This document shows, in pieces, positions 1 through 41,761 of a DNA stretch of 41,761 bases (positions within the stretch are counted from its first letter, which is position 1; each line of letters begins with the position of its first letter). Below the pieces are notes generated by a model that made no database searches, was not told the DNA's origin, and worked only from the letters and a program-made list of their open reading frames with translations. The position numbers and the translations under genes were made by a program. This DNA comes from Chrysochromulina tobinii (taxonomy: Eukaryota): assembly GCA_001275005.1 (NCBI GenBank), contig JWZX01002622.1, positions 1 through 41,761 on the forward strand, read 5' to 3'.

Positions 1-129
1 GAGGCGGAGGAGGAGGCGCAGGAGGAGGAGGAGGAGGAGGAGGCGCAGGAGGAGGAGGAGGAGGAGTGTGCTCGCTTGACTCGATGCGCCGCCCGCGACG
101 CCTCGTACGGGTTTTATAGCATGGTATAG
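1..129 (+). CDS. Possible 3' end of an upstream gene with a poly-Glu tract (partial)
   Basis: (GAG)n low-complexity run; frame 1 reads EAEEEAQEEEE...SMV then TAG at 127-129. It could equally be a non-coding microsatellite. Confidence 0.3.
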   Translation, partial: EAEEEAQEEEEEEEAQEEEEEECARLTRCAARDASYGFYSMV

Positions 130-310
130 CATGGTATACAGTGACTGTTAAAACATTTTTTGGCTCTGACAGCACACGTGACACGAGACAACGCCTCAAG
201 CGGCGAGACCACTGCCATGGACGTTGCTTCGACCCCCCCTCGAGCTGCGCCCACAAAAGCCACATGCGCTTCCGACCACTGATGCTATCTCGTCGCCAAT
301 AAACTATGGC

Positions 311-2915
311 CTATCGCGGAACGGCGGTCTGTGGCTTGGGCGTGTGATCCTTGTCGAGACCAAGCAACTTGCAGATAGCATTGCAGCGGTGAGCCGCAAA
401 GAAGTTCTGCATGCCTTTGTACCCGTGGTCTGAATTGCCAGGAATGCGCTTTAGACCAGGCTGCCGATCGTTGGTATGCAAGGCCGGATCCGTCAGAATG
501 TACTGGCAGGTCTTGGGCCTCCAGCCCTGCACGTCTGTGAGCAGGTACACGTGCTTGCTCTCCGTAAATGAGAAGTGCGATAGCGCCTGCGGGTACGGGT
601 CGACCTCGCCTTCCTCATCGAGGAACCAGTCGGCGTTGTTGTTCCATTTGACAAAGTCGCCATCGCTCTCATTGAAGTCGCGACCCAAACACTCCTCCGT
701 GGAAAGGTACTCGCCGCTTGACAGCTCAAGCACGTCAGACGTGACGTACTTCATCTTGAGCGATGACTCAGGCTGCTTCTCCTTGACGCTCTTCTCGAAG
801 CGCGATGCGAACTCCTTTGCGAGGCAATACTGCCGCGCGGTTGCCATCGCGTCCTGCCAGTCCATTTCTTTGCCGCGGGGCAGGATGAAGCTCTTAGCGA
901 CGCGGCGTTTGCTGGCCAGCTTGAGCAGGTAGACGACACGGAACGAGCCGAATTTCCAATGACGCTCGCGCCGCAAGCAGCTAATACCGGTCGCCTTGAC
1001 TCTGCGCTCGAGCTTCTCGGTGCCAAACTTGCCGTCGGGAAAGGCGAGGTTGAAGGTGTAATGCTTGGCGATGCTAATTTCGATCCAGCCGGTCGATGAG
1101 TCCCACGCAGGCGGACAGACATCCTCGTCGAGCTCACGTAGTCGCTGCATTGCTTCGATTCTCTTGATATCCTCCATGGCGTTAAATTCCGCCAACTCGT
1201 TCTGCTCGAGCTTCGCCTTCTCAAGCTGGAGCTTGCGCTTCTCGAGGTCGAAGAACGCTTCCATCGTCGCCTCCGCCCTTTTCTTCGTTCTCTCAGCCTC
1301 GCGTATCTGCTGGCGATAATTCTTGACCTGCGACTCGGTCGCTGCCCGGAGCTGCTCCTTCTGGCGCTGCGCGATCCTTGCGATCGTCGTCTGCTGCTGC
1401 TGCCTCGCGTGCACCTGCTCGATCTGCTGCCTGTGCATGGCGAGCGCCTGATGATGACCCCATTGGGCACGCAAGTAGTGCTCCTGCTGCGCGGCCATTC
1501 GCAACCGCATCACATGCTGGCGCATCGAGCGCACTTCAGCGAGGCGCCGGTCGGCGATCTCTTGCCGCTTCTCGATAATGTCAATGAGCATCTGCTGACG
1601 CTCCAGGATCTCCTCAAATCTCTGCTGCGCTGCGCCCTGTGGGTCACCCTTGGAGCTTCGGCGGCGCCGACTTGCCAAACACTTTTTTGTGCTGACGCTG
1701 CGGCAGAGCATTGCCGAAAGAGTGCACCTTTGCCAGTGCCTGCCGTCGCCGCTCGTCGCCTTCGAGGGTAATCGGTGGCTGTACGTCAAAGGCTCGAAGC
1801 AGCGAGCACACGCGCGCCGACTTAACGGCCACTGCGCGGTCATCTGTCAGATGCAGTTGCAGCTCACGTCGCACTCTTGGTTGAGACGGTGACGAATGTT
1901 GGTCCCCACGGCCATCGCGCTGCTTCCGCGCCACATCGGTCGCAGGCGTCTGCGCCGTCCTGGCTGAAGGCGTGGGCGTCTCGTTGCTAGTGGCGGCGTC
2001 GACAGCTGGTCGACGGTGCTCGGGGCGCTCCATGTTGGCGGGGGGGGATGCCGCGGCTAGCGCCTGCAAATGTGTTGTCAGCAGCGGAAGTGTACGGTTG
2101 ATGCCCTCATGGTGAGGGAGAGAGCCGCCTTGAATCAAGCGAGTGACGAGTGCCATGGGGCGAGTGGCGAGGGCTCCGCCGCTGGCGACGTGGGAGAGGA
2201 TCGCGTTAATGCGCAGTTCCTCCGTTTCGCAAATCTTGACCAGGTTGAGCAGGTCAAGCATGCTCTCTTCCTCCTCCGTGAGCCGCCCGCCAAGTGACGG
2301 CTGCAATTCGACCTTGTGCCCACCAGGTGGCTCATTGGGCGGTGTGTGTTGCATGCCATAAGCCCTGTTTTGGTGCACTTGGGCGACCTTTTGGGGTGAA
2401 AGCTCAGGTGGCAGCATCAGGTGCTGGTCGCCCGATTCGGCATAGGCTGCCGCCTCAGCTCTTGCATGCGTCACGGCCTCGCTGGAAGAAACCCATGCCA
2501 GATCTATCGGCTCAGCCGCCTCGCTTCCTATAGCAGCATCGTCAGCGCCTGGCACGGCACTGTCGATGCTCGGTTTGGTCGGCGTGCACTGCTTCGACGC
2601 GTCTGCTAGAGAGCCGACATCAGCAAGTGGCGCGCCTTCAATTGGGTCTTCAGCAAATGGGTCTTCAGCAAATGGGTCTTCAGCAAGTGGGTCTTCCGCA
2701 ACTGGTTCGTCCATAAGTTCTTGTCTTTTTTCTTCTCCTACAAAATCAGTTTCTCTGTGGAACATCTCATCTGGGACGAGAATCTCCACTTGGTCGAGCT
2801 TGTCGAGCACATTTTCCGTCTCCATCTGTAAAGGCCCTGATACCTGAAGTTGCTGGCCCAGGGGCTCCTGCGCTGCCGCCCGAGACCATTTCTTCTCACT
2901 CCTGCCCTCCGCCAT
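311..2915 (-). CDS. Alpha-kinase (eEF2K/MHCK family) with long low-complexity/coiled-coil N-terminus; predicted exons 2915-1728 and 1636-311 (~837 aa)
   Basis: C-terminal motifs GSFRVVY, VAKSF, FVKWNNN, PQALSHFSF, LLTDVQG, LTDPALHT, GNSDHG and HRCNAICKLLGL (Zn ligands) are typical of alpha-kinases. ORFs 1644..2915 and 311..1843 join in frame via a phase-0 intron AAG|GTGCAC...CCACAG|GGC (1727-1637). The kinase call is firmer than the exon join. Confidence 0.8.
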
Positions 2916-3362
2916 TTTCGAAGGAAGGAAGCCGCGCGCGCCTCGCGAGAAAGCGATCGCGCGCTTGGTCTTTGGTGTGAAATTGGCTGTGAAATTACAT
3001 CATTACATGTGAAACACTTCGTTCGTTCGTTCGTTTCAGAGCCCTCCAGGCCAGACACACACCCAGCCCCGAAAAGGCGTGCGTGGGAGGCGCTCACACA
3101 GACCCACTTTACACACGTTAACGAGAGTTCCTGAAAAGGTGCGGGATGCAGATCAGTGGGCTCGGCCGTCGGGGGCCCCCTTTTGAGGCCCCCCCCTGGC
3201 ATCGCCGGTCCCGGCGCTACGCCGGGGCGACTCTGTACTGCGAACCGCGCGCCGCGCGCGCTCGAGCGATTGGTGGTACTGAGTCGGAGACTCGCATCAA
3301 TGTGCGTCATTAGGGGATGCGGCTCATGCGGCCGAAGAGGAGGAAAGAAATGACGCCAATGG

Positions 3363-4760
3363 CTAGAACCAGAGACCTCGCAACTTGGCAGTTAAACTTT
3401 GTGCCGCATCCCCTAATGACTGAATGACTCGAATGGCGGCGTTGCCACGCAGCTCCGCTGGTGGTGGAGTAGAAGGTGCAGACAGCGGCGGAGGAGGTGC
3501 CGACGGCGGAGGAGGTGCCGACGGCGGAGGAGGTGCCGACAGCGGTGGAGGCTGTTTAGCCGCTGGTGGACGAGTAGAAGGTGCAGACAGCGGTGGAGGT
3601 GCCGACAGCGGTGGAGGCCGTAGCGCCTTTGCCAGGCGCAAGATGGCTAAGGCGCGCTTGCTCGGGCCGTGTTTCTCACCTCGAGCTGGGTCTGTCCGCC
3701 TCTCTTCTAGCATCTGCACGCACTCGTGCCAATCGCGCTCTGAAAAGGTTGCGCATTGGGTGACCTCCTCCCTACTCCAAAGATAGCCTACAGAAGAAGA
3801 GAGCAATTCCGCAGCCTCGCAGGCCATCACGCCTCGGTCCGAGGTCGGCTCGGCTCCCAAGTCGACGAACTTAGTGCTATCCAAGGTGAGCTCAGAAAGT
3901 TGCATGAGCATCGCAGGCATCGTCGGCTGCGCATCGTCAGTTGCCCGCGACAGTTTTGAATCGTCGTATCGATTCTTGAGCAAATGGATCAGCCTTCGCA
4001 TGCATTTGATCTCGACAGCGTCGTGTTCGCGAATTCGTTTTGCATCGATACAACCGAGGGAAATCAGCTTCTCGGCACGCTCGAAGACGATGCTTTCGAT
4101 CTCTTTGAGTTGCCGGCGGCGGCACACCGAGGCTACCTCGCTCAGCACGGGCAATGGCATGAGTTCTGTGTCTGTGCGTTTGACCATCATAATGATCCTC
4201 TCGGTGACATGGCAATCTGGGAATGCTGAGCGGAGGCTGGACAGTTGCTTCTCCGCGGTCAGCCGGCAGAGGAGCTGCAGGTGCTCGAGTCGGAAGTAAT
4301 CTTGTGCATTCGTTAGGTGAATGATAGCGTCGTGGAGGCTGAGTAAGAAACGCTTGACAGCCTCGTTCGTGGCGAGAGAGTCCATGCAGCATGCCTCGAT
4401 CATGTTCCACACTTCGGGAAGATGTATGTGCTCTGAGCACAGCGACGCCAAGTAGTCCGCATTCGCAGGGGGGCCGAGGTACGAAACAAGACGAGTGGGG
4501 TCACGAACAGCTAGTTCTGCGCCCACGTAACCACAAAAGCGCGCGACGGTCTCACCGCGTGCATCTGTAGCGAGCGCCATGAGTACCTTCTCCATCACCA
4601 TGTCGTCCTTGCAGATTTGTGAGAGTTGCGGATGGTGGTCGCAGCGCCGCAGGAGCTCCATTACCCGCCATGTTGCTGTCAAAGTCTCAGGTTCATCTTC
4701 TTGGCACGAATCTCCGAGCAGAAGAGAGTCGACCGTCGCATTTTCGCGATCCGACAGCAT
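3363..4760 (-). CDS. Hypothetical alpha-helical protein with C-terminal Pro-rich (PPPLSA) repeats
   Basis: Long open frame. The likely start is ATG 4760 (MLSDREN), although the ORF extends to 4907. No recognisable domain. Confidence 0.55.
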   Translation of the reverse strand: MLSDRENATVDSLLLGDSCQEDEPETLTATWRVMELLRRCDHHPQLSQICKDDMVMEKVLMALATDARGETVARFCGYVGAELAVRDPTRLVSYLGPPANADYLASLCSEHIHLPEVWNMIEACCMDSLATNEAVKRFLLSLHDAIIHLTNAQDYFRLEHLQLLCRLTAEKQLSSLRSAFPDCHVTERIIMMVKRTDTELMPLPVLSEVASVCRRRQLKEIESIVFERAEKLISLGCIDAKRIREHDAVEIKCMRRLIHLLKNRYDDSKLSRATDDAQPTMPAMLMQLSELTLDSTKFVDLGAEPTSDRGVMACEAAELLSSSVGYLWSREEVTQCATFSERDWHECVQMLEERRTDPARGEKHGPSKRALAILRLAKALRPPPLSAPPPLSAPSTRPPAAKQPPPLSAPPPPSAPPPPSAPPPPLSAPSTPPPAELRGNAAIRVIQSLGDAAQSLTAKLRGLWF

Positions 4761-5004
4761 CAGCGCGTTACGGAATACGAGCTTGTAAAGGCTTTCATTG
4801 GTGCGCTCGGGTCTTCGTGTGACTCGTGTGTGAGAAATTCGAAAAAGTATTTCCCAAAAACGCCGCATGTGTGCGCGCACAGTACAGCTTGCTGCGCATG
4901 CTTGCACAGTGCGCGCGCGCGACTCCGGCCTTTTCGTGAGAAAAAAACGGGTTCACACGAGTCACAAGAGTGCTTGGGTCGCTCGGGTTTTGTAAGGCGG
5001 TGCG

Positions 5005-6474
5005 ATGCCCACGAAGAGTCCCGAGGAGCTGCAGGCCATCATCGACGGCATGAACCAAAAAATCGCGTTGCTCGAGGCCAAGACGCAGCAGACCGAGGCG
5101 CAGTATAAGGTCGAGAAGAAAGAGCTCGAGCAGGAGATCCACACCCTCCGTGCCACCGCTGGAAATGGCATGGGCGCGATGGGCATGCCGATGATGGGGA
5201 TGGGCGGCATGCCGATGGGGATGGGCGGGATGGGGGGGATGGGGATGGGCGTGCCGATGATGGGGATGGGCATGCCTCCGATGCCCGGTCAGGACCAAGC
5301 AGTGTCGCCACAGATGCAGCAAATGCAAATGTTGATGTGCATGGCCCAAGCCAACCCGGCAATGATGCCGCAGTGCATGCAAATGATGCAAATGATGATG
5401 GGCATGGGTCCGCAGCCTGCGACCGGCACGACACCCATGCCCTTCGCCTTCTCAGCCGTACCGGCAGCTCCCGTCAGCAGCGTCACATCATCCTCGAGGC
5501 CAGCCGCGTCGTTGTCCGTCAGCGCGCATGCGCCGGGCGCTACCCTGGAAGGCGGCTCGACCGTCGCGCAGCTACGTGCGCTGCAGGCGGAGAAGGACAA
5601 GCTTGCCAGCCGCTCTGTCAGCGCGAGCAACCGTGCAGATTCCGCGTCCAAGATCGCCTCGATCAAAGCGAATGCCCTTGCGAGGCAGGACACAGCGGTC
5701 GAGCTCTGTATCCTCATGGACTGCACGGGATCAATGGGTAGTTACATCGAGCAAGCCAAACAGACAGCAGCCTTAATTGTCAAGCAGGCTCGCGATAAGT
5801 ACGCGGTCGACCTACGCGTTGCCTTTGTCGGGTATCGCGACTTCGATGATTCAGTGCGCTTCGAGGTGAAGGATTTCGTGGCTGGCGAAAACATCGACGA
5901 AGTCACCAAGCTTCTGATGCACTGTACCGCCACGGGTGGCGGTGATGCCCCCGAGGATGTTGCCGGCGGCTTGGAGAAGGCCCTGCACCTCTCGTGGTCG
6001 CAATCATCCTCCCGTATCAAGATGATCGTGCACGTCGCCGACGCGCCCGCGCACGGCTCAGAGTATCACGTTGGCCTCGTTGACAACCACGATGGCGTGC
6101 AAAACCCCGATCCGGCGGAGATGATGAGGCAGCTCGGCGACAAGAAGGTGGCCTATTACTTCTTTAAGATCAACAACTCAACCGACAAGATGATTGCCAA
6201 GCTCAAAGAGGCGCACAAGAACAGCCGCCGCGAGTTCAAGGTGCACGAGCTGGGGAAGGGGAACGAGTTCAAGTTTGCCGACATAGTGCTCGGATCCATC
6301 GCCAGCTCCGTACGCGCCGCCGGCATCACGCTGCCGACACCCTCTGCACCTGCATCCCCCGCCACACCCGCCTCCGCCTCCGCCTCTTTCTCTCGCTCGT
6401 CCGCCTCCTCCGTGCCAAGCATGGCCGCCGGCGGTGGCGGCGCCTCGGCTACATTCACGCCTAGCCACTATTGA
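5005..6474 (+). CDS. VWA-domain protein (VwkA/alpha-kinase-associated type) with N-terminal coiled coil and Met/Gly-rich region
   Basis: MIDAS-like motif MDCTGSM, plus VAFVGYRD, GGGDAPEDVAGGL and ADAPAHG, as in the VWA domain of Dictyostelium VwkA-type proteins. Confidence 0.85.
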   Translation: MPTKSPEELQAIIDGMNQKIALLEAKTQQTEAQYKVEKKELEQEIHTLRATAGNGMGAMGMPMMGMGGMPMGMGGMGGMGMGVPMMGMGMPPMPGQDQAVSPQMQQMQMLMCMAQANPAMMPQCMQMMQMMMGMGPQPATGTTPMPFAFSAVPAAPVSSVTSSSRPAASLSVSAHAPGATLEGGSTVAQLRALQAEKDKLASRSVSASNRADSASKIASIKANALARQDTAVELCILMDCTGSMGSYIEQAKQTAALIVKQARDKYAVDLRVAFVGYRDFDDSVRFEVKDFVAGENIDEVTKLLMHCTATGGGDAPEDVAGGLEKALHLSWSQSSSRIKMIVHVADAPAHGSEYHVGLVDNHDGVQNPDPAEMMRQLGDKKVAYYFFKINNSTDKMIAKLKEAHKNSRREFKVHELGKGNEFKFADIVLGSIASSVRAAGITLPTPSAPASPATPASASASFSRSSASSVPSMAAGGGGASATFTPSHY

Positions 6475-6904
6475 GACATGGCAGCGATGTGTGTGCATGC
6501 GATGGCCGGTCCCGATGCGCATGATCTCGCCCCGGATCCCGCGCGAAGTCGGACGGTGTACGTGCAGCTGATACGAAACGCAACTCCATTGCATGCTCCA
6601 TTGGCATAATCTCATTTACGACGCTCTCCGCAGTGTGGGTTTTGTGCGACCCCTGACCCCCTGCGCCCTGGCAGCCTCATGCCCTGCAGACTCATCTCTT
6701 CAGGTTTGTGTGGGGTTTTGGTAACGAGATTCGTATTGGTGCGAACTTTGCGGTACACGGTTAAGTAACGCTGAGCGTGTGACAAGATTACTCAGGGTTA
6801 AAGGGTTAGGCTTAGGGTTCGCGCACGCGCGTGAGATTGCAGATTCCCTGACGCGTGACGGTTAAGTCTCAACGGAAAGTGCACGAAGTCGGGCTCTAAC
6901 AATT

Positions 6905-7021
6905 GGCTGTGAATGGGGGCTCTCACGCTCACAATGAGGGAGGCGGGGCTGATTTTTCCCCATGGGCTGTGAATGGGGGCTCTCACGCTCACAATGAGCG
7001 GGAGGCGGGGCTGACTTTTTT
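6905..7021. repeat. Two-copy direct repeat, 60-nt period
   Basis: GGCTGTGAATGGGGGCTCTCACGCTCACAATGAG at 6905 and 6965. Confidence 0.9.
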
Positions 7022-7120
7022 CCGACGTCGTACCAGTGTCCGACACCCACTGCACACCCACTGCACTTCCGAAAAAAGTTGGCAGGACGGCACTGCCCAC
7101 TCAGTCACTGCGGGAGCTGC

Positions 7121-8002
7121 CATGGGGAGCTGCGTGCGCAGGTGGGCTGTATCTCTTGAACCAGATCACGCCTATCAATGGTCATGTGCCGGCTGTGGAA
7201 CCAAGAACATTCGGTTGGATCATTCTTTGGCGTTGAGCTGAGCGGGTCGACGTTCATGGACGAGGCGCGAGCTGCGAGGAGCAGGCAGAACCATGCCTTT
7301 CTGAGCCAAATACATGTAGCGGCGAGGTACTCGAAAGATGGCCACAGCGCCAGACAGGTGTGAGCGGCTTGCTTATGCTGTGATGGGTGCGCCGGGCCTT
7401 TTGGATCGGTGCATAGCGCAATTGCATAGCACAGAAAAAGCGCGATGATTTGCGCCCTCGAACTCTACAAGTACTTTGGCGCTCAGGACCCGCTCCGCTT
7501 TGGTTCACGAATGCATAAGGCAGAGCACGTACTACCTAGGATTCGCCCTTGCTGGACTCGCCGGGGCTTGCCATTCTGAGGCCGACCGCGGGCGGACGCA
7601 GCCGACAGCCCAAAGCTGTCGCGGCACGTGCGCGTGCTGTGGCACCGCTTGGACCCGTGCGGCTACTGCATGCTGCTAGGCACTGCCGATAACGCCGAGA
7701 TGGAGGCCAGCTTATGCAACACCTGCTCAGCCCCACGAGTGCCCCCGGATCCCACGTGGAAATGTGCGCACTGCAAGTGCGAGAATAGGAACATGCTGGC
7801 CAACGTCTGCGAAGTGTGCCAGGAAGCGCGTAACAAAGCTGTCGCGGCACGTGCGCGTGCTGTGGCACCGCTTGGACCCATGCGGCTACCGCATGCTGCT
7901 GGCCATGGAGAAGAAGCAGTCACAGGAGATTGCAAGCGTGCACGACAAGGCGTCACGCTTGCTGCAGGTGGCGCGCAGCGCGCACCGGCTACCAATTGGT
8001 AG
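7121..8002 (+). pseudogene. Fragmented RanBP2-type zinc-finger coding remnants
   Basis: WSCAGCGTKN (7121-7241 frame), a partial finger NAEMEASLCNTC and a full WKCAHCKCENRNMLANVCEVC (7628-8002 frame). A ~65-nt segment is duplicated at ~7612 and ~7835. I could not build a coherent gene model. Confidence 0.4.
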
Positions 8003-8689
8003 TCAAGGTGTGCCGACCGAGCTCCTGCGATGCGCGCTTAAGCCGGTGGAGAGAGGCAACATGGCCATCCAAATCGCGGCGTCGGAGCAACGGCGGCAGT
8101 GGCGGCGGCCGATGCTCTGGCGGCATCCGCTCGCGGGATTGCCGCGTTCATCAAGAAGAATGACACGACAGAGCAACTGGGCACGGTCTTCCAGCACGGC
8201 CCTGCCCGGCACACGGAGAGATCCATTATGTTTGGGGTGTGCTCCGTCCAAAAATCTCAGCTGCCCTTTAGTGCCTCGACAGGTAACTACGGCGTGCCCG
8301 CAAAGGAATCCAACCGGGAATCCAACGCGGGCAATGGACAAGGGGATACCATCGCGCCCATGCGTAGCATGATCCCGCTTGCCATCGAGACGCGTGCGGT
8401 GGAATGGCTAGTGGTGGGATTCCAATTCGTGGCCCAAAGGGAGTCGGCCGTACGCGAACCCTGCCCGAGATGACATTGGTCCGCCGGTCAAACACGCGAC
8501 CAAGTTTACTGCCCCTCAACAAGAAGCAGCAAGTTTACTGCCCCAACAAGAAGCAGTGCCGCAAGGGAGCGCAAGTGAGCGCTAGAGTGGGCGTGGGAAT
8601 GTATGTGCGCCAGACACCTGCTCTGATAGGCTACTACTATGAGCCCGGGCGCGGGGCGGTCTGGCACGTTATGGCTGAAAGTGCGGAAT

Positions 8690-8759
8690 ACATGCTGATC
8701 CCGGTCATCCCCGAGAGCTTGCTAACATGCTGATCCCGGTCATCCCCGAGAGCTTGCTA
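8690..8759. repeat. Perfect 35-nt tandem duplication
   Basis: ACATGCTGATCCCGGTCATCCCCGAGAGCTTGCTA x2. Confidence 0.9.
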
Positions 8760-8938
8760 CTCCCTCGCGTCGCGCTCGACAGCTTCCCCCCCCTTCTCCC
8801 CCTACCCCCCCCCTTCCCCCTTACCGGTACTATATGTGAGAGGAAACTTGCCTTTTGTCCGAGATCGCGGCAGACAGACGCGATCTGCGTCGGCGCCCTC
8901 GTGCTCGCGTGCGTGGGTCCACACCCCCTCGAGGAGCA

Positions 8939-11644
8939 ATGCTGGCCCACACGTGTTGCACGCACGGCGATCCAAACGTTGCAAGGCGCACCGCCGTGCT
9001 CTTACATGGCATGTTCGGCGACCGCCGTGACTTCGAGCAGCTTCGCCATGCTCTCAGTTCACTCATGGACTGCGTAAGCCTCGATCTTCCGGGCCATGGC
9101 GACAGCGCCCATCTCGGCGTGACGTCTGTCGCTGCTCTTGACGCCGTGATTGCGACGATCGAAGTGGCTACTCCAGACCGTGAGGTTGTTCTGATTGGCT
9201 ACTCGATGGGCGGCCGCCTGGCAATTCAGCTCGCCGCCGCGCGTTTGCAGGCGCAGGGCTGGCTGATTTCTGGCCTCATCATCCTGAGCGGCAACCCGGG
9301 CATGGACGACGAGGCCGAGCGACGGGAAAGGCTTGCGCACGACGCTCGCCTGGCCAAGCGCCTGCGCTCGATGCCGCCGCTGACATTTGCCGCGTGGCTT
9401 CGCGACGAGTGGTATGCACTACCTCTGTGGGGCCGCCACCTGCGCGCTCATCCCGCCTTTGACGAGATGCTCAGCCGACGCTGCGACGGAGCGCGTGCTG
9501 CGGACCGCGCCGCCGTCCTTGAGCGTGAGAGCGTGGGCTGCCAGCCGAGCTACTGGGACTGGCTCAGCGCGCCTCCGCTCCCGGTGCTCTTCGTAGCTGG
9601 TGGAGAGGACGCGACTTACACCAAGGTGGCCCGTGAGCTCTCGAGGAGGAGATCCGAGATTCGTCGAGATTCGTTGGATCCAGACGGCTCGGGGGCACGA
9701 GGAGATCCTGCCCACTTGCAAGTGGCCATCGTGCCGCACGTGGGCCATGCGCTGCTCACCGAGGATGCGCAATCGACCATCGACCTTTGCCTCACCTTCC
9801 TGCAGCAGCTGCCAGAGTCGGCGGTTCCGACGGCCCAGCCCAAGGCCGCAGAGGGGCAGCTGCCGCCGCCGCCGCCGCCGCCGCCGTCACAGCTCCAAAG
9901 GACGACGATGCACGCAGTCCGGCTGACCTCGCATGCACGCATGCTCCCGTTCCGGCTGCCACTGACAGCCCCTCTGCCGCTCGCGAGAGGTCCACCGCTC
10001 ACACAGCGTGAGGGCTACCTGCTGTTGCTCAGCGGGTCTACCGAGGACGGCCGGAGCGTGTGCGGCATAGGAGAGCTGTGCCCTCTGCCAGGTTTCCACA
10101 CCGAAGGCCTCGAGGCGGCTACTGAGCAGATGCGCACGATCGCACCGCGGCTTGCAGGCCGCAGCCTCCCTCTCTCGCTCGCGCAGCTCGATGGCACCTT
10201 AGCCGCCTGGCTCACCGCTCTTCTCCCCCAAACGTCGACACCCCTCCTCCCCAGCGTCCGGTGCGCTCTGGAGATGGCGATCTTGCATGTGCTCGCGCGT
10301 GCGACACAGGCGACGAGCATCGCACAACTCTATGCGCACCATCGGCAGGCCGCGTGGCACTCGCACGTACGCATCAACGGGTTGCTCGGCCGAGGCGAAT
10401 CGAGCGAGCTCGAGGCAGTGGCGGAGGCAAGTGCTGCGGCGAAGCTCTCGGTTGCTTTTGTGGCATCTCCCGAAGAGTGGCATGAGCCCGAAGAGCTCCC
10501 GGTTGCTTTCGTGGCATCTCCCAAAGAGGCTCAGTGGCATGAGCCCGAAGAGCTACCGGTTGCTTTTGTGGCATCTCCCGAAGAGGCTCAGTGGCATGAG
10601 CCCGAAGAGCTACCGGTTGCTTTTGTGGTATCTCCTGAAGAGGCTCAGTGGCATGAGCCCGAAGAGCTCCCGGTTGCTTTCGTGGCATCTCCCGAAGAGG
10701 CTCAGTGGCATGAGCCGCATGAGCTCCCGGTTGCTGCTGTGGCATCTCCCGAAGGAAGCGCCTCGGCCTATCGCATGCGCACGTGGAAGGTGAAGGTGGG
10801 GGGCACTGACCCCGTCGAGGATGCCAAGCGCATCTGCCGGCTGCTCATCGGATGTACATCGCTCGGGCTACGCCTTCGACTCGATGCGAATCAGGCGTGG
10901 AACGTGGCCCAGGCCGGCGTCTTCTGCGTACACTTGAGGCAGCAGTGGCTCGCGAGTTGCGCCACCGATCGTGCGGCCGATTGTGAGGCCGATCGTGAGG
11001 CGGACTGGCCGCCAGACGCCCTTGAATTCTGCGAAGAGCCGCTGGGGCCGTCGCTCGAGGCGTCGCTGCCTGGGTTGCATGCGGCCTACGGGCTGCGCCA
11101 CGCACTGGATGAGAGTGTGCTGCCCGCGGCTGTGCAGTTGGAGTCGCCTACGAGGCCGCGGGCAGCGTCGCAGGGTGCGAGCGAGGAGGACCACGAGGAG
11201 GACGCTCGAGACGACGCTCGTGGAGGAGGAGGAGGAGGAGCCCTCGAGGCGCTTCGGTCGCGCCTGAGTCACGTGAGCTGTGCAGCGATCGTGCTCAAGC
11301 CGACAATCCTCGGCGGGATGGAGGTGAGTGCCCGCTTGGCTGCCGAGGCTAGCGCACTTGGCAAGGGCGTGGTCTTGACCTCAGCTTTCGAATCGGGCGT
11401 CGCACTCGCACACGTCGCCATGCTGGCGGCTGTTGTGGGGGGAGCCAGCACTGCTCACGGGCTCTCCACCTTTGAGCGGCTGCAAAGTGACGTGCTGCAT
11501 CCGAGCTTTGCGGCGGCCGTCATCGGTGACCTGGTCGATGTGTCCAAGCTCCAAGCTGCGCTCGATGCTACAGCCGATGCGCTGCACTCGAGGACGGACT
11601 TGGAGGCTCTGGACGAGGGGTCACACGCAAGTCGTAATGTTTGA
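8939..11644 (+). CDS. menH-menC: Bifunctional MenH (SHCHC synthase, alpha/beta hydrolase) - MenC (o-succinylbenzoate synthase) fusion; phylloquinone/menaquinone pathway
   Basis: N-half: LLHGMFG, LDLPGHG, GYSMGGRLA, VAGGED, VGHALL. C-half: REGYLL, GELCPLPGF, PSVRCALEMA, KVKVG, LRLDAN, EEPL, ALDES, LKPTILGG, SAFESG. First in-frame ATG is at 8939. Confidence 0.88.
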   Translation: MLAHTCCTHGDPNVARRTAVLLHGMFGDRRDFEQLRHALSSLMDCVSLDLPGHGDSAHLGVTSVAALDAVIATIEVATPDREVVLIGYSMGGRLAIQLAAARLQAQGWLISGLIILSGNPGMDDEAERRERLAHDARLAKRLRSMPPLTFAAWLRDEWYALPLWGRHLRAHPAFDEMLSRRCDGARAADRAAVLERESVGCQPSYWDWLSAPPLPVLFVAGGEDATYTKVARELSRRRSEIRRDSLDPDGSGARGDPAHLQVAIVPHVGHALLTEDAQSTIDLCLTFLQQLPESAVPTAQPKAAEGQLPPPPPPPPSQLQRTTMHAVRLTSHARMLPFRLPLTAPLPLARGPPLTQREGYLLLLSGSTEDGRSVCGIGELCPLPGFHTEGLEAATEQMRTIAPRLAGRSLPLSLAQLDGTLAAWLTALLPQTSTPLLPSVRCALEMAILHVLARATQATSIAQLYAHHRQAAWHSHVRINGLLGRGESSELEAVAEASAAAKLSVAFVASPEEWHEPEELPVAFVASPKEAQWHEPEELPVAFVASPEEAQWHEPEELPVAFVVSPEEAQWHEPEELPVAFVASPEEAQWHEPHELPVAAVASPEGSASAYRMRTWKVKVGGTDPVEDAKRICRLLIGCTSLGLRLRLDANQAWNVAQAGVFCVHLRQQWLASCATDRAADCEADREADWPPDALEFCEEPLGPSLEASLPGLHAAYGLRHALDESVLPAAVQLESPTRPRAASQGASEEDHEEDARDDARGGGGGGALEALRSRLSHVSCAAIVLKPTILGGMEVSARLAAEASALGKGVVLTSAFESGVALAHVAMLAAVVGGASTAHGLSTFERLQSDVLHPSFAAAVIGDLVDVSKLQAALDATADALHSRTDLEALDEGSHASRNV
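10450..10755 (+). repeat. In-frame 57-nt (19-aa) tandem repeat, ~5 copies, inside MenC
   Basis: Unit VAFVASPEEAQWHEPEELP; GGTTGCTTT recurs at 10501 and 10558 (period 57). Confidence 0.95.
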
Positions 11645-11795
11645 ACACTTTTGTCAAGAAGTTCAGTCTCAAAAGCGCCCCCAATCGCGCCGACCCGCAC
11701 ACGTACGATACGCCACGCCACAGCGGACGGCCCGCGCGCGTCTGCTGCCTTGAGATGAGGGTCTCGACCACGCCGAGCTAATATCTCTAAAATAA

Positions 11796-14700
11796 CTAAG
11801 GCTCCGCAGCCAGAGCAGCTCCGTGGCCACTGTCTTCATCTCCGGACATGCGAGCCTCGTCGGCGCCCTTGACGCTCTCTTGACGAGCACTCGCGCGACG
11901 GAGGCGTGAGAGCCAGCTTCGCGTTGCTTCCGGTGCCACCTCGAGCATCATTTGACCACGCCCAGCCTTTGCGATGCACTCGGCTGCCACTTTCGCATCC
12001 AGCACAGGGAACCCGTTGACACTGACAATGGCCATGCCGGCGACTAGCGGCGGCACACTGCGTGCGGCCGGCGTGTCGGGCTTCACGCGGACGATGCTGA
12101 TGCGGTGGCCACTGGACTGTTGCAAGTCAAGCCCGATGGAGCCTTGATCCTCCTTGACAATGATGCACGTTTGGATGCAAGTCTCGACGACGACGCTTGA
12201 GCGTATCTTCTGCCGCAGGCTCCGCTGCCGTCGGTATGCCGTTGGCTTCGCTAGCACCGGCTCCGCTCCGCCAGTCGCGGCCTTCTCTGCCGCGGCCTTC
12301 TCAGCTGCTGACTCCTCTGCCGCTTCCGCCTCTGCCGCTGCCTTCTCGGCCTTAGGCCTCGTCCGTAAGAAATTCTGCTGCATATGCTGCATCGCGTTGA
12401 TGGCGACGACGGTGCGTACGTTGTCGAAGCAGCCCTGCGCAAACTGACAGAGCTGAGGGTCGGCCAAGCCGACAATGTGCTGCAGCCGCTCCATGCCCCC
12501 TGCAGCCTTGAGCTTATCGACGTATTCGATCTCCACGCACACGTTCTGGATCGCGCAGAGTGCGAGCAGTAGCGTCGCCTTGTCGGTCGAAAAGAGGTGG
12601 CGGAGGAGGAGATCAAACGCGCCAGCTTGCTTGAGCTCGCGCTTGCTTAGGTCTACCAGTGGATCAACAGCGCCTGCGGCCAGATTGCCCACAATATAAA
12701 TGGCCAGCTGATGGACTTGCGCGGTCTCGTGCGCTAGCAGGTTGCAGATGACCGGCACCGCACCGATTGCACGAAGCTCCGCACACAACGCAACGGCAGA
12801 GTCCCCCTCTGCGTCGTCCCATCGCGCAGACAAATCACGCAGCAGCTTCAATAACCCTTCGCCGTCTGCTCCCTTAAGCTCATCGACGAGGGTCTCAACC
12901 GCGCTAGCTATCTTTGGCTCCGCAGCCACCGCGTCGGCTGCTGCAGTCTCGGCCGATGCCGCCTCGGCCGCCGCATTCTTGACCGGCGCTGCCTCAGCCG
13001 CCGCCGCCTCAGCCGCCGCCGCCTCAGCCGCCGCCGCCTCGGCCGCCGCCGCCTCGGCCGCCGCCTTCCCTGCTGCTGCCTTCTCTGCCGCCTCTGCCGC
13101 CTCAGCCGCTGTGGCCTCAGCCGCCGCCGCCTCAGCTGCCGCCGCCTCGGCCGCCGCCTTCTCTGCCACAGCCTTCTCTGCCGCAGCCTTCTCTGCCGCA
13201 GCCACCTCGCCCGCGGCCGCCTCGCCTGCAGCCGCCCCTGTTGCCTCCGCCTCGGCCGCCGCCTTCTCGGCCTCCGCCTTCTCGGCCGCCGCCTTCTCGG
13301 CCGCCGCCTTCTCGGCCGCCGCCTTCTCGGCCGCCGCATTCTCGGCCGCCGCCCTCTCGGCCGCCGCCTTCTCGGCCGCCGCCTTCTCGGCCGCCGCCTT
13401 CTCGGCCGCCGCCTTCTCGGCCACCGCCTTCTCGGCCGCCGCCCTCTCGGCCGCCGTATTCTCGGCCGCCGCATTCTCGGCCACCGCCCTCTCGGCCGCC
13501 GCCTTCTCGGCCGCCGCCTTCTCGGCCGCCGCCTTCTCGGCCACCGCCCTCTCGGCCGCCGCCTTCTCGGCCGCCGCCTTCTCGGCCGCCGCCTTCTCGG
13601 CCGCCGCCATCTCGGCCGCCGCCTTCTCGGCCTCCGCCCTCTCGGCCGCCTTCTCGGCCGCCGCCCTCATGATGAGCTTGTGCCGGTGCGATAAGCTGGT
13701 ACCGAAGTCCTCCATCTCGGTTGATGAGGTCTCGCGCGCGGTCGTGCTGTCAGTCGAGGCTCCATCGATCAAGCGAATCTGGTCGGTAAACTCGGTCAGC
13801 TGCGCACGGCCACGAGCCGGGCTGCGGGTCTCGCCCTTGCCAGTTGAGGCTCCATCGATGCCAATCTCGGTCAGCTGCTCACGGCCACGTGTCGGGCTGC
13901 GGGACTCGCCTTTGCCACGAGAGCGGAAGAAGCAGCAGCACAAAATCGAAATCATGCACAGGCCTCCACCGAGGACGACGTAACGGAGGACGAGACCGAG
14001 GACGAACCCGAGGACGAACTCGTCGCTCGGGGGTGAAGATGGCGGCGGCGGCGATGGTGGCGAGAGCATGCCACCTTGTGGGAATAAAGGGCCCGTGGTG
14101 GGCGTGCTGGTGTTGCGATTGCTCAGGCGGGCGGCAGTGCCGTGATGCCCGTAGATGAGCAGGTTCCAGCTGTGGAGCGTCGAGTCCACATTCGGACCGT
14201 TCGCGATCCGCCGATCACGGATCGCGAGCGTCCACGTGCCCACCGGGCTTTCGCCCCAGCTACGCACGCTCGTCATCTTCCAATTGAAGCGTGGCATGTA
14301 GAGCGAGGGCTGTCCGTTTTCGCCCACCCAGTTCGCCGCAAGGCAGTCAACGTAGTCACACTCGCAATACTCGGGGTTGTCGCAAGTTCCATCGTTGTTG
14401 AATTCGCACGTGTCGGCCGCGGCCGAGCAGCCCTCGACCGGCGGGTTGGACGTCTCGGGCCGCGGACCGGGGGTCAGGATAGAGTGCGTGCCCGAGGGCG
14501 AGGTGAGCTCGAGCTGCAAGTCGCCGCGCGACGAGTGGTCGAGGTTGAGGAAGATTTCGATCCACTCGATCGCCCACGTCTGGCTCTGCGCACTGACCGT
14601 GACACTGGTCGACAACGTCGAGCCATCGTGCGGGACGGTGAGCAGGTGCTGCGTCGAGCTCGCAATAATGCGCTGCTCGATCCCCCAGTTGGTCCACGAG

Positions 14701-16364
14701 AGCGCGGCGGCAACAGCCGCGCTGGCGTCGACCATGCCAAAGCCGTACTTGATGTTGTGGATGAAGCCAGCCGCGTTCGTGGTCCAGAGGGGGCTCGTGG
14801 GGTCGTTTCGGCTCGTCGTCGCCGCGAGGATCCCCTGCACGTCGCGCCAGCCGAGCAGCGGATTGGCTTCGAGCATGAGCGCGACCACGCCCGAGACGAC
14901 GGGGCACGCGAACGAAGTTCCCTGCAAGTAACTTCCTTCTACCAGCGCAGCACAGCCGCCGCCTGCTGCCGCCATGTACCAGCTGTTGCTGTGCTGATGT
15001 GAGTCGCCGCCCGGCGCGGTGATGAAGAGCGAAGAACCCGTCGTCGAGTAATACGCGTGCAAGCCGAGCTTGTCTGTGGCGCCGACGGTGATTGTGAAGC
15101 GCGAGTGCAAGTATTGCTCCATGTTGACGTCCTCGCCATGTGTGTACTCGTTGCCCGACGAAAAGACGTACACGATGCCGCGCCTGCTGCGCCCCTCGAG
15201 GACGCCACGCTGCAGAACCCGTACGGTGTCCCAGTGCAGGTGCGTGTACGCGCATGTCATCCAGAGGTACGTCCACAAGGCGCACTCGCCGTCCGCAACG
15301 TAGTTGTAGGAGTCCTGGCAGTAGGTCGAGATGACCGCTTCGCACGTGCTCGGCGGCGACGTCCAGCTGGCCCCGGCGCACTGGGAATCGCTGCACGGGC
15401 TGGTGCCCGAGGCGGCCGTGGCTGCAAAGGGACACCCCTGCAGCAGGCGCTGCCGGAGCTTGCGCCGCCCGGAGCTAGCGAGGGCTGTGCACGGGTCGAT
15501 CCCCCACGAGTTGGATGAGATGTGGTTTCGGTCCATGTTGCCGATGAACTTATCCTCGACGGTGTTGTAATAACTGCACTCGGACAGCGTCGCACCATAC
15601 GCGACGCCGCGAGAGCATCCGTCGTTATCGGCCGCGAGCGCGATCGCAGCCGTTATGGTTCCGTGTTCGCCGTCGCTTGGGATCGGGCACGACCCCAACG
15701 CATCATACTTGCCAGAAAAAGCGGGGTGCGTCTGATCGGTCCCATCATCGACTATGTTGATCGTCACGCCAGCACCAGTGTAACCCTCCGCCCAAGCGGG
15801 CAGCAGGTTGATCAAAGTGTGCGCCCAGGCGTTCATCTCGTAGTAAGGGTCGGTGACAGGCGAGGCCACGCAGCCGCTGCTGCTCGTCCAAGCATCGTGC
15901 GGGCAGAGGATGCGATCGCCTGGCAGCAGCGCCGATATCGGCGCAGTCGCACACAGCGCGCCTGCGGCACACCACCAGTTGGAGGTGCGGGCGGCCATGC
16001 AACTGCTGCACGTGTAGTGTGAGAACTGCCGTTGCCCACAGGTGGTGAACCCACAGGTAGCCGGACAATTGTAAGCCACGTCCGCGTAATACCGCGAAGA
16101 CGGCGCGCAATACCCAAGGAATGCCGCGGCAGCACACGTCGAATTGGAATACATGTCGACGCACTGCGCACAGTTGAGCCTACAGGTGGCCGGACAGTTG
16201 AGAGTCATGATCGCGTAGCCACTCGAAGACGCATTGCAATGCCCAAGGGCTGCCCCGGCAGCACAAAACGAAGCTGGCTGCACGTCGACGCACTGAAAGT
16301 GTGAAGCGGCCGAGATGGCGAGCAACGTGCTCAATGCTGCGAAGATGGATTTCATCGTCCCCAT
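11796..16364 (-). CDS. Kexin/furin-like S8B proprotein convertase: signal peptide, 2 ShKT domains, S8 domain, P-domain, TM, (AEKAA)n, ARM-like repeats, PDZ-like C-terminus
   Basis: Hydrophobic leader [17 protein letters not shown]; two CxD...NCPATC..C ShK-type motifs; catalytic IVDDG, HGT, SSGN and GTSFACP; LGWRDVQ and YGFG; P-domain [17 protein letters not shown]...[37 protein letters not shown]-like SIGLDL...TPAA...GMAIVSVNG. Start is ATG 16364 or 16355. Confidence 0.88.
12930..13670 (-). repeat. Coding 15-nt minisatellite encoding ([10 protein letters not shown])n
   Basis: Plus-strand GCCTTCTCGGCCGCC tandem array, in frame within the protease tail. Confidence 0.95.
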
Positions 16365-16962
16365 GCTTTGCGACCTCTCGTTGACTCGGCGCCACGATTG
16401 CACGACCCTCGATTTTCGTGACACTAAAAATGCGCCTTCGTGCTGGAATTGCATAGTATTGCCGGATCGATCCATATTGGGAGCTACATGTACGCGTTTC
16501 CTGAAGAAACTCCAGACACTTGGAAAAGTAAAAATTCATTAACAATCCTTTTGTGGTAGGAATAAAGGTATTTGTGGTACACGGCCACATCCTACGCAAG
16601 TGAAATCACGGTCTCTACATATTGCGGTCTCATTGTCTCAGACAAATGCAGCTTACACACGATACTCAATGGCACCGTACCTACAAGCGGAGGTTTCTCG
16701 CGATCGGGATGTGTCAACCGTACGATCTCTCACTGAAAAACACATGTTGGATACATGTTGGACCGCATGGACCACTGCAAGATGTGGTACTGTCTACTGT
16801 GCGTGGCTCCACAGACATCCTGCCAGACTGAGGCAACTAGGACTGAGGCTCGTGCATCCTCACTCTTCTGTCCCTGTTGCAAGCGAGGCATCGTGCCTGG
16901 TCGGCTCTTGCAGCTGAATCGCACGTTGACGGGCTGCACATGACCTACACGTGACCTAAGGA

Positions 16963-17306
16963 TCAGAAGCGATCCAGGCGCTTCGCCTTGCCGATGGCGT
17001 TGGCGAGCTTCTGGCGCTCCGCGAGGTTGTCCACACCCTTCTCCTTGAGGCTGGCGAGGAATGTAGGCCGATCTTCCGTAAGCATTGCCTCAAGCGATTG
17101 GAGAGTCTCTCCCATGAGGAGTGCCATGGTTGAGATCAGCGAGTTCTCTTTGAGGAGCTCGTTGAGGTCCTTCAATTTGGGTTCGGGATCCTTCTCCTGC
17201 GGGGCATATCCGGGGTGGCACGCGATCGCGATGAGAAGCTGTGCACATCGATACCCTGCCTTGCCTCCGCATTCTCTGCAGTGCAGTGCACCTTCTTGGC
17301 CGGCAT
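16963..17306 (-). CDS. Small protein (~96 aa) with SAM-like helical C-terminus; exons 17306-17292 and 17238-16963
   Basis: ATG CCG GCC AAG AAG|GTGCAC...GCACAG|CTT gives a 53-nt phase-0 intron and MPAKKLLIAIACHPGY...LKEKGVDNLAERQKLANAIGKAKR. The SAM-like call is a tentative resemblance. Confidence 0.55.
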
Positions 17307-17548
17307 CCGATCGATTGAAGAAGCGGTCCTGTGCGGCTCGGTTCCGGACGCCGAGAAGATTTTTTGTGGTTCTTGCACACTTCGCCTTCCAAAATGGTAA
17401 TAACTTTCCACAGGGCCTGGTTCGCGCAACTCGAGTCTAAACCTACTGAAAACCCGCGGAACACCCGAGTGCTGAGCCAGTGGGGGCACGCGCTTTGATG
17501 TTCGCTATCTGAGAGCTCCATGCGATATAATTATGTACTGGTTGCACT

Positions 17549-19917
17549 TTAGAGCGGGCTGAGCGTCACCCACGGAAAGTGGAAGCAGTCGGGCTGTCCC
17601 TCGTGCGAGAACGTGGCGTTGCTCCGGAGCGTGGACCAGCAAAAGACGGGCTGCTGGTCGTACGTCGGCCCCATGCGCACGTCGACCTCGGGGCCAACGG
17701 CTCGCGATCCCCCCCGGGGAGATGCGGCCGAGATCCCCGAGATGTCGACCTCGGGGCCAACGGCTCGCGATCCCCCCCGAGGAGATGCGGCCGAGATCCC
17801 CGAGATCACGCGAGATGCAGACGAGATCTTCGAGTCGGTCCCCCCCGACGGGTAGACGTCCTTGAGCTCGAGCTCGAGATCGCGACGGCTCGCGATCGCA
17901 TGCGACGGGTTCGCCTCACTCAGCGGATCCACCTTCCAGTTGTTGTACTGCATCAAGTCGCGCATGTCCGCCACCGTCGCGAGGGCGCCGTGGCGGTTTC
18001 GGAAGATGTTGGCGCGAGGGCACGAGTCCCAGCAGGAGTCGTTGTTCGGTGGCGTGGACACGCGCCCTAGCTCGCACGCCGCCGTGTTGCCCGATTTGCG
18101 CGAGATCTGGTCGAGATAGGGGATGTTGTACGAGGCCCAGTAGCCTTCCGCGTTGAGGAACCAGGTGAGGTCTTCCACACCGACCTCGCCCGGGATCTCC
18201 TCGGCGATGACGAAACTCTCGACCGGTAGGTCTTGGCCAGGGGTGAAGCGGCTGAGGTCGAGGATCTGCCACTGGTTCGTGTAGGTGCCTGCTCGGGGAG
18301 GGACTTCTGATGAGGGACACAATCACATGCAATCAGATGCAATCAGCGCACCTGCTGGAGGAGGGACTTCTGATGAGGGACACAATCACATGCAATCAGA
18401 GGCAATCAGCACACCTGAGGCCTCCTTTGCGAAGAGCGTCGCCCACGACGGCGCTGTCGTCGCGAGGGTGTTCGCGGTGATCGCTCGCGCCCAACAGAGG
18501 CACGATCTCGGCGTCACCAGCTCGAAGAGCTCCGGATTGTACACGTCATTAGTGGTCTCGATGACCGCGAGCTGTGCCGAGGCCGAGTGCACGATGTAAA
18601 AGTCGTCGAGCGATGCGAGCAACCCTGGCGAGGACGAGAAGTGCACCTGTGGGGAGAGTGGCAGTAGCGGAGGCGCCGCGGTGAGCACTTGCATGCGCGG
18701 CGGGTGAGGAGCAGCCCTGGCGAGCTCGCAATCTGGCGGCAGGAGCGGAGGCGCCGCGGTGAGCACTTGCATGCGCGGCGGGTGAGACGAGGGGCGAGCT
18801 CGCAATCTGGAGAGACGAGACGTGTACCTGGCGTATCTCCGGCTGCGGAGGCGGCGCGTGCGCGGACAGGTGGAGTAGTACCGGCAGGGAGAGGTGCTTG
18901 AAGGTGCGCGGACCTGTGGGGAGAGAGGCGCCGTGGTGAGCGCTTGCATGCTGGCCTCAGAAGGGAGAGGTGCTCGAAGGTGCGCGGGCCCATGGCCGAG
19001 AAGGAGCTCCAGGTCGTGTACTCAGGGGTCATCAGAGGTCATCAGAGGTCATCAGAGGTCATCAGGGGTCATCAGAGGTCATCAGGACCCATGGCTGAGA
19101 AGGAGCTCCAGGTCGTGTGTGCGAAGAGGACGTCACTCCGGTCCGGCAGCAGCTTGAAGAGCGACGAGCATCGGAGGTCCACTGGGAGCTCCGTCTTTGG
19201 ATAGTACAGTCTCGAGTTGTAGATGGGGCCGCGAGGGTCGAATCTCCGAGATTGGATCTCGGGCTGATGGAATTTGGACTTGATCGTGTACATGTCGCCC
19301 CATGCCTGCACAAAGAGCAGCTTGAGCACGTTCATCCCGGTCGACGGGAGCAGGTCCTCGGCCGTGTACGCGCCCGCCGCCAGCGCACCGAAGTCGAAGT
19401 CGAGGGCGCCGCGCGGGGCTTGCGGGCTCAAGCATGGCGACTGCGCATAGCCCTCAGCGATGCCATGGAGCTGCTCCAGCGTGGACTTGATGCTGAACCA
19501 GAACGCGTCCGCCGCGTGCGCCTCGGCCGCCATCCGCTCCATGTATAGGTAGTTCTCTACGATGAAGCCCACGATGGCCGCCGGCGGAGGGCCCTCGAAA
19601 TTCGAGTAGAACATGTTGGGATACGAGTCGCTGATGCCTTGGCAGGCGAGAGTGCCCTCGGCAAACCCGGCCGCGCGATACACTTTCAGGACATCCTCCG
19701 GCGTGCTCGCGTTCTCGGCCACCGTCTCGACGCTCAGATAGCCCCAGCCGCTCTCTTGAGTGTTGTTCGTGTAGCTCACGGAGACGAGCGCGCCGCTTGT
19801 GGGCCGGACCGCGCCAATCTGTAGGCCGCCGCGGCCGTCGACGTACACGTAGCTCCTGGGGTGCGGCTCGGCGCGCACGAGAGCACAAGATACTGCCGTA
19901 TACAAGAAGGCACTCAT
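17549..19917 (-). CDS. Phospholipase B-like (PLBD / lamina ancestor, Ntn hydrolase); exons 19917-19089, 18913-18828, 18646-18415, 18288-17549 (~628 aa)
   Basis: Signal peptide, SGWGYLSV, AAGFAEG, CSSLFKLLPDRSDVLFAHTTW (Ntn Cys), FSSSPG..SLDDFY, IETTN, SGTYTNQW (restored by splicing), YWASYNIPY, PRANIF, GGTDSK, GPT. All three junctions are frame-consistent. Confidence 0.92.
17681..17806 (-). repeat. 63-nt in-frame tandem duplication in the last PLB exon
   Basis: ISGISAASPRGGSRAVGPEVD x2; units start at 17681 and 17744. Confidence 0.92.
18289..18414 (-). other. Intron made of two back-to-back 63-nt GT..AG units
   Basis: Units 18414-18352 and 18351-18289 are near-identical; removing both restores ASGTYTNQW. 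Confidence 0.88.
18647..18827 (-). other. Intron (181 nt) with exon-like head and two copies of the acceptor cassette
   Basis: CAG|GTACACGTCTCGTC...CTCTCCCCACAG|GTGCACTTCTCGTC; GCATGCAAGTGCTCACCGCGGCGCCTC occurs twice. Confidence 0.85.
18914..19088 (-). other. Intron (175 nt) with CTGATGACCT repeats, an internal copy of the spliced junction and the acceptor cassette
   Basis: ATGG|GTCCTGATGACC...CTCTCTCCCCACAG|GTCCGCGC; splicing gives SAMGPRTFKH. Confidence 0.8.
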
Positions 19918-20120
19918 TGCGACGGACTTGAAGCGGAGACGATGCGCGCAGTGCTTCCAGCCAGGCCGATCCCGAGCCGTCCGCTGAATCCGTCCGCGGG
20001 CGCCTTCGGCCTCTCCGGAACTTGGGCGAGAACGTTCTCGGCAGTTTGGTACGCGAACTACTTGCACCTGTCCCCACGCTCTACCGGGCTTTGCCACGTC
20101 ATTTCGAGCGCTCGCGCGAG

Positions 20121-20966
20121 ATGCCGCGACTCGGCCGACCGCTCGCCGCCCTCATCATCGGCGTGGCGCTCCACGCCTGGGCCGCTCCGTCCGCGGACGA
20201 GCTGCAGGCCTTCCGTGATACGCGCGGCACCATGTGCCGTGCGGTCGTGCGCGAGATGCACATCGAGATCCACAAGCATAAGCTCCGCAAGAACGGCGAG
20301 GACGACATCTACGAGACGGTGCCGGCAATCTGCCTGGCGATCGTGCAGAACTACTCGCTCACGGCCACGGCACCGCCCTCGCGCAAGTGGTCGCTGAAGA
20401 AGCGGGCCGTGCGCCTCGACGATGACGACGCATTGGATCAGAATCCATCCATGATGATGCATCTGATCACGCTCAAGAAGGCGTGCGAGCACTTCACCGA
20501 CGACTTCCAGCAGGAGCTGTCAGAGCTCATGTACCGATCCGCGCTGCTGCACGACATTGAGCCGATCGTGTCCGAGTTCTGCGAGTCAGATGTGGTCGTG
20601 CAGCCGCCCAAGCCGCCGCCATCGCCGCGCAAGCGCGTAGTGGGCAGCGATGGCGGCGCCAACGGCGGCGGCAGCAGCGGCGGCAGCGGCAGCAGCGGCA
20701 GCGGCAGGAGGCTGAGCAGCGACACGAGCAAAACCAAGGACAGCAGCAGCAGCAGCAGCAGTAGCAGCGGCGGCGGCGGCGGAAGCAGCAGCAGCGGCAG
20801 CAGTGGCAGCAGCAGCAGCAGCAGCAGCAGCGCCCGTAGGAAGTCGAGCGCCAGCAGCGCAGGCGATCGGTCCGACACGGACGGCGGTGGGCGCATGCCC
20901 GATATGGCCGAGCTGCTCAAGCGGTTCGACACCGACGGTTCGATCTCGCCGGCGGAGAACCTCTGA
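20121..20966 (+). CDS. Secreted saposin-like (Canopy/MZB1-like) protein with Ser/Gly-rich tail; 3' end uncertain
   Basis: Signal peptide MPRLGRPLAALIIGVALHAWA and Cys spacing CRAVV...ICL...LKKACEHF...EFC. The ORF runs into the 10-nt repeat array, so the stop codon may be intronic. Confidence 0.6.
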   Translation: MPRLGRPLAALIIGVALHAWAAPSADELQAFRDTRGTMCRAVVREMHIEIHKHKLRKNGEDDIYETVPAICLAIVQNYSLTATAPPSRKWSLKKRAVRLDDDDALDQNPSMMMHLITLKKACEHFTDDFQQELSELMYRSALLHDIEPIVSEFCESDVVVQPPKPPPSPRKRVVGSDGGANGGGSSGGSGSSGSGRRLSSDTSKTKDSSSSSSSSSGGGGGSSSSGSSGSSSSSSSSARRKSSASSAGDRSDTDGGGRMPDMAELLKRFDTDGSISPAENL

Positions 20967-21586
20967 TGACCTCTGATGACCTCTGATGACCTCTGATGAC
21001 CTCTGATGACCTCTGATGACCTCTGATGACCTCTGATGACCTCTGCTGACCTCTGCTGACCTCTGATGACCTCTGATGACCTCTGCTGACCTCTGATGAC
21101 CTCTGATGACCTCCGATGACCTCCGATGACCTCTGATGACCTCTGATGACCTCTGATGACCTCTGATGACCTCTGATGGCCTCTGATGACCTCTGATGAC
21201 CTCTGATGGCCACTGATGACCTCCGATGACCACCGATGACATCGGACGACCTCGGATGACCTCTGATGACCTCCGATGACCTCTGCTGACCTCTGATGAC
21301 CTCTGATGACCTCTGATGATATCTGATGACCTCTGATGACCTCTGATGACCTCTGATGACCTCCGATGACCTCTGCTGACCTCTGATGACCTCTGATGAC
21401 CTCTGCTGACCTCTGATGACCTCTGATGACCTCTGATGACCTCTGATGACCTCTGATGACCTCCGATGACCTCCGATGACCTCCGAAGACCTCTGATGAC
21501 CTCTGATGACCTCTGATGACCTCTGAGGACCTCTGATGACCTCTGATGGCCTCTGATGACCTCTGATGACCTCTGATGACCTCTCA
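20958..21586 (+). repeat. ~62 copies of a 10-nt satellite (CTCTGATGAC)n
   Basis: Directly visible tandem array with variants CTCCGATGAC and CTCTGCTGAC. The same unit occurs in introns at ~19020-19086 and ~35286-35345. Confidence 0.97.
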
Positions 21587-21615
21587 TCACCGTCGCCGCG
21601 CTTCGTGTACAGCAC

Positions 21616-21740
21616 GCAATCAGGTGCAATCAGGTGCAATCAGGTGCAATCAGGTGCAATCGGATGTAATCAGGGGAGCCAGCTGGGCGCGGAGCACCTG
21701 CCAATCAGGTGCAATCAAGTGCAATCAGATGCAATCAGGA
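21616..21740 (-). repeat. (CTGATTGCAC)n 10-nt repeats in intron-like context on the minus strand
   Basis: Plus strand shows CAGGTGCAAT repeats; minus strand reads G|GTCCTGATTGC...GATTGGCAG|GTGCTCC. Confidence 0.75.
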
Positions 21741-21861
21741 CCGCATCGCTGCACGGGCTACCCGGTTGGCATCAGGACGCCAAGTTGGGGCCTGTGTGTG
21801 TGGGGCACGTGTTAAACGCGTTTACACGCATTTTTAAAGATAAAAGCGTATTCGCAGCCTA

Positions 21862-22122
21862 GTACCCGCGTATACGCACCCCTGCCTGCGTATACGCACC
21901 CCCCGCGTATACGCACCCCTGCCTGCGTATACGCACCCCCCGCGTATACGCACCCCTGCCTGCGTATACGCACCTACCCGCGTATACGCACCCTGGGGTG
22001 CGTATACGCACGTACCTGCGTATACGCACCCACACCCGCGTACAAGCACATGTGCGTAAACGCGGCGTCGGGTGCGTATACGCACCTACCTGCGTATACG
22101 CACCCGACGCTGTGTATACGCA
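21862..22122. repeat. Minisatellite with palindromic core GCGTATACGC (~17-20-nt units)
   Basis: About 12 copies of CGTATACGCA with CCCCTGCCT-type spacers. Confidence 0.92.
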
Positions 22123-23063
22123 GGGACGCGACGAACGTCATGGGCGGTCCGCGAACGTACCGCGAGCGCCGGACCACTTCAACACGCTGTGAGGAATTGA
22201 TTAGTCCTGCCGCGTGCTCTTGCGTTGCCACGCCCCCTGCCGCTGCCGCGACGCCCACCGCCGTGCCACGCCGGGCTGCGGCCGCACGTTTTCAAAGTAA
22301 CCCTTGTCCCTCTCCCAAACGGGGGGGGGCGGAGGGGGACCGCCCCCCCCTCATAGGGAGGCGTCCACGACGTCGATCAACGACGCCCCACTGCAAAGTT
22401 TATTGCAAAGACGAAACCTCGCACTGGCCAACCCACAACCCGTCGGGAAAGCGGGGTTCGATGGTGTGGGTTCTCGCACGCGCCCGTTCGTAAGGGGGCC
22501 GCGTCTGCCGTCTCGGGTGGGGTCGTGTCAGCGTCAACTTTGCAGGCCTCCGTACCATATTCAACACCCGGTAAGTACGCGCCCATCGCGTTTGGTTGGC
22601 GGGGTTTTTAGCTTTGAACGCGGTCTGCCGCTCAGCGGGGTCCCAGCTCGAGGTCCCAGCGGTCTCGGCCCGGCCTCGGGGTGCGTGCGCGCGGTGTCGC
22701 TCCGGTCGTACCGCCGAGCGCCGACCGGTACCGCACTACCGCTACCGGCCGTATCGGTCCCGGCGGAGGGGCGGAGGGTCACCAAAAGAAAACTTTCCTA
22801 TCAGTCTGCCGTGCTCTCAGCCGGCTCTATAGTAGACGTTCCCACCGCTCCACCAGCACCACTGTGAATGCTCGCGGCCCCCTCCATATAGGCCCGTACC
22901 TTGTAACAACCGTGCATGTTGGCATGCGCATAGAACTGGGGCGCCTCGGGATAAATCCCACATGTAACCACTGTGCATGCGGGCATGTGCATGCATCTTG
23001 GGTTCCCAGCACGACGTGTCTCGAGGCGCCCGGTTCGCCACCGCGCCCGCTCCCGGCCGCCCC

Positions 23064-23153
23064 GCTTCCTCCGCTTCCTCCGCTTCCTCCGCTTCCTCCG
23101 CTTCCACAGCTTCCTCCGCTTCCACAGCTTCCTCCGCTTCCACAGCTTCCTCC
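23064..23153. repeat. 9-nt microsatellite (GCTTCCTCC / GCTTCCACA)
   Basis: Direct tandem array. Confidence 0.9.
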
Positions 23154-23238
23154 GCCCTCGGCCATCAACAGCCATCTCCTCAGGGATGCGTCCGCGGGCG
23201 CATCTGGATCATCCGTCCCTGGTACTCGGTCTCGTTCA

Positions 23239-24258
23239 TTAGGGATGCGCATCCGGGCGCACCTGGATCGTCCGTCCCTGGTACTCGGTCTCGTTAAACA
23301 ATTGAATGGCCTTGGCAGCCTCGCGTGTCGAACCGAGCAGCACAGTCCCGTAACCCTTACTTGTTCCATCGGGCGCCTGGGCGACGTCCGCACGAACGAC
23401 CGAGCCCGCCTCGCGAAACATGTCCTTAAGATCCATCCATGTCGTCTCCCGAGGCAGACCGCCCACGAACACTTTGCACCCGTCGGTCGGCGCCACTGCC
23501 GAACCGCCGCGGCCAGCCATGCCGACGCCAGCGCCGCCCTCGCGGTCCTCGCGCACGAAGATCAGGCGGCCGTTCAGCTCGGTGTCGTGCAGCGTGCTGA
23601 TCGCCGTGGCCGCGTCGCGCGCGTTGGCGAATGTGACAAGGCCGCACCCCTTGGAGCGGGTGGTGCCAGGCTCCATCATCACGTCCGCATGCAGAACCTG
23701 ACCAACGGTCTTGAAATGATCCTTGAGGTCCTGCCACGACACGTCCCACGCCAGATTGCCAACGTAAACGGAGGCGCCGGCGCCAGCGGCACCGCCCCCG
23801 CCGCCCTTGCCACCGACTGCGACAGTGCCAACATCGGTGCCAGCATCGCGGTCCTCGCGCACGAAGATCAGGCGGCCGTTCAGCTCGGTGTCGTGCAGCG
23901 TGCTGATCGCCGTGGCCGCGTCGCGCGCGTTGGCGAATGTGACAAGGCCGCACCCCTTGGAGCGGGTCGTGCCAGGCTCCATCATCACGTCGGCATTGAG
24001 AACCTGACCAACGGTCTTGAAATGATCCTTGAGGTCCTGCCACGACACGTCCCACGCCAGATTGCCCACGTACACCGACTTGCCACCCTGCGGTTGAGCG
24101 CGGCCACTGCCCTTGCCCGCGCTCTTGGCTGCGGCATAGGGCGCTGGCCGGCGAATGGCGCGGGAACTGGCAGAGACTTTTCCTGGACCACCGCCCTTAG
24201 CAGGCCGGGACGATCCCCTCTTCATGAGTTGGTCCAGCGACATGTCCAGCGCGGACAT
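23239..24258 (-). CDS. Three-RRM RNA/ssDNA-binding protein (GBP2/HRB1/hnRNP M-like)
   Basis: RNP2 VYVGNL (x2) and VFVGGL; WQDLKDHF; RNP1 SKGCGLVTF / SKGYGTV; GRLIFVREDR; N-terminal LDMSLDQL resembling the ALY/REF UAP56-binding motif. Confidence 0.92.
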   Translation of the reverse strand: MSALDMSLDQLMKRGSSRPAKGGGPGKVSASSRAIRRPAPYAAAKSAGKGSGRAQPQGGKSVYVGNLAWDVSWQDLKDHFKTVGQVLNADVMMEPGTTRSKGCGLVTFANARDAATAISTLHDTELNGRLIFVREDRDAGTDVGTVAVGGKGGGGGAAGAGASVYVGNLAWDVSWQDLKDHFKTVGQVLHADVMMEPGTTRSKGCGLVTFANARDAATAISTLHDTELNGRLIFVREDREGGAGVGMAGRGGSAVAPTDGCKVFVGGLPRETTWMDLKDMFREAGSVVRADVAQAPDGTSKGYGTVLLGSTREAAKAIQLFNETEYQGRTIQVRPDAHP

Positions 24259-24882
24259 CGTGATTAGCTGCAGTGATTAGAGCAGATGCAGAATCCGTCC
24301 GGTAAGTCTCTCCACATTGACACGTCACAGCGAACCAAGTGAACAGACCGGGGACCCCGTGATCAAAACTCGACACATAGTTCACCGCCAAGTTGTGCAT
24401 TTGTTGTGTGAATGTGTGCATGTGTGTCTATTATGTGATTTAAACAGCACACGGAAACACGGGCGCTCAACAAGGGGCGCTCAATACATGTCCTTGATAC
24501 ATGTACAAGTACCGGTACACCAATTGATACATACATTGTTCATGAACAGCAATGTCTGAGCGGGCAGTAACAGTGCCGTTGCACACCGGTTGTCGCGTGT
24601 GGCGCGTAACGTTCAGACGAAGCTTTTGGGATGCGCAACATCATCGCGCCAAGTAAGTCGCCAAACACCCAAACTCCGGCTTCGTGCTGCCCCCCCAATA
24701 TTCATTTTTCTAGGGCCCCACGGATCCGAAAGGGAAAAAAGATACGGTCTTCACAGCCAAGGGTTGATTTCTTCACACGCCGCGGACGAGCGCGGAGAGA
24801 AGAACTGGAGGAAGCTTTTTCACGGAGGGGCGGAGAGAGGTGCTTTTGTCTGCCTTTCCGAGAGCCTTTCGGTGTTCACGAA

Positions 24883-27800
24883 ATGGCGGGGCGAGACGTG
24901 GACGAGGATCTAGAGGCAGCCATTGTCCGCCTATCCGAGGCAGCGCGGCAAACCGCCGCTCCGCTCACTCAATTGGCCACCAGCACCCGCAACGAGGTGA
25001 CGGACTGGAAGCAGGCCGCAGGGCGCACCGACGGCAAAGAGGGCTACCAGTTTGGTGACGTGAGCAGATCACTCCTCAAAAGTACCACAGAGTTGGTTGC
25101 ACGCACCAAGGAGAGGTTCCAACCGGAGGACACAGACTCCTCGTCGGCGGCCACCAGCGCCGATCCGTCTATTGGCATCGCCAGCACAGTCGCGCGCGGC
25201 ATGGGCCAGCTCATTGGAGCGTCCAAGGGCGTGATCACGGCCACGGCACTGGGCATGGTCAAAGGAGGCGTCGCACTGACCGACCGGCTTTACGAGAACT
25301 CGGCAAACCAACTGGTCAACGAAGATGTTCGCGAGCGCTTCCAGAGCCGCATCGGCTTCCAGGCGGGCGCAATCGCCGCCGAGGTGGCGCCACTTCTGGG
25401 CAACATCGCGGCGGCATTCTTTCAGGGCTCGCTCGAGGGCCACGCGGCGGCGCACGGAGCTCTCGCGAGCGCGTATCAGACCGTTGTTCCCGTAGAGGTG
25501 CAGCTCGACATGCAATGTCGAATCGAACAGCGGCTCGGTGCTGTGATGGAACACCTCGTCGAGCCTGCAGTTCTCGAGGCCCTCTCGAGCTTTTATCGGA
25601 GCAAGGTGAAACCCCAGCTGATAGACGATTGGTGGATGCCCGACTACGTACGGCGTGCGGCTCACGAGGTGAGTGATCAGATAGCACATGATCTGATGCT
25701 CGAGCTACCTAATGGGCTGAACATGCTCGTCGGGACTAATGCAGAAGTGGGTGGCGGCCGACGAGCCAAGCCTATGAAGAGTTCGACCGCACCGCCGGCC
25801 GCCGCAGCCGAACAGGCGCCGCCGCAGCTGCCGCAGCTGCCGCCTCCGCCGCCTCCGCCGCCTCCGCCGCCTCCGCCGCCTCCGCCGCCTCCGCCGCCTC
25901 CGCCGCCTTTCGCGGAAGCACTTTCAGCTGTGGAGGCGCCTTCGGCTGTGGTAGCGCCTGCGGAAGAAGTGCTCCTCAGAATTGATAGCTTCATCAAGGT
26001 GGATGAGCAGTACTTTGAACAAGCGAGCTCAAGCTCAGCTGGAGGCACCCAGGCAGCAGGTTCGGTTTCGAAAGCTCCTGGTTCTCTTTCTACAGAAACA
26101 GCTTCACTCCCCCAAGAAAAGCAACGTGACAGTACATCCGGACGTCAGGCGCCTCCGCTGGCGCCTATCGCTGTGGCGGCGCCAGCGGAGGCGGCTTTAG
26201 CTGTGGCAGCGCCTGCCGCTGCGGAAGAGCCTGCTGGAGCTCTTTTGGACCGCCCAGCAGAGCGTCCAGCACCAACCACAAAGACTTGGCGCGAGGCGGT
26301 CGGTCGAGAGAGTGGACGCGACGGTTACGTCTTCGGCGATCTGGCCCGCAGCGTGGTCGGCCGTCTGCGTGGAGACGCCAAGCTGACGGGTACGACGGGT
26401 ACAGACGGGTCACCATCTCGTCAGACTGCCGGGACCCGGACCGGTACCGGTACGGACGAAGAGGTCGTCGACCCAGCGGTGGCGGCGCAGCTTGCAGAAT
26501 GGCGGCGACGTACGGCAGCCGCTAGTGGTGCCGTTTCGGGCACTTCGAGTCCCCACGCCAGCGACACGCCTACCCCGCCACCGTCCCCTCCGGACTCGTC
26601 TGCACCAGTGAATGCACTATCCGAGCCCGATGGCTGCGGCTATGCTGCCTCCGAATGCGCAGCCTCCGAGGCTGAGGAGGCGCCCTCCGAGTATGCGCCT
26701 GACAAGGCCCCAAGGATCGCGTTGTCGTGGGCACCAGGGCCCGCGCTCGACCCTGTGCTCATGGGGCCCCCTTCTGCCGCCCCGACTGCCGCCGCCCCTT
26801 CCACCACGGCCACGACGGCCTCGATGGGACACCGCTTACGAGCGGCGGGCCTGCACGTGCGCGCGCGCCTCCTGTACGCGCACCTGCCCTACCTTCCCAA
26901 CCTACCCTACCTGCCCTACGACCGCTACCTGCCTCAGACCGCTGACCTGCCCTACCTGCCCACAGGTACGCGTACCTGCCCTACGACCGTTCCACCTGGC
27001 AAACCATGCAATCTCCGTCGTCGCTCGCGATCATAGTCCTCGCTTCGTGGCCTTCGTGGGCGACGCGCACCATCTTCTTCGCCGTGCTGCTGCTGCTGCT
27101 GCTGCTCGACCTGGACGAGTACCAGGTGATTGAGCTTGATGGGTGTCGATGACCTTGATCGACCTTGCTCGACCTTGCTTGACCTTGCTTGACCTTTCAT
27201 ACCATTGATGGTGAATGCCACTGAACCTGAGCGCTTGCATGCATACCATTGATGCCGTGTGAGCATTTTGAATGCCACTGAAGCTGAGCGCTGGATTGCG
27301 CTGGATTGATCTGGATCGCGCTGGATGATGTCTGATGAGGCTGAGCGGTGCGGCAACCCGATCCTTCGCGTCGTGCAGTTGATGCAGTTCATCATGGCGC
27401 TCAAGGGCGCTCAGTTTGTGATGGGGCTGCTCCTCGCGCTAGAAGGCTTCTTGTTCTTCTACCACTGCGCCGTGCTCTCCGCACCAAGCAATTGCGACGA
27501 GGCGGGCCCGGGCGTTGGGCTAGGCGTCGGGCTGCAGGTGTTCTGGCAGCTCAGCCTCCAGCTGCTCACGTGGCTTGCCTTTGGGCTGCTGCCCTTCTCG
27601 TCGCAGTGCGGAGAAGTCACCCAGCTCGGAAGGCAGGCGCGTCAATCACAGCTTGCGGAGCGTAAGTGGCGCATGGCCGAGAAGCGCCGTCTCGAGCGCG
27701 AAGAGAAGGCAAGGGCAAAGGGCCCGTCGGTGGTTGCGCTCAGTAGGCTTAAGGGCCAGCTGCCGTCCTCCTCCTCCTCCTCGCAGCAGCAGCAGCAGCA

Positions 27801-29693
27801 AGCGCGTGCGTCCGACACGGCCTCTGTCTACTCTGACTCCACCTACTCGAGTGCTGTCACGAGCGCCGCTAGCAAGGCGCCAGCTGGGCCGGGGCCGGCC
27901 CAGGGAGGGGCGAGGCGGGCTGGAGCGAGCGGAGGCGGTGGCTACATGCAATCTCGAAGTCATCTCGGAGGCGGCTACATGCCTCTTGTCGACGAGGAGC
28001 CGGTAGAGGATGCCGGGCTCGGTTGGTTCCAACGAGCCTTGGGGGAGGGGGCAAAGCCGGCAGAGGATGCCGGGCTTGGCTGGTTCAAACGATCTGTTGT
28101 GCCTGTAGACCCCCTCCTCGTCAACAATGTGGGGGAGGAGGCGGAAACGCAAGGGCCGTTCGAAAGCTCCGAGCCTGGAGCCGAGCCTGGCGAGCTTCCG
28201 GATGGCGCCGAGATGGGCGCGCTCGTGTCCTCGGCGCTCTCCAGCCCGCGTAGCTCGTCGAGCTCGACCAATCTCGGAGTGATCTCGAACGGCTCGTATG
28301 CGAAGCCCCCCCCGAAGGGCTGGAGGCCCGTACAGGCGCGTGAGCCTGATGATGCGGATCATCGGATTCCATGGGTGGAGGGGCTGACAAGGGCGGACGC
28401 GGCCGCCACGTCTTCGGCGCATGCCGCCACCAGTGCGGCGTTCCCGGCGCTAACGGTCGACGAGCCCGTGCCCTCCGCAGCCGCCGCCGAGGGCACACTC
28501 GAGAGTTCCCAAAGCTCTTCCCACGCCGAGGGCACATTCGAGTCGGGGAGGAGGCAAGGGTCGGCGCCGAGCTCCTCGGCTGCATCTGCAGCCGGCTCGT
28601 CGGCTGCGATGGGCTCCTCGGCCTCGTGTATGTACCAGATTGGACGCGCCATCGCGCAGGTCTTCGGCTTCACGGCGCGTGACAACTTCGCGACAAACCG
28701 ACTCCTCTATCTTCTCAGCTGGGACATGTTCGCCTTCGGTGGGTGCGCGTCTGTGTTCGCACTGCTCTTGCTCATGCTGGCTCAGCAGTCGGCGAGCCTG
28801 CAACCCGATCGCAACCTGACACTGCCGATCGTGCTGCTCTCACCTTCCTTTTATGGCTCATGGAGAGTCGAGATCACCTTCTTCCTGGTGCGGCTCGTGT
28901 ACGCACTCTCAGCGCTCCCCTTTATGATCTTTCACCTGCCTTTTGTGCGCGACCTCCTCTCGCACACTTTCGCGACGGGCTACACGAAGCGCGGCGTGTG
29001 CGTCGCCTACGATCGGAGCGGCCTCAGCGCCTTTATAGAGTGGCTCGATCAGTTCCTCCAGCTGCCAGCGGCTCAGGTACTTAGCACCAAGGAGCGCGCG
29101 AAGATCGAGAAAGCCCTGACTGTGGCGCGAGAGTGCCTCGTGGACGAGGATGGCGGCGAGCTCGAGCGCCCGCCGCCGAAGCAGGTGACCACGCGACATA
29201 GAGCGGACCTCATCAGTGCGCTCGAGGCGATCGTGCCGCCCACGCACCCGCTCTTCCCACAGCTCTTTCCCGAGCGACAGATTTGCCTTGAGTACGCGGA
29301 GCGCGTGCGTCACGAGGCGGCCCGTAAGCGCGAGGGCGCTGTGAAAGCGGCCCGGAGCACGAGCCAGACTGCGTTCAAGAGCTGGGAGGAGCACCAGTCT
29401 TCCAAGTATGGAGAGGCGTGGCAGTCTTCCTCGCGCATGCAACTGCTCACTACGGCGCCTCTCCTCCCCACAGGTATGGAGTGGCGTGGCAGCGCGACAG
29501 CGAGGCGACCAACTGCACGCTGTGTGACAGCGCCTTCCACCTGCTTTTGAGGCGGCGCCATCACTGCCGGCTGTGCGGTCGGCTCGTTTGCGACCCGTGC
29601 TCCAAGTCGCGTCGTGTGCCACGTGGCAGCAGCAACAGTGCGAAGCCCGAGCGTGCATGTGATCGATGTGCGCAGGACACTGAAGACGCATGA
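24883..29693 (+). CDS. Large multi-pass membrane protein with C-terminal FYVE finger; exons 24883-26873, 26966-27125, 27379-29405, 29474-29693 (~1465 aa)
   Basis: Three frame-consistent GT-AG introns join the ORFs (LLYAYLPYDRSTW, DEYQ|LMQFIMALKG, SSKYGVAWQRD). Several hydrophobic segments. FYVE motifs WQRD, CTLC, RRHHCRLCG, VCDPC, RACDRC. Confidence 0.82.
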
Positions 29694-30429
29694 CAGTGAA
29701 GATGCGATGCGATCGTGGATGCGAAGATGGAGGCGGCGACGTCCTTGGCCTTGCGCCTTGCTCACGTACACGTCCCGCATCTTGGACGGCGGCAGCCGAA
29801 CGACGTGAGCGATGAAAGTGCTGCCGCGCGCGCCCGCCGCGGGTCAGAACTAAGTTACCCGCTGGACCAACTTTTTGATGGACCAACTTGTTGGTCTTTC
29901 GATCACCATACGTCGCCATTGAATCCTCGCGCGCGCCTCCCGCTGGCAGGCACACCGAACGCACCCCCACGCACACTATACAGTGCCCCCAAACCCGGCC
30001 GTCGAGCCCCTCGCGGCCTCGTTTCTCAATTCTTTCTCTTGGTATGAATGACGTCGATTTGTACTCGTTCATCCTGGGAGAGTCCTCGGTCGTGTGTGAC
30101 CTGACACCCGCGTGTCGATCCCTAACCCTCCGCTCGGTCCGGTCGAAAGTCGATTTTCGTTTGGGGGGTGGCGCCGCGGAAGGCGCTATGCCCCGTACGG
30201 CCTACATGCGCTATACACTGTTAATACACTGAACACGGTTTGTTATTCAGTACCGTGAGAAGCGAAAGCAGAAAACATTGCAGTCAGCACCGCAGAACGG
30301 TCCCAGCCGAACATAGCTGCACAGGTACGCATCTGCTGAAAGTAACCTGAATCGCTCCGTTCTTGGCATCGAGCGCTGAGATATCCGCTGTCGACCCGCC
30401 GATTGCGAGGAGCGTGGCAAGCCACTGTG

Positions 30430-32634
30430 TCAATCTGCCGGTTCGGCGGGCTGATACGCGAGTTGCACGTGGAAGACCCACGCGCATGAAGCTCGGCCAA
30501 GATCCTCTTCCCGATTGCAAGAGGCAAGAGTGCTCTTGCCGATGCCTTCGCGCCCGCTTTTGTGAGCTTCCTGTGCAAAGGACGCCTCAGCAGACCCACG
30601 AGGCACGACTCGCCAAGTACGCTGGCATTCTGCACAGTAATCAGGCTCGGGGTCACCTGCGCGACGACGCTTGCAGCTGAGCGCCTCACGCACAGCGTAG
30701 TTCATGCGGTTGTGTTGGTGCACAACAGAGATTGTAGCGTTGCGCATGTTGAGCACCACGCCGCGATGGTTGAGTAGGACATCTCGGCCGATCCTCATGC
30801 CTGCAGCGCCCGAGATGTACACCTCGTCGTATTGTAGCACACGCACCGGCACTGGGCGTGGCTGCCGAAGAAACTCGTTGTAGAGGAGCCAGATGTGGAT
30901 GCCTTGGTCGTAACCCTTAGCGAGCATCCAATTCTCCGTCTCCAACCGCGGAAGCCGTGGCACCAGCAGCCGATTGACCTCTGCGGCCATCCTCTCCAGG
31001 TACAAACTCATGCCTGTTCGCCGCCCCATCGTGTAGCCCGACGTGCTGACGTTGCGCATGCTGATCTGCTCGAGGCTCTTTCTGCCGTACAAGTTCACGA
31101 CCCAGTACTTGTTGCCGTGACTGCGGCCAATAATGTCCTTGTCGTTACCGAAGATGAGATCATCTTCGGGACCGATGCGCACAAAGGGATCCGCTTGGAA
31201 GACCACATCCGAGGCGTCGCTGACTGCCACCTTGTAAAATGTGCGCCCCTCGGGCCCTCGGAGATAGTCGGCGTACACATTGTACCGAAAGACTTGCGTG
31301 AAGCGCGAGTGGTTGTAGGAAGCAGGCCAAGGAACCAGCTTGATACGAGGATGTGGTGGATTGAAGACGGACACGGCCGAAGCTGGCCGAACAAAGAGCA
31401 CGAGAAGGGCATCGGGCACGTGCTTCAAGAAGGAGCAGATGAAGGGCAGGAACCTTGAGGGTGGGAAGCCGTCAAAGCTGACAGTGGCAAAAACTGCGTT
31501 TTGCATGGTTGGCCTGTCGTTGACCACGGTGCCGAAAACGAGAGCATCGTCCGGCTTTTGTTGGCCGGAGCGACGCCCCTTTCGAGTGGAGCGGTTCGGC
31601 ATGAGCATCTTGTCAAAGAGCTCGTAGATCGCAGCACGTTTGAAAATACGCGCAGGAGCGAATCGGTCCCCAAAAATGCGATGGCGCTCGGCGGCCAGTG
31701 CCTTCCGCTCAGCGGAGCTTAGGTTCGCAATTTGCCGATACGCGATAGCAATGCCCGTCAGGTTATCCCGTGTGATGTTTGCAAAGGTCAACAAGCCTGC
31801 GTACGCGTTCTCATCCTTGGGATAAGCGCGCTCGGAGATGACGAGGCCACCAGCATTGAGGATCTTGGTCACACGGAAGGTGATGGGGTTGTGCGGGTCG
31901 CCGCAACCCTTGTGGATGTTCAGAAAGATGTCGTGCTGCTGAAGCAGTTGCGCGTATTCTGCCTCGGTCCAGACGTCATCACGCCTGTACAATCCGTGGT
32001 TCCCGAGTAGGTCCGGCGATGCCAAGTGCCGAATGCACCAGTAGCGAGCTATGTAACCCATGTTCCGCGAGAACGAGCCGAGGAAGAAAAGCGGAGGTGG
32101 CAGTTGCGGGTGCCCCACCGAGTGCTTCACCGGCAGTGCTCCTAGAGGGACCCAACGTTGCACCGGCGCTTGCAAACTGCGCCGACAAACATCGATCGTA
32201 TGCCATGAAAAGTCCCATATCTCGTCGACAACATCACTCCTGAAAGCGCACTCATGCAGCGGCTCAGTTTGGTAAAAGACACTGAAAACTCTGCGTCGTC
32301 GCAGATTGGCCCACGGAACGTAGCGACGTCCAGCCTCGCCTACCCAAATAAAAAAGTCGCCGCGTCGCGTGATCTTTGACGCATTGGCGATCTCCTCAGC
32401 CGTAACGCTAGCATATGAGAAGCGGATGTTGCTCAGCCCCGCATATTGTTGCACGCCTGCAACCAAAGTCGACACCACCGGCTCGTAGATGGAGGCGAGC
32501 TTCAGATTGTGCCGACGGACTCCACGTGCCGACCATATGATCAGCGCCGGCGCGTCCGGCGTGCTCGCGAGTGTCGGCGGCGACATGGTGAACGCCTCCG
32601 CGCCGCGTCGAGTCCAGGCACGACCCTCCGCCAT
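30430..32634 (-). CDS. Putative two-domain glycosyltransferase-like protein
   Basis: 734-aa ORF. The N-half has YQTEP...FLNIHK...FRVTKIL..GGLVISE (GT-B-like C-terminal signature). The C-half has SDASDVVFQADPF, DQGIH and HQHNR (GT-A-like DxxD/DQG). Confidence 0.6.
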   Translation of the reverse strand: MAEGRAWTRRGAEAFTMSPPTLASTPDAPALIIWSARGVRRHNLKLASIYEPVVSTLVAGVQQYAGLSNIRFSYASVTAEEIANASKITRRGDFFIWVGEAGRRYVPWANLRRRRVFSVFYQTEPLHECAFRSDVVDEIWDFSWHTIDVCRRSLQAPVQRWVPLGALPVKHSVGHPQLPPPLFFLGSFSRNMGYIARYWCIRHLASPDLLGNHGLYRRDDVWTEAEYAQLLQQHDIFLNIHKGCGDPHNPITFRVTKILNAGGLVISERAYPKDENAYAGLLTFANITRDNLTGIAIAYRQIANLSSAERKALAAERHRIFGDRFAPARIFKRAAIYELFDKMLMPNRSTRKGRRSGQQKPDDALVFGTVVNDRPTMQNAVFATVSFDGFPPSRFLPFICSFLKHVPDALLVLFVRPASAVSVFNPPHPRIKLVPWPASYNHSRFTQVFRYNVYADYLRGPEGRTFYKVAVSDASDVVFQADPFVRIGPEDDLIFGNDKDIIGRSHGNKYWVVNLYGRKSLEQISMRNVSTSGYTMGRRTGMSLYLERMAAEVNRLLVPRLPRLETENWMLAKGYDQGIHIWLLYNEFLRQPRPVPVRVLQYDEVYISGAAGMRIGRDVLLNHRGVVLNMRNATISVVHQHNRMNYAVREALSCKRRRAGDPEPDYCAECQRTWRVVPRGSAEASFAQEAHKSGREGIGKSTLASCNREEDLGRASCAWVFHVQLAYQPAEPAD

Positions 32635-33545
32635 GTTGTCGCCTCTCCGCGGAACAACGACGCCAACGACTGAGCAAACCCCGCATCTGTTCTTCCTATG
32701 TCCCGGCTCCCCCCGGTGTCGCCCCCGGTGTCGTCAGCTCGTCACCTCTTTGCTAATCTTTCAATGCCGGTTTGTGCCGTGAAAAACAGCATGCGCTTTA
32801 AAACTCAGTCCATATTACCATATTCGATGGTGCTAGTTCAATTCGCGTTAATATGCGGGTCGTCCGGCGGGTACAGCGATGAAGTGAGAGTACAGGAGCG
32901 TATACAGAAACTGCTGTCTCGGAATTTGGAATCTGTATTTTGTCTTTCAATTTCCAAATCGCAGGGCGAGGTGCGCAAGTTGGATTCTGCATGGCGATAT
33001 CTGGATCTTGAAATCTGTCCAGGTTCCAAAACCCGCGGCGAGGCGCGGAATCTGGATTCTGGATGGCCCGCGCCGGTTCTTGGAAACTGGTAACTGTTCC
33101 CCCTTGTGTTTTGAACCGGTACCGCTCCTTTCTTGGGAACTCGGAATCTTGGAAAGTGGAAACTGCGATCACTTTACCGGTACTGTACCGTACGCCGCGG
33201 GGTATCCTTTACCCTTACAGTACTGTACATAGCGTACTGTACGGTACGTCGTACGTGTGTCCTGTGCGTGCGAGCATGCCGTCCCGGCTTCCCGCCGAGG
33301 TTTCTTCTTTCTTGACCAATTTCTTCTAACAATCTAAGTTCTATGTCAATCCGGTAAGTTGAATTTTAAAGTCGTTGAATGCGGCCGGGGACTCGAGGTG
33401 AACACGAAACGAAACCGGACACCGTTGAAACACCCGGGCATGAACACTCTTCATAAAGCCGAACACCCACCCACAGGTTAGAGGTTTTGATTGGGGGTCA
33501 CCCACAGATGCAAGGCGCTTCCCAAAAGGTCAGCCAGATGAGACA

Positions 33546-36500
33546 TTAGAAGACAGTCTGATGTGAGCTGAGTCTGTCAGTCGACAGGCGCTCGGACGAA
33601 ACGCGCTCCGACGACGGGCGCTCTGACGAAACGCGCTCCGACGACGGGCGCTCTGACGAAGTCCGACTGGACGAGGATTTGGGGAAGGCAGCTTCGAGCA
33701 TGTCGCTCGTCGACAGCCCCTTCCACTGGTCGAGCCGGTTGCTGTCGAACTCACCGAGGATGGATTCGTGAGCTGCGTCAGGCACTGCGCAGTGTTCGAA
33801 GTTGAGCTTCCTCTGGAGCACGAGGGCTCTGGGACCTGCCCGAGACGTGCACTTGCTGCTGGGTGCCGGGGTGCTGCACTGTGCCGTGCCTTTCTCGGAG
33901 TCGGATACGGAGGACTGCCCACCGTCGGCGTCAGCAACCTGTGCGAGCGTCAAGTACTGTTTTCCTTTCGCCTTGGCCGCACTCTTGGACGGCTTCAAGG
34001 CCGACTTGGGCGTGAGCTCCGAGGACGAGATCGATGAGGTTGACGAATGAGCCCCTGGCAGTCTGGACGGGGTCGAGATCGAACCTGGCGATCTGGAAGG
34101 GGTCGAGATCGAACCTGGCGATCTGGACGGGGTCGAGATCGAACCTGGCGATCTGGACGAGCTGGTCCCTGGCTGGCGTGACGTAGATGGGCTCTTCGTC
34201 TTCTTGAGGCGTGGAGTCCGAGAGGCCTTGAGGCGAGCCGACTTGAGCCGGGCGGTTTTGAGGCGGGCCGACTTTGAATGCTCATGCAAGCTCGTGATGC
34301 TCTTCGGGGGTGATCGTGCCCGCGCTTGGGCCGCTTCCACAGCTGCCTGGATCACGCTCAGTTCCTCCTCTCGTCTGGCGGAGCCGAGGCGTGCGAGCTC
34401 GTCTGCTTTGGACGGATGCGGCAACTGCGAGCGCCATGTGGGCGGCGCCCGCCCCTCGCGCTTCAGGTGGCTGAGCACACGCGTGGCCTCCTGCACACAG
34501 GCCTCATAGACGGGGTTACGGCTGTTCTGGTTGCCGGCGCCGGTGGCCTCGTTGAGAGCGCGAAGGAGCTGTGGGGAGAGGGGCGAGGCTCCGATTTGAG
34601 CACTTACACACTTACATGCAAGGCTAGGGCTTGGGGGTTGAGGGCAAAAAGGAGGAGCTGCGCGCACCTCCGCCGCCTCGGCGGTGGAGTAGCCGAGCCA
34701 GAGTCGCCCTTCTCGAGAGGGCGAGCGGGAGGGCGAGCGGGAGGAGCGTGCGGCCCCGCGTGCCGTCCCACGAGAGGACTGTGGGGAACGTGCGGACGTG
34801 CTCGAGGGGGAGCGCCTCGGCGGGGTGACGAACTCGAACTCGGTCTGGGGTTGATCTTCATCTTGTGGAGCCGCCTTACGGAGTGCCCCGCCTTTGCGCG
34901 GCGACGACAGATTGGTCGGCACCCAACTCGGCGCCTCAGTTGGCCCTCTTGGAGCGAGCTCGAACTGAGATCGCTCCTCCTCCTCCTCCGCGTCCTCCCA
35001 CTCTTGGCGGCCGTGCTCGGGCCGAGGATGGAGTGCCTTCGTAAGCGCCACGTGGGCATTCTGCATGCGCCGCTCGGGGATCACGTGCTCAGGCTCCTGC
35101 TTGCACGGGTGCCAGCCCAGCCAGCCTTCGTTCCTCGCGTCTCTCAGGTTGCTGAGGGTCTGCCGGTCCAGATCGCGTCTTCGAGCGTTCATCTCTTCGA
35201 GCGTCTCCTTGGCCTTGGCGCGCTCTTCCTCCGTCACTCGCAGCACACTCTCCAACCTCGCTGCCTTGAGAGCGGCCTGTACCTGCAATCAGAGGTCATC
35301 AGAGGTCATCAGAGGTCATCAGAGGTCATCAGAGGTCATCAGAGCTCTCCAATCTCGCAACCTTGAGAGCGGCCTGTACCTGCAATCGGGGGGAGGCACT
35401 CCGTTGCCATCAGAGACAATCAGGGGTGGCCAACAGACGCAGCCAGGGGCCATCAGAGGCCATCAGAGGCACTCCGAGCTGAGTGTACCTGCACTGGATC
35501 AGATGAGAGCTCGGCGACGGCGAGGTGTGCGCCCGTCCCGGCGCCCGTCACCGCCGTCACTGTGGGACTTCCGTGGTCAACGCTCGGCCCGCCCGCTTTC
35601 AACGCAATGTCGAGCGGCGACGCGCCCCACTTGTTCTGGATCGCCTTGTGGGCCCCATGATGCAGTAGCGTTCGGATCACGGCAGGGTTGTTCTTGCGAG
35701 CGGCCTCGTGAAGAGCAGTACTCCCATCGACGCTGACGAGATTGACGATCTCGACGCCGAGATTGCTTGCGAGCACGAGCAACGCGTTGCACACACCGAG
35801 GTGGCCTGCTCGCACCGCGTAGTGCAGCACGCTCAAACCGTACATATCCACTGCAGTGAGCACCTCCTTCGCGCTTGTATGGTTGCCAAGGCGGCCGCTG
35901 AAGCTTAAGACGAGGTCTAGAACGGGCAGCTTGCCGCTCTTGGCCGCCCAGTGCAGCGGCGTCTGTCCCAAGGTATCGGTCTGAGTCAGCATCTCCCCCC
36001 TCTGGGCAGGCCCGGCACTCTCGAGGATCTGACGGAGCGGTTTGAGGTGCGTTCCGGTGCGCATGCATAGCCACACGAGCAGCTTGCGCCCCTCCCTAAT
36101 ATGGGCAAGCATGGCTCGCCAGGTGTTGATCGCACGCCGCGGGGCAATACCGAGGAAGGCGCTCGCCGCTCGCCTCCGCGCACGCACTTTTCTCATGATC
36201 TCATTCAGGCCGGCCCAAAACCGGCGCGCGCCCCAAATGTATTCTTGCACTTGCTTCACCTTTTCAAGCTTGGCCACCAACGCGCGCTTCTCCTCGACCA
36301 ACTTGAGCCAGCGCCGCACGAGGTAGCACCTCTGATGATGCCGATCAGCGCGGTCGAGCATACTCTTGACTCGCAAGAGCTCCCTGAACCGCTCAAGCGC
36401 CTCGAGCTTCGCCGCACCTTCCGGGTCGACGATTCTGCGGAAGCCATCGCGCAATCGCTTGCGCTGGGCGGCCAGCTGCATGAACTCGACCCGCCACTTG

Positions 36501-36778
36501 TAAACCATCGCCCACTTGAGGACGAGCTCTTGCGCACTGCGTATCATCGATTTCCACTGCGTTGAGAGCTCCGCCCATTCTCCAAATGCTTTCAGTCCTT
36601 TCGCTTTCGCCCTCGACTTGTAGTCCCATCCTGACGCCCGCATACGCCGCTTGCCTTCGGTGATGTGGGCAAACATGCTCTGCCATCGACGCAGACGAAT
36701 GCGGGCCTCAAACCTGGCGGGCTCGTCAACGAAGAGCCACCATCGGATCGAGGTTGAGCATTGAGCTGCAACTTCCAT
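33546..36778 (-). CDS. Ankyrin-repeat protein with helical W/R-rich N-terminus and Ser-rich tail; exons 36778-35489, 35282-34668, 34568-33546; 5' end possibly incomplete
   Basis: Ankyrin motifs GQTPLHWAA, GLSVLHYAV, GSTALHEAA and GASPLDIA. Phase-0 introns at 35488-35283 and 34667-34569. Confidence 0.78.
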
Positions 36779-37140
36779 TATCCGTCGAAGAGCGAACTCC
36801 TTGGAAGAGACCTTATGGCACCTTCTGCCACCTTAGCAGGGCGCGCTTCGCGATGTTCGTCGCGGTGAAACTTGAAACTTGAGCAGAAACTTGAAACTTG
36901 GGGAGGTTAGTCAGATTCAGTGAGATCCGTGTGTACCGTGCCCCGTTTTTTTTGTTTCAAAAACACCGGTACATGTAGGAGGCAGACACACGAACCTGCA
37001 ACCTCAGAACCAACCCCAGAGCCCAGACGCCACCTTCGACACCGACTCACGCGCCAGGCACCCGTATGTACAAAACCCTGAGGCCCCGGCCAACCTGAAG
37101 AGTGGTGTTGGTGAAACGTGTGCTGTCAGTGTGTGATTTC

Positions 37141-37288
37141 TAACAGTAACTTAACAGTAACTTAACAGTAACAGTAACTTAACAGTAACTTAACAGTAAC
37201 TTAACAGTAACTTAACAGTAACTTAACAGTGTAACATAACAGTTTAACATAACAGTTTAACATAACAGTAGTGAGTAGATAACAGTAA
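37141..37288. repeat. AT-rich 11-nt tandem repeat (TAACAGTAACT)n grading into 13-nt TAACATAACAGTT
   Basis: Direct tandem array. Confidence 0.93.
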
Positions 37289-37774
37289 CACACATCGACA
37301 TCCTGGGTTTCCTGGCCACACAGCCTTGACCCAAGGGGGAGTGGTCCACTTATTTTTCATGTATTTATAAGCGCCCCACACGCCACAGCCACACCGCCTA
37401 GAGCCCCTACTGCCTACACCTGTTTGGGAATTGAATGGGCCAATAGATAGCGCATCGCCGCCGCATGGCATTTTGGCATACTTAGCCCGCGCCGCGGTAC
37501 AGAGCTCAGACGCTCACACACGACACAGGGACGTCACACGTCAGAGGTCGAGACCGGTCAGTTGGCCGCGACAACGCAACAGTTACAGTACAGTATTTTA
37601 CAGTCAACGTGGAAAGCGCGGGCCACGATTCGCGACATCGCGAAACTGTACACGGAGCCCGAGATCGAGCGCATTCGGCGCCTGTCGTGCGACACATCAA
37701 AGCCGCGGTGACCGGTGAGATGGGGACAAGTGATCAACAAGCCATCTCCGCCTCCGCCCTTACTCAGCCTTGCT

Positions 37775-37928
37775 TGTGGGATGATGGCAAAAGCCTAGCG
37801 TCGCTTGCCATCATCCCATAAGGGGCGCACGAGCTTGACCGCAAGGCTTTCTCGAGACGAATGACAAGCCTAGCGTCGCTTGTTCATTCGTCTCGAGAAA
37901 GCTTTGAGGTCAATCTCGTGCGCCCCTT
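37775..37928. other. Two abutting inverted repeats (hairpins) with the same apical sequence
   Basis: TGGGATGATGGCAA/TTGCCATCATCCCA (37777-37818) and a ~50-bp stem (37820-37928); both enclose AAGCCTAGCGTCGCTT. Confidence 0.88.
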
Positions 37929-37929
37929 C

Positions 37930-38754
37930 CTAATGGTGCGTCCCTCCGACGGTGACGAGCAGCGGGTCAGACGCGCCGACCGTCTGTGCGTTACCCGAGA
38001 GGTGCTCCGACTTGGCCTCGAAGAGGCTCAGAGCAAGGACGAAGATGGTGATGAACGCCGCCATTGCCGCCTTGGCGTAGACGTACCAGTAAGCCGGCGG
38101 CACGGGGTCGTAGGTGGTGCTCTTGCCAGTGAGCACGAGGATGCCCGTGATGAGCGTCGCGAGCCCCGCGAAGACGCCAACGGTGCCGAGGAAGACATGG
38201 CACTTCAGGAAGCACTTGCGCACGAAGCTGCCGGGAGGGAACAGGCTGTTGTTCGAGAAGACGACGAGTGCGGAGGGGAACTGAAACCAGAAGATGACCA
38301 GCACGACAATGCCCACATACGAATGGACGGATTGGAAGTGAACAGTGCACGGCGGCCCGCCACAGCAATTCGCACCGTGCGCGTAGTACATTTGCGTGTA
38401 GCCGAGCACGGAGCAAACGAAGGCGCCCATCTGGCAAATGCCGTGCACGACCTTGGCTGTTATTTGGCTGAGGCCAAAGGTGTCGCGAACGACAACGTAC
38501 GTCACCGCGCCGATGGGTGCGAACACCCCGAAGGCAAGGCTCATGAGAAAGACGTGCATGGCGAACGCTTTGGCTCCTGGCGGCGCCACTGCTTGGGTGT
38601 CGCACGGGGACGGAGCCCAGTCAATTGTCCACGTAGAGAATTGGGTGGTGATGGCGTTGTATTGCAGCGAGAAGAAGGTGATTGCGCCGATGATCACGAG
38701 GACTGCGAAGATCTTGGCCAGCACCGAGATGTCTTTCGATTTGCTGCCAGCCAT
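37930..38754 (-). CDS. Cytochrome b561 family (ascorbate-dependent transmembrane/ferric reductase-like)
   Basis: Six hydrophobic helices and four heme-ligand His in MHVFLM, KVVHGICQ, HFQSVHSYVG and CHVFLG. Confidence 0.9.
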   Translation of the reverse strand: MAGSKSKDISVLAKIFAVLVIIGAITFFSLQYNAITTQFSTWTIDWAPSPCDTQAVAPPGAKAFAMHVFLMSLAFGVFAPIGAVTYVVVRDTFGLSQITAKVVHGICQMGAFVCSVLGYTQMYYAHGANCCGGPPCTVHFQSVHSYVGIVVLVIFWFQFPSALVVFSNNSLFPPGSFVRKCFLKCHVFLGTVGVFAGLATLITGILVLTGKSTTYDPVPPAYWYVYAKAAMAAFITIFVLALSLFEAKSEHLSGNAQTVGASDPLLVTVGGTHH

Positions 38755-39042
38755 CCTCGGCGGGGCTCCGATGTTGATAATTCTTCTGGATGGTTTTACT
38801 CAAGGGGCTGGTTGGATTTACTCCATGATGTGGGTTGCCTCGCTCTTGATTGCGATTGCCACCAGGTGACAGTAAGTCCAGTTTCGTCGCGGAACGCCGC
38901 GCTCACCACGACGCCTTGCTTGCAGATACAATTGTAGCATAGTCATTACATTAAGCAAAGTCATTACATTAACGGACGGGGCTGACCTTCTATGGTTTCA
39001 AGAATCACGAGACACCTGCGACCTGGCCTTCCTAACGAGCCG

Positions 39043-40644
39043 TTACGAGACACAAACGAGCAGTCCCGACTCGATGCACACCTGCGCGAAGCACACCTTG
39101 CCAAACTCGCACAGCAGCTCACTCGACTCAAAGTCGCTCACAGCGATGGGCGTGTCGGCGGTGATCTTACCGAGGCTCGCCGCCAGCGCGTTCGCAATCT
39201 CAGCACGCACGCGCAGCCCGCCCTCGTCCGCGTCCTCCACGCCGCCCTCCACGCCGCCCTCCGGCGCCGCCGGGTTTCGTCCAGGGTTTCGTTCACGAGG
39301 CGGCAGGGGGGGGTCGTCAGGACGGCGCCGGCGCACGAGCGAGCTCGGTTTGAGATGCAGCTTGGGACTCGTCAATGGATTCGTCCACGGCCGCGCGGCC
39401 ATGCCTAAGGCCAAGCCCGCACCGGCCGCCACCGCCGGCACACTCGCTCCTCTCGCTGCGGCTTCCCCAGCGGCGCGCGCTGCCTCATCCTCATCTTGTC
39501 GCCGGTTGTGTGGGGAAACACGCTCCTCGTACAGCCGCGCCAGCAGGTCGCCTCCACCACAGTCGCCGAAGTCGCCGAAGCCGTCGGCGCGCAGCTGCAG
39601 CTCCTCTTCGACAGCCGCCGCCAGCTCCCGTGCCGCCGCCGCGTCCGCCACCGTGGCGCCTGGGCAGATGAGCGCGGGCGGCACTGCACGCCGCCAGAAC
39701 CACGACGGACGAGCGAGCGCCGTACCGAGCGCAGCCTGCCTTTGGGGGAGCGCCGTACCGAGCGCCGTGCCGAGCACCGTACCGAGCGCCGCACCTCCGC
39801 CTCCCATCTCCGCTCTCTCAAGAGCTGCCTGCACAAAAGGGCGCGCCGCCTCTGGGCGCATCGCGGACGCGGCCACCTTGGCCCAGCACCAGTCGTGCGT
39901 CGGGAGTGCCAAGGTGACGTGGAGCGAAGGGGCGTCCGTTCCGGTCATCGCCTCATGGACCCAGCCCCTCGGGATGTAGAGTACGTCGCCGACGCAGAGC
40001 TCGAGCTCGTGCGCGTGCGCGCGGTCGCGCGTACTCTCGGGGACGGGCCGGCCGGCCTTGCCCACCTGCTCGTGGCTCATCGGGAAGGGAATCGGCGGCG
40101 CGGGGGGCACGGCACCGAGCAGCCGCCACTGCTTGCTGCCAGCGAGCTGAACGACGAGCACGTCGCGATCGTCGGCGTGTGCGTCGACGGCCTGGCCGAG
40201 GGGCGGCGTCAAGTACAGATTGGCAAAGGCGTGCGGAACGTCGTCGCGAAGGCTCGCGCACATCTCCGCGATCGGCCCACAGACCTTCTCGACATGGTTG
40301 ACGATGACTGAGCACCCGTCGAGGTAGGCTGACGCGGCAGACGGGTACTCGCTGGTTGGCAGCTGATCCTTGAGGATGATCACGCTGTCGGCGTCGGCGG
40401 CTTCCGCGTCGCGCAGAAGCTGTTGCAGCGAGTCGAATGTCGGGAGCGAGCTCCAGCAAGGCAGACGGCCGTTGGCGAGCGTCGCGCGTAGCAATGCTTT
40501 CTCCCAAAAGTCTGCGTAAAAGGTACTGGAAGGTACTCCAACCAACGCAGAGAGGGTGCCGCGTGGCTTTCCTGGTGGTGCCGTCGAACTGCTGCTGCGT
40601 GGCGGCTCGCTTTCGTCGCGTTGGCGCTTGGCGGCTGCTCGCAT
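39043..40644 (-). CDS. JmjC/cupin-4 2OG-Fe(II) oxygenase (NO66/MINA53/RoxA-like)
   Basis: FYADFWEK, ANLYLTPP, AHADDRDVLVVQLAGSKQWRL (HxD), GDVLYIPRGWVHEA and SLHVTL. First ATG is at 40644. Confidence 0.9.
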   Translation of the reverse strand: MRAAAKRQRDESEPPRSSSSTAPPGKPRGTLSALVGVPSSTFYADFWEKALLRATLANGRLPCWSSLPTFDSLQQLLRDAEAADADSVIILKDQLPTSEYPSAASAYLDGCSVIVNHVEKVCGPIAEMCASLRDDVPHAFANLYLTPPLGQAVDAHADDRDVLVVQLAGSKQWRLLGAVPPAPPIPFPMSHEQVGKAGRPVPESTRDRAHAHELELCVGDVLYIPRGWVHEAMTGTDAPSLHVTLALPTHDWCWAKVAASAMRPEAARPFVQAALERAEMGGGGAALGTVLGTALGTALPQRQAALGTALARPSWFWRRAVPPALICPGATVADAAAARELAAAVEEELQLRADGFGDFGDCGGGDLLARLYEERVSPHNRRQDEDEAARAAGEAAARGASVPAVAAGAGLALGMAARPWTNPLTSPKLHLKPSSLVRRRRPDDPPLPPRERNPGRNPAAPEGGVEGGVEDADEGGLRVRAEIANALAASLGKITADTPIAVSDFESSELLCEFGKVCFAQVCIESGLLVCVS

Positions 40645-41158
40645 TGGAACACGAGACACATTCACAAGTCTGGTATTCACAGTTATTCACAGTCATTCAG
40701 TCAGTCCCCCCGCGCTCAAAAGGATGGCTCCGCAGCCCTCGGTCCACACAAGGAGTACTCACTCGACGCTCATATATTCACACATTATCTTGAGGTAAGG
40801 CCGATGTAACGCCATACGCAACGTGTTGTCTATTGACGAGCGACAGTATACACAGAATGAAGGACTTATGTGTAACCGGGGGGCTCTCGCGCGCTCAAGT
40901 CAATTATAGTTACTCGTTGCGTTTGTTCGGCGACTTACACCACGCCCGACCCATTCTTCGCTTAGCCCGAGGAGACCTAACACCTAAGGCGTTTGGGACC
41001 TACGTGTCGTACCGGACCGTCTCGGAGTCCTAAGTCCGGTGTACAGGCGCTACAGCCACGCCCTGTATTGTCTTAAACTTGATGTCTATACGCGTACAAG
41101 TTCAAGTACGACCACCAGGGGATCGATTCGACTCTACTGTGTAAAGCTGCCCCGAGGG

Positions 41159-41761
41159 TCAGAGTTCGTTTTTCGGACCTCGGCGCTCGGCGAGGTCCGA
41201 AAACGGTGGGGGCGCAGAGACCATAGCACAAATAGTAAAGCCCGCCCGATTGGTGTCGTTGTCGCTCGCCCAGGTCACAAGTGTTCCGGCGGCCACTTGC
41301 ACATTCATCGGCCCAGAGGAGCCGGAGTATGCGGTGTCTCCAACCGTGATGAGATCGACGCCGCCCTCGGTCTCAAACTCGGTGGTGGTGATCGTCATCG
41401 ACATTTCCGCTCGCACCGTGCACGCCTCGTTCACGCCATAGCTCCCAATGCCATCGGTGATGCACATGCCATCGGATGAGACGGAGCAATATGATTGACC
41501 CGAAACAATCGTCCATCGCGGTGGCGCCCGTAGGACCGCCCAGGCCGCGGCAGCAAGCAGTACCACCATCATTTCAGCAAGCACCACCTTGCGATAGAGC
41601 GGTACAGCTCGGTCCGTGAACAAGGTCCACGGGGAGAGCTTTGTCGCAGGAGATGCACGTCGAACGCCAGCCTCGGGCTCCACCACCGCTCTAGCCGGCG
41701 CGGGCTCCACCACCGCTCTAGCCGGCGCGGGCTCCACCACCGCTCTAGCCGGCGCGGGCTC
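41159..41761 (-). CDS. 3' part of a membrane-anchored CUB-like domain protein (runs off the window)
   Basis: A TM segment followed by C...CITDG..SYGVNEACT...FETE..D.ITV....YSG..GP...W.SD......GFTIC. Upstream 27-nt repeats encode VEPAPARAV. Confidence 0.65.
   Translation of the reverse strand, partial: EPAPARAVVEPAPARAVVEPAPARAVVEPEAGVRRASPATKLSPWTLFTDRAVPLYRKVVLAEMMVVLLAAAAWAVLRAPPRWTIVSGQSYCSVSSDGMCITDGIGSYGVNEACTVRAEMSMTITTTEFETEGGVDLITVGDTAYSGSSGPMNVQVAAGTLVTWASDNDTNRAGFTICAMVSAPPPFSDLAERRGPKNEL

Follow-up and report, generated by a model that had tools for sequence, protein, structure and literature searches.

The window analysed in this work, a stretch of 41,761 nt from the alga Chrysochromulina tobinii, carries genes for a phospholipase B-like protein, a protein with a C-terminal FYVE domain and an ankyrin-repeat protein, all of them interrupted by introns (Table 1). 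Pfam family PF04916 was matched on three pieces of the phospholipase B-like gene, whose spliced model aligns with P0001 at 45% identity over 620 columns and meets an early stop if any one intron is kept. No Rfam family was matched in the window.

Table 1. Genes and introns of the window, with the support for each.
Feature	Position	Strand	Composition and support
Phospholipase B-like gene	17549..19917	-	three introns; 628 aa once spliced
Intron, 126 nt	18289..18414	-	two stacked 63-nt units; RNA joint in 4/4 runs
Intron, 181 nt	18647..18827	-	exon-copy head, two F1 cores, later insertion
Composite intron, 175 nt	18914..19088	-	RNA joint skipping 175 nt in X17
Gene with C-terminal FYVE domain	24883..29693	+	about 1465 aa without three introns; predicted start
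Intron, 92 nt	26874..26965	+	RNA contigs X17 record 25 and X14 record 9
Intron, 253 nt	27126..27378	+	bridged by X17 record 25
Intron, 68 nt	29406..29473	+	RNA contig ends (indirect) and frame test
Ankyrin-repeat gene	33546..36832	-	Pfam Ank; predicted start; hosts the next two introns
F1-type intron, 99 nt	34569..34667	-	bridged by X17 record 28
Intron, 206 nt	35283..35488	-	frame test; X14 record 14 begins at 35287 (indirect)

The first-pass annotation of this DNA had described introns whose 5' end (hereafter, the head) copies the start of the next exon, and had proposed that a 15-35-nt duplication beginning with GT supplies the donor, that an inserted filler ending in CAG supplies the branch site and the acceptor, and that the protein is left unchanged. 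All four head/exon matches were recovered: 18/19 at 29406, 18/19 at 26874, 32/35 at 35379 and 12/14 at 18827. The role of the duplication is borne out by head-copy counts, RNA skips and frame tests, that of the filler holds as well, and spliced models and frame tests agree with an unchanged protein.

In the phospholipase B-like gene, the head at 18827 matches the next exon at 27/30 columns in the related record L024, and comparison with L024 indicates that the window's copy has been interrupted by a later insertion, which itself matches the intron/exon boundary in a different gene (L040/L048). An exact 181-nt skip with GT..AG ends is present in RNA contigs X16, X18 and X19; X17 also skips 181 nt, its place being shifted (joint in 4/4 runs, one shifted). 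The inner part of the 175-nt intron (18989-18914) consists of a 28-nt exon copy and a filler of family F1, and its outer 99 nt, missing from L024, are an array of the second filler family, F2, with a 34-nt duplication. No exon copy was found at the head of the 126-nt intron.

In the FYVE-domain gene, the intron at 26874 contains, in order, a 19-nt exon copy, repeated fragments of that copy, a CTGAC branch-like site and CCCACAG. RNA contig X17 record 25 departs from the window at 26873 and rejoins it at 27376; the 157 letters in between equal exon 26966-27122 in length. X14 record 9 likewise departs at 26873, and keeping the intron in the message stops the frame. Its exon copy and its splicing thus stand as annotated, whereas its filler consists mostly of re-copied pieces of its own duplication and not of a family filler. 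The 253-nt intron has an internal duplication of 24 nt besides its 10-mer repeats, but no clear head copy of the next exon. At 29406, a 19-nt exon copy is followed by a short repeat of the upstream exon end and by F1 filler. Splicing of 29406-29473 is indirectly supported: X17 record 25 stops at 29413, just where head and exon cease to be identical, X14 record 12 begins at 29474, and retention stops the frame ahead of the FYVE domain; DNA record 2 of X1 reads through the region. The joint tables are swamped by F2 repeats, so that no row gives the joint of 29406 or 35488 directly.

In the ankyrin-repeat gene, the 99-nt intron, with its degenerate filler and faint exon copy, is an older F1-type intron. 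The 206-nt intron is made of an older part (35488-35380) and a unit stacked directly behind its acceptor (35379-35283), which comprises a 35-nt exon copy and an F2 array. The frame is kept only if 35488-35283 is removed whole or in two steps. Of the junctions annotated from head copies, 18827-18647 and 26874-26965 are skipped in RNA and 29406-29473 is supported indirectly, while 35379, its exon match notwithstanding, is not a free-standing intron.

The arrangement extends beyond the window. In a sample of 128 fetched loci, chosen for the F1 core so that fractions are not genome-wide, a copy of the exon start lay upstream of 67/107 F1-type and 38/78 F2-type acceptors, compared to 3/1539 and 5/1063 shuffled pairs, respectively. 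The two families occur across 53 regions, with similar introns in unrelated genes. Copies measure 12-60 nt (median 28 for F1 and 21.5 for F2), a wider range than the one annotated, and 39/1449 of their bases (2.7%) depart from the exon sequence. The base ahead of the head is G in 43/50 cases (background 29%); AG precedes only 26/50 F1 heads. Many spliced introns of this freshwater alga are a head copy of the next exon joined to a tail matching another intron. Within the window, the shuffle control is weak (8 hits against 0 in 30 shuffles, several of the 8 being plain tandem repeats), and a de novo triplet scan was not used as a statistic, control triplets being hit often by the same repeats in other registers.

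The fillers, 23-98 nt long, end in CCCCACAG or CTCATCAG, with F2 arrays upstream of the end; in the head-copy class, 47/50 end in CCCCACAG. By contrast with this fixed 3' end, filler starts vary, and F1 fillers have no shared 5' end. Neither an A-rich nor a simple-repeat tail was found at the filler ends, and terminal inverted repeats were found in 0/50 F1 and 2/24 F2 fillers. The annotation was accordingly right in setting these introns apart from introners with terminal inverted repeats and from pure tandem duplication. It had described a single form; besides the duplication-derived donor, which stands, there is a mirror form in which the copy of the site supplies the acceptor. Some copies sit inside introns, and neither these nor the mirror copies have a fixed 3' end. 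Plain 12-33 nt duplications without filler are also in excess (56 vs 0-3), and unit numbers vary between records. Head mismatches showed no supported drift towards the donor consensus, either in F1 (9/256 at +3..+6 vs 39/1213 further on) or in F2 (5/144 vs 21/597).

Beyond the presence of a filler, which the annotation had left without a source, sequence matching identifies it as the end of an existing intron, often a neighbouring one. Specifically, the nearest filler lay in the same region for 24/85 F1 fillers (permuted mean 3.3, maximum 10.5) and for 28/69 F2 fillers (permuted mean 5.5, maximum 15.3; 1000 permutations each), the similarity being strongest at <1 kb and on one strand; most nearest fillers are nevertheless non-local (61/85 for F1). 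Filler pairs within 2 kb are co-oriented in 1224/1288 cases, which RNA templates or selection would explain as easily as templated repair. In addition, 5 daughters among 83 F1 introns hold bases that the head of another intron had taken from its exon (null mean 0.43, maximum 3 in 200), two of the six pairs in this test being doubtful; an unanchored 11-mer search for such bases returned noise (65 pairs vs 113-216 in controls). L018 and L028 agree at 63/64 terminal bases, of which L028's exon contributed 15. The L086 daughter holds 10 bases of its neighbour's exon copy, has 7 bases of exon start in common with that neighbour and is missing from L022. L040/L048 hold the first ~78 nt of the phospholipase intron at 18827, whose head is the phospholipase exon copy. 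Where F1 fillers are similar, the exon starts that follow them agree over a longer stretch (3.9 nt against 2.9 nt), with 5 nt or more in common in 22/70 as against 351/3011, an effect absent in F2 (2.5 vs 2.66 nt). Scrambled local re-copying was observed at 26874 and 29406, and in the 128-locus sample 5' extensions are common to small sets only.

In the presence/absence comparison, only 1/40 testable head-copy sites proved to be a clean empty exon site in another record, and a repeat-to-repeat deletion would give an identical allele. Of seven 'empty' flags, six concern stacked units and were left out of the count. L127, without two L023 introns, and L027, without one L072 intron, are possibly RNA records and were counted neither as empty nor as spliced.

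We lean, with slightly better than even confidence, towards an origin of these introns by templated, microhomology-guided repair, of the polymerase-theta type, of a staggered break, with an existing intron as the copied template. The steps that we infer are the following. Two offset nicks would leave 3' overhangs; the overhang ending at G|GT would pair with a donor intron (DNA or nascent RNA, mostly of the same gene) at its CAG|GT junction; synthesis would proceed backwards over some 40-70 nt, taking in acceptor and branch site; and the new end would rejoin the other overhang via a few matching bases. Fill-in would then duplicate the overhang, and the first copy would begin with GT and act as donor, so that splicing would restore the message. 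GT would again follow each new intron, making it usable as the next template. The mirror form, inserts in introns, stacked units and plain in-frame duplications may be other outcomes of the same process, surviving when harmless, and long repeats would also permit deletion or stacking of units. Local templates, junction microhomology and iterative copies, all traits of polymerase-theta templated insertion, are present, the exon-start effect in F1 only. In other systems, 3'-overhang breaks are described as yielding tandem duplications and templated insertions (PMC8355091, PMC7407515), and the part of this literature that deals with mouse cells attributes most such duplications to CST/NHEJ and not to polymerase theta.

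The fixed 3' end, the variable 5' end and the variable duplication fit retroelement priming equally well. A LINE- or Penelope-type endonuclease and reverse transcriptase could nick the target site, use either intron-containing RNA (at CAG|GT) or an excised intron for priming, and copy out 40-70 nt, a second nick 12-60 nt away giving the duplication, as in SINE-like introners. The sense orientation of fillers favours this reading, tethered nascent RNA would fit the same-gene bias, the account of PMC9977147 gives LINEs and PLEs duplications whose length varies and may even be very great, and non-LTR introners exist (PMC12130899). Nevertheless, we regard it as rather unlikely: there is no A-rich tail, a longer element common to the fillers did not emerge in the 128-locus sample, the two filler families, though unrelated, behave as the family-free fillers do, mirror and internal copies lack the fixed 3' end, and similar-size plain duplications arise without filler. 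Templated repair apart, old introns might have been remodelled in place, a tandem duplication over the acceptor adding the exon copy and the old 5' part being lost later, with no new position gained. The 11/50 F1 heads directly behind an acceptor-like end, 35379 included, speak for this, unit numbers vary, and empty alleles could be losses; yet 39/50 heads follow sequence without such an end, the new filler in stacked cases, read by eye, is often unlike the old acceptor, daughters hold bases from other sites, and at two sites another record is entirely empty, all of which makes remodelling improbable.

Copy-and-paste by an HUH enzyme (Replitron/Helitron-like) of a short element with fuzzy ends from the parent's flank seems very improbable. 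Replitron-1 of Chlamydomonas does resemble our introns, as described in PMC10288648, in its variable duplications, its insertion behind RG and its bases from the parent copy's flank, and one Replitron protein is reported there from C. tobinii. It is, however, a discrete element of 0.9-3.6 kb that has terminal direct repeats, is sparse in genes and is no intron maker, and that paper describes parent-flank signatures for no other Replitron family; our fillers have no terminal direct repeat and no fixed second end, are of several unrelated kinds and show local bias. As for assembly artefact or chance, short-read assemblies of a repeat-rich genome invite the suspicion, to which we assign a negligible probability: copies differ from their exons, recur in separate assemblies and are skipped in RNA, and shuffled pairs rarely match. 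A record from another assembly, 98.6% identical, contains the 18827 and 18914 copies, and DNA run X1, which may be the source sample, spans 26300-29473 without difference. At the tested sites this explanation was refuted.

Taking one splice site from a duplication and the other from an insert is not in itself new, the logic having been described for introners with 3-9 bp duplications. In Symbiodinium and in Polarella classes 4-6, 8 and 10, according to the accounts of Gozashti 2022 (PMC9860276) and Roy (bioRxiv 2020.10.14.339549), the target duplication gives the 5' splice site; there too the insert brings the acceptor, the message is unchanged and many related copies lie in unrelated genes. 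As described, those duplications are fixed, many elements have terminal inverted repeats, and similarity reaches both intron ends, whereas in C. tobinii the duplication occupies at least a third of the intron, neither inverted repeats nor a fixed 5' end occur, and the parents of the copies are other introns, often nearby ones. Set against the introner definition of Gozashti, our introns are similar in unrelated genes, carry one splice site, co-opt the other and are removed precisely, but are not similar at both exon-intron boundaries, the 5' part being a site-specific exon copy. The short fixed duplication typical of DNA-transposon introners is absent, and the non-LTR/SINE combination of a fixed 3' with a ragged 5' end and a duplication of variable length occurs in the head-copy class only. 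Haptophyte introners in published screens come from marine Chrysochromulina MAGs and from E. huxleyi fam24. Compared by description, the latter (5 copies), from the same algal group, co-opts the 5' site and carries the 3' site as ours do, with 10bp terminal direct repeats, and the figured Chrysochromulina family differs in its 4-bp duplication and in carrying the 5' site.

Among systems without an element, Daphnia pulex neointrons, attributed to staggered double-strand breaks (PMC4202315), share the exon-derived direct repeat at the far intron end, nested later events and presence/absence alleles; their repeats are 4-12 bp and their inserts, of mostly unknown source, belong to no family, whereas C. 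tobinii has longer repeats and family fillers from other introns. Intron transposition by reverse splicing (reviewed in PMC3443670) also yields introns resembling existing ones, but predicts whole-intron copies and no duplication, in contrast to the half-introns and long duplications found here. Tandem duplication at AGGT (same review) likewise draws on a duplicated exon, taking both sites from the repeat without filler, while here the acceptor comes from the filler and AG is often missing before the head.

How new introns arise is a long-standing question, at present answered by transposons for bursts of gain and by break repair for gains without identifiable source. In C. tobinii the source can be read, daughters matching a parent intron, often of the same gene, with both junctions kept. 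More tentatively, and somewhat short of even confidence, we suggest an element-free chain reaction in which ordinary spliceosomal introns template break repair and beget introns by hundreds or thousands without a transposon, each daughter recording its parent. If so, this class may be widespread and undercounted, because screens require similarity at both intron ends; the published screen of 8,716 genomes gave C. tobinii (GCA_001275005.1) 0 introner families. Copying from existing introns would also give a mechanism for the preference for proto-splice sites (G|GT) and for introns that are stacked and possibly recursive; it can be tested directly, the alga being culturable and having public genomes as well as polymorphic sites. 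Side observations are that runs X20 and X21 contained next to none of the searched words, that viral contigs gave one match, and that depth figures at F1 and F2, which are not counts, suggest a high copy number.

The first-pass annotation proposed that introns of this contig start with a copy of the beginning of the next exon (the head), followed by a filler carrying the acceptor, and its four head/exon matches are present as described, in unrelated host genes, namely an FYVE-domain, an ankyrin-repeat and a phospholipase B-like gene. The 26874 intron consists largely of fragments re-copied from its own exon copy, and in the 29406 intron a few bases repeat the end of the upstream exon. A first filler family, F1, is characterized by a core (GCATGCAAGTGCTCACCACGGCGCCTC ... 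CCCCACAG) that recurs in the 3' portions of the introns ending at 29473, 18914 and 18647; a second, F2, is made of arrays of ~10-nt units, such as CTGATGACCT, terminating in CTCATCAG. The cytochrome b561 of the window has a 99% identical match; among the members of its 90% cluster is a protein with the label Chrysochromulina parva, which places the host in that group of freshwater haptophytes.

Scanning metagenome contigs for the pattern gave at least 128 loci (813 kb, including the window and one viral-contig locus), corresponding to 53 regions and 468 kb of non-redundant sequence. The viral-collection record, L001, holds an F1 intron end, overlaps record L076 and is probably algal DNA filed as viral. 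Using the strict motif and a copy score of at least 10, with 37/167 matches excluded for a missing acceptor call or flank, a copy of the exon start was found upstream in 41 of the 58 distinct sites vs 9/3296 shuffled pairs. Relaxed motifs, after removal of same-site rows (1 for F1, 5 for F2), gave 67/107 vs 3/1539 (F1) and 38/78 vs 5/1063 (F2); all these fractions describe loci chosen for F1 and are therefore not genome-wide. The alignment of heads against shuffled pairs, suggested in the first-pass annotation, thus yields a clear excess in F1-selected loci.

Duplications had been put at 15-35 nt; they span 12-60 nt, with medians of 28 nt for F1 and 21.5 nt for F2. F1 introns have a median length of 77 nt. 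Among 50 clean F1 cases, 47 carry the terminal CCCCACAG, filler start positions are variable and 24 exon copies are perfect (39/1449 mismatches overall). The base before the head is G in 43/50 (background 29%), AG precedes it in 26/50, and another acceptor-like end lies directly before it in 11/50. In addition, in F1 and F2 introns shorter than 110 nt, duplication length is anti-correlated with filler length (rho -0.59 and -0.56), so that intron length stays near 70-90 nt; this may reflect a splicing length limit and, in part, an effect of the method.

Introns and coding repeats of the window (RNA evidence from contigs of six RNA runs)
Positions	Feature	Head/exon match	Evidence or period
18827-18647	Phospholipase B-like gene intron, 181 nt	12/14	Skipped in 4/4 runs, one joint a few bases off
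18414-18289	Phospholipase B-like gene intron, 126 nt		Skipped in 4/4 runs
19088-18914	Phospholipase B-like gene intron, 175 nt		Skipped in 1/4 runs
26874-26965	Intron	18/19	Bridged by RNA run X17, record 25
27126-27378	Intron		Bridged by the same contig
29406-29473	FYVE-domain gene intron	18/19	RNA contigs end at 29413 and 29474; DNA continuous
34667-34569	Intron		Bridged by X17, record 28
35488-35283	Intron containing the 35379 head	32/35
17681-17806	In-frame coding tandem repeat		63 nt
34054-34159	In-frame coding tandem repeat		30 nt
12947-13665	In-frame coding tandem repeat		15 nt

The predicted junctions held for the 18827 and 26874 introns, are indicated by contig ends at 29406, and had to be revised at 35379. 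Specifically, an acceptor at 35380 directly precedes the 35379 head, and removal of either the 35379 unit or 35488-35380 alone breaks the frame; the intron is thus 35488-35283, removed in one or two steps. The spliced phospholipase B-like model encodes 628 aa, 45% identical to protein P0001 over 620 columns, and retention of any single intron brings a stop. Similarly, retention of 29406-29473 leads to loss of the FYVE domain.

Overlapping records were compared at 28 length differences. The presumed new (daughter) intron of L086 is wholly absent from L022, which has one copy and no filler, with flanks 97.5% alike and the other introns retained; if unspliced, it would bring an in-frame stop. An intron of L040 whose duplication supplies the acceptor (mirror form) is absent from L048. 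Between the window and the related record L024, F2 inserts also differ: one with a 34-nt duplication is present in the window and missing from L024, and another, at the 18827 donor, is present in L024 and missing from the window. The systematic comparison found a clean empty exon site at 1/40 testable head-copy sites, and polarity is unproven per site, because loss between repeats gives an identical allele. In conclusion, exon-copy introns are real, spliced, recent and frequent. L012, L025, L036, L064, L125 and window 18289-18414 hold stacked units of exon copy and filler, giving AG/GT without an intervening exon; the number of units varies among records, and such introns are candidates for recursive splicing.

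For 24/85 F1 sites with a regional partner (permuted mean 3.3, maximum 10.5) and for 28/69 F2 sites (5.5, 15.3), the most similar filler is one from the same region. For same-strand F1 pairs, before duplicate removal, the top-1%-similarity share was 26% of 31 below 1 kb, 6% of 31 at 1-3 kb and 0/32 at 3-8 kb. In an anchored test, 5 of 83 F1 introns are daughters that retain bases of the exon copy of their parent, the presumed template intron (null 0.43, maximum 3), two of the six pairs being doubtful; an unanchored test for such bases gave no signal over controls. L018 and L028 agree at 63/64 terminal bases, including 15 derived from the exon of L028; the first 5 of these 15 match L018's own exon too. 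The L086 intron carries 10 bases from the exon copy of a neighbour ~460 nt away, with which it has 7 exon-start bases in common. Bases of L025's head recur in L003 and L010, and those of the L092/L122 head in L123, 1 kb away. The opening ~78 nt of the phospholipase intron recur in L040/L048 (74/78 vs L024), where the stretch is closed by 10 nt copied from the end of the upstream exon of these records; the window 18827 intron contains a piece of the L040/L048 junction, and a piece of the upstream exon of the L040/L048 gene was not found within the window. Where F1 fillers are similar, their sites have more exon-start bases in common (3.9 vs 2.9 nt; 0/2000 in a nearest-neighbour permutation), a lengthening not seen for F2.

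Templated insertions are a mark of polymerase theta. Judging from the sequences, it is somewhat probable that exon-copy introns arise by templated repair of staggered breaks, with existing introns, as DNA or RNA, serving as template. Offset nicks would leave 3' overhangs, one of which, ending at G/GT, would anneal to the CAG/GT junction of a donor intron; synthesis would proceed backward through its acceptor and branch site, the new end would rejoin the remaining overhang via microhomology, and fill-in would create the duplication. Cleanly spliced outcomes would persist, every one a further template. Retroelement priming would produce the same geometry and is a less probable source. Templated break repair would explain why duplications vary and 5' ends are ragged, why parents lie nearby and pass on some of their bases, and why mirror forms and scrambles occur, and exon-copy introns would unite two known intron-gain ideas, break repair and intron copying.

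Exon-copy introns work like introners but differ in their ends, duplication length and TIRs; as first proposed, they are distinct from TIR introners with short TSDs, TIRs being found in 0/50 clean F1 cases. Known introners take their donor from duplications of 3-9 bp (PMC9860276; bioRxiv 2020.10.14.339549), Daphnia neointrons have 4-12 bp repeats of mostly unknown source (PMC4202315), and 213 mixed introns have 4-30 bp repeats near their borders (PMC11782384). A 2025 screen, which demands similarity reaching both intron ends, lists 0 families for C. tobinii (PMC12130899). Templated insertions are associated with polymerase theta in PMC8355091 and PMC7407515. Literature searches, with passages of these sources and of PMC3443670, PMC3514964, PMC10288648, PMC9977147 and PMC8469720, showed no published account of introns that carry long duplications and derive from their neighbours; subscription literature (including the C. 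parva genome) and marine MAG introner sequences lie outside this comparison and may affect novelty.

More widely, F1 or F2 supplies the filler in 163 of 249 spacer-containing long direct repeats, which take head, tail and internal arrangements. F1/F2 marks are co-oriented in 1224/1288 pairs within 2 kb vs 632/1227 at 4-10 kb. Plain duplications of 12-33 nt number 56 (0-3 in shuffles), 47 being multiples of three, and the tabulated coding repeats are probably products of the same process. Window 20959-21584 (+) holds ~62 copies of the F2 10-mer downstream of a gene's last long frame; since this gene in L024 contains an exon copy together with a short F2 filler, the array may represent an intron that expanded recently. 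A non-coding repeat based on the GCGTATACGC palindrome lies at window 21863-22122 and L049:2743-3140; in L049 it sits within a 352-nt insert absent from L060, which marks it as a separate mobile element. Window 32726-33440, an intergenic repeat, is deeply covered by DNA and sparsely by RNA, and 23239-24276 (-) encodes a triple-RRM protein that is internally duplicated, almost without change, at a period of 306 nt. Finally, 30430-32733 (-) is a transcribed, intronless 767-aa frame of lower GC, without a Pfam match, which varies more between runs than adjoining genes and, by eye only, resembles a glycosyltransferase.

Follow-up and report, generated by a model that had tools for sequence, protein, structure and literature searches.

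A short repeated cassette beside long host-exon duplications in introns of Chrysochromulina tobinii, a candidate introner

The window analyzed here, a stretch of 41,761 nt of the Chrysochromulina tobinii genome (contig JWZX01002622.1), carries copies of a cassette of about 42-50 nt that recurs in many introns, mostly beside a duplication of 13-45 nt of the host exon. The best explanation, held with confidence and doubt in about equal measure, is that the cassette is a non-autonomous copy-and-paste introner. In the cassette, a short and variable 5' linker is followed by a 25-nt core bearing a branch-like CTCAC motif, a CT-rich tail and a terminal CACAG. The introns are composed of an upstream duplicate starting with GT or GC, followed by the cassette. 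Since splicing from the GT to the cassette AG takes out exactly one duplicate together with the insert, the mRNA is restored. On this view the element is an introner that brings its own 3' splice site and takes its 5' splice site from the target duplication. We infer the insertion of the cassette from the structure of these introns, since the motif scan showed no empty site at which the same exon lacks the insert.

A 27-nt consensus, with up to three mismatches allowed, matched the window at 18670-18696, 18748-18774 and 18925-18951 on the minus strand and at 29435-29461 on the plus strand, whereas 100 dinucleotide-preserving shuffles yielded no match. A profile built on these four strong copies recovered them at E 2e-11 to 8e-10 and weakly matched a fifth stretch, 34581-34608 on the minus strand (nhmmer, E 0.009, 11.9 bits). 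An earlier note on this DNA had reported a repeated motif at these five places, and with four strong copies, one weak copy and none expected by chance the report is borne out. All five copies are in gene sense, as had been claimed. The assignment to three genes also holds, with the correction that the five copies occupy four introns, two of which belong to a phospholipase B-like gene. Four of the five copies end at the acceptor AG, three of them by a direct RNA joint and one indirectly, in agreement with the earlier count. The summed DNA word depth was 3965 at position 18926 and 712 at 29457, compared with about 45 for single-copy contigs, and twelve DNA contigs branch apart at 18928.

The first intron of interest in the phospholipase B-like gene (175 nt, 18914-19088, minus strand) is flanked by exons with Pfam matches to Phospholip_B and contains a decamer array, a pseudo-exon copy and cassette copy 1. 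This copy (18914-18960, minus strand) has a short 5' linker, a core of 25-27 nt at 18925-18951, a CT tail and CACAG at the acceptor. An RNA joint in run X16 (18909>19085, cut +4) omits the 175 nt and verifies the acceptor at 18914; the joint is not present in DNA run X1. The copy read from 18951 therefore ends at the acceptor as had been proposed, but its intron starts at 19088 and not near the cassette. Upstream of the cassette lies an intronic duplicate of its target (28 nt, 18962-18989, minus strand), which now starts with GC and copies the exon start at 18886-18913 (minus strand), where the exonic duplicate begins with GT immediately after the acceptor AG. The local alignment of the two reached a score of 23.5, a value attained in 0 of 1000 shuffles. 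The repeat search also located an array of 10-nt, tctgatgacc-like units within this intron (19022-19091, minus strand), bordered by 34-nt direct repeats at 18986-19019 and 19085-19118; the array appears to be another insertion, again accompanied by a long duplication, at this junction. The other intron of this gene (181 nt, 18647-18827, minus strand) holds two cassette cores, 18748-18774 and 18670-18696, in a 78-nt tandem unit, and only the last copy reaches the used acceptor. It is spliced away in RNA contigs of X12 and X13 and likewise, with a shifted cut, in X16. At its start (18807-18827, minus strand), this intron carries a copy, now diverged, of the exon start at 18625-18646 (local alignment score 10.5; 7 of 1000 shuffles as high).

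The third intron, of 68 nt, lies on the plus strand (29406-29473); in it a duplicate (29406-29424), a linker (29425-29434), the core (29435-29461) and the tail (29462-29473) follow one another. Directly after the tail, the repeat search placed the exonic duplicate (29474-29492, plus strand); 18 of the 19 nt are identical in the two copies, and none of 1000 shuffles was as good. The exon that follows (29475-29690, plus strand) encodes a FYVE zinc finger (Pfam FYVE, E 3.2e-20, profile positions 2-65 of 67). The joint across 29406-29473 is not spanned by any contig; RNA contigs of three runs stop at 29413 and resume at 29474, and one X12 RNA contig reaches 29424 and then continues with the letters following 29492, as expected of the spliced form. 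The fourth intron (99 nt, 34569-34667, minus strand) contains the diverged cassette-like stretch at 34581-34608, has a CCCCACAG end and is omitted in an X16 RNA contig; its flanking duplication is not significant, as 129 of 1000 shuffles reach the score.

Removal from the mRNA is thus seen directly for three window introns and indirectly for one, all of the RNA evidence being in the form of assembled contigs. The three RNA joints (18647-18827, 18914-19088 and 34569-34667) read CT..AC on the plus strand, that is GT..AG in gene sense, and none of them was found when sought in DNA run X1. In each of these four introns the 5' part repeats, in diverged form, the first 19-28 nt of its own downstream exon, the similarity at 34569-34667 not being significant. 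The earlier note had described the 5' parts as unrelated to each other, which is correct, but each is related to the exon downstream of it. Its view of a mobile acceptor half is thus supported in part, but the 5' halves are not arbitrary, each of them duplicating the exon start following the cassette. This duplication suggests that whole introns arise in one step, from the cassette plus a target duplication, like known introners whose splice site is taken from the duplication (PMC9860276).

A metagenome motif scan returned at least 140 stretches with 158 instances in 143 clusters, including at least 135 distinct copies flanked on each side by 150 nt or more; these loci stem from several assemblies, in which strains or species are possibly mixed. 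With at least 135 copies, many similar elements reside in introns of unrelated genes. The acceptor half, comprising the branch-like CTCAC, the CT tract and CACAG, is a repeated unit in gene sense and seems to be mobile. Among the matches listed, the cores were identical in 83 of 135 copies, and 117 of the 135 had a pyrimidine tract plus AG, with a CCCCACAG tail end in 84 of these 117. The tail had a median of 17 nt among the matches listed, the CTCAC branch-like motif lying 10 nt plus the tail from the AG, and the introns were at least 57 nt long, half of them 79 nt or less (median 79 nt). Orientation was corroborated by the downstream exons: of 75 examined among the matches listed, 14 matched a Pfam family in sense and none did so in antisense. 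The families include WD40 (two copies, one contig), filamin (two), myosin, dynein AAA, bromodomain and JmjC, and several of the matches begin at exon residue 1-3, in the middle of the domain.

The footprint of duplication, with its recruited splice site, is seen in most copies. Among the matches listed, 88 of the 117 copies with tract and AG carried a significant flanking duplication (gaps allowed, above the controls' 99th percentile). For the best ungapped repeat across the core, the median score among the matches listed was 20, against 8 in two controls, and 100 of the 135 copies exceeded the controls' 95th percentile. The exact layout, in which the exon is followed by a GT-duplicate, a short linker, the 25-nt core, the CT tail and CACAG, and then by the second GT-duplicate, was present in 77 of these 88 copies among the matches listed; for this, a duplicate had to begin no more than 3 nt from the start of the exon, and both copies had to open with GT or GC. 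Of these 77 listed copies, 70 were GT/GT, four GC/GC and three GC/GT. Duplications measured 13-45 nt among the matches listed (median 28, interquartile range 22-33), the probe having been extended to 45 nt at most, and the duplicates were identical in 26 of 66 ungapped pairs listed. At the left boundary, the 73 copies considered among the matches listed read (A)G followed by GT(G/A)CG; no motif was found at the right boundary of the same number of listed copies.

Several features suggest that new copies are made from existing ones. Among the matches listed, 129 pairs of copies had at least 5 nt in common directly upstream of the core, compared with 15 pairs in a control 45 nt further upstream. 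The linker of copy L051 is the end of the exon-derived duplicate of L050, which lies about 2.5 kb away on the same contig, and the join falls within a 5-nt overlap; similarly, the linker of L106 includes 4 nt of the exon-derived duplicate of L027. Because some copies bear a few bases of another copy's exon-derived flank, existing copies appear to have served as templates. Linkers are otherwise heterogeneous among copies; in some, the sequence shared on the 5' side extends further, and a few adjoin arrays of decamer repeats. About 10 of the 135 copies among the matches listed have no CT tail and AG, and the duplicate stands directly after the core. At least one copy, L123, carries its own GT and takes its AG from the end of the duplicate, and by eye L090, L117 and L119 do the same. 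The tail-less copies and those with an AG drawn from the duplicate show that either end is variable, as would also fit repair-based copying.

In the preferred model of a copy-and-paste introner, existing intron copies would be the template for new ones, with a 3' end precise at the AG and a variable 5' start that may take in bases of the parent's own flank, while the second cut in the target would fall at a variable distance. The insertion chemistry is something we infer from such marks, which would favor target-primed, retroposon-like synthesis at a nick, possibly of intron RNA, over a cut-and-paste transposase. The GT at the start of the duplication may have been kept by splicing selection or favored by short homology with the parent's GT-starting exon. 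It is a tentative and rather doubtful proposal that the excised intron RNA is itself the template for new introns. The excised intron stops precisely at the AG. From this end it would be copied over a variable distance, into the exon-derived 5' part of the parent, by a reverse transcriptase using a nick in a transcribed gene for priming, and a second nick 13-45 nt away would produce the long duplication. If true, this route would amount to retroposition of spliceosomal introns that seeds new introns, half of each being made from the host exon.

The principle of an element with a 3' splice site of its own that obtains its 5' splice site from a target duplication is already known. Splice-site recruitment from the target duplication was reportedly first shown in Aureococcus and Micromonas by Huff et al. 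in 2016. Introners of Symbiodinium and those of classes 4 and 5 in Polarella are described as having their own 3' splice site and a 5' site from the target-site duplication (PMC9860276; bioRxiv 10.1101/2020.10.14.339549). As far as these accounts go, the likeness to the cassette is close: numerous short elements, almost identical to one another, recur within introns of unrelated genes and always in gene sense, AG forms the end of the element, the initial GT (or GC) of the duplication becomes the donor, and the element is spliced out with one duplicate so that the mRNA is unchanged. The known introners of these accounts, however, have fixed duplications of 3-9 bp, mostly TIRs and mostly a length of about 100 nt or more, whereas the cassette, at about 45 nt, has no inverted repeats, has variable duplications of 13-45 nt that account for about a third of the intron, and shows a fuzzy 5' end in which parental flank may be included. 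This combination of tiny size, lack of inverted repeats, fuzzy 5' end and long variable duplications is not described in the portions of the literature cited here.

Target-primed reverse transcription leaves duplications of variable length and inserts that are precise at the 3' end, reach a variable distance on the 5' side and join there through short overlaps, and the duplications of non-LTR retroposons and SINEs are usually 7-20 bp long. The cassette copies show these classic marks in their variable-length duplications, precise 3' end (from which about 10 tail-less copies among the matches listed deviate), variable 5' extent and short 5' overlaps. Unlike such retroposons, the cassette has longer duplications, its 3' end is a splice acceptor, and it shows no visible internal promoter or partner element; its tail is CT-rich with a CACAG end, and no A-rich, poly(A), simple-repeat or other recognizable retroposon tail was found. 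Nor was a partner reverse transcriptase seen in the window: of 113 ORFs of at least 130 aa, 81 were scanned, and none of these matched a family of reverse transcriptases, transposases, endonucleases or Rep proteins. In the Rogers model, an exon segment containing AGGT is duplicated in tandem and the acceptor also comes from the duplicate, with no foreign insert. The cassette introns are likewise partly duplicated exon, with the upstream copy's GT serving as donor, but it is the cassette that supplies the putative branch site, the tract and the AG, and this foreign piece of about 45 nt forms the 3' half, so that the intron as a whole is not an exon duplicate. Non-LTR-derived introners account for about 5% of the classified families in the portion of the survey cited (PMC12130899). 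In Daphnia pulex neointrons, as reported in the part of the study cited, an insert is likewise accompanied by a direct repeat of adjacent exon bases at its opposite end, and repeated events at one site lengthen the intron; the repeats there are 4-12 bp and the inserts mixed, whereas here one conserved cassette is flanked by repeats two to four times longer (PMC4202315).

Such repair events provide the most serious competing explanation, which we consider possible yet unlikely. It dispenses with a dedicated element and invokes staggered or processed double-strand breaks in transcribed genes, at which repair synthesis switches to an ectopic intron copy by microhomology-mediated template switching or synthesis-dependent end joining; a return upstream of the break would leave insert and duplication. 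The family would expand because every product would be a good donor, and a GT-starting exon would supply homology for the return. The variable duplication length, the motif-free right boundary, the variability of both ends (tail-less copies and AG-from-duplicate copies), the 5-nt overlap and carried-along parental flank at the L050/L051 join and the proximity of these two copies, 2.5 kb apart on one contig, are all consistent with it. Decamer arrays unrelated to the core also have flanking duplications of 33-34 nt, so that the duplication may belong to host repair rather than to the cassette, and the cited part of the Daphnia study explains its 4-12-bp flanking repeats by staggered breaks (PMC4202315). 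Repair filler in the same account is of mixed origin, however, and here one 25-nt core lies behind at least 135 inserts, with 83 of 135 listed cores identical. The exact joining of AG to GT in 77 of the 117 copies listed would also rarely be expected of unaided template switching, unless selection is very strong.

We regard as improbable a further reading of the cassette, as a miniature DNA transposon with one exact and one imprecise end, like Replitron-1 and some Chlamydomonas Helitrons, that depends on a transposase or HUH/Rep (rolling-circle) enzyme whose gene lies elsewhere in the genome. In the part of the Chlamydomonas reinhardtii study cited, Replitron-1/N1 and non-canonical Helitron insertions are copy-and-paste, orientation-specific at a dinucleotide, and have an exact and a fuzzy, parental-flank end with variable duplications, and all three marks of Replitron-1/N1 have a counterpart in the cassette copies, the fuzzy end and variable duplication being seen in L050/L051 and L027/L106 (PMC10288648). 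As read from the sequence, the core also contains a 12-nt palindrome wherever CTT stands before it, and its last six bases, GGCGCC, are palindromic as well. The Replitron-1/N1 and Helitron elements described there are nevertheless 0.9-3.6 kb long, carry a Rep gene as well as a palindrome and terminal direct repeats, and are not introns, and none of these features was shown for the cassette (PMC10288648). Its fuzzy end also lies on the opposite side of the fixed target dinucleotide from that of Replitron-1. The earlier statement that the window offers no TIRs and no encoded enzyme stands: the cassette termini are non-complementary, no terminal inverted or direct repeats were detected, no Rep HUH gene or transposase occurred among the 81 window ORFs, and DNA folds of five cassette strands were no better than shuffles (z -1.4 to +1.4), giving no subterminal hairpin signal. 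The variable rather than fixed and short duplications likewise depart from MITEs and TIR transposons, published introners of the TIR type having fixed duplications of 3-9 bp in the accounts cited (PMC9860276; bioRxiv 10.1101/2020.10.14.339549). It is very improbable that the shared sequence is the organism's strong branch-site and polypyrimidine consensus, or reflects gene conversion between intron ends, with no insertion at all. The CTCAC does lie at the usual distance from the AG and CCCCACAG-like ends also occur without the core, but a 25-nt core identical in 83 of the 135 copies listed goes far beyond a splicing consensus, other RNA-verified introns of the window (29805-29949 and 18288-18413) do not have it, and the flanking duplications contradict this reading, which leaves unexplained why the remainder of each intron copies its own exon. 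It is hardly credible that the pattern stems from faulty assembly or from a tandem duplication confined to the window: X1 DNA contigs do break at cassettes and the 18774/18696 pair is a local 78-nt tandem unit, yet the layout recurs in at least 77 copies from many independent assemblies, and RNA contigs from two kinds of library splice the introns at the predicted bases, both of which contradict it.

Under the copy-and-paste introner model, tandem units would stem from later slippage between the two duplicates. Such units occur at several loci; L125 has two cores, compared with one in a 98%-identical stretch of L064.

A repeated unit of ~45 nt, in which a branch-like motif is combined with a tract and an AG, lies in sense orientation inside many genes. 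It is flanked by a long duplicate of exon sequence and is spliced out along with one of the duplicates. The window, eukaryotic DNA with a GC content of 56-68%, matched the consensus that the earlier note had put forward for this acceptor cassette four times at no more than three mismatches (18670-96, 18748-74 and 18925-51 on the minus strand, 29435-61 on the plus strand), against no match in 100 shuffles. The motif is therefore truly repeated, and a profile built from the four copies recovered all of them with E values of 2e-11 to 8e-10. The same profile gave a weak match (E 0.009) to a fifth, diverged copy claimed at 34581-34608. The host genes are a phospholipase B-like gene on the minus strand (17552-20151; Pfam Phospholip_B on three exon-sized frames), whose protein is 59% identical to its closest relative, a plus-strand gene around the 29435 cassette with a FYVE finger as last coding exon according to Pfam, and a gene without Pfam match at 33549-35288 that holds the 34619 copy.

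To follow splicing, runs on mixed-culture and freshwater samples that contain the window were identified, and their RNA contigs were aligned to it. The minus-strand intron of 181 nt at 18647-18827 was skipped in three RNA runs, X12, X13 and X16, the cut in X16 being shifted; the 175-nt intron at 18914-19088 and the intron at 34569-34667, both on the minus strand, were skipped in X16. An unrelated minus-strand intron of 126 nt (18288-18413) was skipped whole in three RNA runs, and the joints of 18647-18827, 18914-19088 and 18288-18413 were absent from the DNA run X1. These RNA joints demonstrate that an acceptor in use terminates each of three cassettes (18696, 18951, 34619), as had been proposed, and the copy at 18774 is indeed an internal extra one, since it lies within the 181-nt intron removed in RNA. 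The joint of the FYVE intron was bridged by none of the contigs among the RNA runs compared. Contigs of three RNA runs ended at 29413 and resumed at 29474, and one RNA contig reached 29424 and continued with a loose end of 11 letters equal to those behind 29492, as would be seen in the spliced form; the cassette at 29435 thus very probably ends at a used acceptor as well. The poly(A) RNA of X16 carried many single-base differences and small indels relative to the window (27810, 30092, 30172, 33695), including an insertion of 21 nt behind 27810, and hence represents another strain of the same organism. Two further introns were noted on the way. The one at 18288-18413 is a tandem duplicate of an intron-like unit of 63 nt, extending from GTGYGCTGATTGC through CCCTCATCAG as far as CAG. 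On the plus strand, an RNA-verified GT..AG intron of 145 nt (29805-29949), with neither cassette nor decamer repeats, lies behind the FYVE stop codon (about 29691) and belongs to either the 3' UTR or a different transcript.

Read in gene sense, the start of a cassette intron is a copy of the bases directly behind its own acceptor. The score of each such duplicate was compared with 1000 shuffles. On the plus strand, 18 of 19 nt were identical between the intron copy 29406-29424 and the exon copy 29474-29492, and on the minus strand the duplicate spanned 28 nt (18962-18989 and 18886-18913); no shuffle reached either score. The third pair, 18807-18827 and 18625-18646 on the minus strand, is diverged (7 of 1000 shuffles), and for the intron starting at 34667 the repeat with its own downstream exon was not significant, its score being reached by 129 of 1000 shuffles. 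The fifth copy has an RNA-supported acceptor (34569-34667 in X16), a weak profile match and no significant duplication. The half-introner reading of the earlier note stands as far as an introner kind with a mobile-looking acceptor unit is concerned, but it had overlooked the exon duplicate that forms the intron start. The 175-nt intron is a composite of a decamer array, a pseudo-exon that still reads as uninterrupted coding sequence, and the cassette, and the two cores inside the 181-nt intron form a tandem unit of 78 nt.

The summed DNA word depth on the core reached 3965 at 18926 and 712 at 29457, compared to ~45 on single-copy contigs; these depths do not give a copy number, but they show that copies are many. 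At 18928, twelve DNA contigs diverged. A pattern of 25 nt containing four free positions, run against public metagenome contigs, retrieved at least 140 stretches with at least 158 instances, or at least 143 clusters after copies with common flanks had been merged. At least 135 distinct copies had 150 nt or more on either side of the core; the window's own locus was absent among the matches listed. The following counts refer to copies among the matches listed. The 25-nt core was identical in 83 of 135. The best ungapped direct repeat across the core had a median score of 20, compared to 8 in both controls, one using the reverse-complemented flank behind the core and the other the downstream flank of a different locus, and 100 of the 135 copies exceeded the controls' 95th percentile. 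A pyrimidine tract with AG within 80 nt was present in 117 of 135 copies, and in 88 of these 117 a gapped test placed the upstream copy of the exon start above the 99th percentile of the swapped-locus control. The full layout, with the duplicate beginning no more than 3 nt from the exon start and both copies opening with GT or GC, was found in 77 of 117 (70 GT/GT, 4 GC/GC, 3 GC/GT).

Among the matches listed, duplicates measured 13-45 nt with a median of 28 nt, 45 nt being the probe maximum, and one ungapped duplicate extended over 46 nt. Median lengths were 7 nt for the linker between duplicate and core, 17 nt for the tail and 79 nt for the intron, the shortest intron among these copies measuring 57 nt. 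For the matches listed, 84 of 117 copies had a tail ending in CCCCACAG, and 4 had one ending in CTAATTAG; 26 of 66 ungapped duplicate pairs were identical, with a median identity of 0.97. The left boundary of the target, again among the copies listed, read (A)G before and GT(G/A)CG behind the junction; the right boundary showed no motif among them. The boundary GT may result either from selection for splicing or from targeted insertion. Four copies with the usual core (L017, L093, L124, L135) ended in CCCTAATTAG in place of CCCCACAG. Motifs of the CCTAAT type recur close to other intron ends, which suggests that tails may be exchanged between intron families.

In DNA this rich in GC, an open-frame test failed to separate the strands (sense 61/74, antisense 58/74, unspliced 53/74) and was replaced by a Pfam search on the translated, unbroken downstream exons. 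It covered 75 of 77 sense candidates, two with fewer than 40 open codons being left out, and 75 of 77 antisense ones. Among the matches listed, a Pfam match was obtained for 14 of 75 downstream exons when read in cassette sense and for none of 75 when read in antisense, in agreement with the gene-sense orientation described before. Several of these matches (myosin head, dynein AAA, bromodomain, JmjC) start mid-domain at exon residue 1-3, which places the predicted acceptors inside conserved coding sequence.

Inverted termini and a fold signal were both absent from the cassette, consistent with the absence of TIRs stated in the earlier note. Rfam returned no match at gathering score in 18500-19200; of two matches below threshold, one fell on a decamer array. 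The 5' edge is fuzzy, with linkers of 0 to more than 30 nt that differ between copies. Nevertheless, 129 copy pairs had at least 5 nt in common directly upstream of the core, compared to 15 in a control 45 nt further upstream. The seven-base linker of copy L051 consists of the end of the exon-derived duplicate of L050, ~2.5 kb apart on one contig, plus one base, the join lying inside a 5-nt overlap; likewise, the linker of L106 holds four bases of the exon-derived duplicate of L027. Both pairs give the copying a direction and indicate that existing intron copies act as templates and that the start of copying can vary in its distance upstream of the core. About 10 copies among the matches listed have no tail, the duplicate following directly behind the core. 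In L123, a GT of its own precedes decamer repeats and the end of the duplicate supplies the AG, and by eye L090, L117 and L119 are built alike; L075 and L137, considered for the same group, were rejected as having the usual layout in an automated ungapped search, in which L123 was clean. Tandem units occur in L023, L039, L054, L076 and L125, the last having two cores, against a single one in a 98%-identical stretch of L064. In a further pair on one contig, L015 and L016, ~1.2 kb apart, both cassettes have a 9-nt linker in common, and the intron-start duplicate of L015 matches the exon behind the L016 cassette; the arrangement looks as though two copies of one cassette had received ~1.2 kb inside or between them.

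Arrays of 10-nt units (ctgatgacc, ctgattgcc and tgacgaaccc types) fill many introns and were seen at 19022-19091 and 20438-21639 of the window, at 211-250 of L141, and in L137, L078, L024 and L061. Where flanks are readable, the arrays are bracketed by direct repeats of host sequence of 18-34 nt: 34 nt in the window (18986-19019 and 19085-19118), about 33 nt in L141 and about 18 nt in L137. They often begin at the same GT as a cassette duplication, and the 1.2-kb array at 20438-21639 reached a DNA word depth of 13,000-15,000. The arrays may belong to a second family of intron-building repeats or result from the same process as the cassette. L141, filed under viral_contigs, has cassette and array at the end of a 4.5-kb contig, of which 360 nt were read; it is more likely protist DNA than virus.

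The cassette would insert by copy-and-paste, the duplicate representing a target-site duplication, and synthesis would be primed at a nick in the target. Such priming is suggested by a 3' end that is precise, a 5' extent that varies and includes parental flank, an overlap where the 5' end is joined and a duplication of variable length, a combination that does not appear to be the mark of a fixed-end transposase; we regard the chances of this insertion mode as evenly balanced. Its main rival is that template-switch repair of breaks made the inserts, which accounts for the tail-less copies, for the long duplications around unrelated decamer arrays and for the donor lying close by. Another rival is an element of the Rep type, raised because Replitron-1 of Chlamydomonas combines a fixed target dinucleotide, a fuzzy end with parental flank and variable duplications (PMC10288648). 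The insertion mechanism can be tested, as the organism grows in mixed culture and both DNA and RNA data exist.

The origin of new spliceosomal introns is a long-standing question, and the best-supported source so far are introners, mostly short DNA transposons with fixed duplications of 3-9 bp. The cassette family is of the introner kind, with an unusual insertion footprint. [quoted passage not shown] Such recruitment is an established introner principle, and elements of Symbiodinium and Polarella have their own 3' site, a 5' site from the duplicate, duplications of 3-9 bp and, in most families, inverted repeats (PMC9860276; bioRxiv 10.1101/2020.10.14.339549; PMC11282704). A 2025 survey counts 1,093 families, among which are non-LTR-derived families and others whose mechanism is unknown (PMC12130899), and exon repeats of 4-12 bp are given for Daphnia neointrons (PMC4202315). 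In the portions of the introner literature at hand, neither duplications above 9 bp, here 13-45 nt, nor a half-intron unit of ~45 nt were found described, and survey supplements may list such cases. The long variable duplications, the fuzzy 5' end and the parental flank carried along point to a different insertion process. Former coding sequence can thus make up a third of a new intron, and one junction can be struck repeatedly, a simple route by which an intron of 60-80 nt becomes longer and composite. The family seems to be active, since many duplicates are still identical and the number of units differs between strains; at orthologous loci, cultures and lake samples diverge by 2-10%. Gene finders will mis-call these introns because the intron start resembles coding sequence.

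Some other features of the window were recorded. GCATGC occurs 38 times, compared to ~13 estimated by hand from base composition, and a core preceded by CTT gives a 12-nt palindrome, CTTGCATGCAAG. An RRM protein has the haptophyte Prymnesium parvum (54%) as top named relative, followed by diatoms and other stramenopiles (42-49%). On the plus strand, a single long frame at 8840-11641 fuses an alpha/beta-hydrolase domain with MenC-like domains, a fusion reminiscent of the PHYLLO genes of the phylloquinone pathway in plastid-bearing organisms.

Follow-up and report, generated by a model that had tools for sequence, protein, structure and literature searches.

How does an intron come to hold, within itself, a nearly intact copy of the exon join that its own removal creates? 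The intron in question is the first of a gene on the minus strand of a 41,761-nt contig of the alga Chrysochromulina tobinii (JWZX01002622.1, analyzed over its whole length and referred to here as the window), where it occupies 175 nt from GT to AG (18914..19088). According to a scripted comparison, minus-strand positions 19019-18962, inside this intron, are identical at 55 of 58 bases to the join of 19118-19089 and 18913-18886. These segments are the last 30 nt of exon 1 (A, 19089..19118), which encode ..TTWSSFSAMG, and the first 28 nt of exon 2 (B, 18886..18913). The two differ at positions 23 (A/G), 32 (T/C), and 45 (A/G), and the second of these mismatches changes the GT of the junction to GC in the inner copy. 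The near-copy and its altered junction, both reported in a preliminary description of the sequence, are thus confirmed, and the layout proposed there is correct: A, a satellite, the contiguous copies A' and B', a cassette, and B. An independent repeat search recovered the two halves as separate direct repeats, 18986-19019 with 19085-19118 (pair D5; 34 nt, 94%) and 18886-18919 with 18962-18995 (pair D6; 88% over 34 nt). With +1/−2 scoring, A/A' reaches 28 and B/B' 22, whereas 200 dinucleotide shuffles of 18600-19600 gave direct repeats that scored 15 at most.

The two repeat pairs bracket two unlike inserts, all on the minus strand. The inner layer is a 48-nt cassette (18914..18961) lying between 28- to 32-nt duplications of the start of exon 2, namely B' upstream (18962..18989) and B downstream. 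This cassette consists of a core, CATGCAAGCGCTCACCACGGCGCCTC, followed by a pyrimidine tract and CACAG; it ends CCCCACAG and supplies the 3' splice site. B is the functional downstream copy and has the Lys codon AAG found in homologues, and B' formerly supplied the 5' end of the intron. The outer layer is a 65-nt (CTGATGACCY)n satellite (19020..19084; period 10, about 6.4 units, ending ..CCCCTGAGT) between 34-nt duplications. Their upstream copy (19085..19118) comprises A, the functional exon end, and GTCC, and holds the present donor GT at 19088-19087. The duplication covers the full 34 nt, the first four intron bases being copied as well, as GCCC, and the two copies differ at 2 of 34 bases. 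The downstream copy, A' with GCCC (18986..19019), is the original end of exon 1 with the original donor, now GC. We consider it very probable that the 58-base copy is the original uninterrupted exon, buried when two inserts arrived in succession, each with a duplication of about 30 bases of target sequence.

The host gene encodes a phospholipase-B-like protein. Pfam PF04916 (Phospholip_B) is matched along the protein at successive profile positions by exon 1 (E = 2.4e-30), exon 3 (2.5e-24), and exon 4 (9.3e-51), and exon 4 retrieves only the phospholipase B family in the ESM Atlas. With borders at 19088 and 18914, the gene model is open over 629 codons, and two distant homologues (P0006, 51% identical, and P0001, 40%) are colinear across the join of A and B.

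Neither insert is unique to this intron. The cassette core occurs four times in the window, where none would be expected by chance, and in at least 128 metagenome stretches. Among the matches listed, there are 150 cassette instances, of which 134 have enough flanking sequence for comparison and represent 73 distinct sites. At 50 of these 73 sites, the cassette is flanked by a direct repeat of 13–43 nt with a score of at least 10, a score attained in 10 of 217 shuffled pairings; the other 23 sites have no flank repeat. Among the 50 repeat-flanked sites, 39 begin with GT at the upstream copy and end with ..CAG before the downstream copy. The 3' junction of the cassette is exact and the 5' junction is ragged, with 0–26 variable nucleotides between the target copy and the core. 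Satellites behave similarly: arrays of period 9–11 have a flank repeat with a score of at least 12 in 33 of 69 cases (not de-duplicated), whereas shuffled pairings do so in 4 of 192; a score of 20 or more is reached at about ten distinct sites, and the repeats are 23–47 nt long. A search of the whole window against Rfam gave nothing at gathering thresholds, the satellite itself having only sub-threshold, archaeal C/D-box-like matches. The idea that the satellite is a ribozyme or retrozyme was dropped, as no hammerhead ribozyme was found despite its CTGATGA motif.

Two other genes of the window carry single-layer analogues. At 29406..29473 on the plus strand, a 19-nt target copy starting with GT is followed by the cassette, CACAG, and the same 19 nt as exon; a FYVE domain begins inside this downstream copy, and the frame is open only after removal of the insert. 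At 35283..35379 on the minus strand, a 35-nt target copy starting with GT precedes (CTGATGACCT)5 + CTGATTGCAG, the same satellite as in intron 1, and the same 35 nt (32 matches). All the inserts in genes of the window are in sense orientation; Pfam has no match for three of the four flanking ORFs, so that host-gene orientation at 20-21 kb and 33.5-35.3 kb is taken from the ORFs alone. A first scan of the window for repeat-flanked GT..AG introns was swamped by tandem repeats, and after filtering it gave 14 matches versus 10–11 in control dinucleotide frames. As the window alone does not suffice to show enrichment, the metagenome cassette family was used instead.

The order of the two events is suggested by an orthologue from a lake metagenome (L023), whose exons are about 99% identical to those of the window. 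L023 lacks exactly the 99-nt outer block, that is, the 34-nt duplication and the 65-nt satellite, and has the inner layer only: a single exon end, corresponding to A', is followed by GTCCGCGC..B'..cassette..AG|B, with the donor GT intact. There the cassette duplication is 32 nt long with 31 matches. B' reads GAG and B reads AAG in the window and L023 alike, and this common difference makes the cassette layer older than the split between the two. L023 does carry the same satellite elsewhere: it sits at the intron 2 donor, with a 27-nt copy of the end of exon 2 plus GTA at its flank, which is the same kind of donor-duplicating event. A and A' have diverged more (2 of 34 bases) than the exons of the window and L023 (roughly 1%), small numbers being compared.

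Similar states were found in public assemblies among 33 ORFs of close relatives that contain the ..WSSFSAMG motif. Twenty of them run from this motif into the satellite (PDDL, PDDH, or PDDP, then a stop), five run into B' and the cassette, and eight (the P0004 group), which could derive from DNA or RNA, pass from A directly to B. Close relatives are therefore polymorphic for the presence of the inserts, both in the 99-nt block and in the three ORF states. Satellite-bearing and cassette-only alleles are both found on closely related exon-1 haplotypes.

These alleles suggest the following history. In a first step, whose outcome is seen in L023, the 48-nt cassette would have entered the exon and become flanked by a 28- to 32-nt duplication beginning with GTCC. 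It would have brought a branch-point-like motif, a pyrimidine tract, and CACAG; with the GT donor provided by B' and the AG by the cassette, duplication and cassette together would have formed an intron, leaving the mRNA unchanged. In a second step, deduced from the difference between the window and L023, the 65-nt satellite would have entered the border of exon 1 and this intron, and a 34-nt duplication of the exon end plus GTCC would have created a second copy of the donor, upstream of the first. With the upstream GT (19088) as donor and the old AG (18914) as acceptor, splicing would then excise everything between, including A' joined to B'. The old donor would later have changed from GT to GC, a mutation that is itself observed. 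The preliminary description had proposed that the copy is a fossil of the allele before the intron, produced by two duplication and insertion events in succession; an orthologue with the first event only, and many analogues with the footprint of one or the other, support this proposal.

The polarity could be reversed, since the L023 state could arise by deletion between A and A', or a single messy repair could have made both duplications and both inserts at once. Two observations are compatible with such scenarios: both allele types lie on several closely related haplotypes, as recurrent deletion between 34-nt direct repeats would produce, and the 2 differences in 34 bases between A and A' look old relative to the exon divergence of the window and L023. 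However, a recombining sexual population accounts equally well for the haplotype pattern, and at the variable sites L023 has the pair (G, T), a synonymous G together with the T of the donor, which one crossover between the present A (A, T) and A' (G, C) of the window cannot yield. Moreover, each layer is found alone at many other sites, so that two events need no special pleading, and the G/A difference between B' and B is the same in the window and L023. We regard a single event or a reversed order as unlikely.

On the two-insertion reading, the outer GT and AG would be the present intron borders; the preliminary description had raised the contrary possibility that the internal copy is used as exon. 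RNA contigs from two of five runs (X15 and X17) break at 19085 and 18914, the last bases that transcripts share whether or not the outer GT-AG intron has been removed. Between the two candidate donors, 19088 and the internal GC, these breaks fit the outer one, and neither the inner GC (18988) nor the AG at 19021 coincides with a contig break in any of the five runs. We infer the splice 19089|18913 from these graph break points and from the eight ORFs passing from A into B. With k = 31, a contig over 19089|18913 would reach only 26 nt to one side of the join and 29 nt to the other, and the absence of this joint (98% likeness) weighs neither way. In the three other runs (X13, X14, and X18), a contig that splices introns 2 and 3 continues unspliced and unbranched through 18914-19051. 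The composite intron is poorly spliced in the RNA runs examined, and in the source strain it may often not be removed at all; its retention leads to a stop five codons past the junction.

GC donors work in many eukaryotes, and the inner copy is present in RNA contigs, which would agree with a working exon or alternative splice site at the inner GC or at the AG at 19021. Against this, the contigs are unbroken over 18988 and 19021 in all five runs, with no alternative path assembled, and use of the AG at 19021, as read from the sequence, would add 31 nt and shift the frame, retention giving the early stop already mentioned. We judge this use of the inner copy highly improbable. The arrangement also differs from a stwintron, in which an inner intron must be removed first to rebuild the outer site: in the DNA, neither the outer GT nor the outer AG is disrupted, and the internal splice sites of intron 1 show no branch in the RNA contigs of the five runs.

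The preliminary description had also offered an mRNA-templated repair patch, in which spliced mRNA or its cDNA is pasted into the intron during repair. A match to the spliced join at 55 of 58 bases is what such a patch would give. Yet in L023 exon 1 simply ends with A', and the intron begins directly after it with B', the upstream one of the cassette's two target copies; the contiguity of A' and B' is thus ancestral and genomic, and not copied from spliced RNA. Furthermore, the GAG of B' differs from the AAG of B in both lineages, which would not be expected of a recent cDNA copy, and the inner copy stops exactly at the borders of both duplications, a footprint shared with unrelated genes. We give this explanation almost no weight.

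An assembly artefact, or the collapse of two haplotypes also envisaged in the preliminary description, might be suspected in a repeat-rich region where the contigs of DNA runs are fragmented and both allele types exist in nature, but it is hardly credible, as a contig of different size (L095, from a record of 38,554 nt) agrees at 881 of 881 bases, RNA contigs from five runs match 18850-19051 and 19057-19150, on either side of the satellite, without differences (although at k = 31 they are too short to check copy number inside the ~64- to 65-nt satellite), and 20 independently called ORFs extend from exon 1 into the satellite. For the DNA-type runs X1 and X9, 18895-19057 is not covered by any contig piece among those listed, which weighs neither way.

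With the two-insertion history preferred, we compared its footprint with known routes to new introns. In the AGGT tandem-duplication model, the intron consists of duplicated exon only, in the order B' then A'. Here too, duplicated exon provides a splice site and splicing restores the mRNA; however, the copies are separated by a foreign cassette and a satellite and are arranged as A'B', and this model was rejected. Target-primed reverse transcription, as in non-LTR or SINE-like insertion, generates target duplications of variable length. It shares with the present inserts these variable duplications, the exact 3' junction, the ragged 5' junction (0–26 nt), and the sense orientation. Unlike such elements, the inserts lack a poly(A) tail, and a reverse-transcriptase partner was not found; selection to restore the reading frame can account just as well for the exactness of the 3' junction.

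The events also resemble introners. The cassette is a short repeated sequence present in introns of many unrelated genes, its insertion creates an intron with one splice site from the element and the other from the target duplication, excision of duplication and element leaves the mRNA unchanged, and copies are polymorphic among close relatives. According to the available texts, a target duplication also supplies the 5' splice site in the Symbiodinium type and in Polarella classes 4/5 and 6/8/10 (PMC9860276; bioRxiv 10.1101/2020.10.14.339549). Introner target duplications are described there as 3–9 bp long, fixed for each family, and often accompanied by terminal inverted repeats (PMC9860276), or as 3–8 nt long (bioRxiv 10.1101/2020.10.14.339549). 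In contrast, flank repeats here span 13–43 nt within one family, and the element is only about 45–55 nt long or a satellite of 10-mers. Inspection of the aligned cassette copies by eye revealed no inverted termini, and the analysis turned up neither an enzyme nor a terminal inverted repeat or autonomous element. We class the events as introner-like insertions with unusually long, variable target duplications. For a marine Chrysochromulina genome, the text seen of the same study gives 4-bp duplications and an element that carries the 5' site, the opposite of the arrangement of the present cassette (PMC9860276). No paper on haptophyte introners was among the matches listed in a literature search, the portions available of a haptophyte genome paper contain nothing on intron repeats (PMC4580454), and the main texts of PMC9860276, PMC12130899, and the 2020 preprint, as far as accessible, contain no description of 13- to 47-nt duplications around introners.

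Another parallel is provided by the neo-introns of Daphnia pulex, attributed in the available text to repair of staggered double-strand breaks, including "staggered-then-staggered" secondary insertions (PMC4202315). As there, a direct repeat ties one end of the intron to the adjacent exon, a second repeat-flanked insertion in or beside a young intron enlarges it, and alleles with and without the intron may coexist. In Daphnia, the repeats shared by exon and intron measure 4–12 bp and the inserts are mostly unique (PMC4202315), whereas here the repeats of 28–34 nt surround recurrent families and the second event duplicated the donor itself. As a leading guess, the inserts may have been captured as short intron-type DNA during repair of widely staggered breaks; a route resembling target-primed reverse transcription would be our second choice.

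A wider reading can be offered tentatively, as something possible and short of probable: the alga may have an undescribed way of making and enlarging introns by means of "3' half-intron" modules. These modules would be the 50-nt cassette with its branch point, pyrimidine tract, and AG, and the satellites of CTGAT-type 10-mers. They would enter transcribed DNA in sense orientation with variable duplications of 13–47 nt, a footprint that would lie outside the described introner and transposon classes. Insertion over an existing donor would duplicate it, shift the 5' splice site upstream, and bury a fossil of the exon. The cassette-only and cassette-plus-satellite stages would still segregate in lake populations, joined by the insert-free stage if the ORFs passing from A into B prove genomic.

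Biologists have long asked how new spliceosomal introns originate, and the great age of most introns conceals the answer. Intron 1 retains a record of the exon before insertion, the insertion that created the intron, the insertion that moved its donor, and the decay of the old donor. The cost to splicing can be seen in the heavy retention of the intron, which brings a premature stop. With target duplications this long and variable, the inserts depart from the 3- to 9-bp footprints given for introners in the texts available, and they may have entered by another route. In nature, the cassette-only stage persists as an allele, so that the sequence of events, the cost of each step to splicing, and the mechanism of insertion can be tested directly in a culturable alga. 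The locus would thus show the stepwise birth, and then the growth, of a new intron.

The gene studied lies on the minus strand, where exons 19917-19089, 18913-18828, 18646-18415, and 18288-17549 form an open frame of 629 codons. The Pfam family Phospholip_B (PF04916) is matched by exons 1, 3, and 4, each aligning to a later part of the profile than the one before. Exon 1 ends in ..ACACGACCTGGAGCTCCTTCTCAGCCATGG at 19089, with a donor GT at 19088, and exon 2 begins with GTCCGCGCACCTTCAAGCACCTCTCCCT at 18913, preceded by ..CCCCACAG. As the distant homologs P0006 (51% identity) and P0001 (40%) are colinear over this join (..WSSFSAMGPRTFKH.. and ..WSSFIALGPRVFKH..), the exon 1 end (A, 19118-19089) followed by the exon 2 start (B, 18913-18886) is native protein sequence. 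According to the preliminary description, intron 1 contains a copy of its own exon-exon join. A scripted comparison bears this out: 55 of the 58 bases of 19019-18962 agree with the joined exon ends, and the change of the junction GT to GC is one of the mismatches. A direct-repeat search recovers the two halves as separate pairs (D5, 34 nt, 94%; D6, 34 nt, 88%), scoring 28 and 22 (+1/-2) compared with a best of 15 among 200 dinucleotide-shuffled versions of the kilobase around them. The codon conserved in the homologs is the Lys AAG of exon 2 and not the Glu GAG of the inner copy. The sequence itself is confirmed by a stretch from a separate 38,554-nt contig (L095), identical to the window at 881 of 881 bases, and by contigs of five RNA-type runs, which match 18850-19051 and 19057-19150 with zero differences; these k=31 contigs cannot bridge the satellite interior and support its flanks, not its copy number.

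Intron 1 (19088-18914, minus strand, 175 nt) is made of two nested units, each consisting of a target copy, an insert, and a target copy. It starts with GTCC, followed by a 65-nt satellite (19084-19020, about 6.4 units of CTGATGACCY), the copy A' with GCCC (19019-18986), the remainder of the copy B' (to 18962), and, at its 3' end, a 48-nt cassette (18961-18914; TCTGAGGCCAG-CATGCAAGCGCTCACCACGGCGCCTC-TCTCCCCACAG). The satellite of the outer unit is flanked by 34-nt copies (A+GTCC and A'+GCCC), and the cassette of the inner unit by 28-nt copies (B', and B as exon).

L023, taken from a lake-metagenome contig of 2,341 nt, carries the same gene with exons nearly identical to those of the window. 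It has one exon 1 end (..CTTCTCGGCCATGG), then directly GTCCGCGCACCTTCGAGCACCTCTCCCTACCG, the cassette, and AG followed by GTCCGCGCACCTTCAAGC..; the donor is GT and the cassette flank repeat is 32 nt long. Just one block, 99 nt long and made up of the 34-nt duplication and the 65-nt satellite, is present in the window and missing from L023. The exon end of L023 has the G of the window A', not the A of the window A, and both sequences have GAG in B' and AAG in B. This comparison identifies A' as the original exon end and B' as the copy of the target lying upstream of the inserted cassette, and places the cassette layer before the split of the window and L023 lineages. At the intron 2 donor, L023 has a satellite of its own, bordered by a 27-nt duplicate of the exon 2 end plus GTA; this is a second, independent donor-duplicating satellite insertion.

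Allele states can also be compared in public contigs, a collection that includes both DNA and transcripts. Among 51 proteins fetched from their ORFs, 33 are close relatives with ..WSSFSAMG: 20 go on with PDDL, PDDH, or PDDP and then stop, reading into the satellite like the window; 5, among them the ORF from a contig as long as that of L023, go on with PRTFEHLSL(L/P)RPACKRSP..., reading into B' and the cassette; and 8 go on with PRTFKHLSLPVLL.., from A straight into B. These last 8, whose source may be insert-free DNA or transcripts, all extend into intron 2. Closely related exon 1 haplotypes carry both satellite-bearing and cassette-only states, which fits either a polymorphism that is still segregating and recombining or repeated deletion between A and A'. 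The G and T of L023 at the two variable sites, however, are impossible to obtain from one crossover of the present window copies. As the haplotype pattern fits polymorphism or deletion, the polarity is inferred, not proven. An mRNA-templated repair patch, one of the two origins proposed initially for the inner copy, is not borne out, as L023 shows A' as the original exon end and B' as a target copy. The other, a fossil of the pre-intron allele left by two events, is supported by the nested repeat-flanked units, the cassette-only ortholog, and the recurrence of both footprints at other sites.

Splice-site use was assessed indirectly, from contigs of the RNA-type runs. In X13, X14, and X18, exons 4, 3, and 2 are spliced together in a 995-nt contig (18288-18413 and 18645-18825 are skipped) that continues unspliced through 18826-19051, and a second contig goes from exon 1 into the satellite; neither intron 1 border shows a branch. 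In X15 and X17, the exon 2 contig stops at 18914 and the exon 1 contig at 19085, and separate unspliced contigs continue over 18885-19051 at a depth of 13-14, compared with 23-28 for the exons. Because GTCC and G occur in both, 19085 and 18914 are the last bases common to unspliced RNA and RNA spliced from 19089 to 18913. The breaks fit the outer GT-AG, and none of these contigs breaks at the inner GC (18988), the other donor considered initially, or at the AG at 19021. Since unspliced introns 2 and 3 are seen at low depth only (2.9 versus 15.7 in X13, 7.2 versus 28.4 in X15), DNA contamination does not explain the intron 1 signal. From the contig break points, we read intron 1 as being spliced from the outer GT to the old AG, with low efficiency. 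Its retention leads to a stop five codons past the junction (ATG GGT CCT GAT GAC CTC TGA), the ..SAMGPDDL end found in 20 public ORFs.

The cassette core is present four times in the window, with none expected by chance: in intron 1, at 29406-29473 (plus strand), and twice in intron 2. At 29406-29473, a 19-nt GT-starting copy precedes the core and CACAG, and the 19 nt then recur as exon sequence with 18 matches. A FYVE zinc finger (PF01363, E 3.2e-20) begins in this downstream copy, and only removal of the 68 nt brings it into frame with the upstream ORF. Metagenome contigs scanned with the 26-nt core pattern yielded at least 128 stretches; at least 150 cassette instances were found among those listed, of which 134 with enough flank reduce to 73 distinct sites. 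Among the matches listed, 50 of the 73 sites have a flank repeat (after ..AG versus upstream of the core) that scores at least 10 and spans 13-43 nt, two values of 70 being tandem-array artefacts, and 23 have none; the repeat begins with GT in 39 of the 50. The same score was reached in 10 of 217 shuffled upstream/downstream pairings, some from related tandem arrays. At the sites listed, the downstream copy always directly adjoins the cassette 3' end, and 0-26 nt of variable sequence, at times with partial core copies, lie between the upstream copy and the core. The unit of target copy plus cassette occurs in 2-4 tandem copies at many loci (e.g., the contig stretches L010, L011, L025, L036, and L126). 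Three 30-nt tandem units at 34055-34144 (minus), each with GTTCGATC at the start and CCAG at the end, resemble this multiplication.

Intron 2 of the phospholipase gene (18647-18827, minus) is also composite and contains its two cassette cores at 18773-18748 and 18695-18670, along with partial copies of the exon 3 start; at the same intron, ORFs of a second haplogroup (P0004/P0012) have a variant of the cassette with a copied exon 2 end at its flank. In L040 and L048, an intron of another gene carries a block GTACACGTCTCGTCTCGCCAGG.. plus cassette equal to the start of this intron 2, seemingly an old target copy copied together with the cassette. Intron 3 (18289-18414, minus) consists of two 63-nt tandem units, 94% alike, each with a GT start and a CAG end, skipped together in RNA contigs. 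Exon 4 holds a 63-nt tandem duplication (17681-17806, 98%), kept in RNA contigs and encoding a repeated 21-residue segment; P0001 and P0006 lack the whole region of about 33 residues.

The satellite leaves a similar footprint at 35379-35283 (minus), where a 35-nt GT-starting copy, five satellite units plus CTGATTGCAG, and the same 35 nt (32 matches) follow each other. A set of 69 arrays of period 9-11, taken from the window and the fetched loci without removing duplicates, includes 33 whose flank repeat reaches a score of 12 or more, versus 4 of 192 shuffled pairings; a few of the 33 are low-complexity coding repeats and not insertion footprints. At about ten distinct satellite sites the score is at least 20 and the repeats measure 23-47 nt. 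Within the window, the four cassette copies and the three satellite arrays are all sense with respect to the surrounding ORFs, ORFs being the sole guide to the orientation of two of the host genes. The same satellite, CTGATGACCT, also forms an array of about 62 units at 20959-21584 (plus), which starts where the plus-strand ORF 20022-20966 ends and may represent either a 3' region or a satellite intron of great length; behind it, at 21616-21739, lies an array of the GCAATCAGGT type. A candidate repeat-flanked intron lies at 26874-26965 (plus), with a 19-nt direct repeat (GTACGCG.ACCTGCCCTAC, 18 matches) around a 9-mer array (ACCTGCCCT) and a CACAG end. From 23566 to about 24070 extends a tandem duplication of 306-nt period, with stretches of 76-80 matches in 80. 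The satellite unit contains a branch-point-like CTGAT and TGATGA/CTGA. Its arrays at 19020-19069 and 20969-21538 give sub-threshold archaeal C/D-box snoRNA matches (20-28 bits versus a gathering value of 41), and no Rfam family, hammerhead included, reaches threshold in the whole window.

Intron 1 is thus most likely a two-layer insertion fossil, young, still polymorphic, and poorly spliced. The cassette would have inserted first and created the intron, the upstream target copy giving the GT and the cassette a branch-point-like GCTCAC, a pyrimidine tract, and the AG. The satellite would then have inserted across the exon/intron border, duplicating the donor; once the upstream donor took over, the former exon end would have been buried within the intron. 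With the two insertions in the opposite order, the gene would not be spliceable, because A' ends in ..ATGG, not AG. The variable 13-47-nt duplications argue against a transposase of fixed stagger and would be consistent with the repair of breaks with a wide stagger, capturing short intron-type DNA, or with a mechanism resembling target-primed reverse transcription. Selection by itself could account for the GT start and the exact 3' junction, because only such insertions keep the reading frame intact.

The target duplications reported for introners in PMC9860276 and bioRxiv 10.1101/2020.10.14.339549 are of 3-9 bp, fixed per family, and often accompanied by inverted termini; the inserts described here do not share this feature. 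The closest published parallel to the nested structure is provided by Daphnia neo-introns, with 4-12-bp direct repeats between exon and intron and with secondary insertions termed "staggered-then-staggered" (PMC4202315), although their repeats are shorter and their filler is unique sequence. A 2025 survey lists many transposon classes as introner sources (PMC12130899); none of those considered here has this footprint, and our literature searches for haptophyte introners yielded no description, although the supplements of these papers may contain relevant families. The finding is a case of introner-like intron gain, which is a known kind; this variant is marked by unusually long and variable target duplications and by a branch-point satellite among the inserts.

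Follow-up and report, generated by a model that had tools for sequence, protein, structure and literature searches.

Introns that abut one another without an exon between them have been described in fungal snoRNA clusters, where the transcripts of these juxtaposed 'complex introns' include partly spliced products in 32 of 42 ESTs (PMC3596301). Fungal stwintrons, by comparison, are nested, and some of them are cut in one step or in two (PMC7138796). Recursive sites reported in short human introns are mostly bypassed (PMC10156609), and dual-specific AGGT sites occur in tandem repeats (PMC10809524). Regarding the gain of introns, routes reviewed include both duplication spanning AGGT and break repair (PMC3443670). 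Finally, introners with a 4-nt target duplication have been reported in Chrysochromulina sp., the criteria for an introner including end-to-end similarity and at least four copies (PMC9860276).

In this work, we analysed a twin intron located in a phospholipase B gene of Chrysochromulina tobinii, in a window corresponding to the whole stretch of 41,761 nt. As in fungal complex introns, complete GT..AG introns abut without an exon; the fungal ones are distinct, carry snoRNAs and were brought together by exon loss in non-coding RNAs, whereas the twin consists of near-identical copies within a coding gene, and the RNA contigs gave no partial product of it. Stwintrons also place two intron units in one intervening sequence, but their inner intron, as reported, breaks a splice signal of the outer one, whereas the units of the twin lie side by side, with the outer donor and acceptor intact and joined in RNA. 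The twin shares with recursive AG/GT splicing an internal acceptor abutting a donor, which a first cut would rebuild; however, the twin intron is only 126 nt long and its internal site, a candidate by sequence, would be a by-product of copying. As in intron gain by AGGT duplication, duplication across AG/GT makes splice pairs and exon copies flank many introns here, but the duplicated unit of the twin is intronic, would come from another locus and carries almost no exon copy. With the introners described for Chrysochromulina, the twin has in common a short intron sequence present in unrelated genes, a 4-nt end repeat and the lack of inverted ends; it differs from them in being stacked rather than single, with few end-to-end copies found, exon copies of 2-36 nt and a satellite-rich context. 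Three motif words were not found in the part of the PMC9860276 supplement that was searched, which is a weak negative. In a literature survey carried out mostly by title, no published account of stacked or exon-tagged intron copying in haptophytes was found.

Where new introns come from is still argued, and donor-recipient intron pairs are scarce. Several of them seem to occur in this genome, with a direction legible from exon scraps (clear from locus L005 to locus L017, putative from L025 to the phospholipase B gene), and we consider these pairs the part most worth following. As for the twin itself, we favour an intron module that was imported and doubled, in a genome with common stacks.

The twin intron in its host gene

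The host is a four-exon phospholipase B-like gene, the model of which encodes 628 aa (Table 1). The exons flanking the twin match adjoining parts of PF04916 (profile positions 214-287 and 289-441) above the Pfam cut-off and continuously across the twin. In the comparison with 4bwc_B, residue 74 of the 77 residues of exon 3 aligns to position 118 and residue 1 of exon 4 to position 123, which leaves no gap. The twin interrupts the Gly codon of SGTYTNQW, a motif that an earlier, sequence-only reading of this DNA had considered conserved (as SGTYxNQW); GTYxNQ was matched in 33 of 39 homologues, 26 of these 33 having SGTYTNQW.

Table 1 Features of the phospholipase B gene and of its twin intron (positions in the window)
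Feature	Position	Strand	Remarks
Exon 1	19089..19917	-	phospholipase B gene model
Intron 1, 175 nt	18914..19088	-	ends inferred from reading frame
Exon 2	18828..18913	-	RNA contigs and gene model
Intron 2, 181 nt	18647..18827	-	skipped in RNA
Exon 3	18415..18646	-	ends in CAG, phase 1
Unit 1, 63-nt GT..AG	18352..18414	-	donor GTGTGC, ends in CAG, TGA at 18388-18386
First 45 nt of unit 1, module ending in CCCTCATCAG	18370..18414	-	same stretch of unit 2 at 18307-18351
Internal CAG/GT junction ('zero-length exon')	18350..18354	-	in unspliced contigs; not observed as a splice joint
Unit 2, 63-nt GT..AG	18289..18351	-	donor GTGCGC, ends in CAG, TGA at 18325-18323
Exon 4	17549..18288	-	begins with G, ends at stop codon

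The same reading had described two GT..AG units with a zero-length exon between them, and we found them abutting exactly at the positions given. The units are identical at 59 of 63 positions, with a longest identical run of 41 nt; they form a tandem of period 63 and score 232 in Tandem Repeats Finder (TRF), and a 31-nt core of the twin has two copies in the window but none in 100 shuffles. Each unit contains an in-frame TGA at unit positions 27-29. Translation stops when either unit is retained and reads ...KEASGTYTNQW... when both are removed; both must go, as had been proposed, and a single excision with the first GT as donor and the last AG as acceptor suffices. CAG/G is present at all three junctions of the twin, and at the middle one the acceptor directly abuts a donor (CAG/GTGCGC at 18354-18346), an arrangement expected of a recursive site. 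Since every unit possesses a donor, a branch-point-like word and a CAG, this anatomy would let each be cut alone; in unit 1, CTCAT, 22 nt from the unit end, is the putative branch-point-like word.

Each 63-nt unit can be divided into a 45-nt module, which ends in CCCTCATCAG and is common to at least three loci besides the twin, and a further 18 nt. Elsewhere CCCTCATCAG resembles an ordinary acceptor; it is unused as such in the twin. No unusual RNA fold of the twin was detected (174 of 200 shuffles fold equally well, z = +1.06), nor were inverted ends on the twin unit, where the sole repeat at the ends is CAG/G. This repeat is ambiguous as a target duplication, because the splice consensus yields CAG/G too.

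That a single intron was written twice during assembly is largely refuted, and its probability is negligible. The 41-nt identical core does break contigs at the twin: the DNA-run contigs of X1 and X11, among the pieces listed, break off at 18326 and start again at 18388, as expected of a repeat, and one RNA contig (X16 record 7) is chimeric. However, the units differ at four sites, and their junction is bridged without mismatch by RNA-run contigs of X13 (18308-18400) and X17 (18308-18389), with 38-49 nt on each side. Moreover, the twin is unchanged in two other assemblies, inside 7,772 (L009) and 7,707 (L023) consecutive identical bases; these count as separate assemblies and not as separate strains, since they may derive from one culture. 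The second unit, the absence of which would have undone the sequence-only reading, thus exists. X16 record 7 was also considered as another twin locus and rejected, its loose ends showing a chimera of an L017 exon, the shared core and the twin junction.

Removal of the twin from RNA

The RNA evidence consists of assembled contigs, which drop rare forms, from five of six RNA runs (X13, X14, X16, X17 and X18). A contig skipping all 126 nt, with the CAG of unit 2 as acceptor, was present in the five runs. Rarer joints were judged in X14, X16, X17 and X18 (X13 cannot be judged for these), and in these four runs the 126-nt skip was the only joint, at depths of 24.7-30.7. No 63-nt (i.e. one-unit) joint was found in any of the four at contig resolution, contigs being kept down to a depth of 2.6, and the internal CCCTCATCAG acceptor, which would add six residues, was unused in the contigs of the same four runs. 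In X17, the whole unspliced path was visible at depths of 5.9, 10.3 and 7.7 beside the spliced joint at 25.4. A check for DNA, confined to X13 and X16, gave zero depth beyond the gene, compared with 40-48 there in DNA runs.

From these data, removal in one step is likely to be the main route. The sequence-only reading had named as one candidate recursive splicing, i.e. units excised in turn as 63-nt introns, a proposal that concerns the route only, fits any origin and appears rather doubtful to us. It draws on the complete set of signals in every unit, on the rebuilding of CAG/GT by removal of unit 1 and on the stepwise or alternative-acceptor products reported for juxtaposed fungal introns (PMC3596301), but the four runs in which it could be judged gave, at contig resolution, only the single 126-nt excision, an outcome that had been named beforehand as speaking against it. 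In X17, the middle junction of the unspliced path is not lower than the two outer ones, and short human introns with recursive sites are reported to be mostly cut conventionally (PMC10156609). The RNA contigs argue against a long-lived one-unit intermediate only; a second step that follows quickly would escape them, and recursive splicing, although unsupported, keeps some chance because contigs drop rare forms.

Whichever donor-acceptor pair is chosen, the product would be either a clean mRNA or an RNA with one complete 63-nt intron left. As all splicing routes would lead to the same mRNA, the doubling is likely neutral, and it looks like a by-product of a duplication-rich genome rather than a regulatory device. 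The twin also offers a natural test of nearest versus outermost splice-site choice, four marker bases distinguishing every route.

Related introns and the origin of the twin

Metagenome contigs were scanned once with the 21-nt core as an exact pattern, which yielded 25 loci in five sites; exons at loci other than the phospholipase B gene were inferred from reading frames. In an unrelated, non-paralogous gene (L013, L021 and L025), the unit is 95-97 % identical and occurs in full twice, followed by an 81-nt GT..AG unit (63+63+81). The matching site of a freshwater relative, L022, holds the full unit once (63+81), with 17 mismatches in 774 aligned bases. The putative L025 intron continues with the 81-nt unit and has a different end, so that the similarity is not end-to-end over both introns. 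Each unit of the twin shows four differences from its neighbour, three from the L025 units and two from the L022 unit, and units 1 and 2 share no derived change (i.e. star-like differences). The unit-unit junction also lies within the match of a further DNA contig, which shows 8 differences over 86 nt; as L025 gives 4, a third full-unit site is probable. In this strain, the full unit was found at two loci, this probable third apart, and in the exact-pattern scan never as a free-standing single intron.

At L025, the end of the unit duplicates 8 nt from the end of the local exon, and its beginning duplicates that of the resident intron, whereas the matching repeat at the twin site is only 3+1 nt. 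This difference (8 nt of local exon end versus 3 nt) makes it likely that the unit arose at L025 and was then exported. In other copies of the module, the similarity is confined to its first 45-49 nt or its last 32 nt, and exon copies of 8-25 nt are present. We counted 48 occurrences of the CCCTCATCAG ending in the sample, of which 22 precede GT; at the L019 site, it occupies the expected acceptor position. Loose ends of the L017 and L025 types were found in the same RNA runs as the phospholipase B gene. No intron-less or single-unit allele of the latter was found (none of seven short, diverged loci is this gene), nor did the scan recover its orthologous locus from a relative, and the unit patterns gave nothing in the viral contigs and prokaryotic genomes searched. 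At L019 (9962-10183), a 62-nt unit composed of an acceptor module and an exon start has three core matches in culture assemblies, and four short, diverged loci (L001, L006, L007 and L008) have one or two. A 1.4-kb multi-copy segment, 92-96 % identical, was also noticed at L025 11155-12621, L005 13089-14535, L017 16071-17549 and L002; from its translation, we take it to be an ankyrin-like gene. It lies near three of the five module sites, but no link with the module was found and its position is probably a coincidence.

Stacked introns were surveyed in 125,118 non-redundant bases (window and flanks, taken as one strain). Nine stacked GT..AG arrangements were tabulated, four of which had been picked by the search pattern and five lie outside it; a tenth stack (58+58 nt) was seen outside the tabulated nine. 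The exon copy in stacked units is 2-36 nt long, most of the nine carrying 5-36 nt. Only two stacks are clean-edged: the twin and a 47+48-nt pair at L017 (5730-5636, minus strand). The ends of this pair were inferred from the reading frame, and it is weaker evidence, its 48-nt unit being open in frame and unsupported by RNA. Further stacks, produced by duplication across inferred splice sites, are located at L009 19525-19670 (where only two 73-nt units were used), L019 7349-7634, 8418-8533 and 14287-14382, and L017 6511-6238, with units of 73, 69, 58, 48 and 69 nt, respectively.

Copying of a whole compound intron is illustrated by L005 and L017. The L005 intron (9981-10137, plus strand) is a 72+85-nt intron whose first unit terminates with 25 nt copied from the L005 exon. 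The L017 intron (10041-9882, minus strand; 72+88 nt), which belongs to a different gene, shows only three differences from it over its first 130 nt, includes 24 nt of the L005 exon and closes with 22 nt copied from the exon of L017 itself. From sequence comparison, L005 would clearly be the donor and L017 the recipient. Since the latter holds both a foreign exon piece and a local duplication, the compound intron, with its internal AG/GT, was copied whole from one gene to the other and then closed by the local duplication, which speaks for a DNA-level event rather than reverse splicing.

We thus read the 126 nt as one intron, whose 63-nt unit was copied at the DNA level from an unrelated gene into a CAG/G site, probably already doubled, both copies being absent from mature RNA (probability of about 0.6). 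The twin, the 126-nt skip and the near-identical units at unlinked loci are direct observations. The unit would have been born at the L025 site, the presumed direction of copying being from there, and a DNA-repair-like or template-switch event may have copied it into the CAG/G of the phospholipase B gene. Such an import is plausible, since L005 and L017 indicate that whole compound introns are copied in this genome and since introns 1 and 2 of the same gene also carry exon copies. Taken alone, doubling before arrival is held tentatively, and doubling just after arrival with more reserve; the star-like differences would fit a doubled arrival, an immediate local doubling or two insertions alike. 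The doubling in the donor may be later or independent, as L022 has one unit, or the latter may reflect a collapsed assembly.

Whole-intron duplication had also been put forward from the sequence. A doubled intron with exact ends is indeed what we found, but a purely local origin gives an incomplete account, as the unit is already stacked in an unrelated gene. Insertion of one unit followed by local doubling, through slippage between the bracketing CAG/G repeats, is possible rather than probable. The CAG/G at all three junctions would suit it, as would the frequency of tandem duplications of at least 35 nt (45 TRF rows in 125 kb), the variable copy number between assemblies (one, two or three matches of the 62-nt unit) and the clean L017 pair, which has no full-length copy among the loci compared. 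Against it, each unit of the twin is nearer to units elsewhere than to its neighbour, with no derived change in common, and the unit-unit junction pre-exists at L025 and is matched by the further DNA contig.

The insertion is precise, with only CAG/G repeated, and would be consistent with reverse splicing or a 4-nt target duplication as well; the star-like differences agree with insertions made independently. The regenerated CAG/G site may have been entered twice by a mobile introner or a reverse-spliced intron, in line with the introners of about 70 nt, with a 4-nt target duplication and no terminal inverted repeats, reported in Chrysochromulina (PMC9860276). We hold this to be unlikely: in the exact-pattern scan, the full unit came up at so few loci of the strain and never single, it contains satellite-like repeats, and partial module copies with exon pieces are not expected from reverse splicing. 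Reverse splicing or homing, mentioned in the sequence-only reading as also able to give exact boundaries, is not needed to explain them, since other stacks carry exon copies of 2-36 nt and tandem copies spanning AG/GT look exact. Any tandem copy spanning AG/GT gives GT..AG units without an exon between them, and we regard the twin as the clean-edged end of a common stacking process. An enrichment of AG/GT in tandem repeats was not evident, AGGT being in register in 18 of 45 TRF rows (overlaps unmerged) versus 0.34 for a random 63-mer. A broader view, in which introns spread between unrelated genes as pre-stacked mini-intron cassettes, some with donor exon scraps, and each 63-nt unit is cut in turn, seems unlikely; if true, it would join traceable intron-to-intron copying to a coding gene in which very short introns are spliced recursively.

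Further repeats in the host gene and its surroundings

Exon 4 contains an in-frame 63-nt coding tandem repeat (17681-17806, 21 residues twice), the period of which equals that of the twin and which is present in RNA contigs. Intron 1, into which unspliced contigs of X13 and X16 extend, combines a 10-nt satellite with two adjoining exon copies, one of 30 nt from the end of exon 1 and one of 26 nt from the start of exon 2. Together, these two exon copies resemble an intron-less ancestral junction, and the arrangement would fit two insertions in succession, both accompanied by a long target duplication. Intron 2 opens with a diverged copy of the beginning of exon 3, from which its GT would come. 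It also contains a tandem duplication of 78 nt internally, and its 3' module is found again in intron 1 and at window positions 29432-29475. The 10-nt satellite family is found in the window at 19022-19085, 20959-21584, 21616-21739 and 35288-35470, fills many introns and reaches a very high summed depth in DNA runs.
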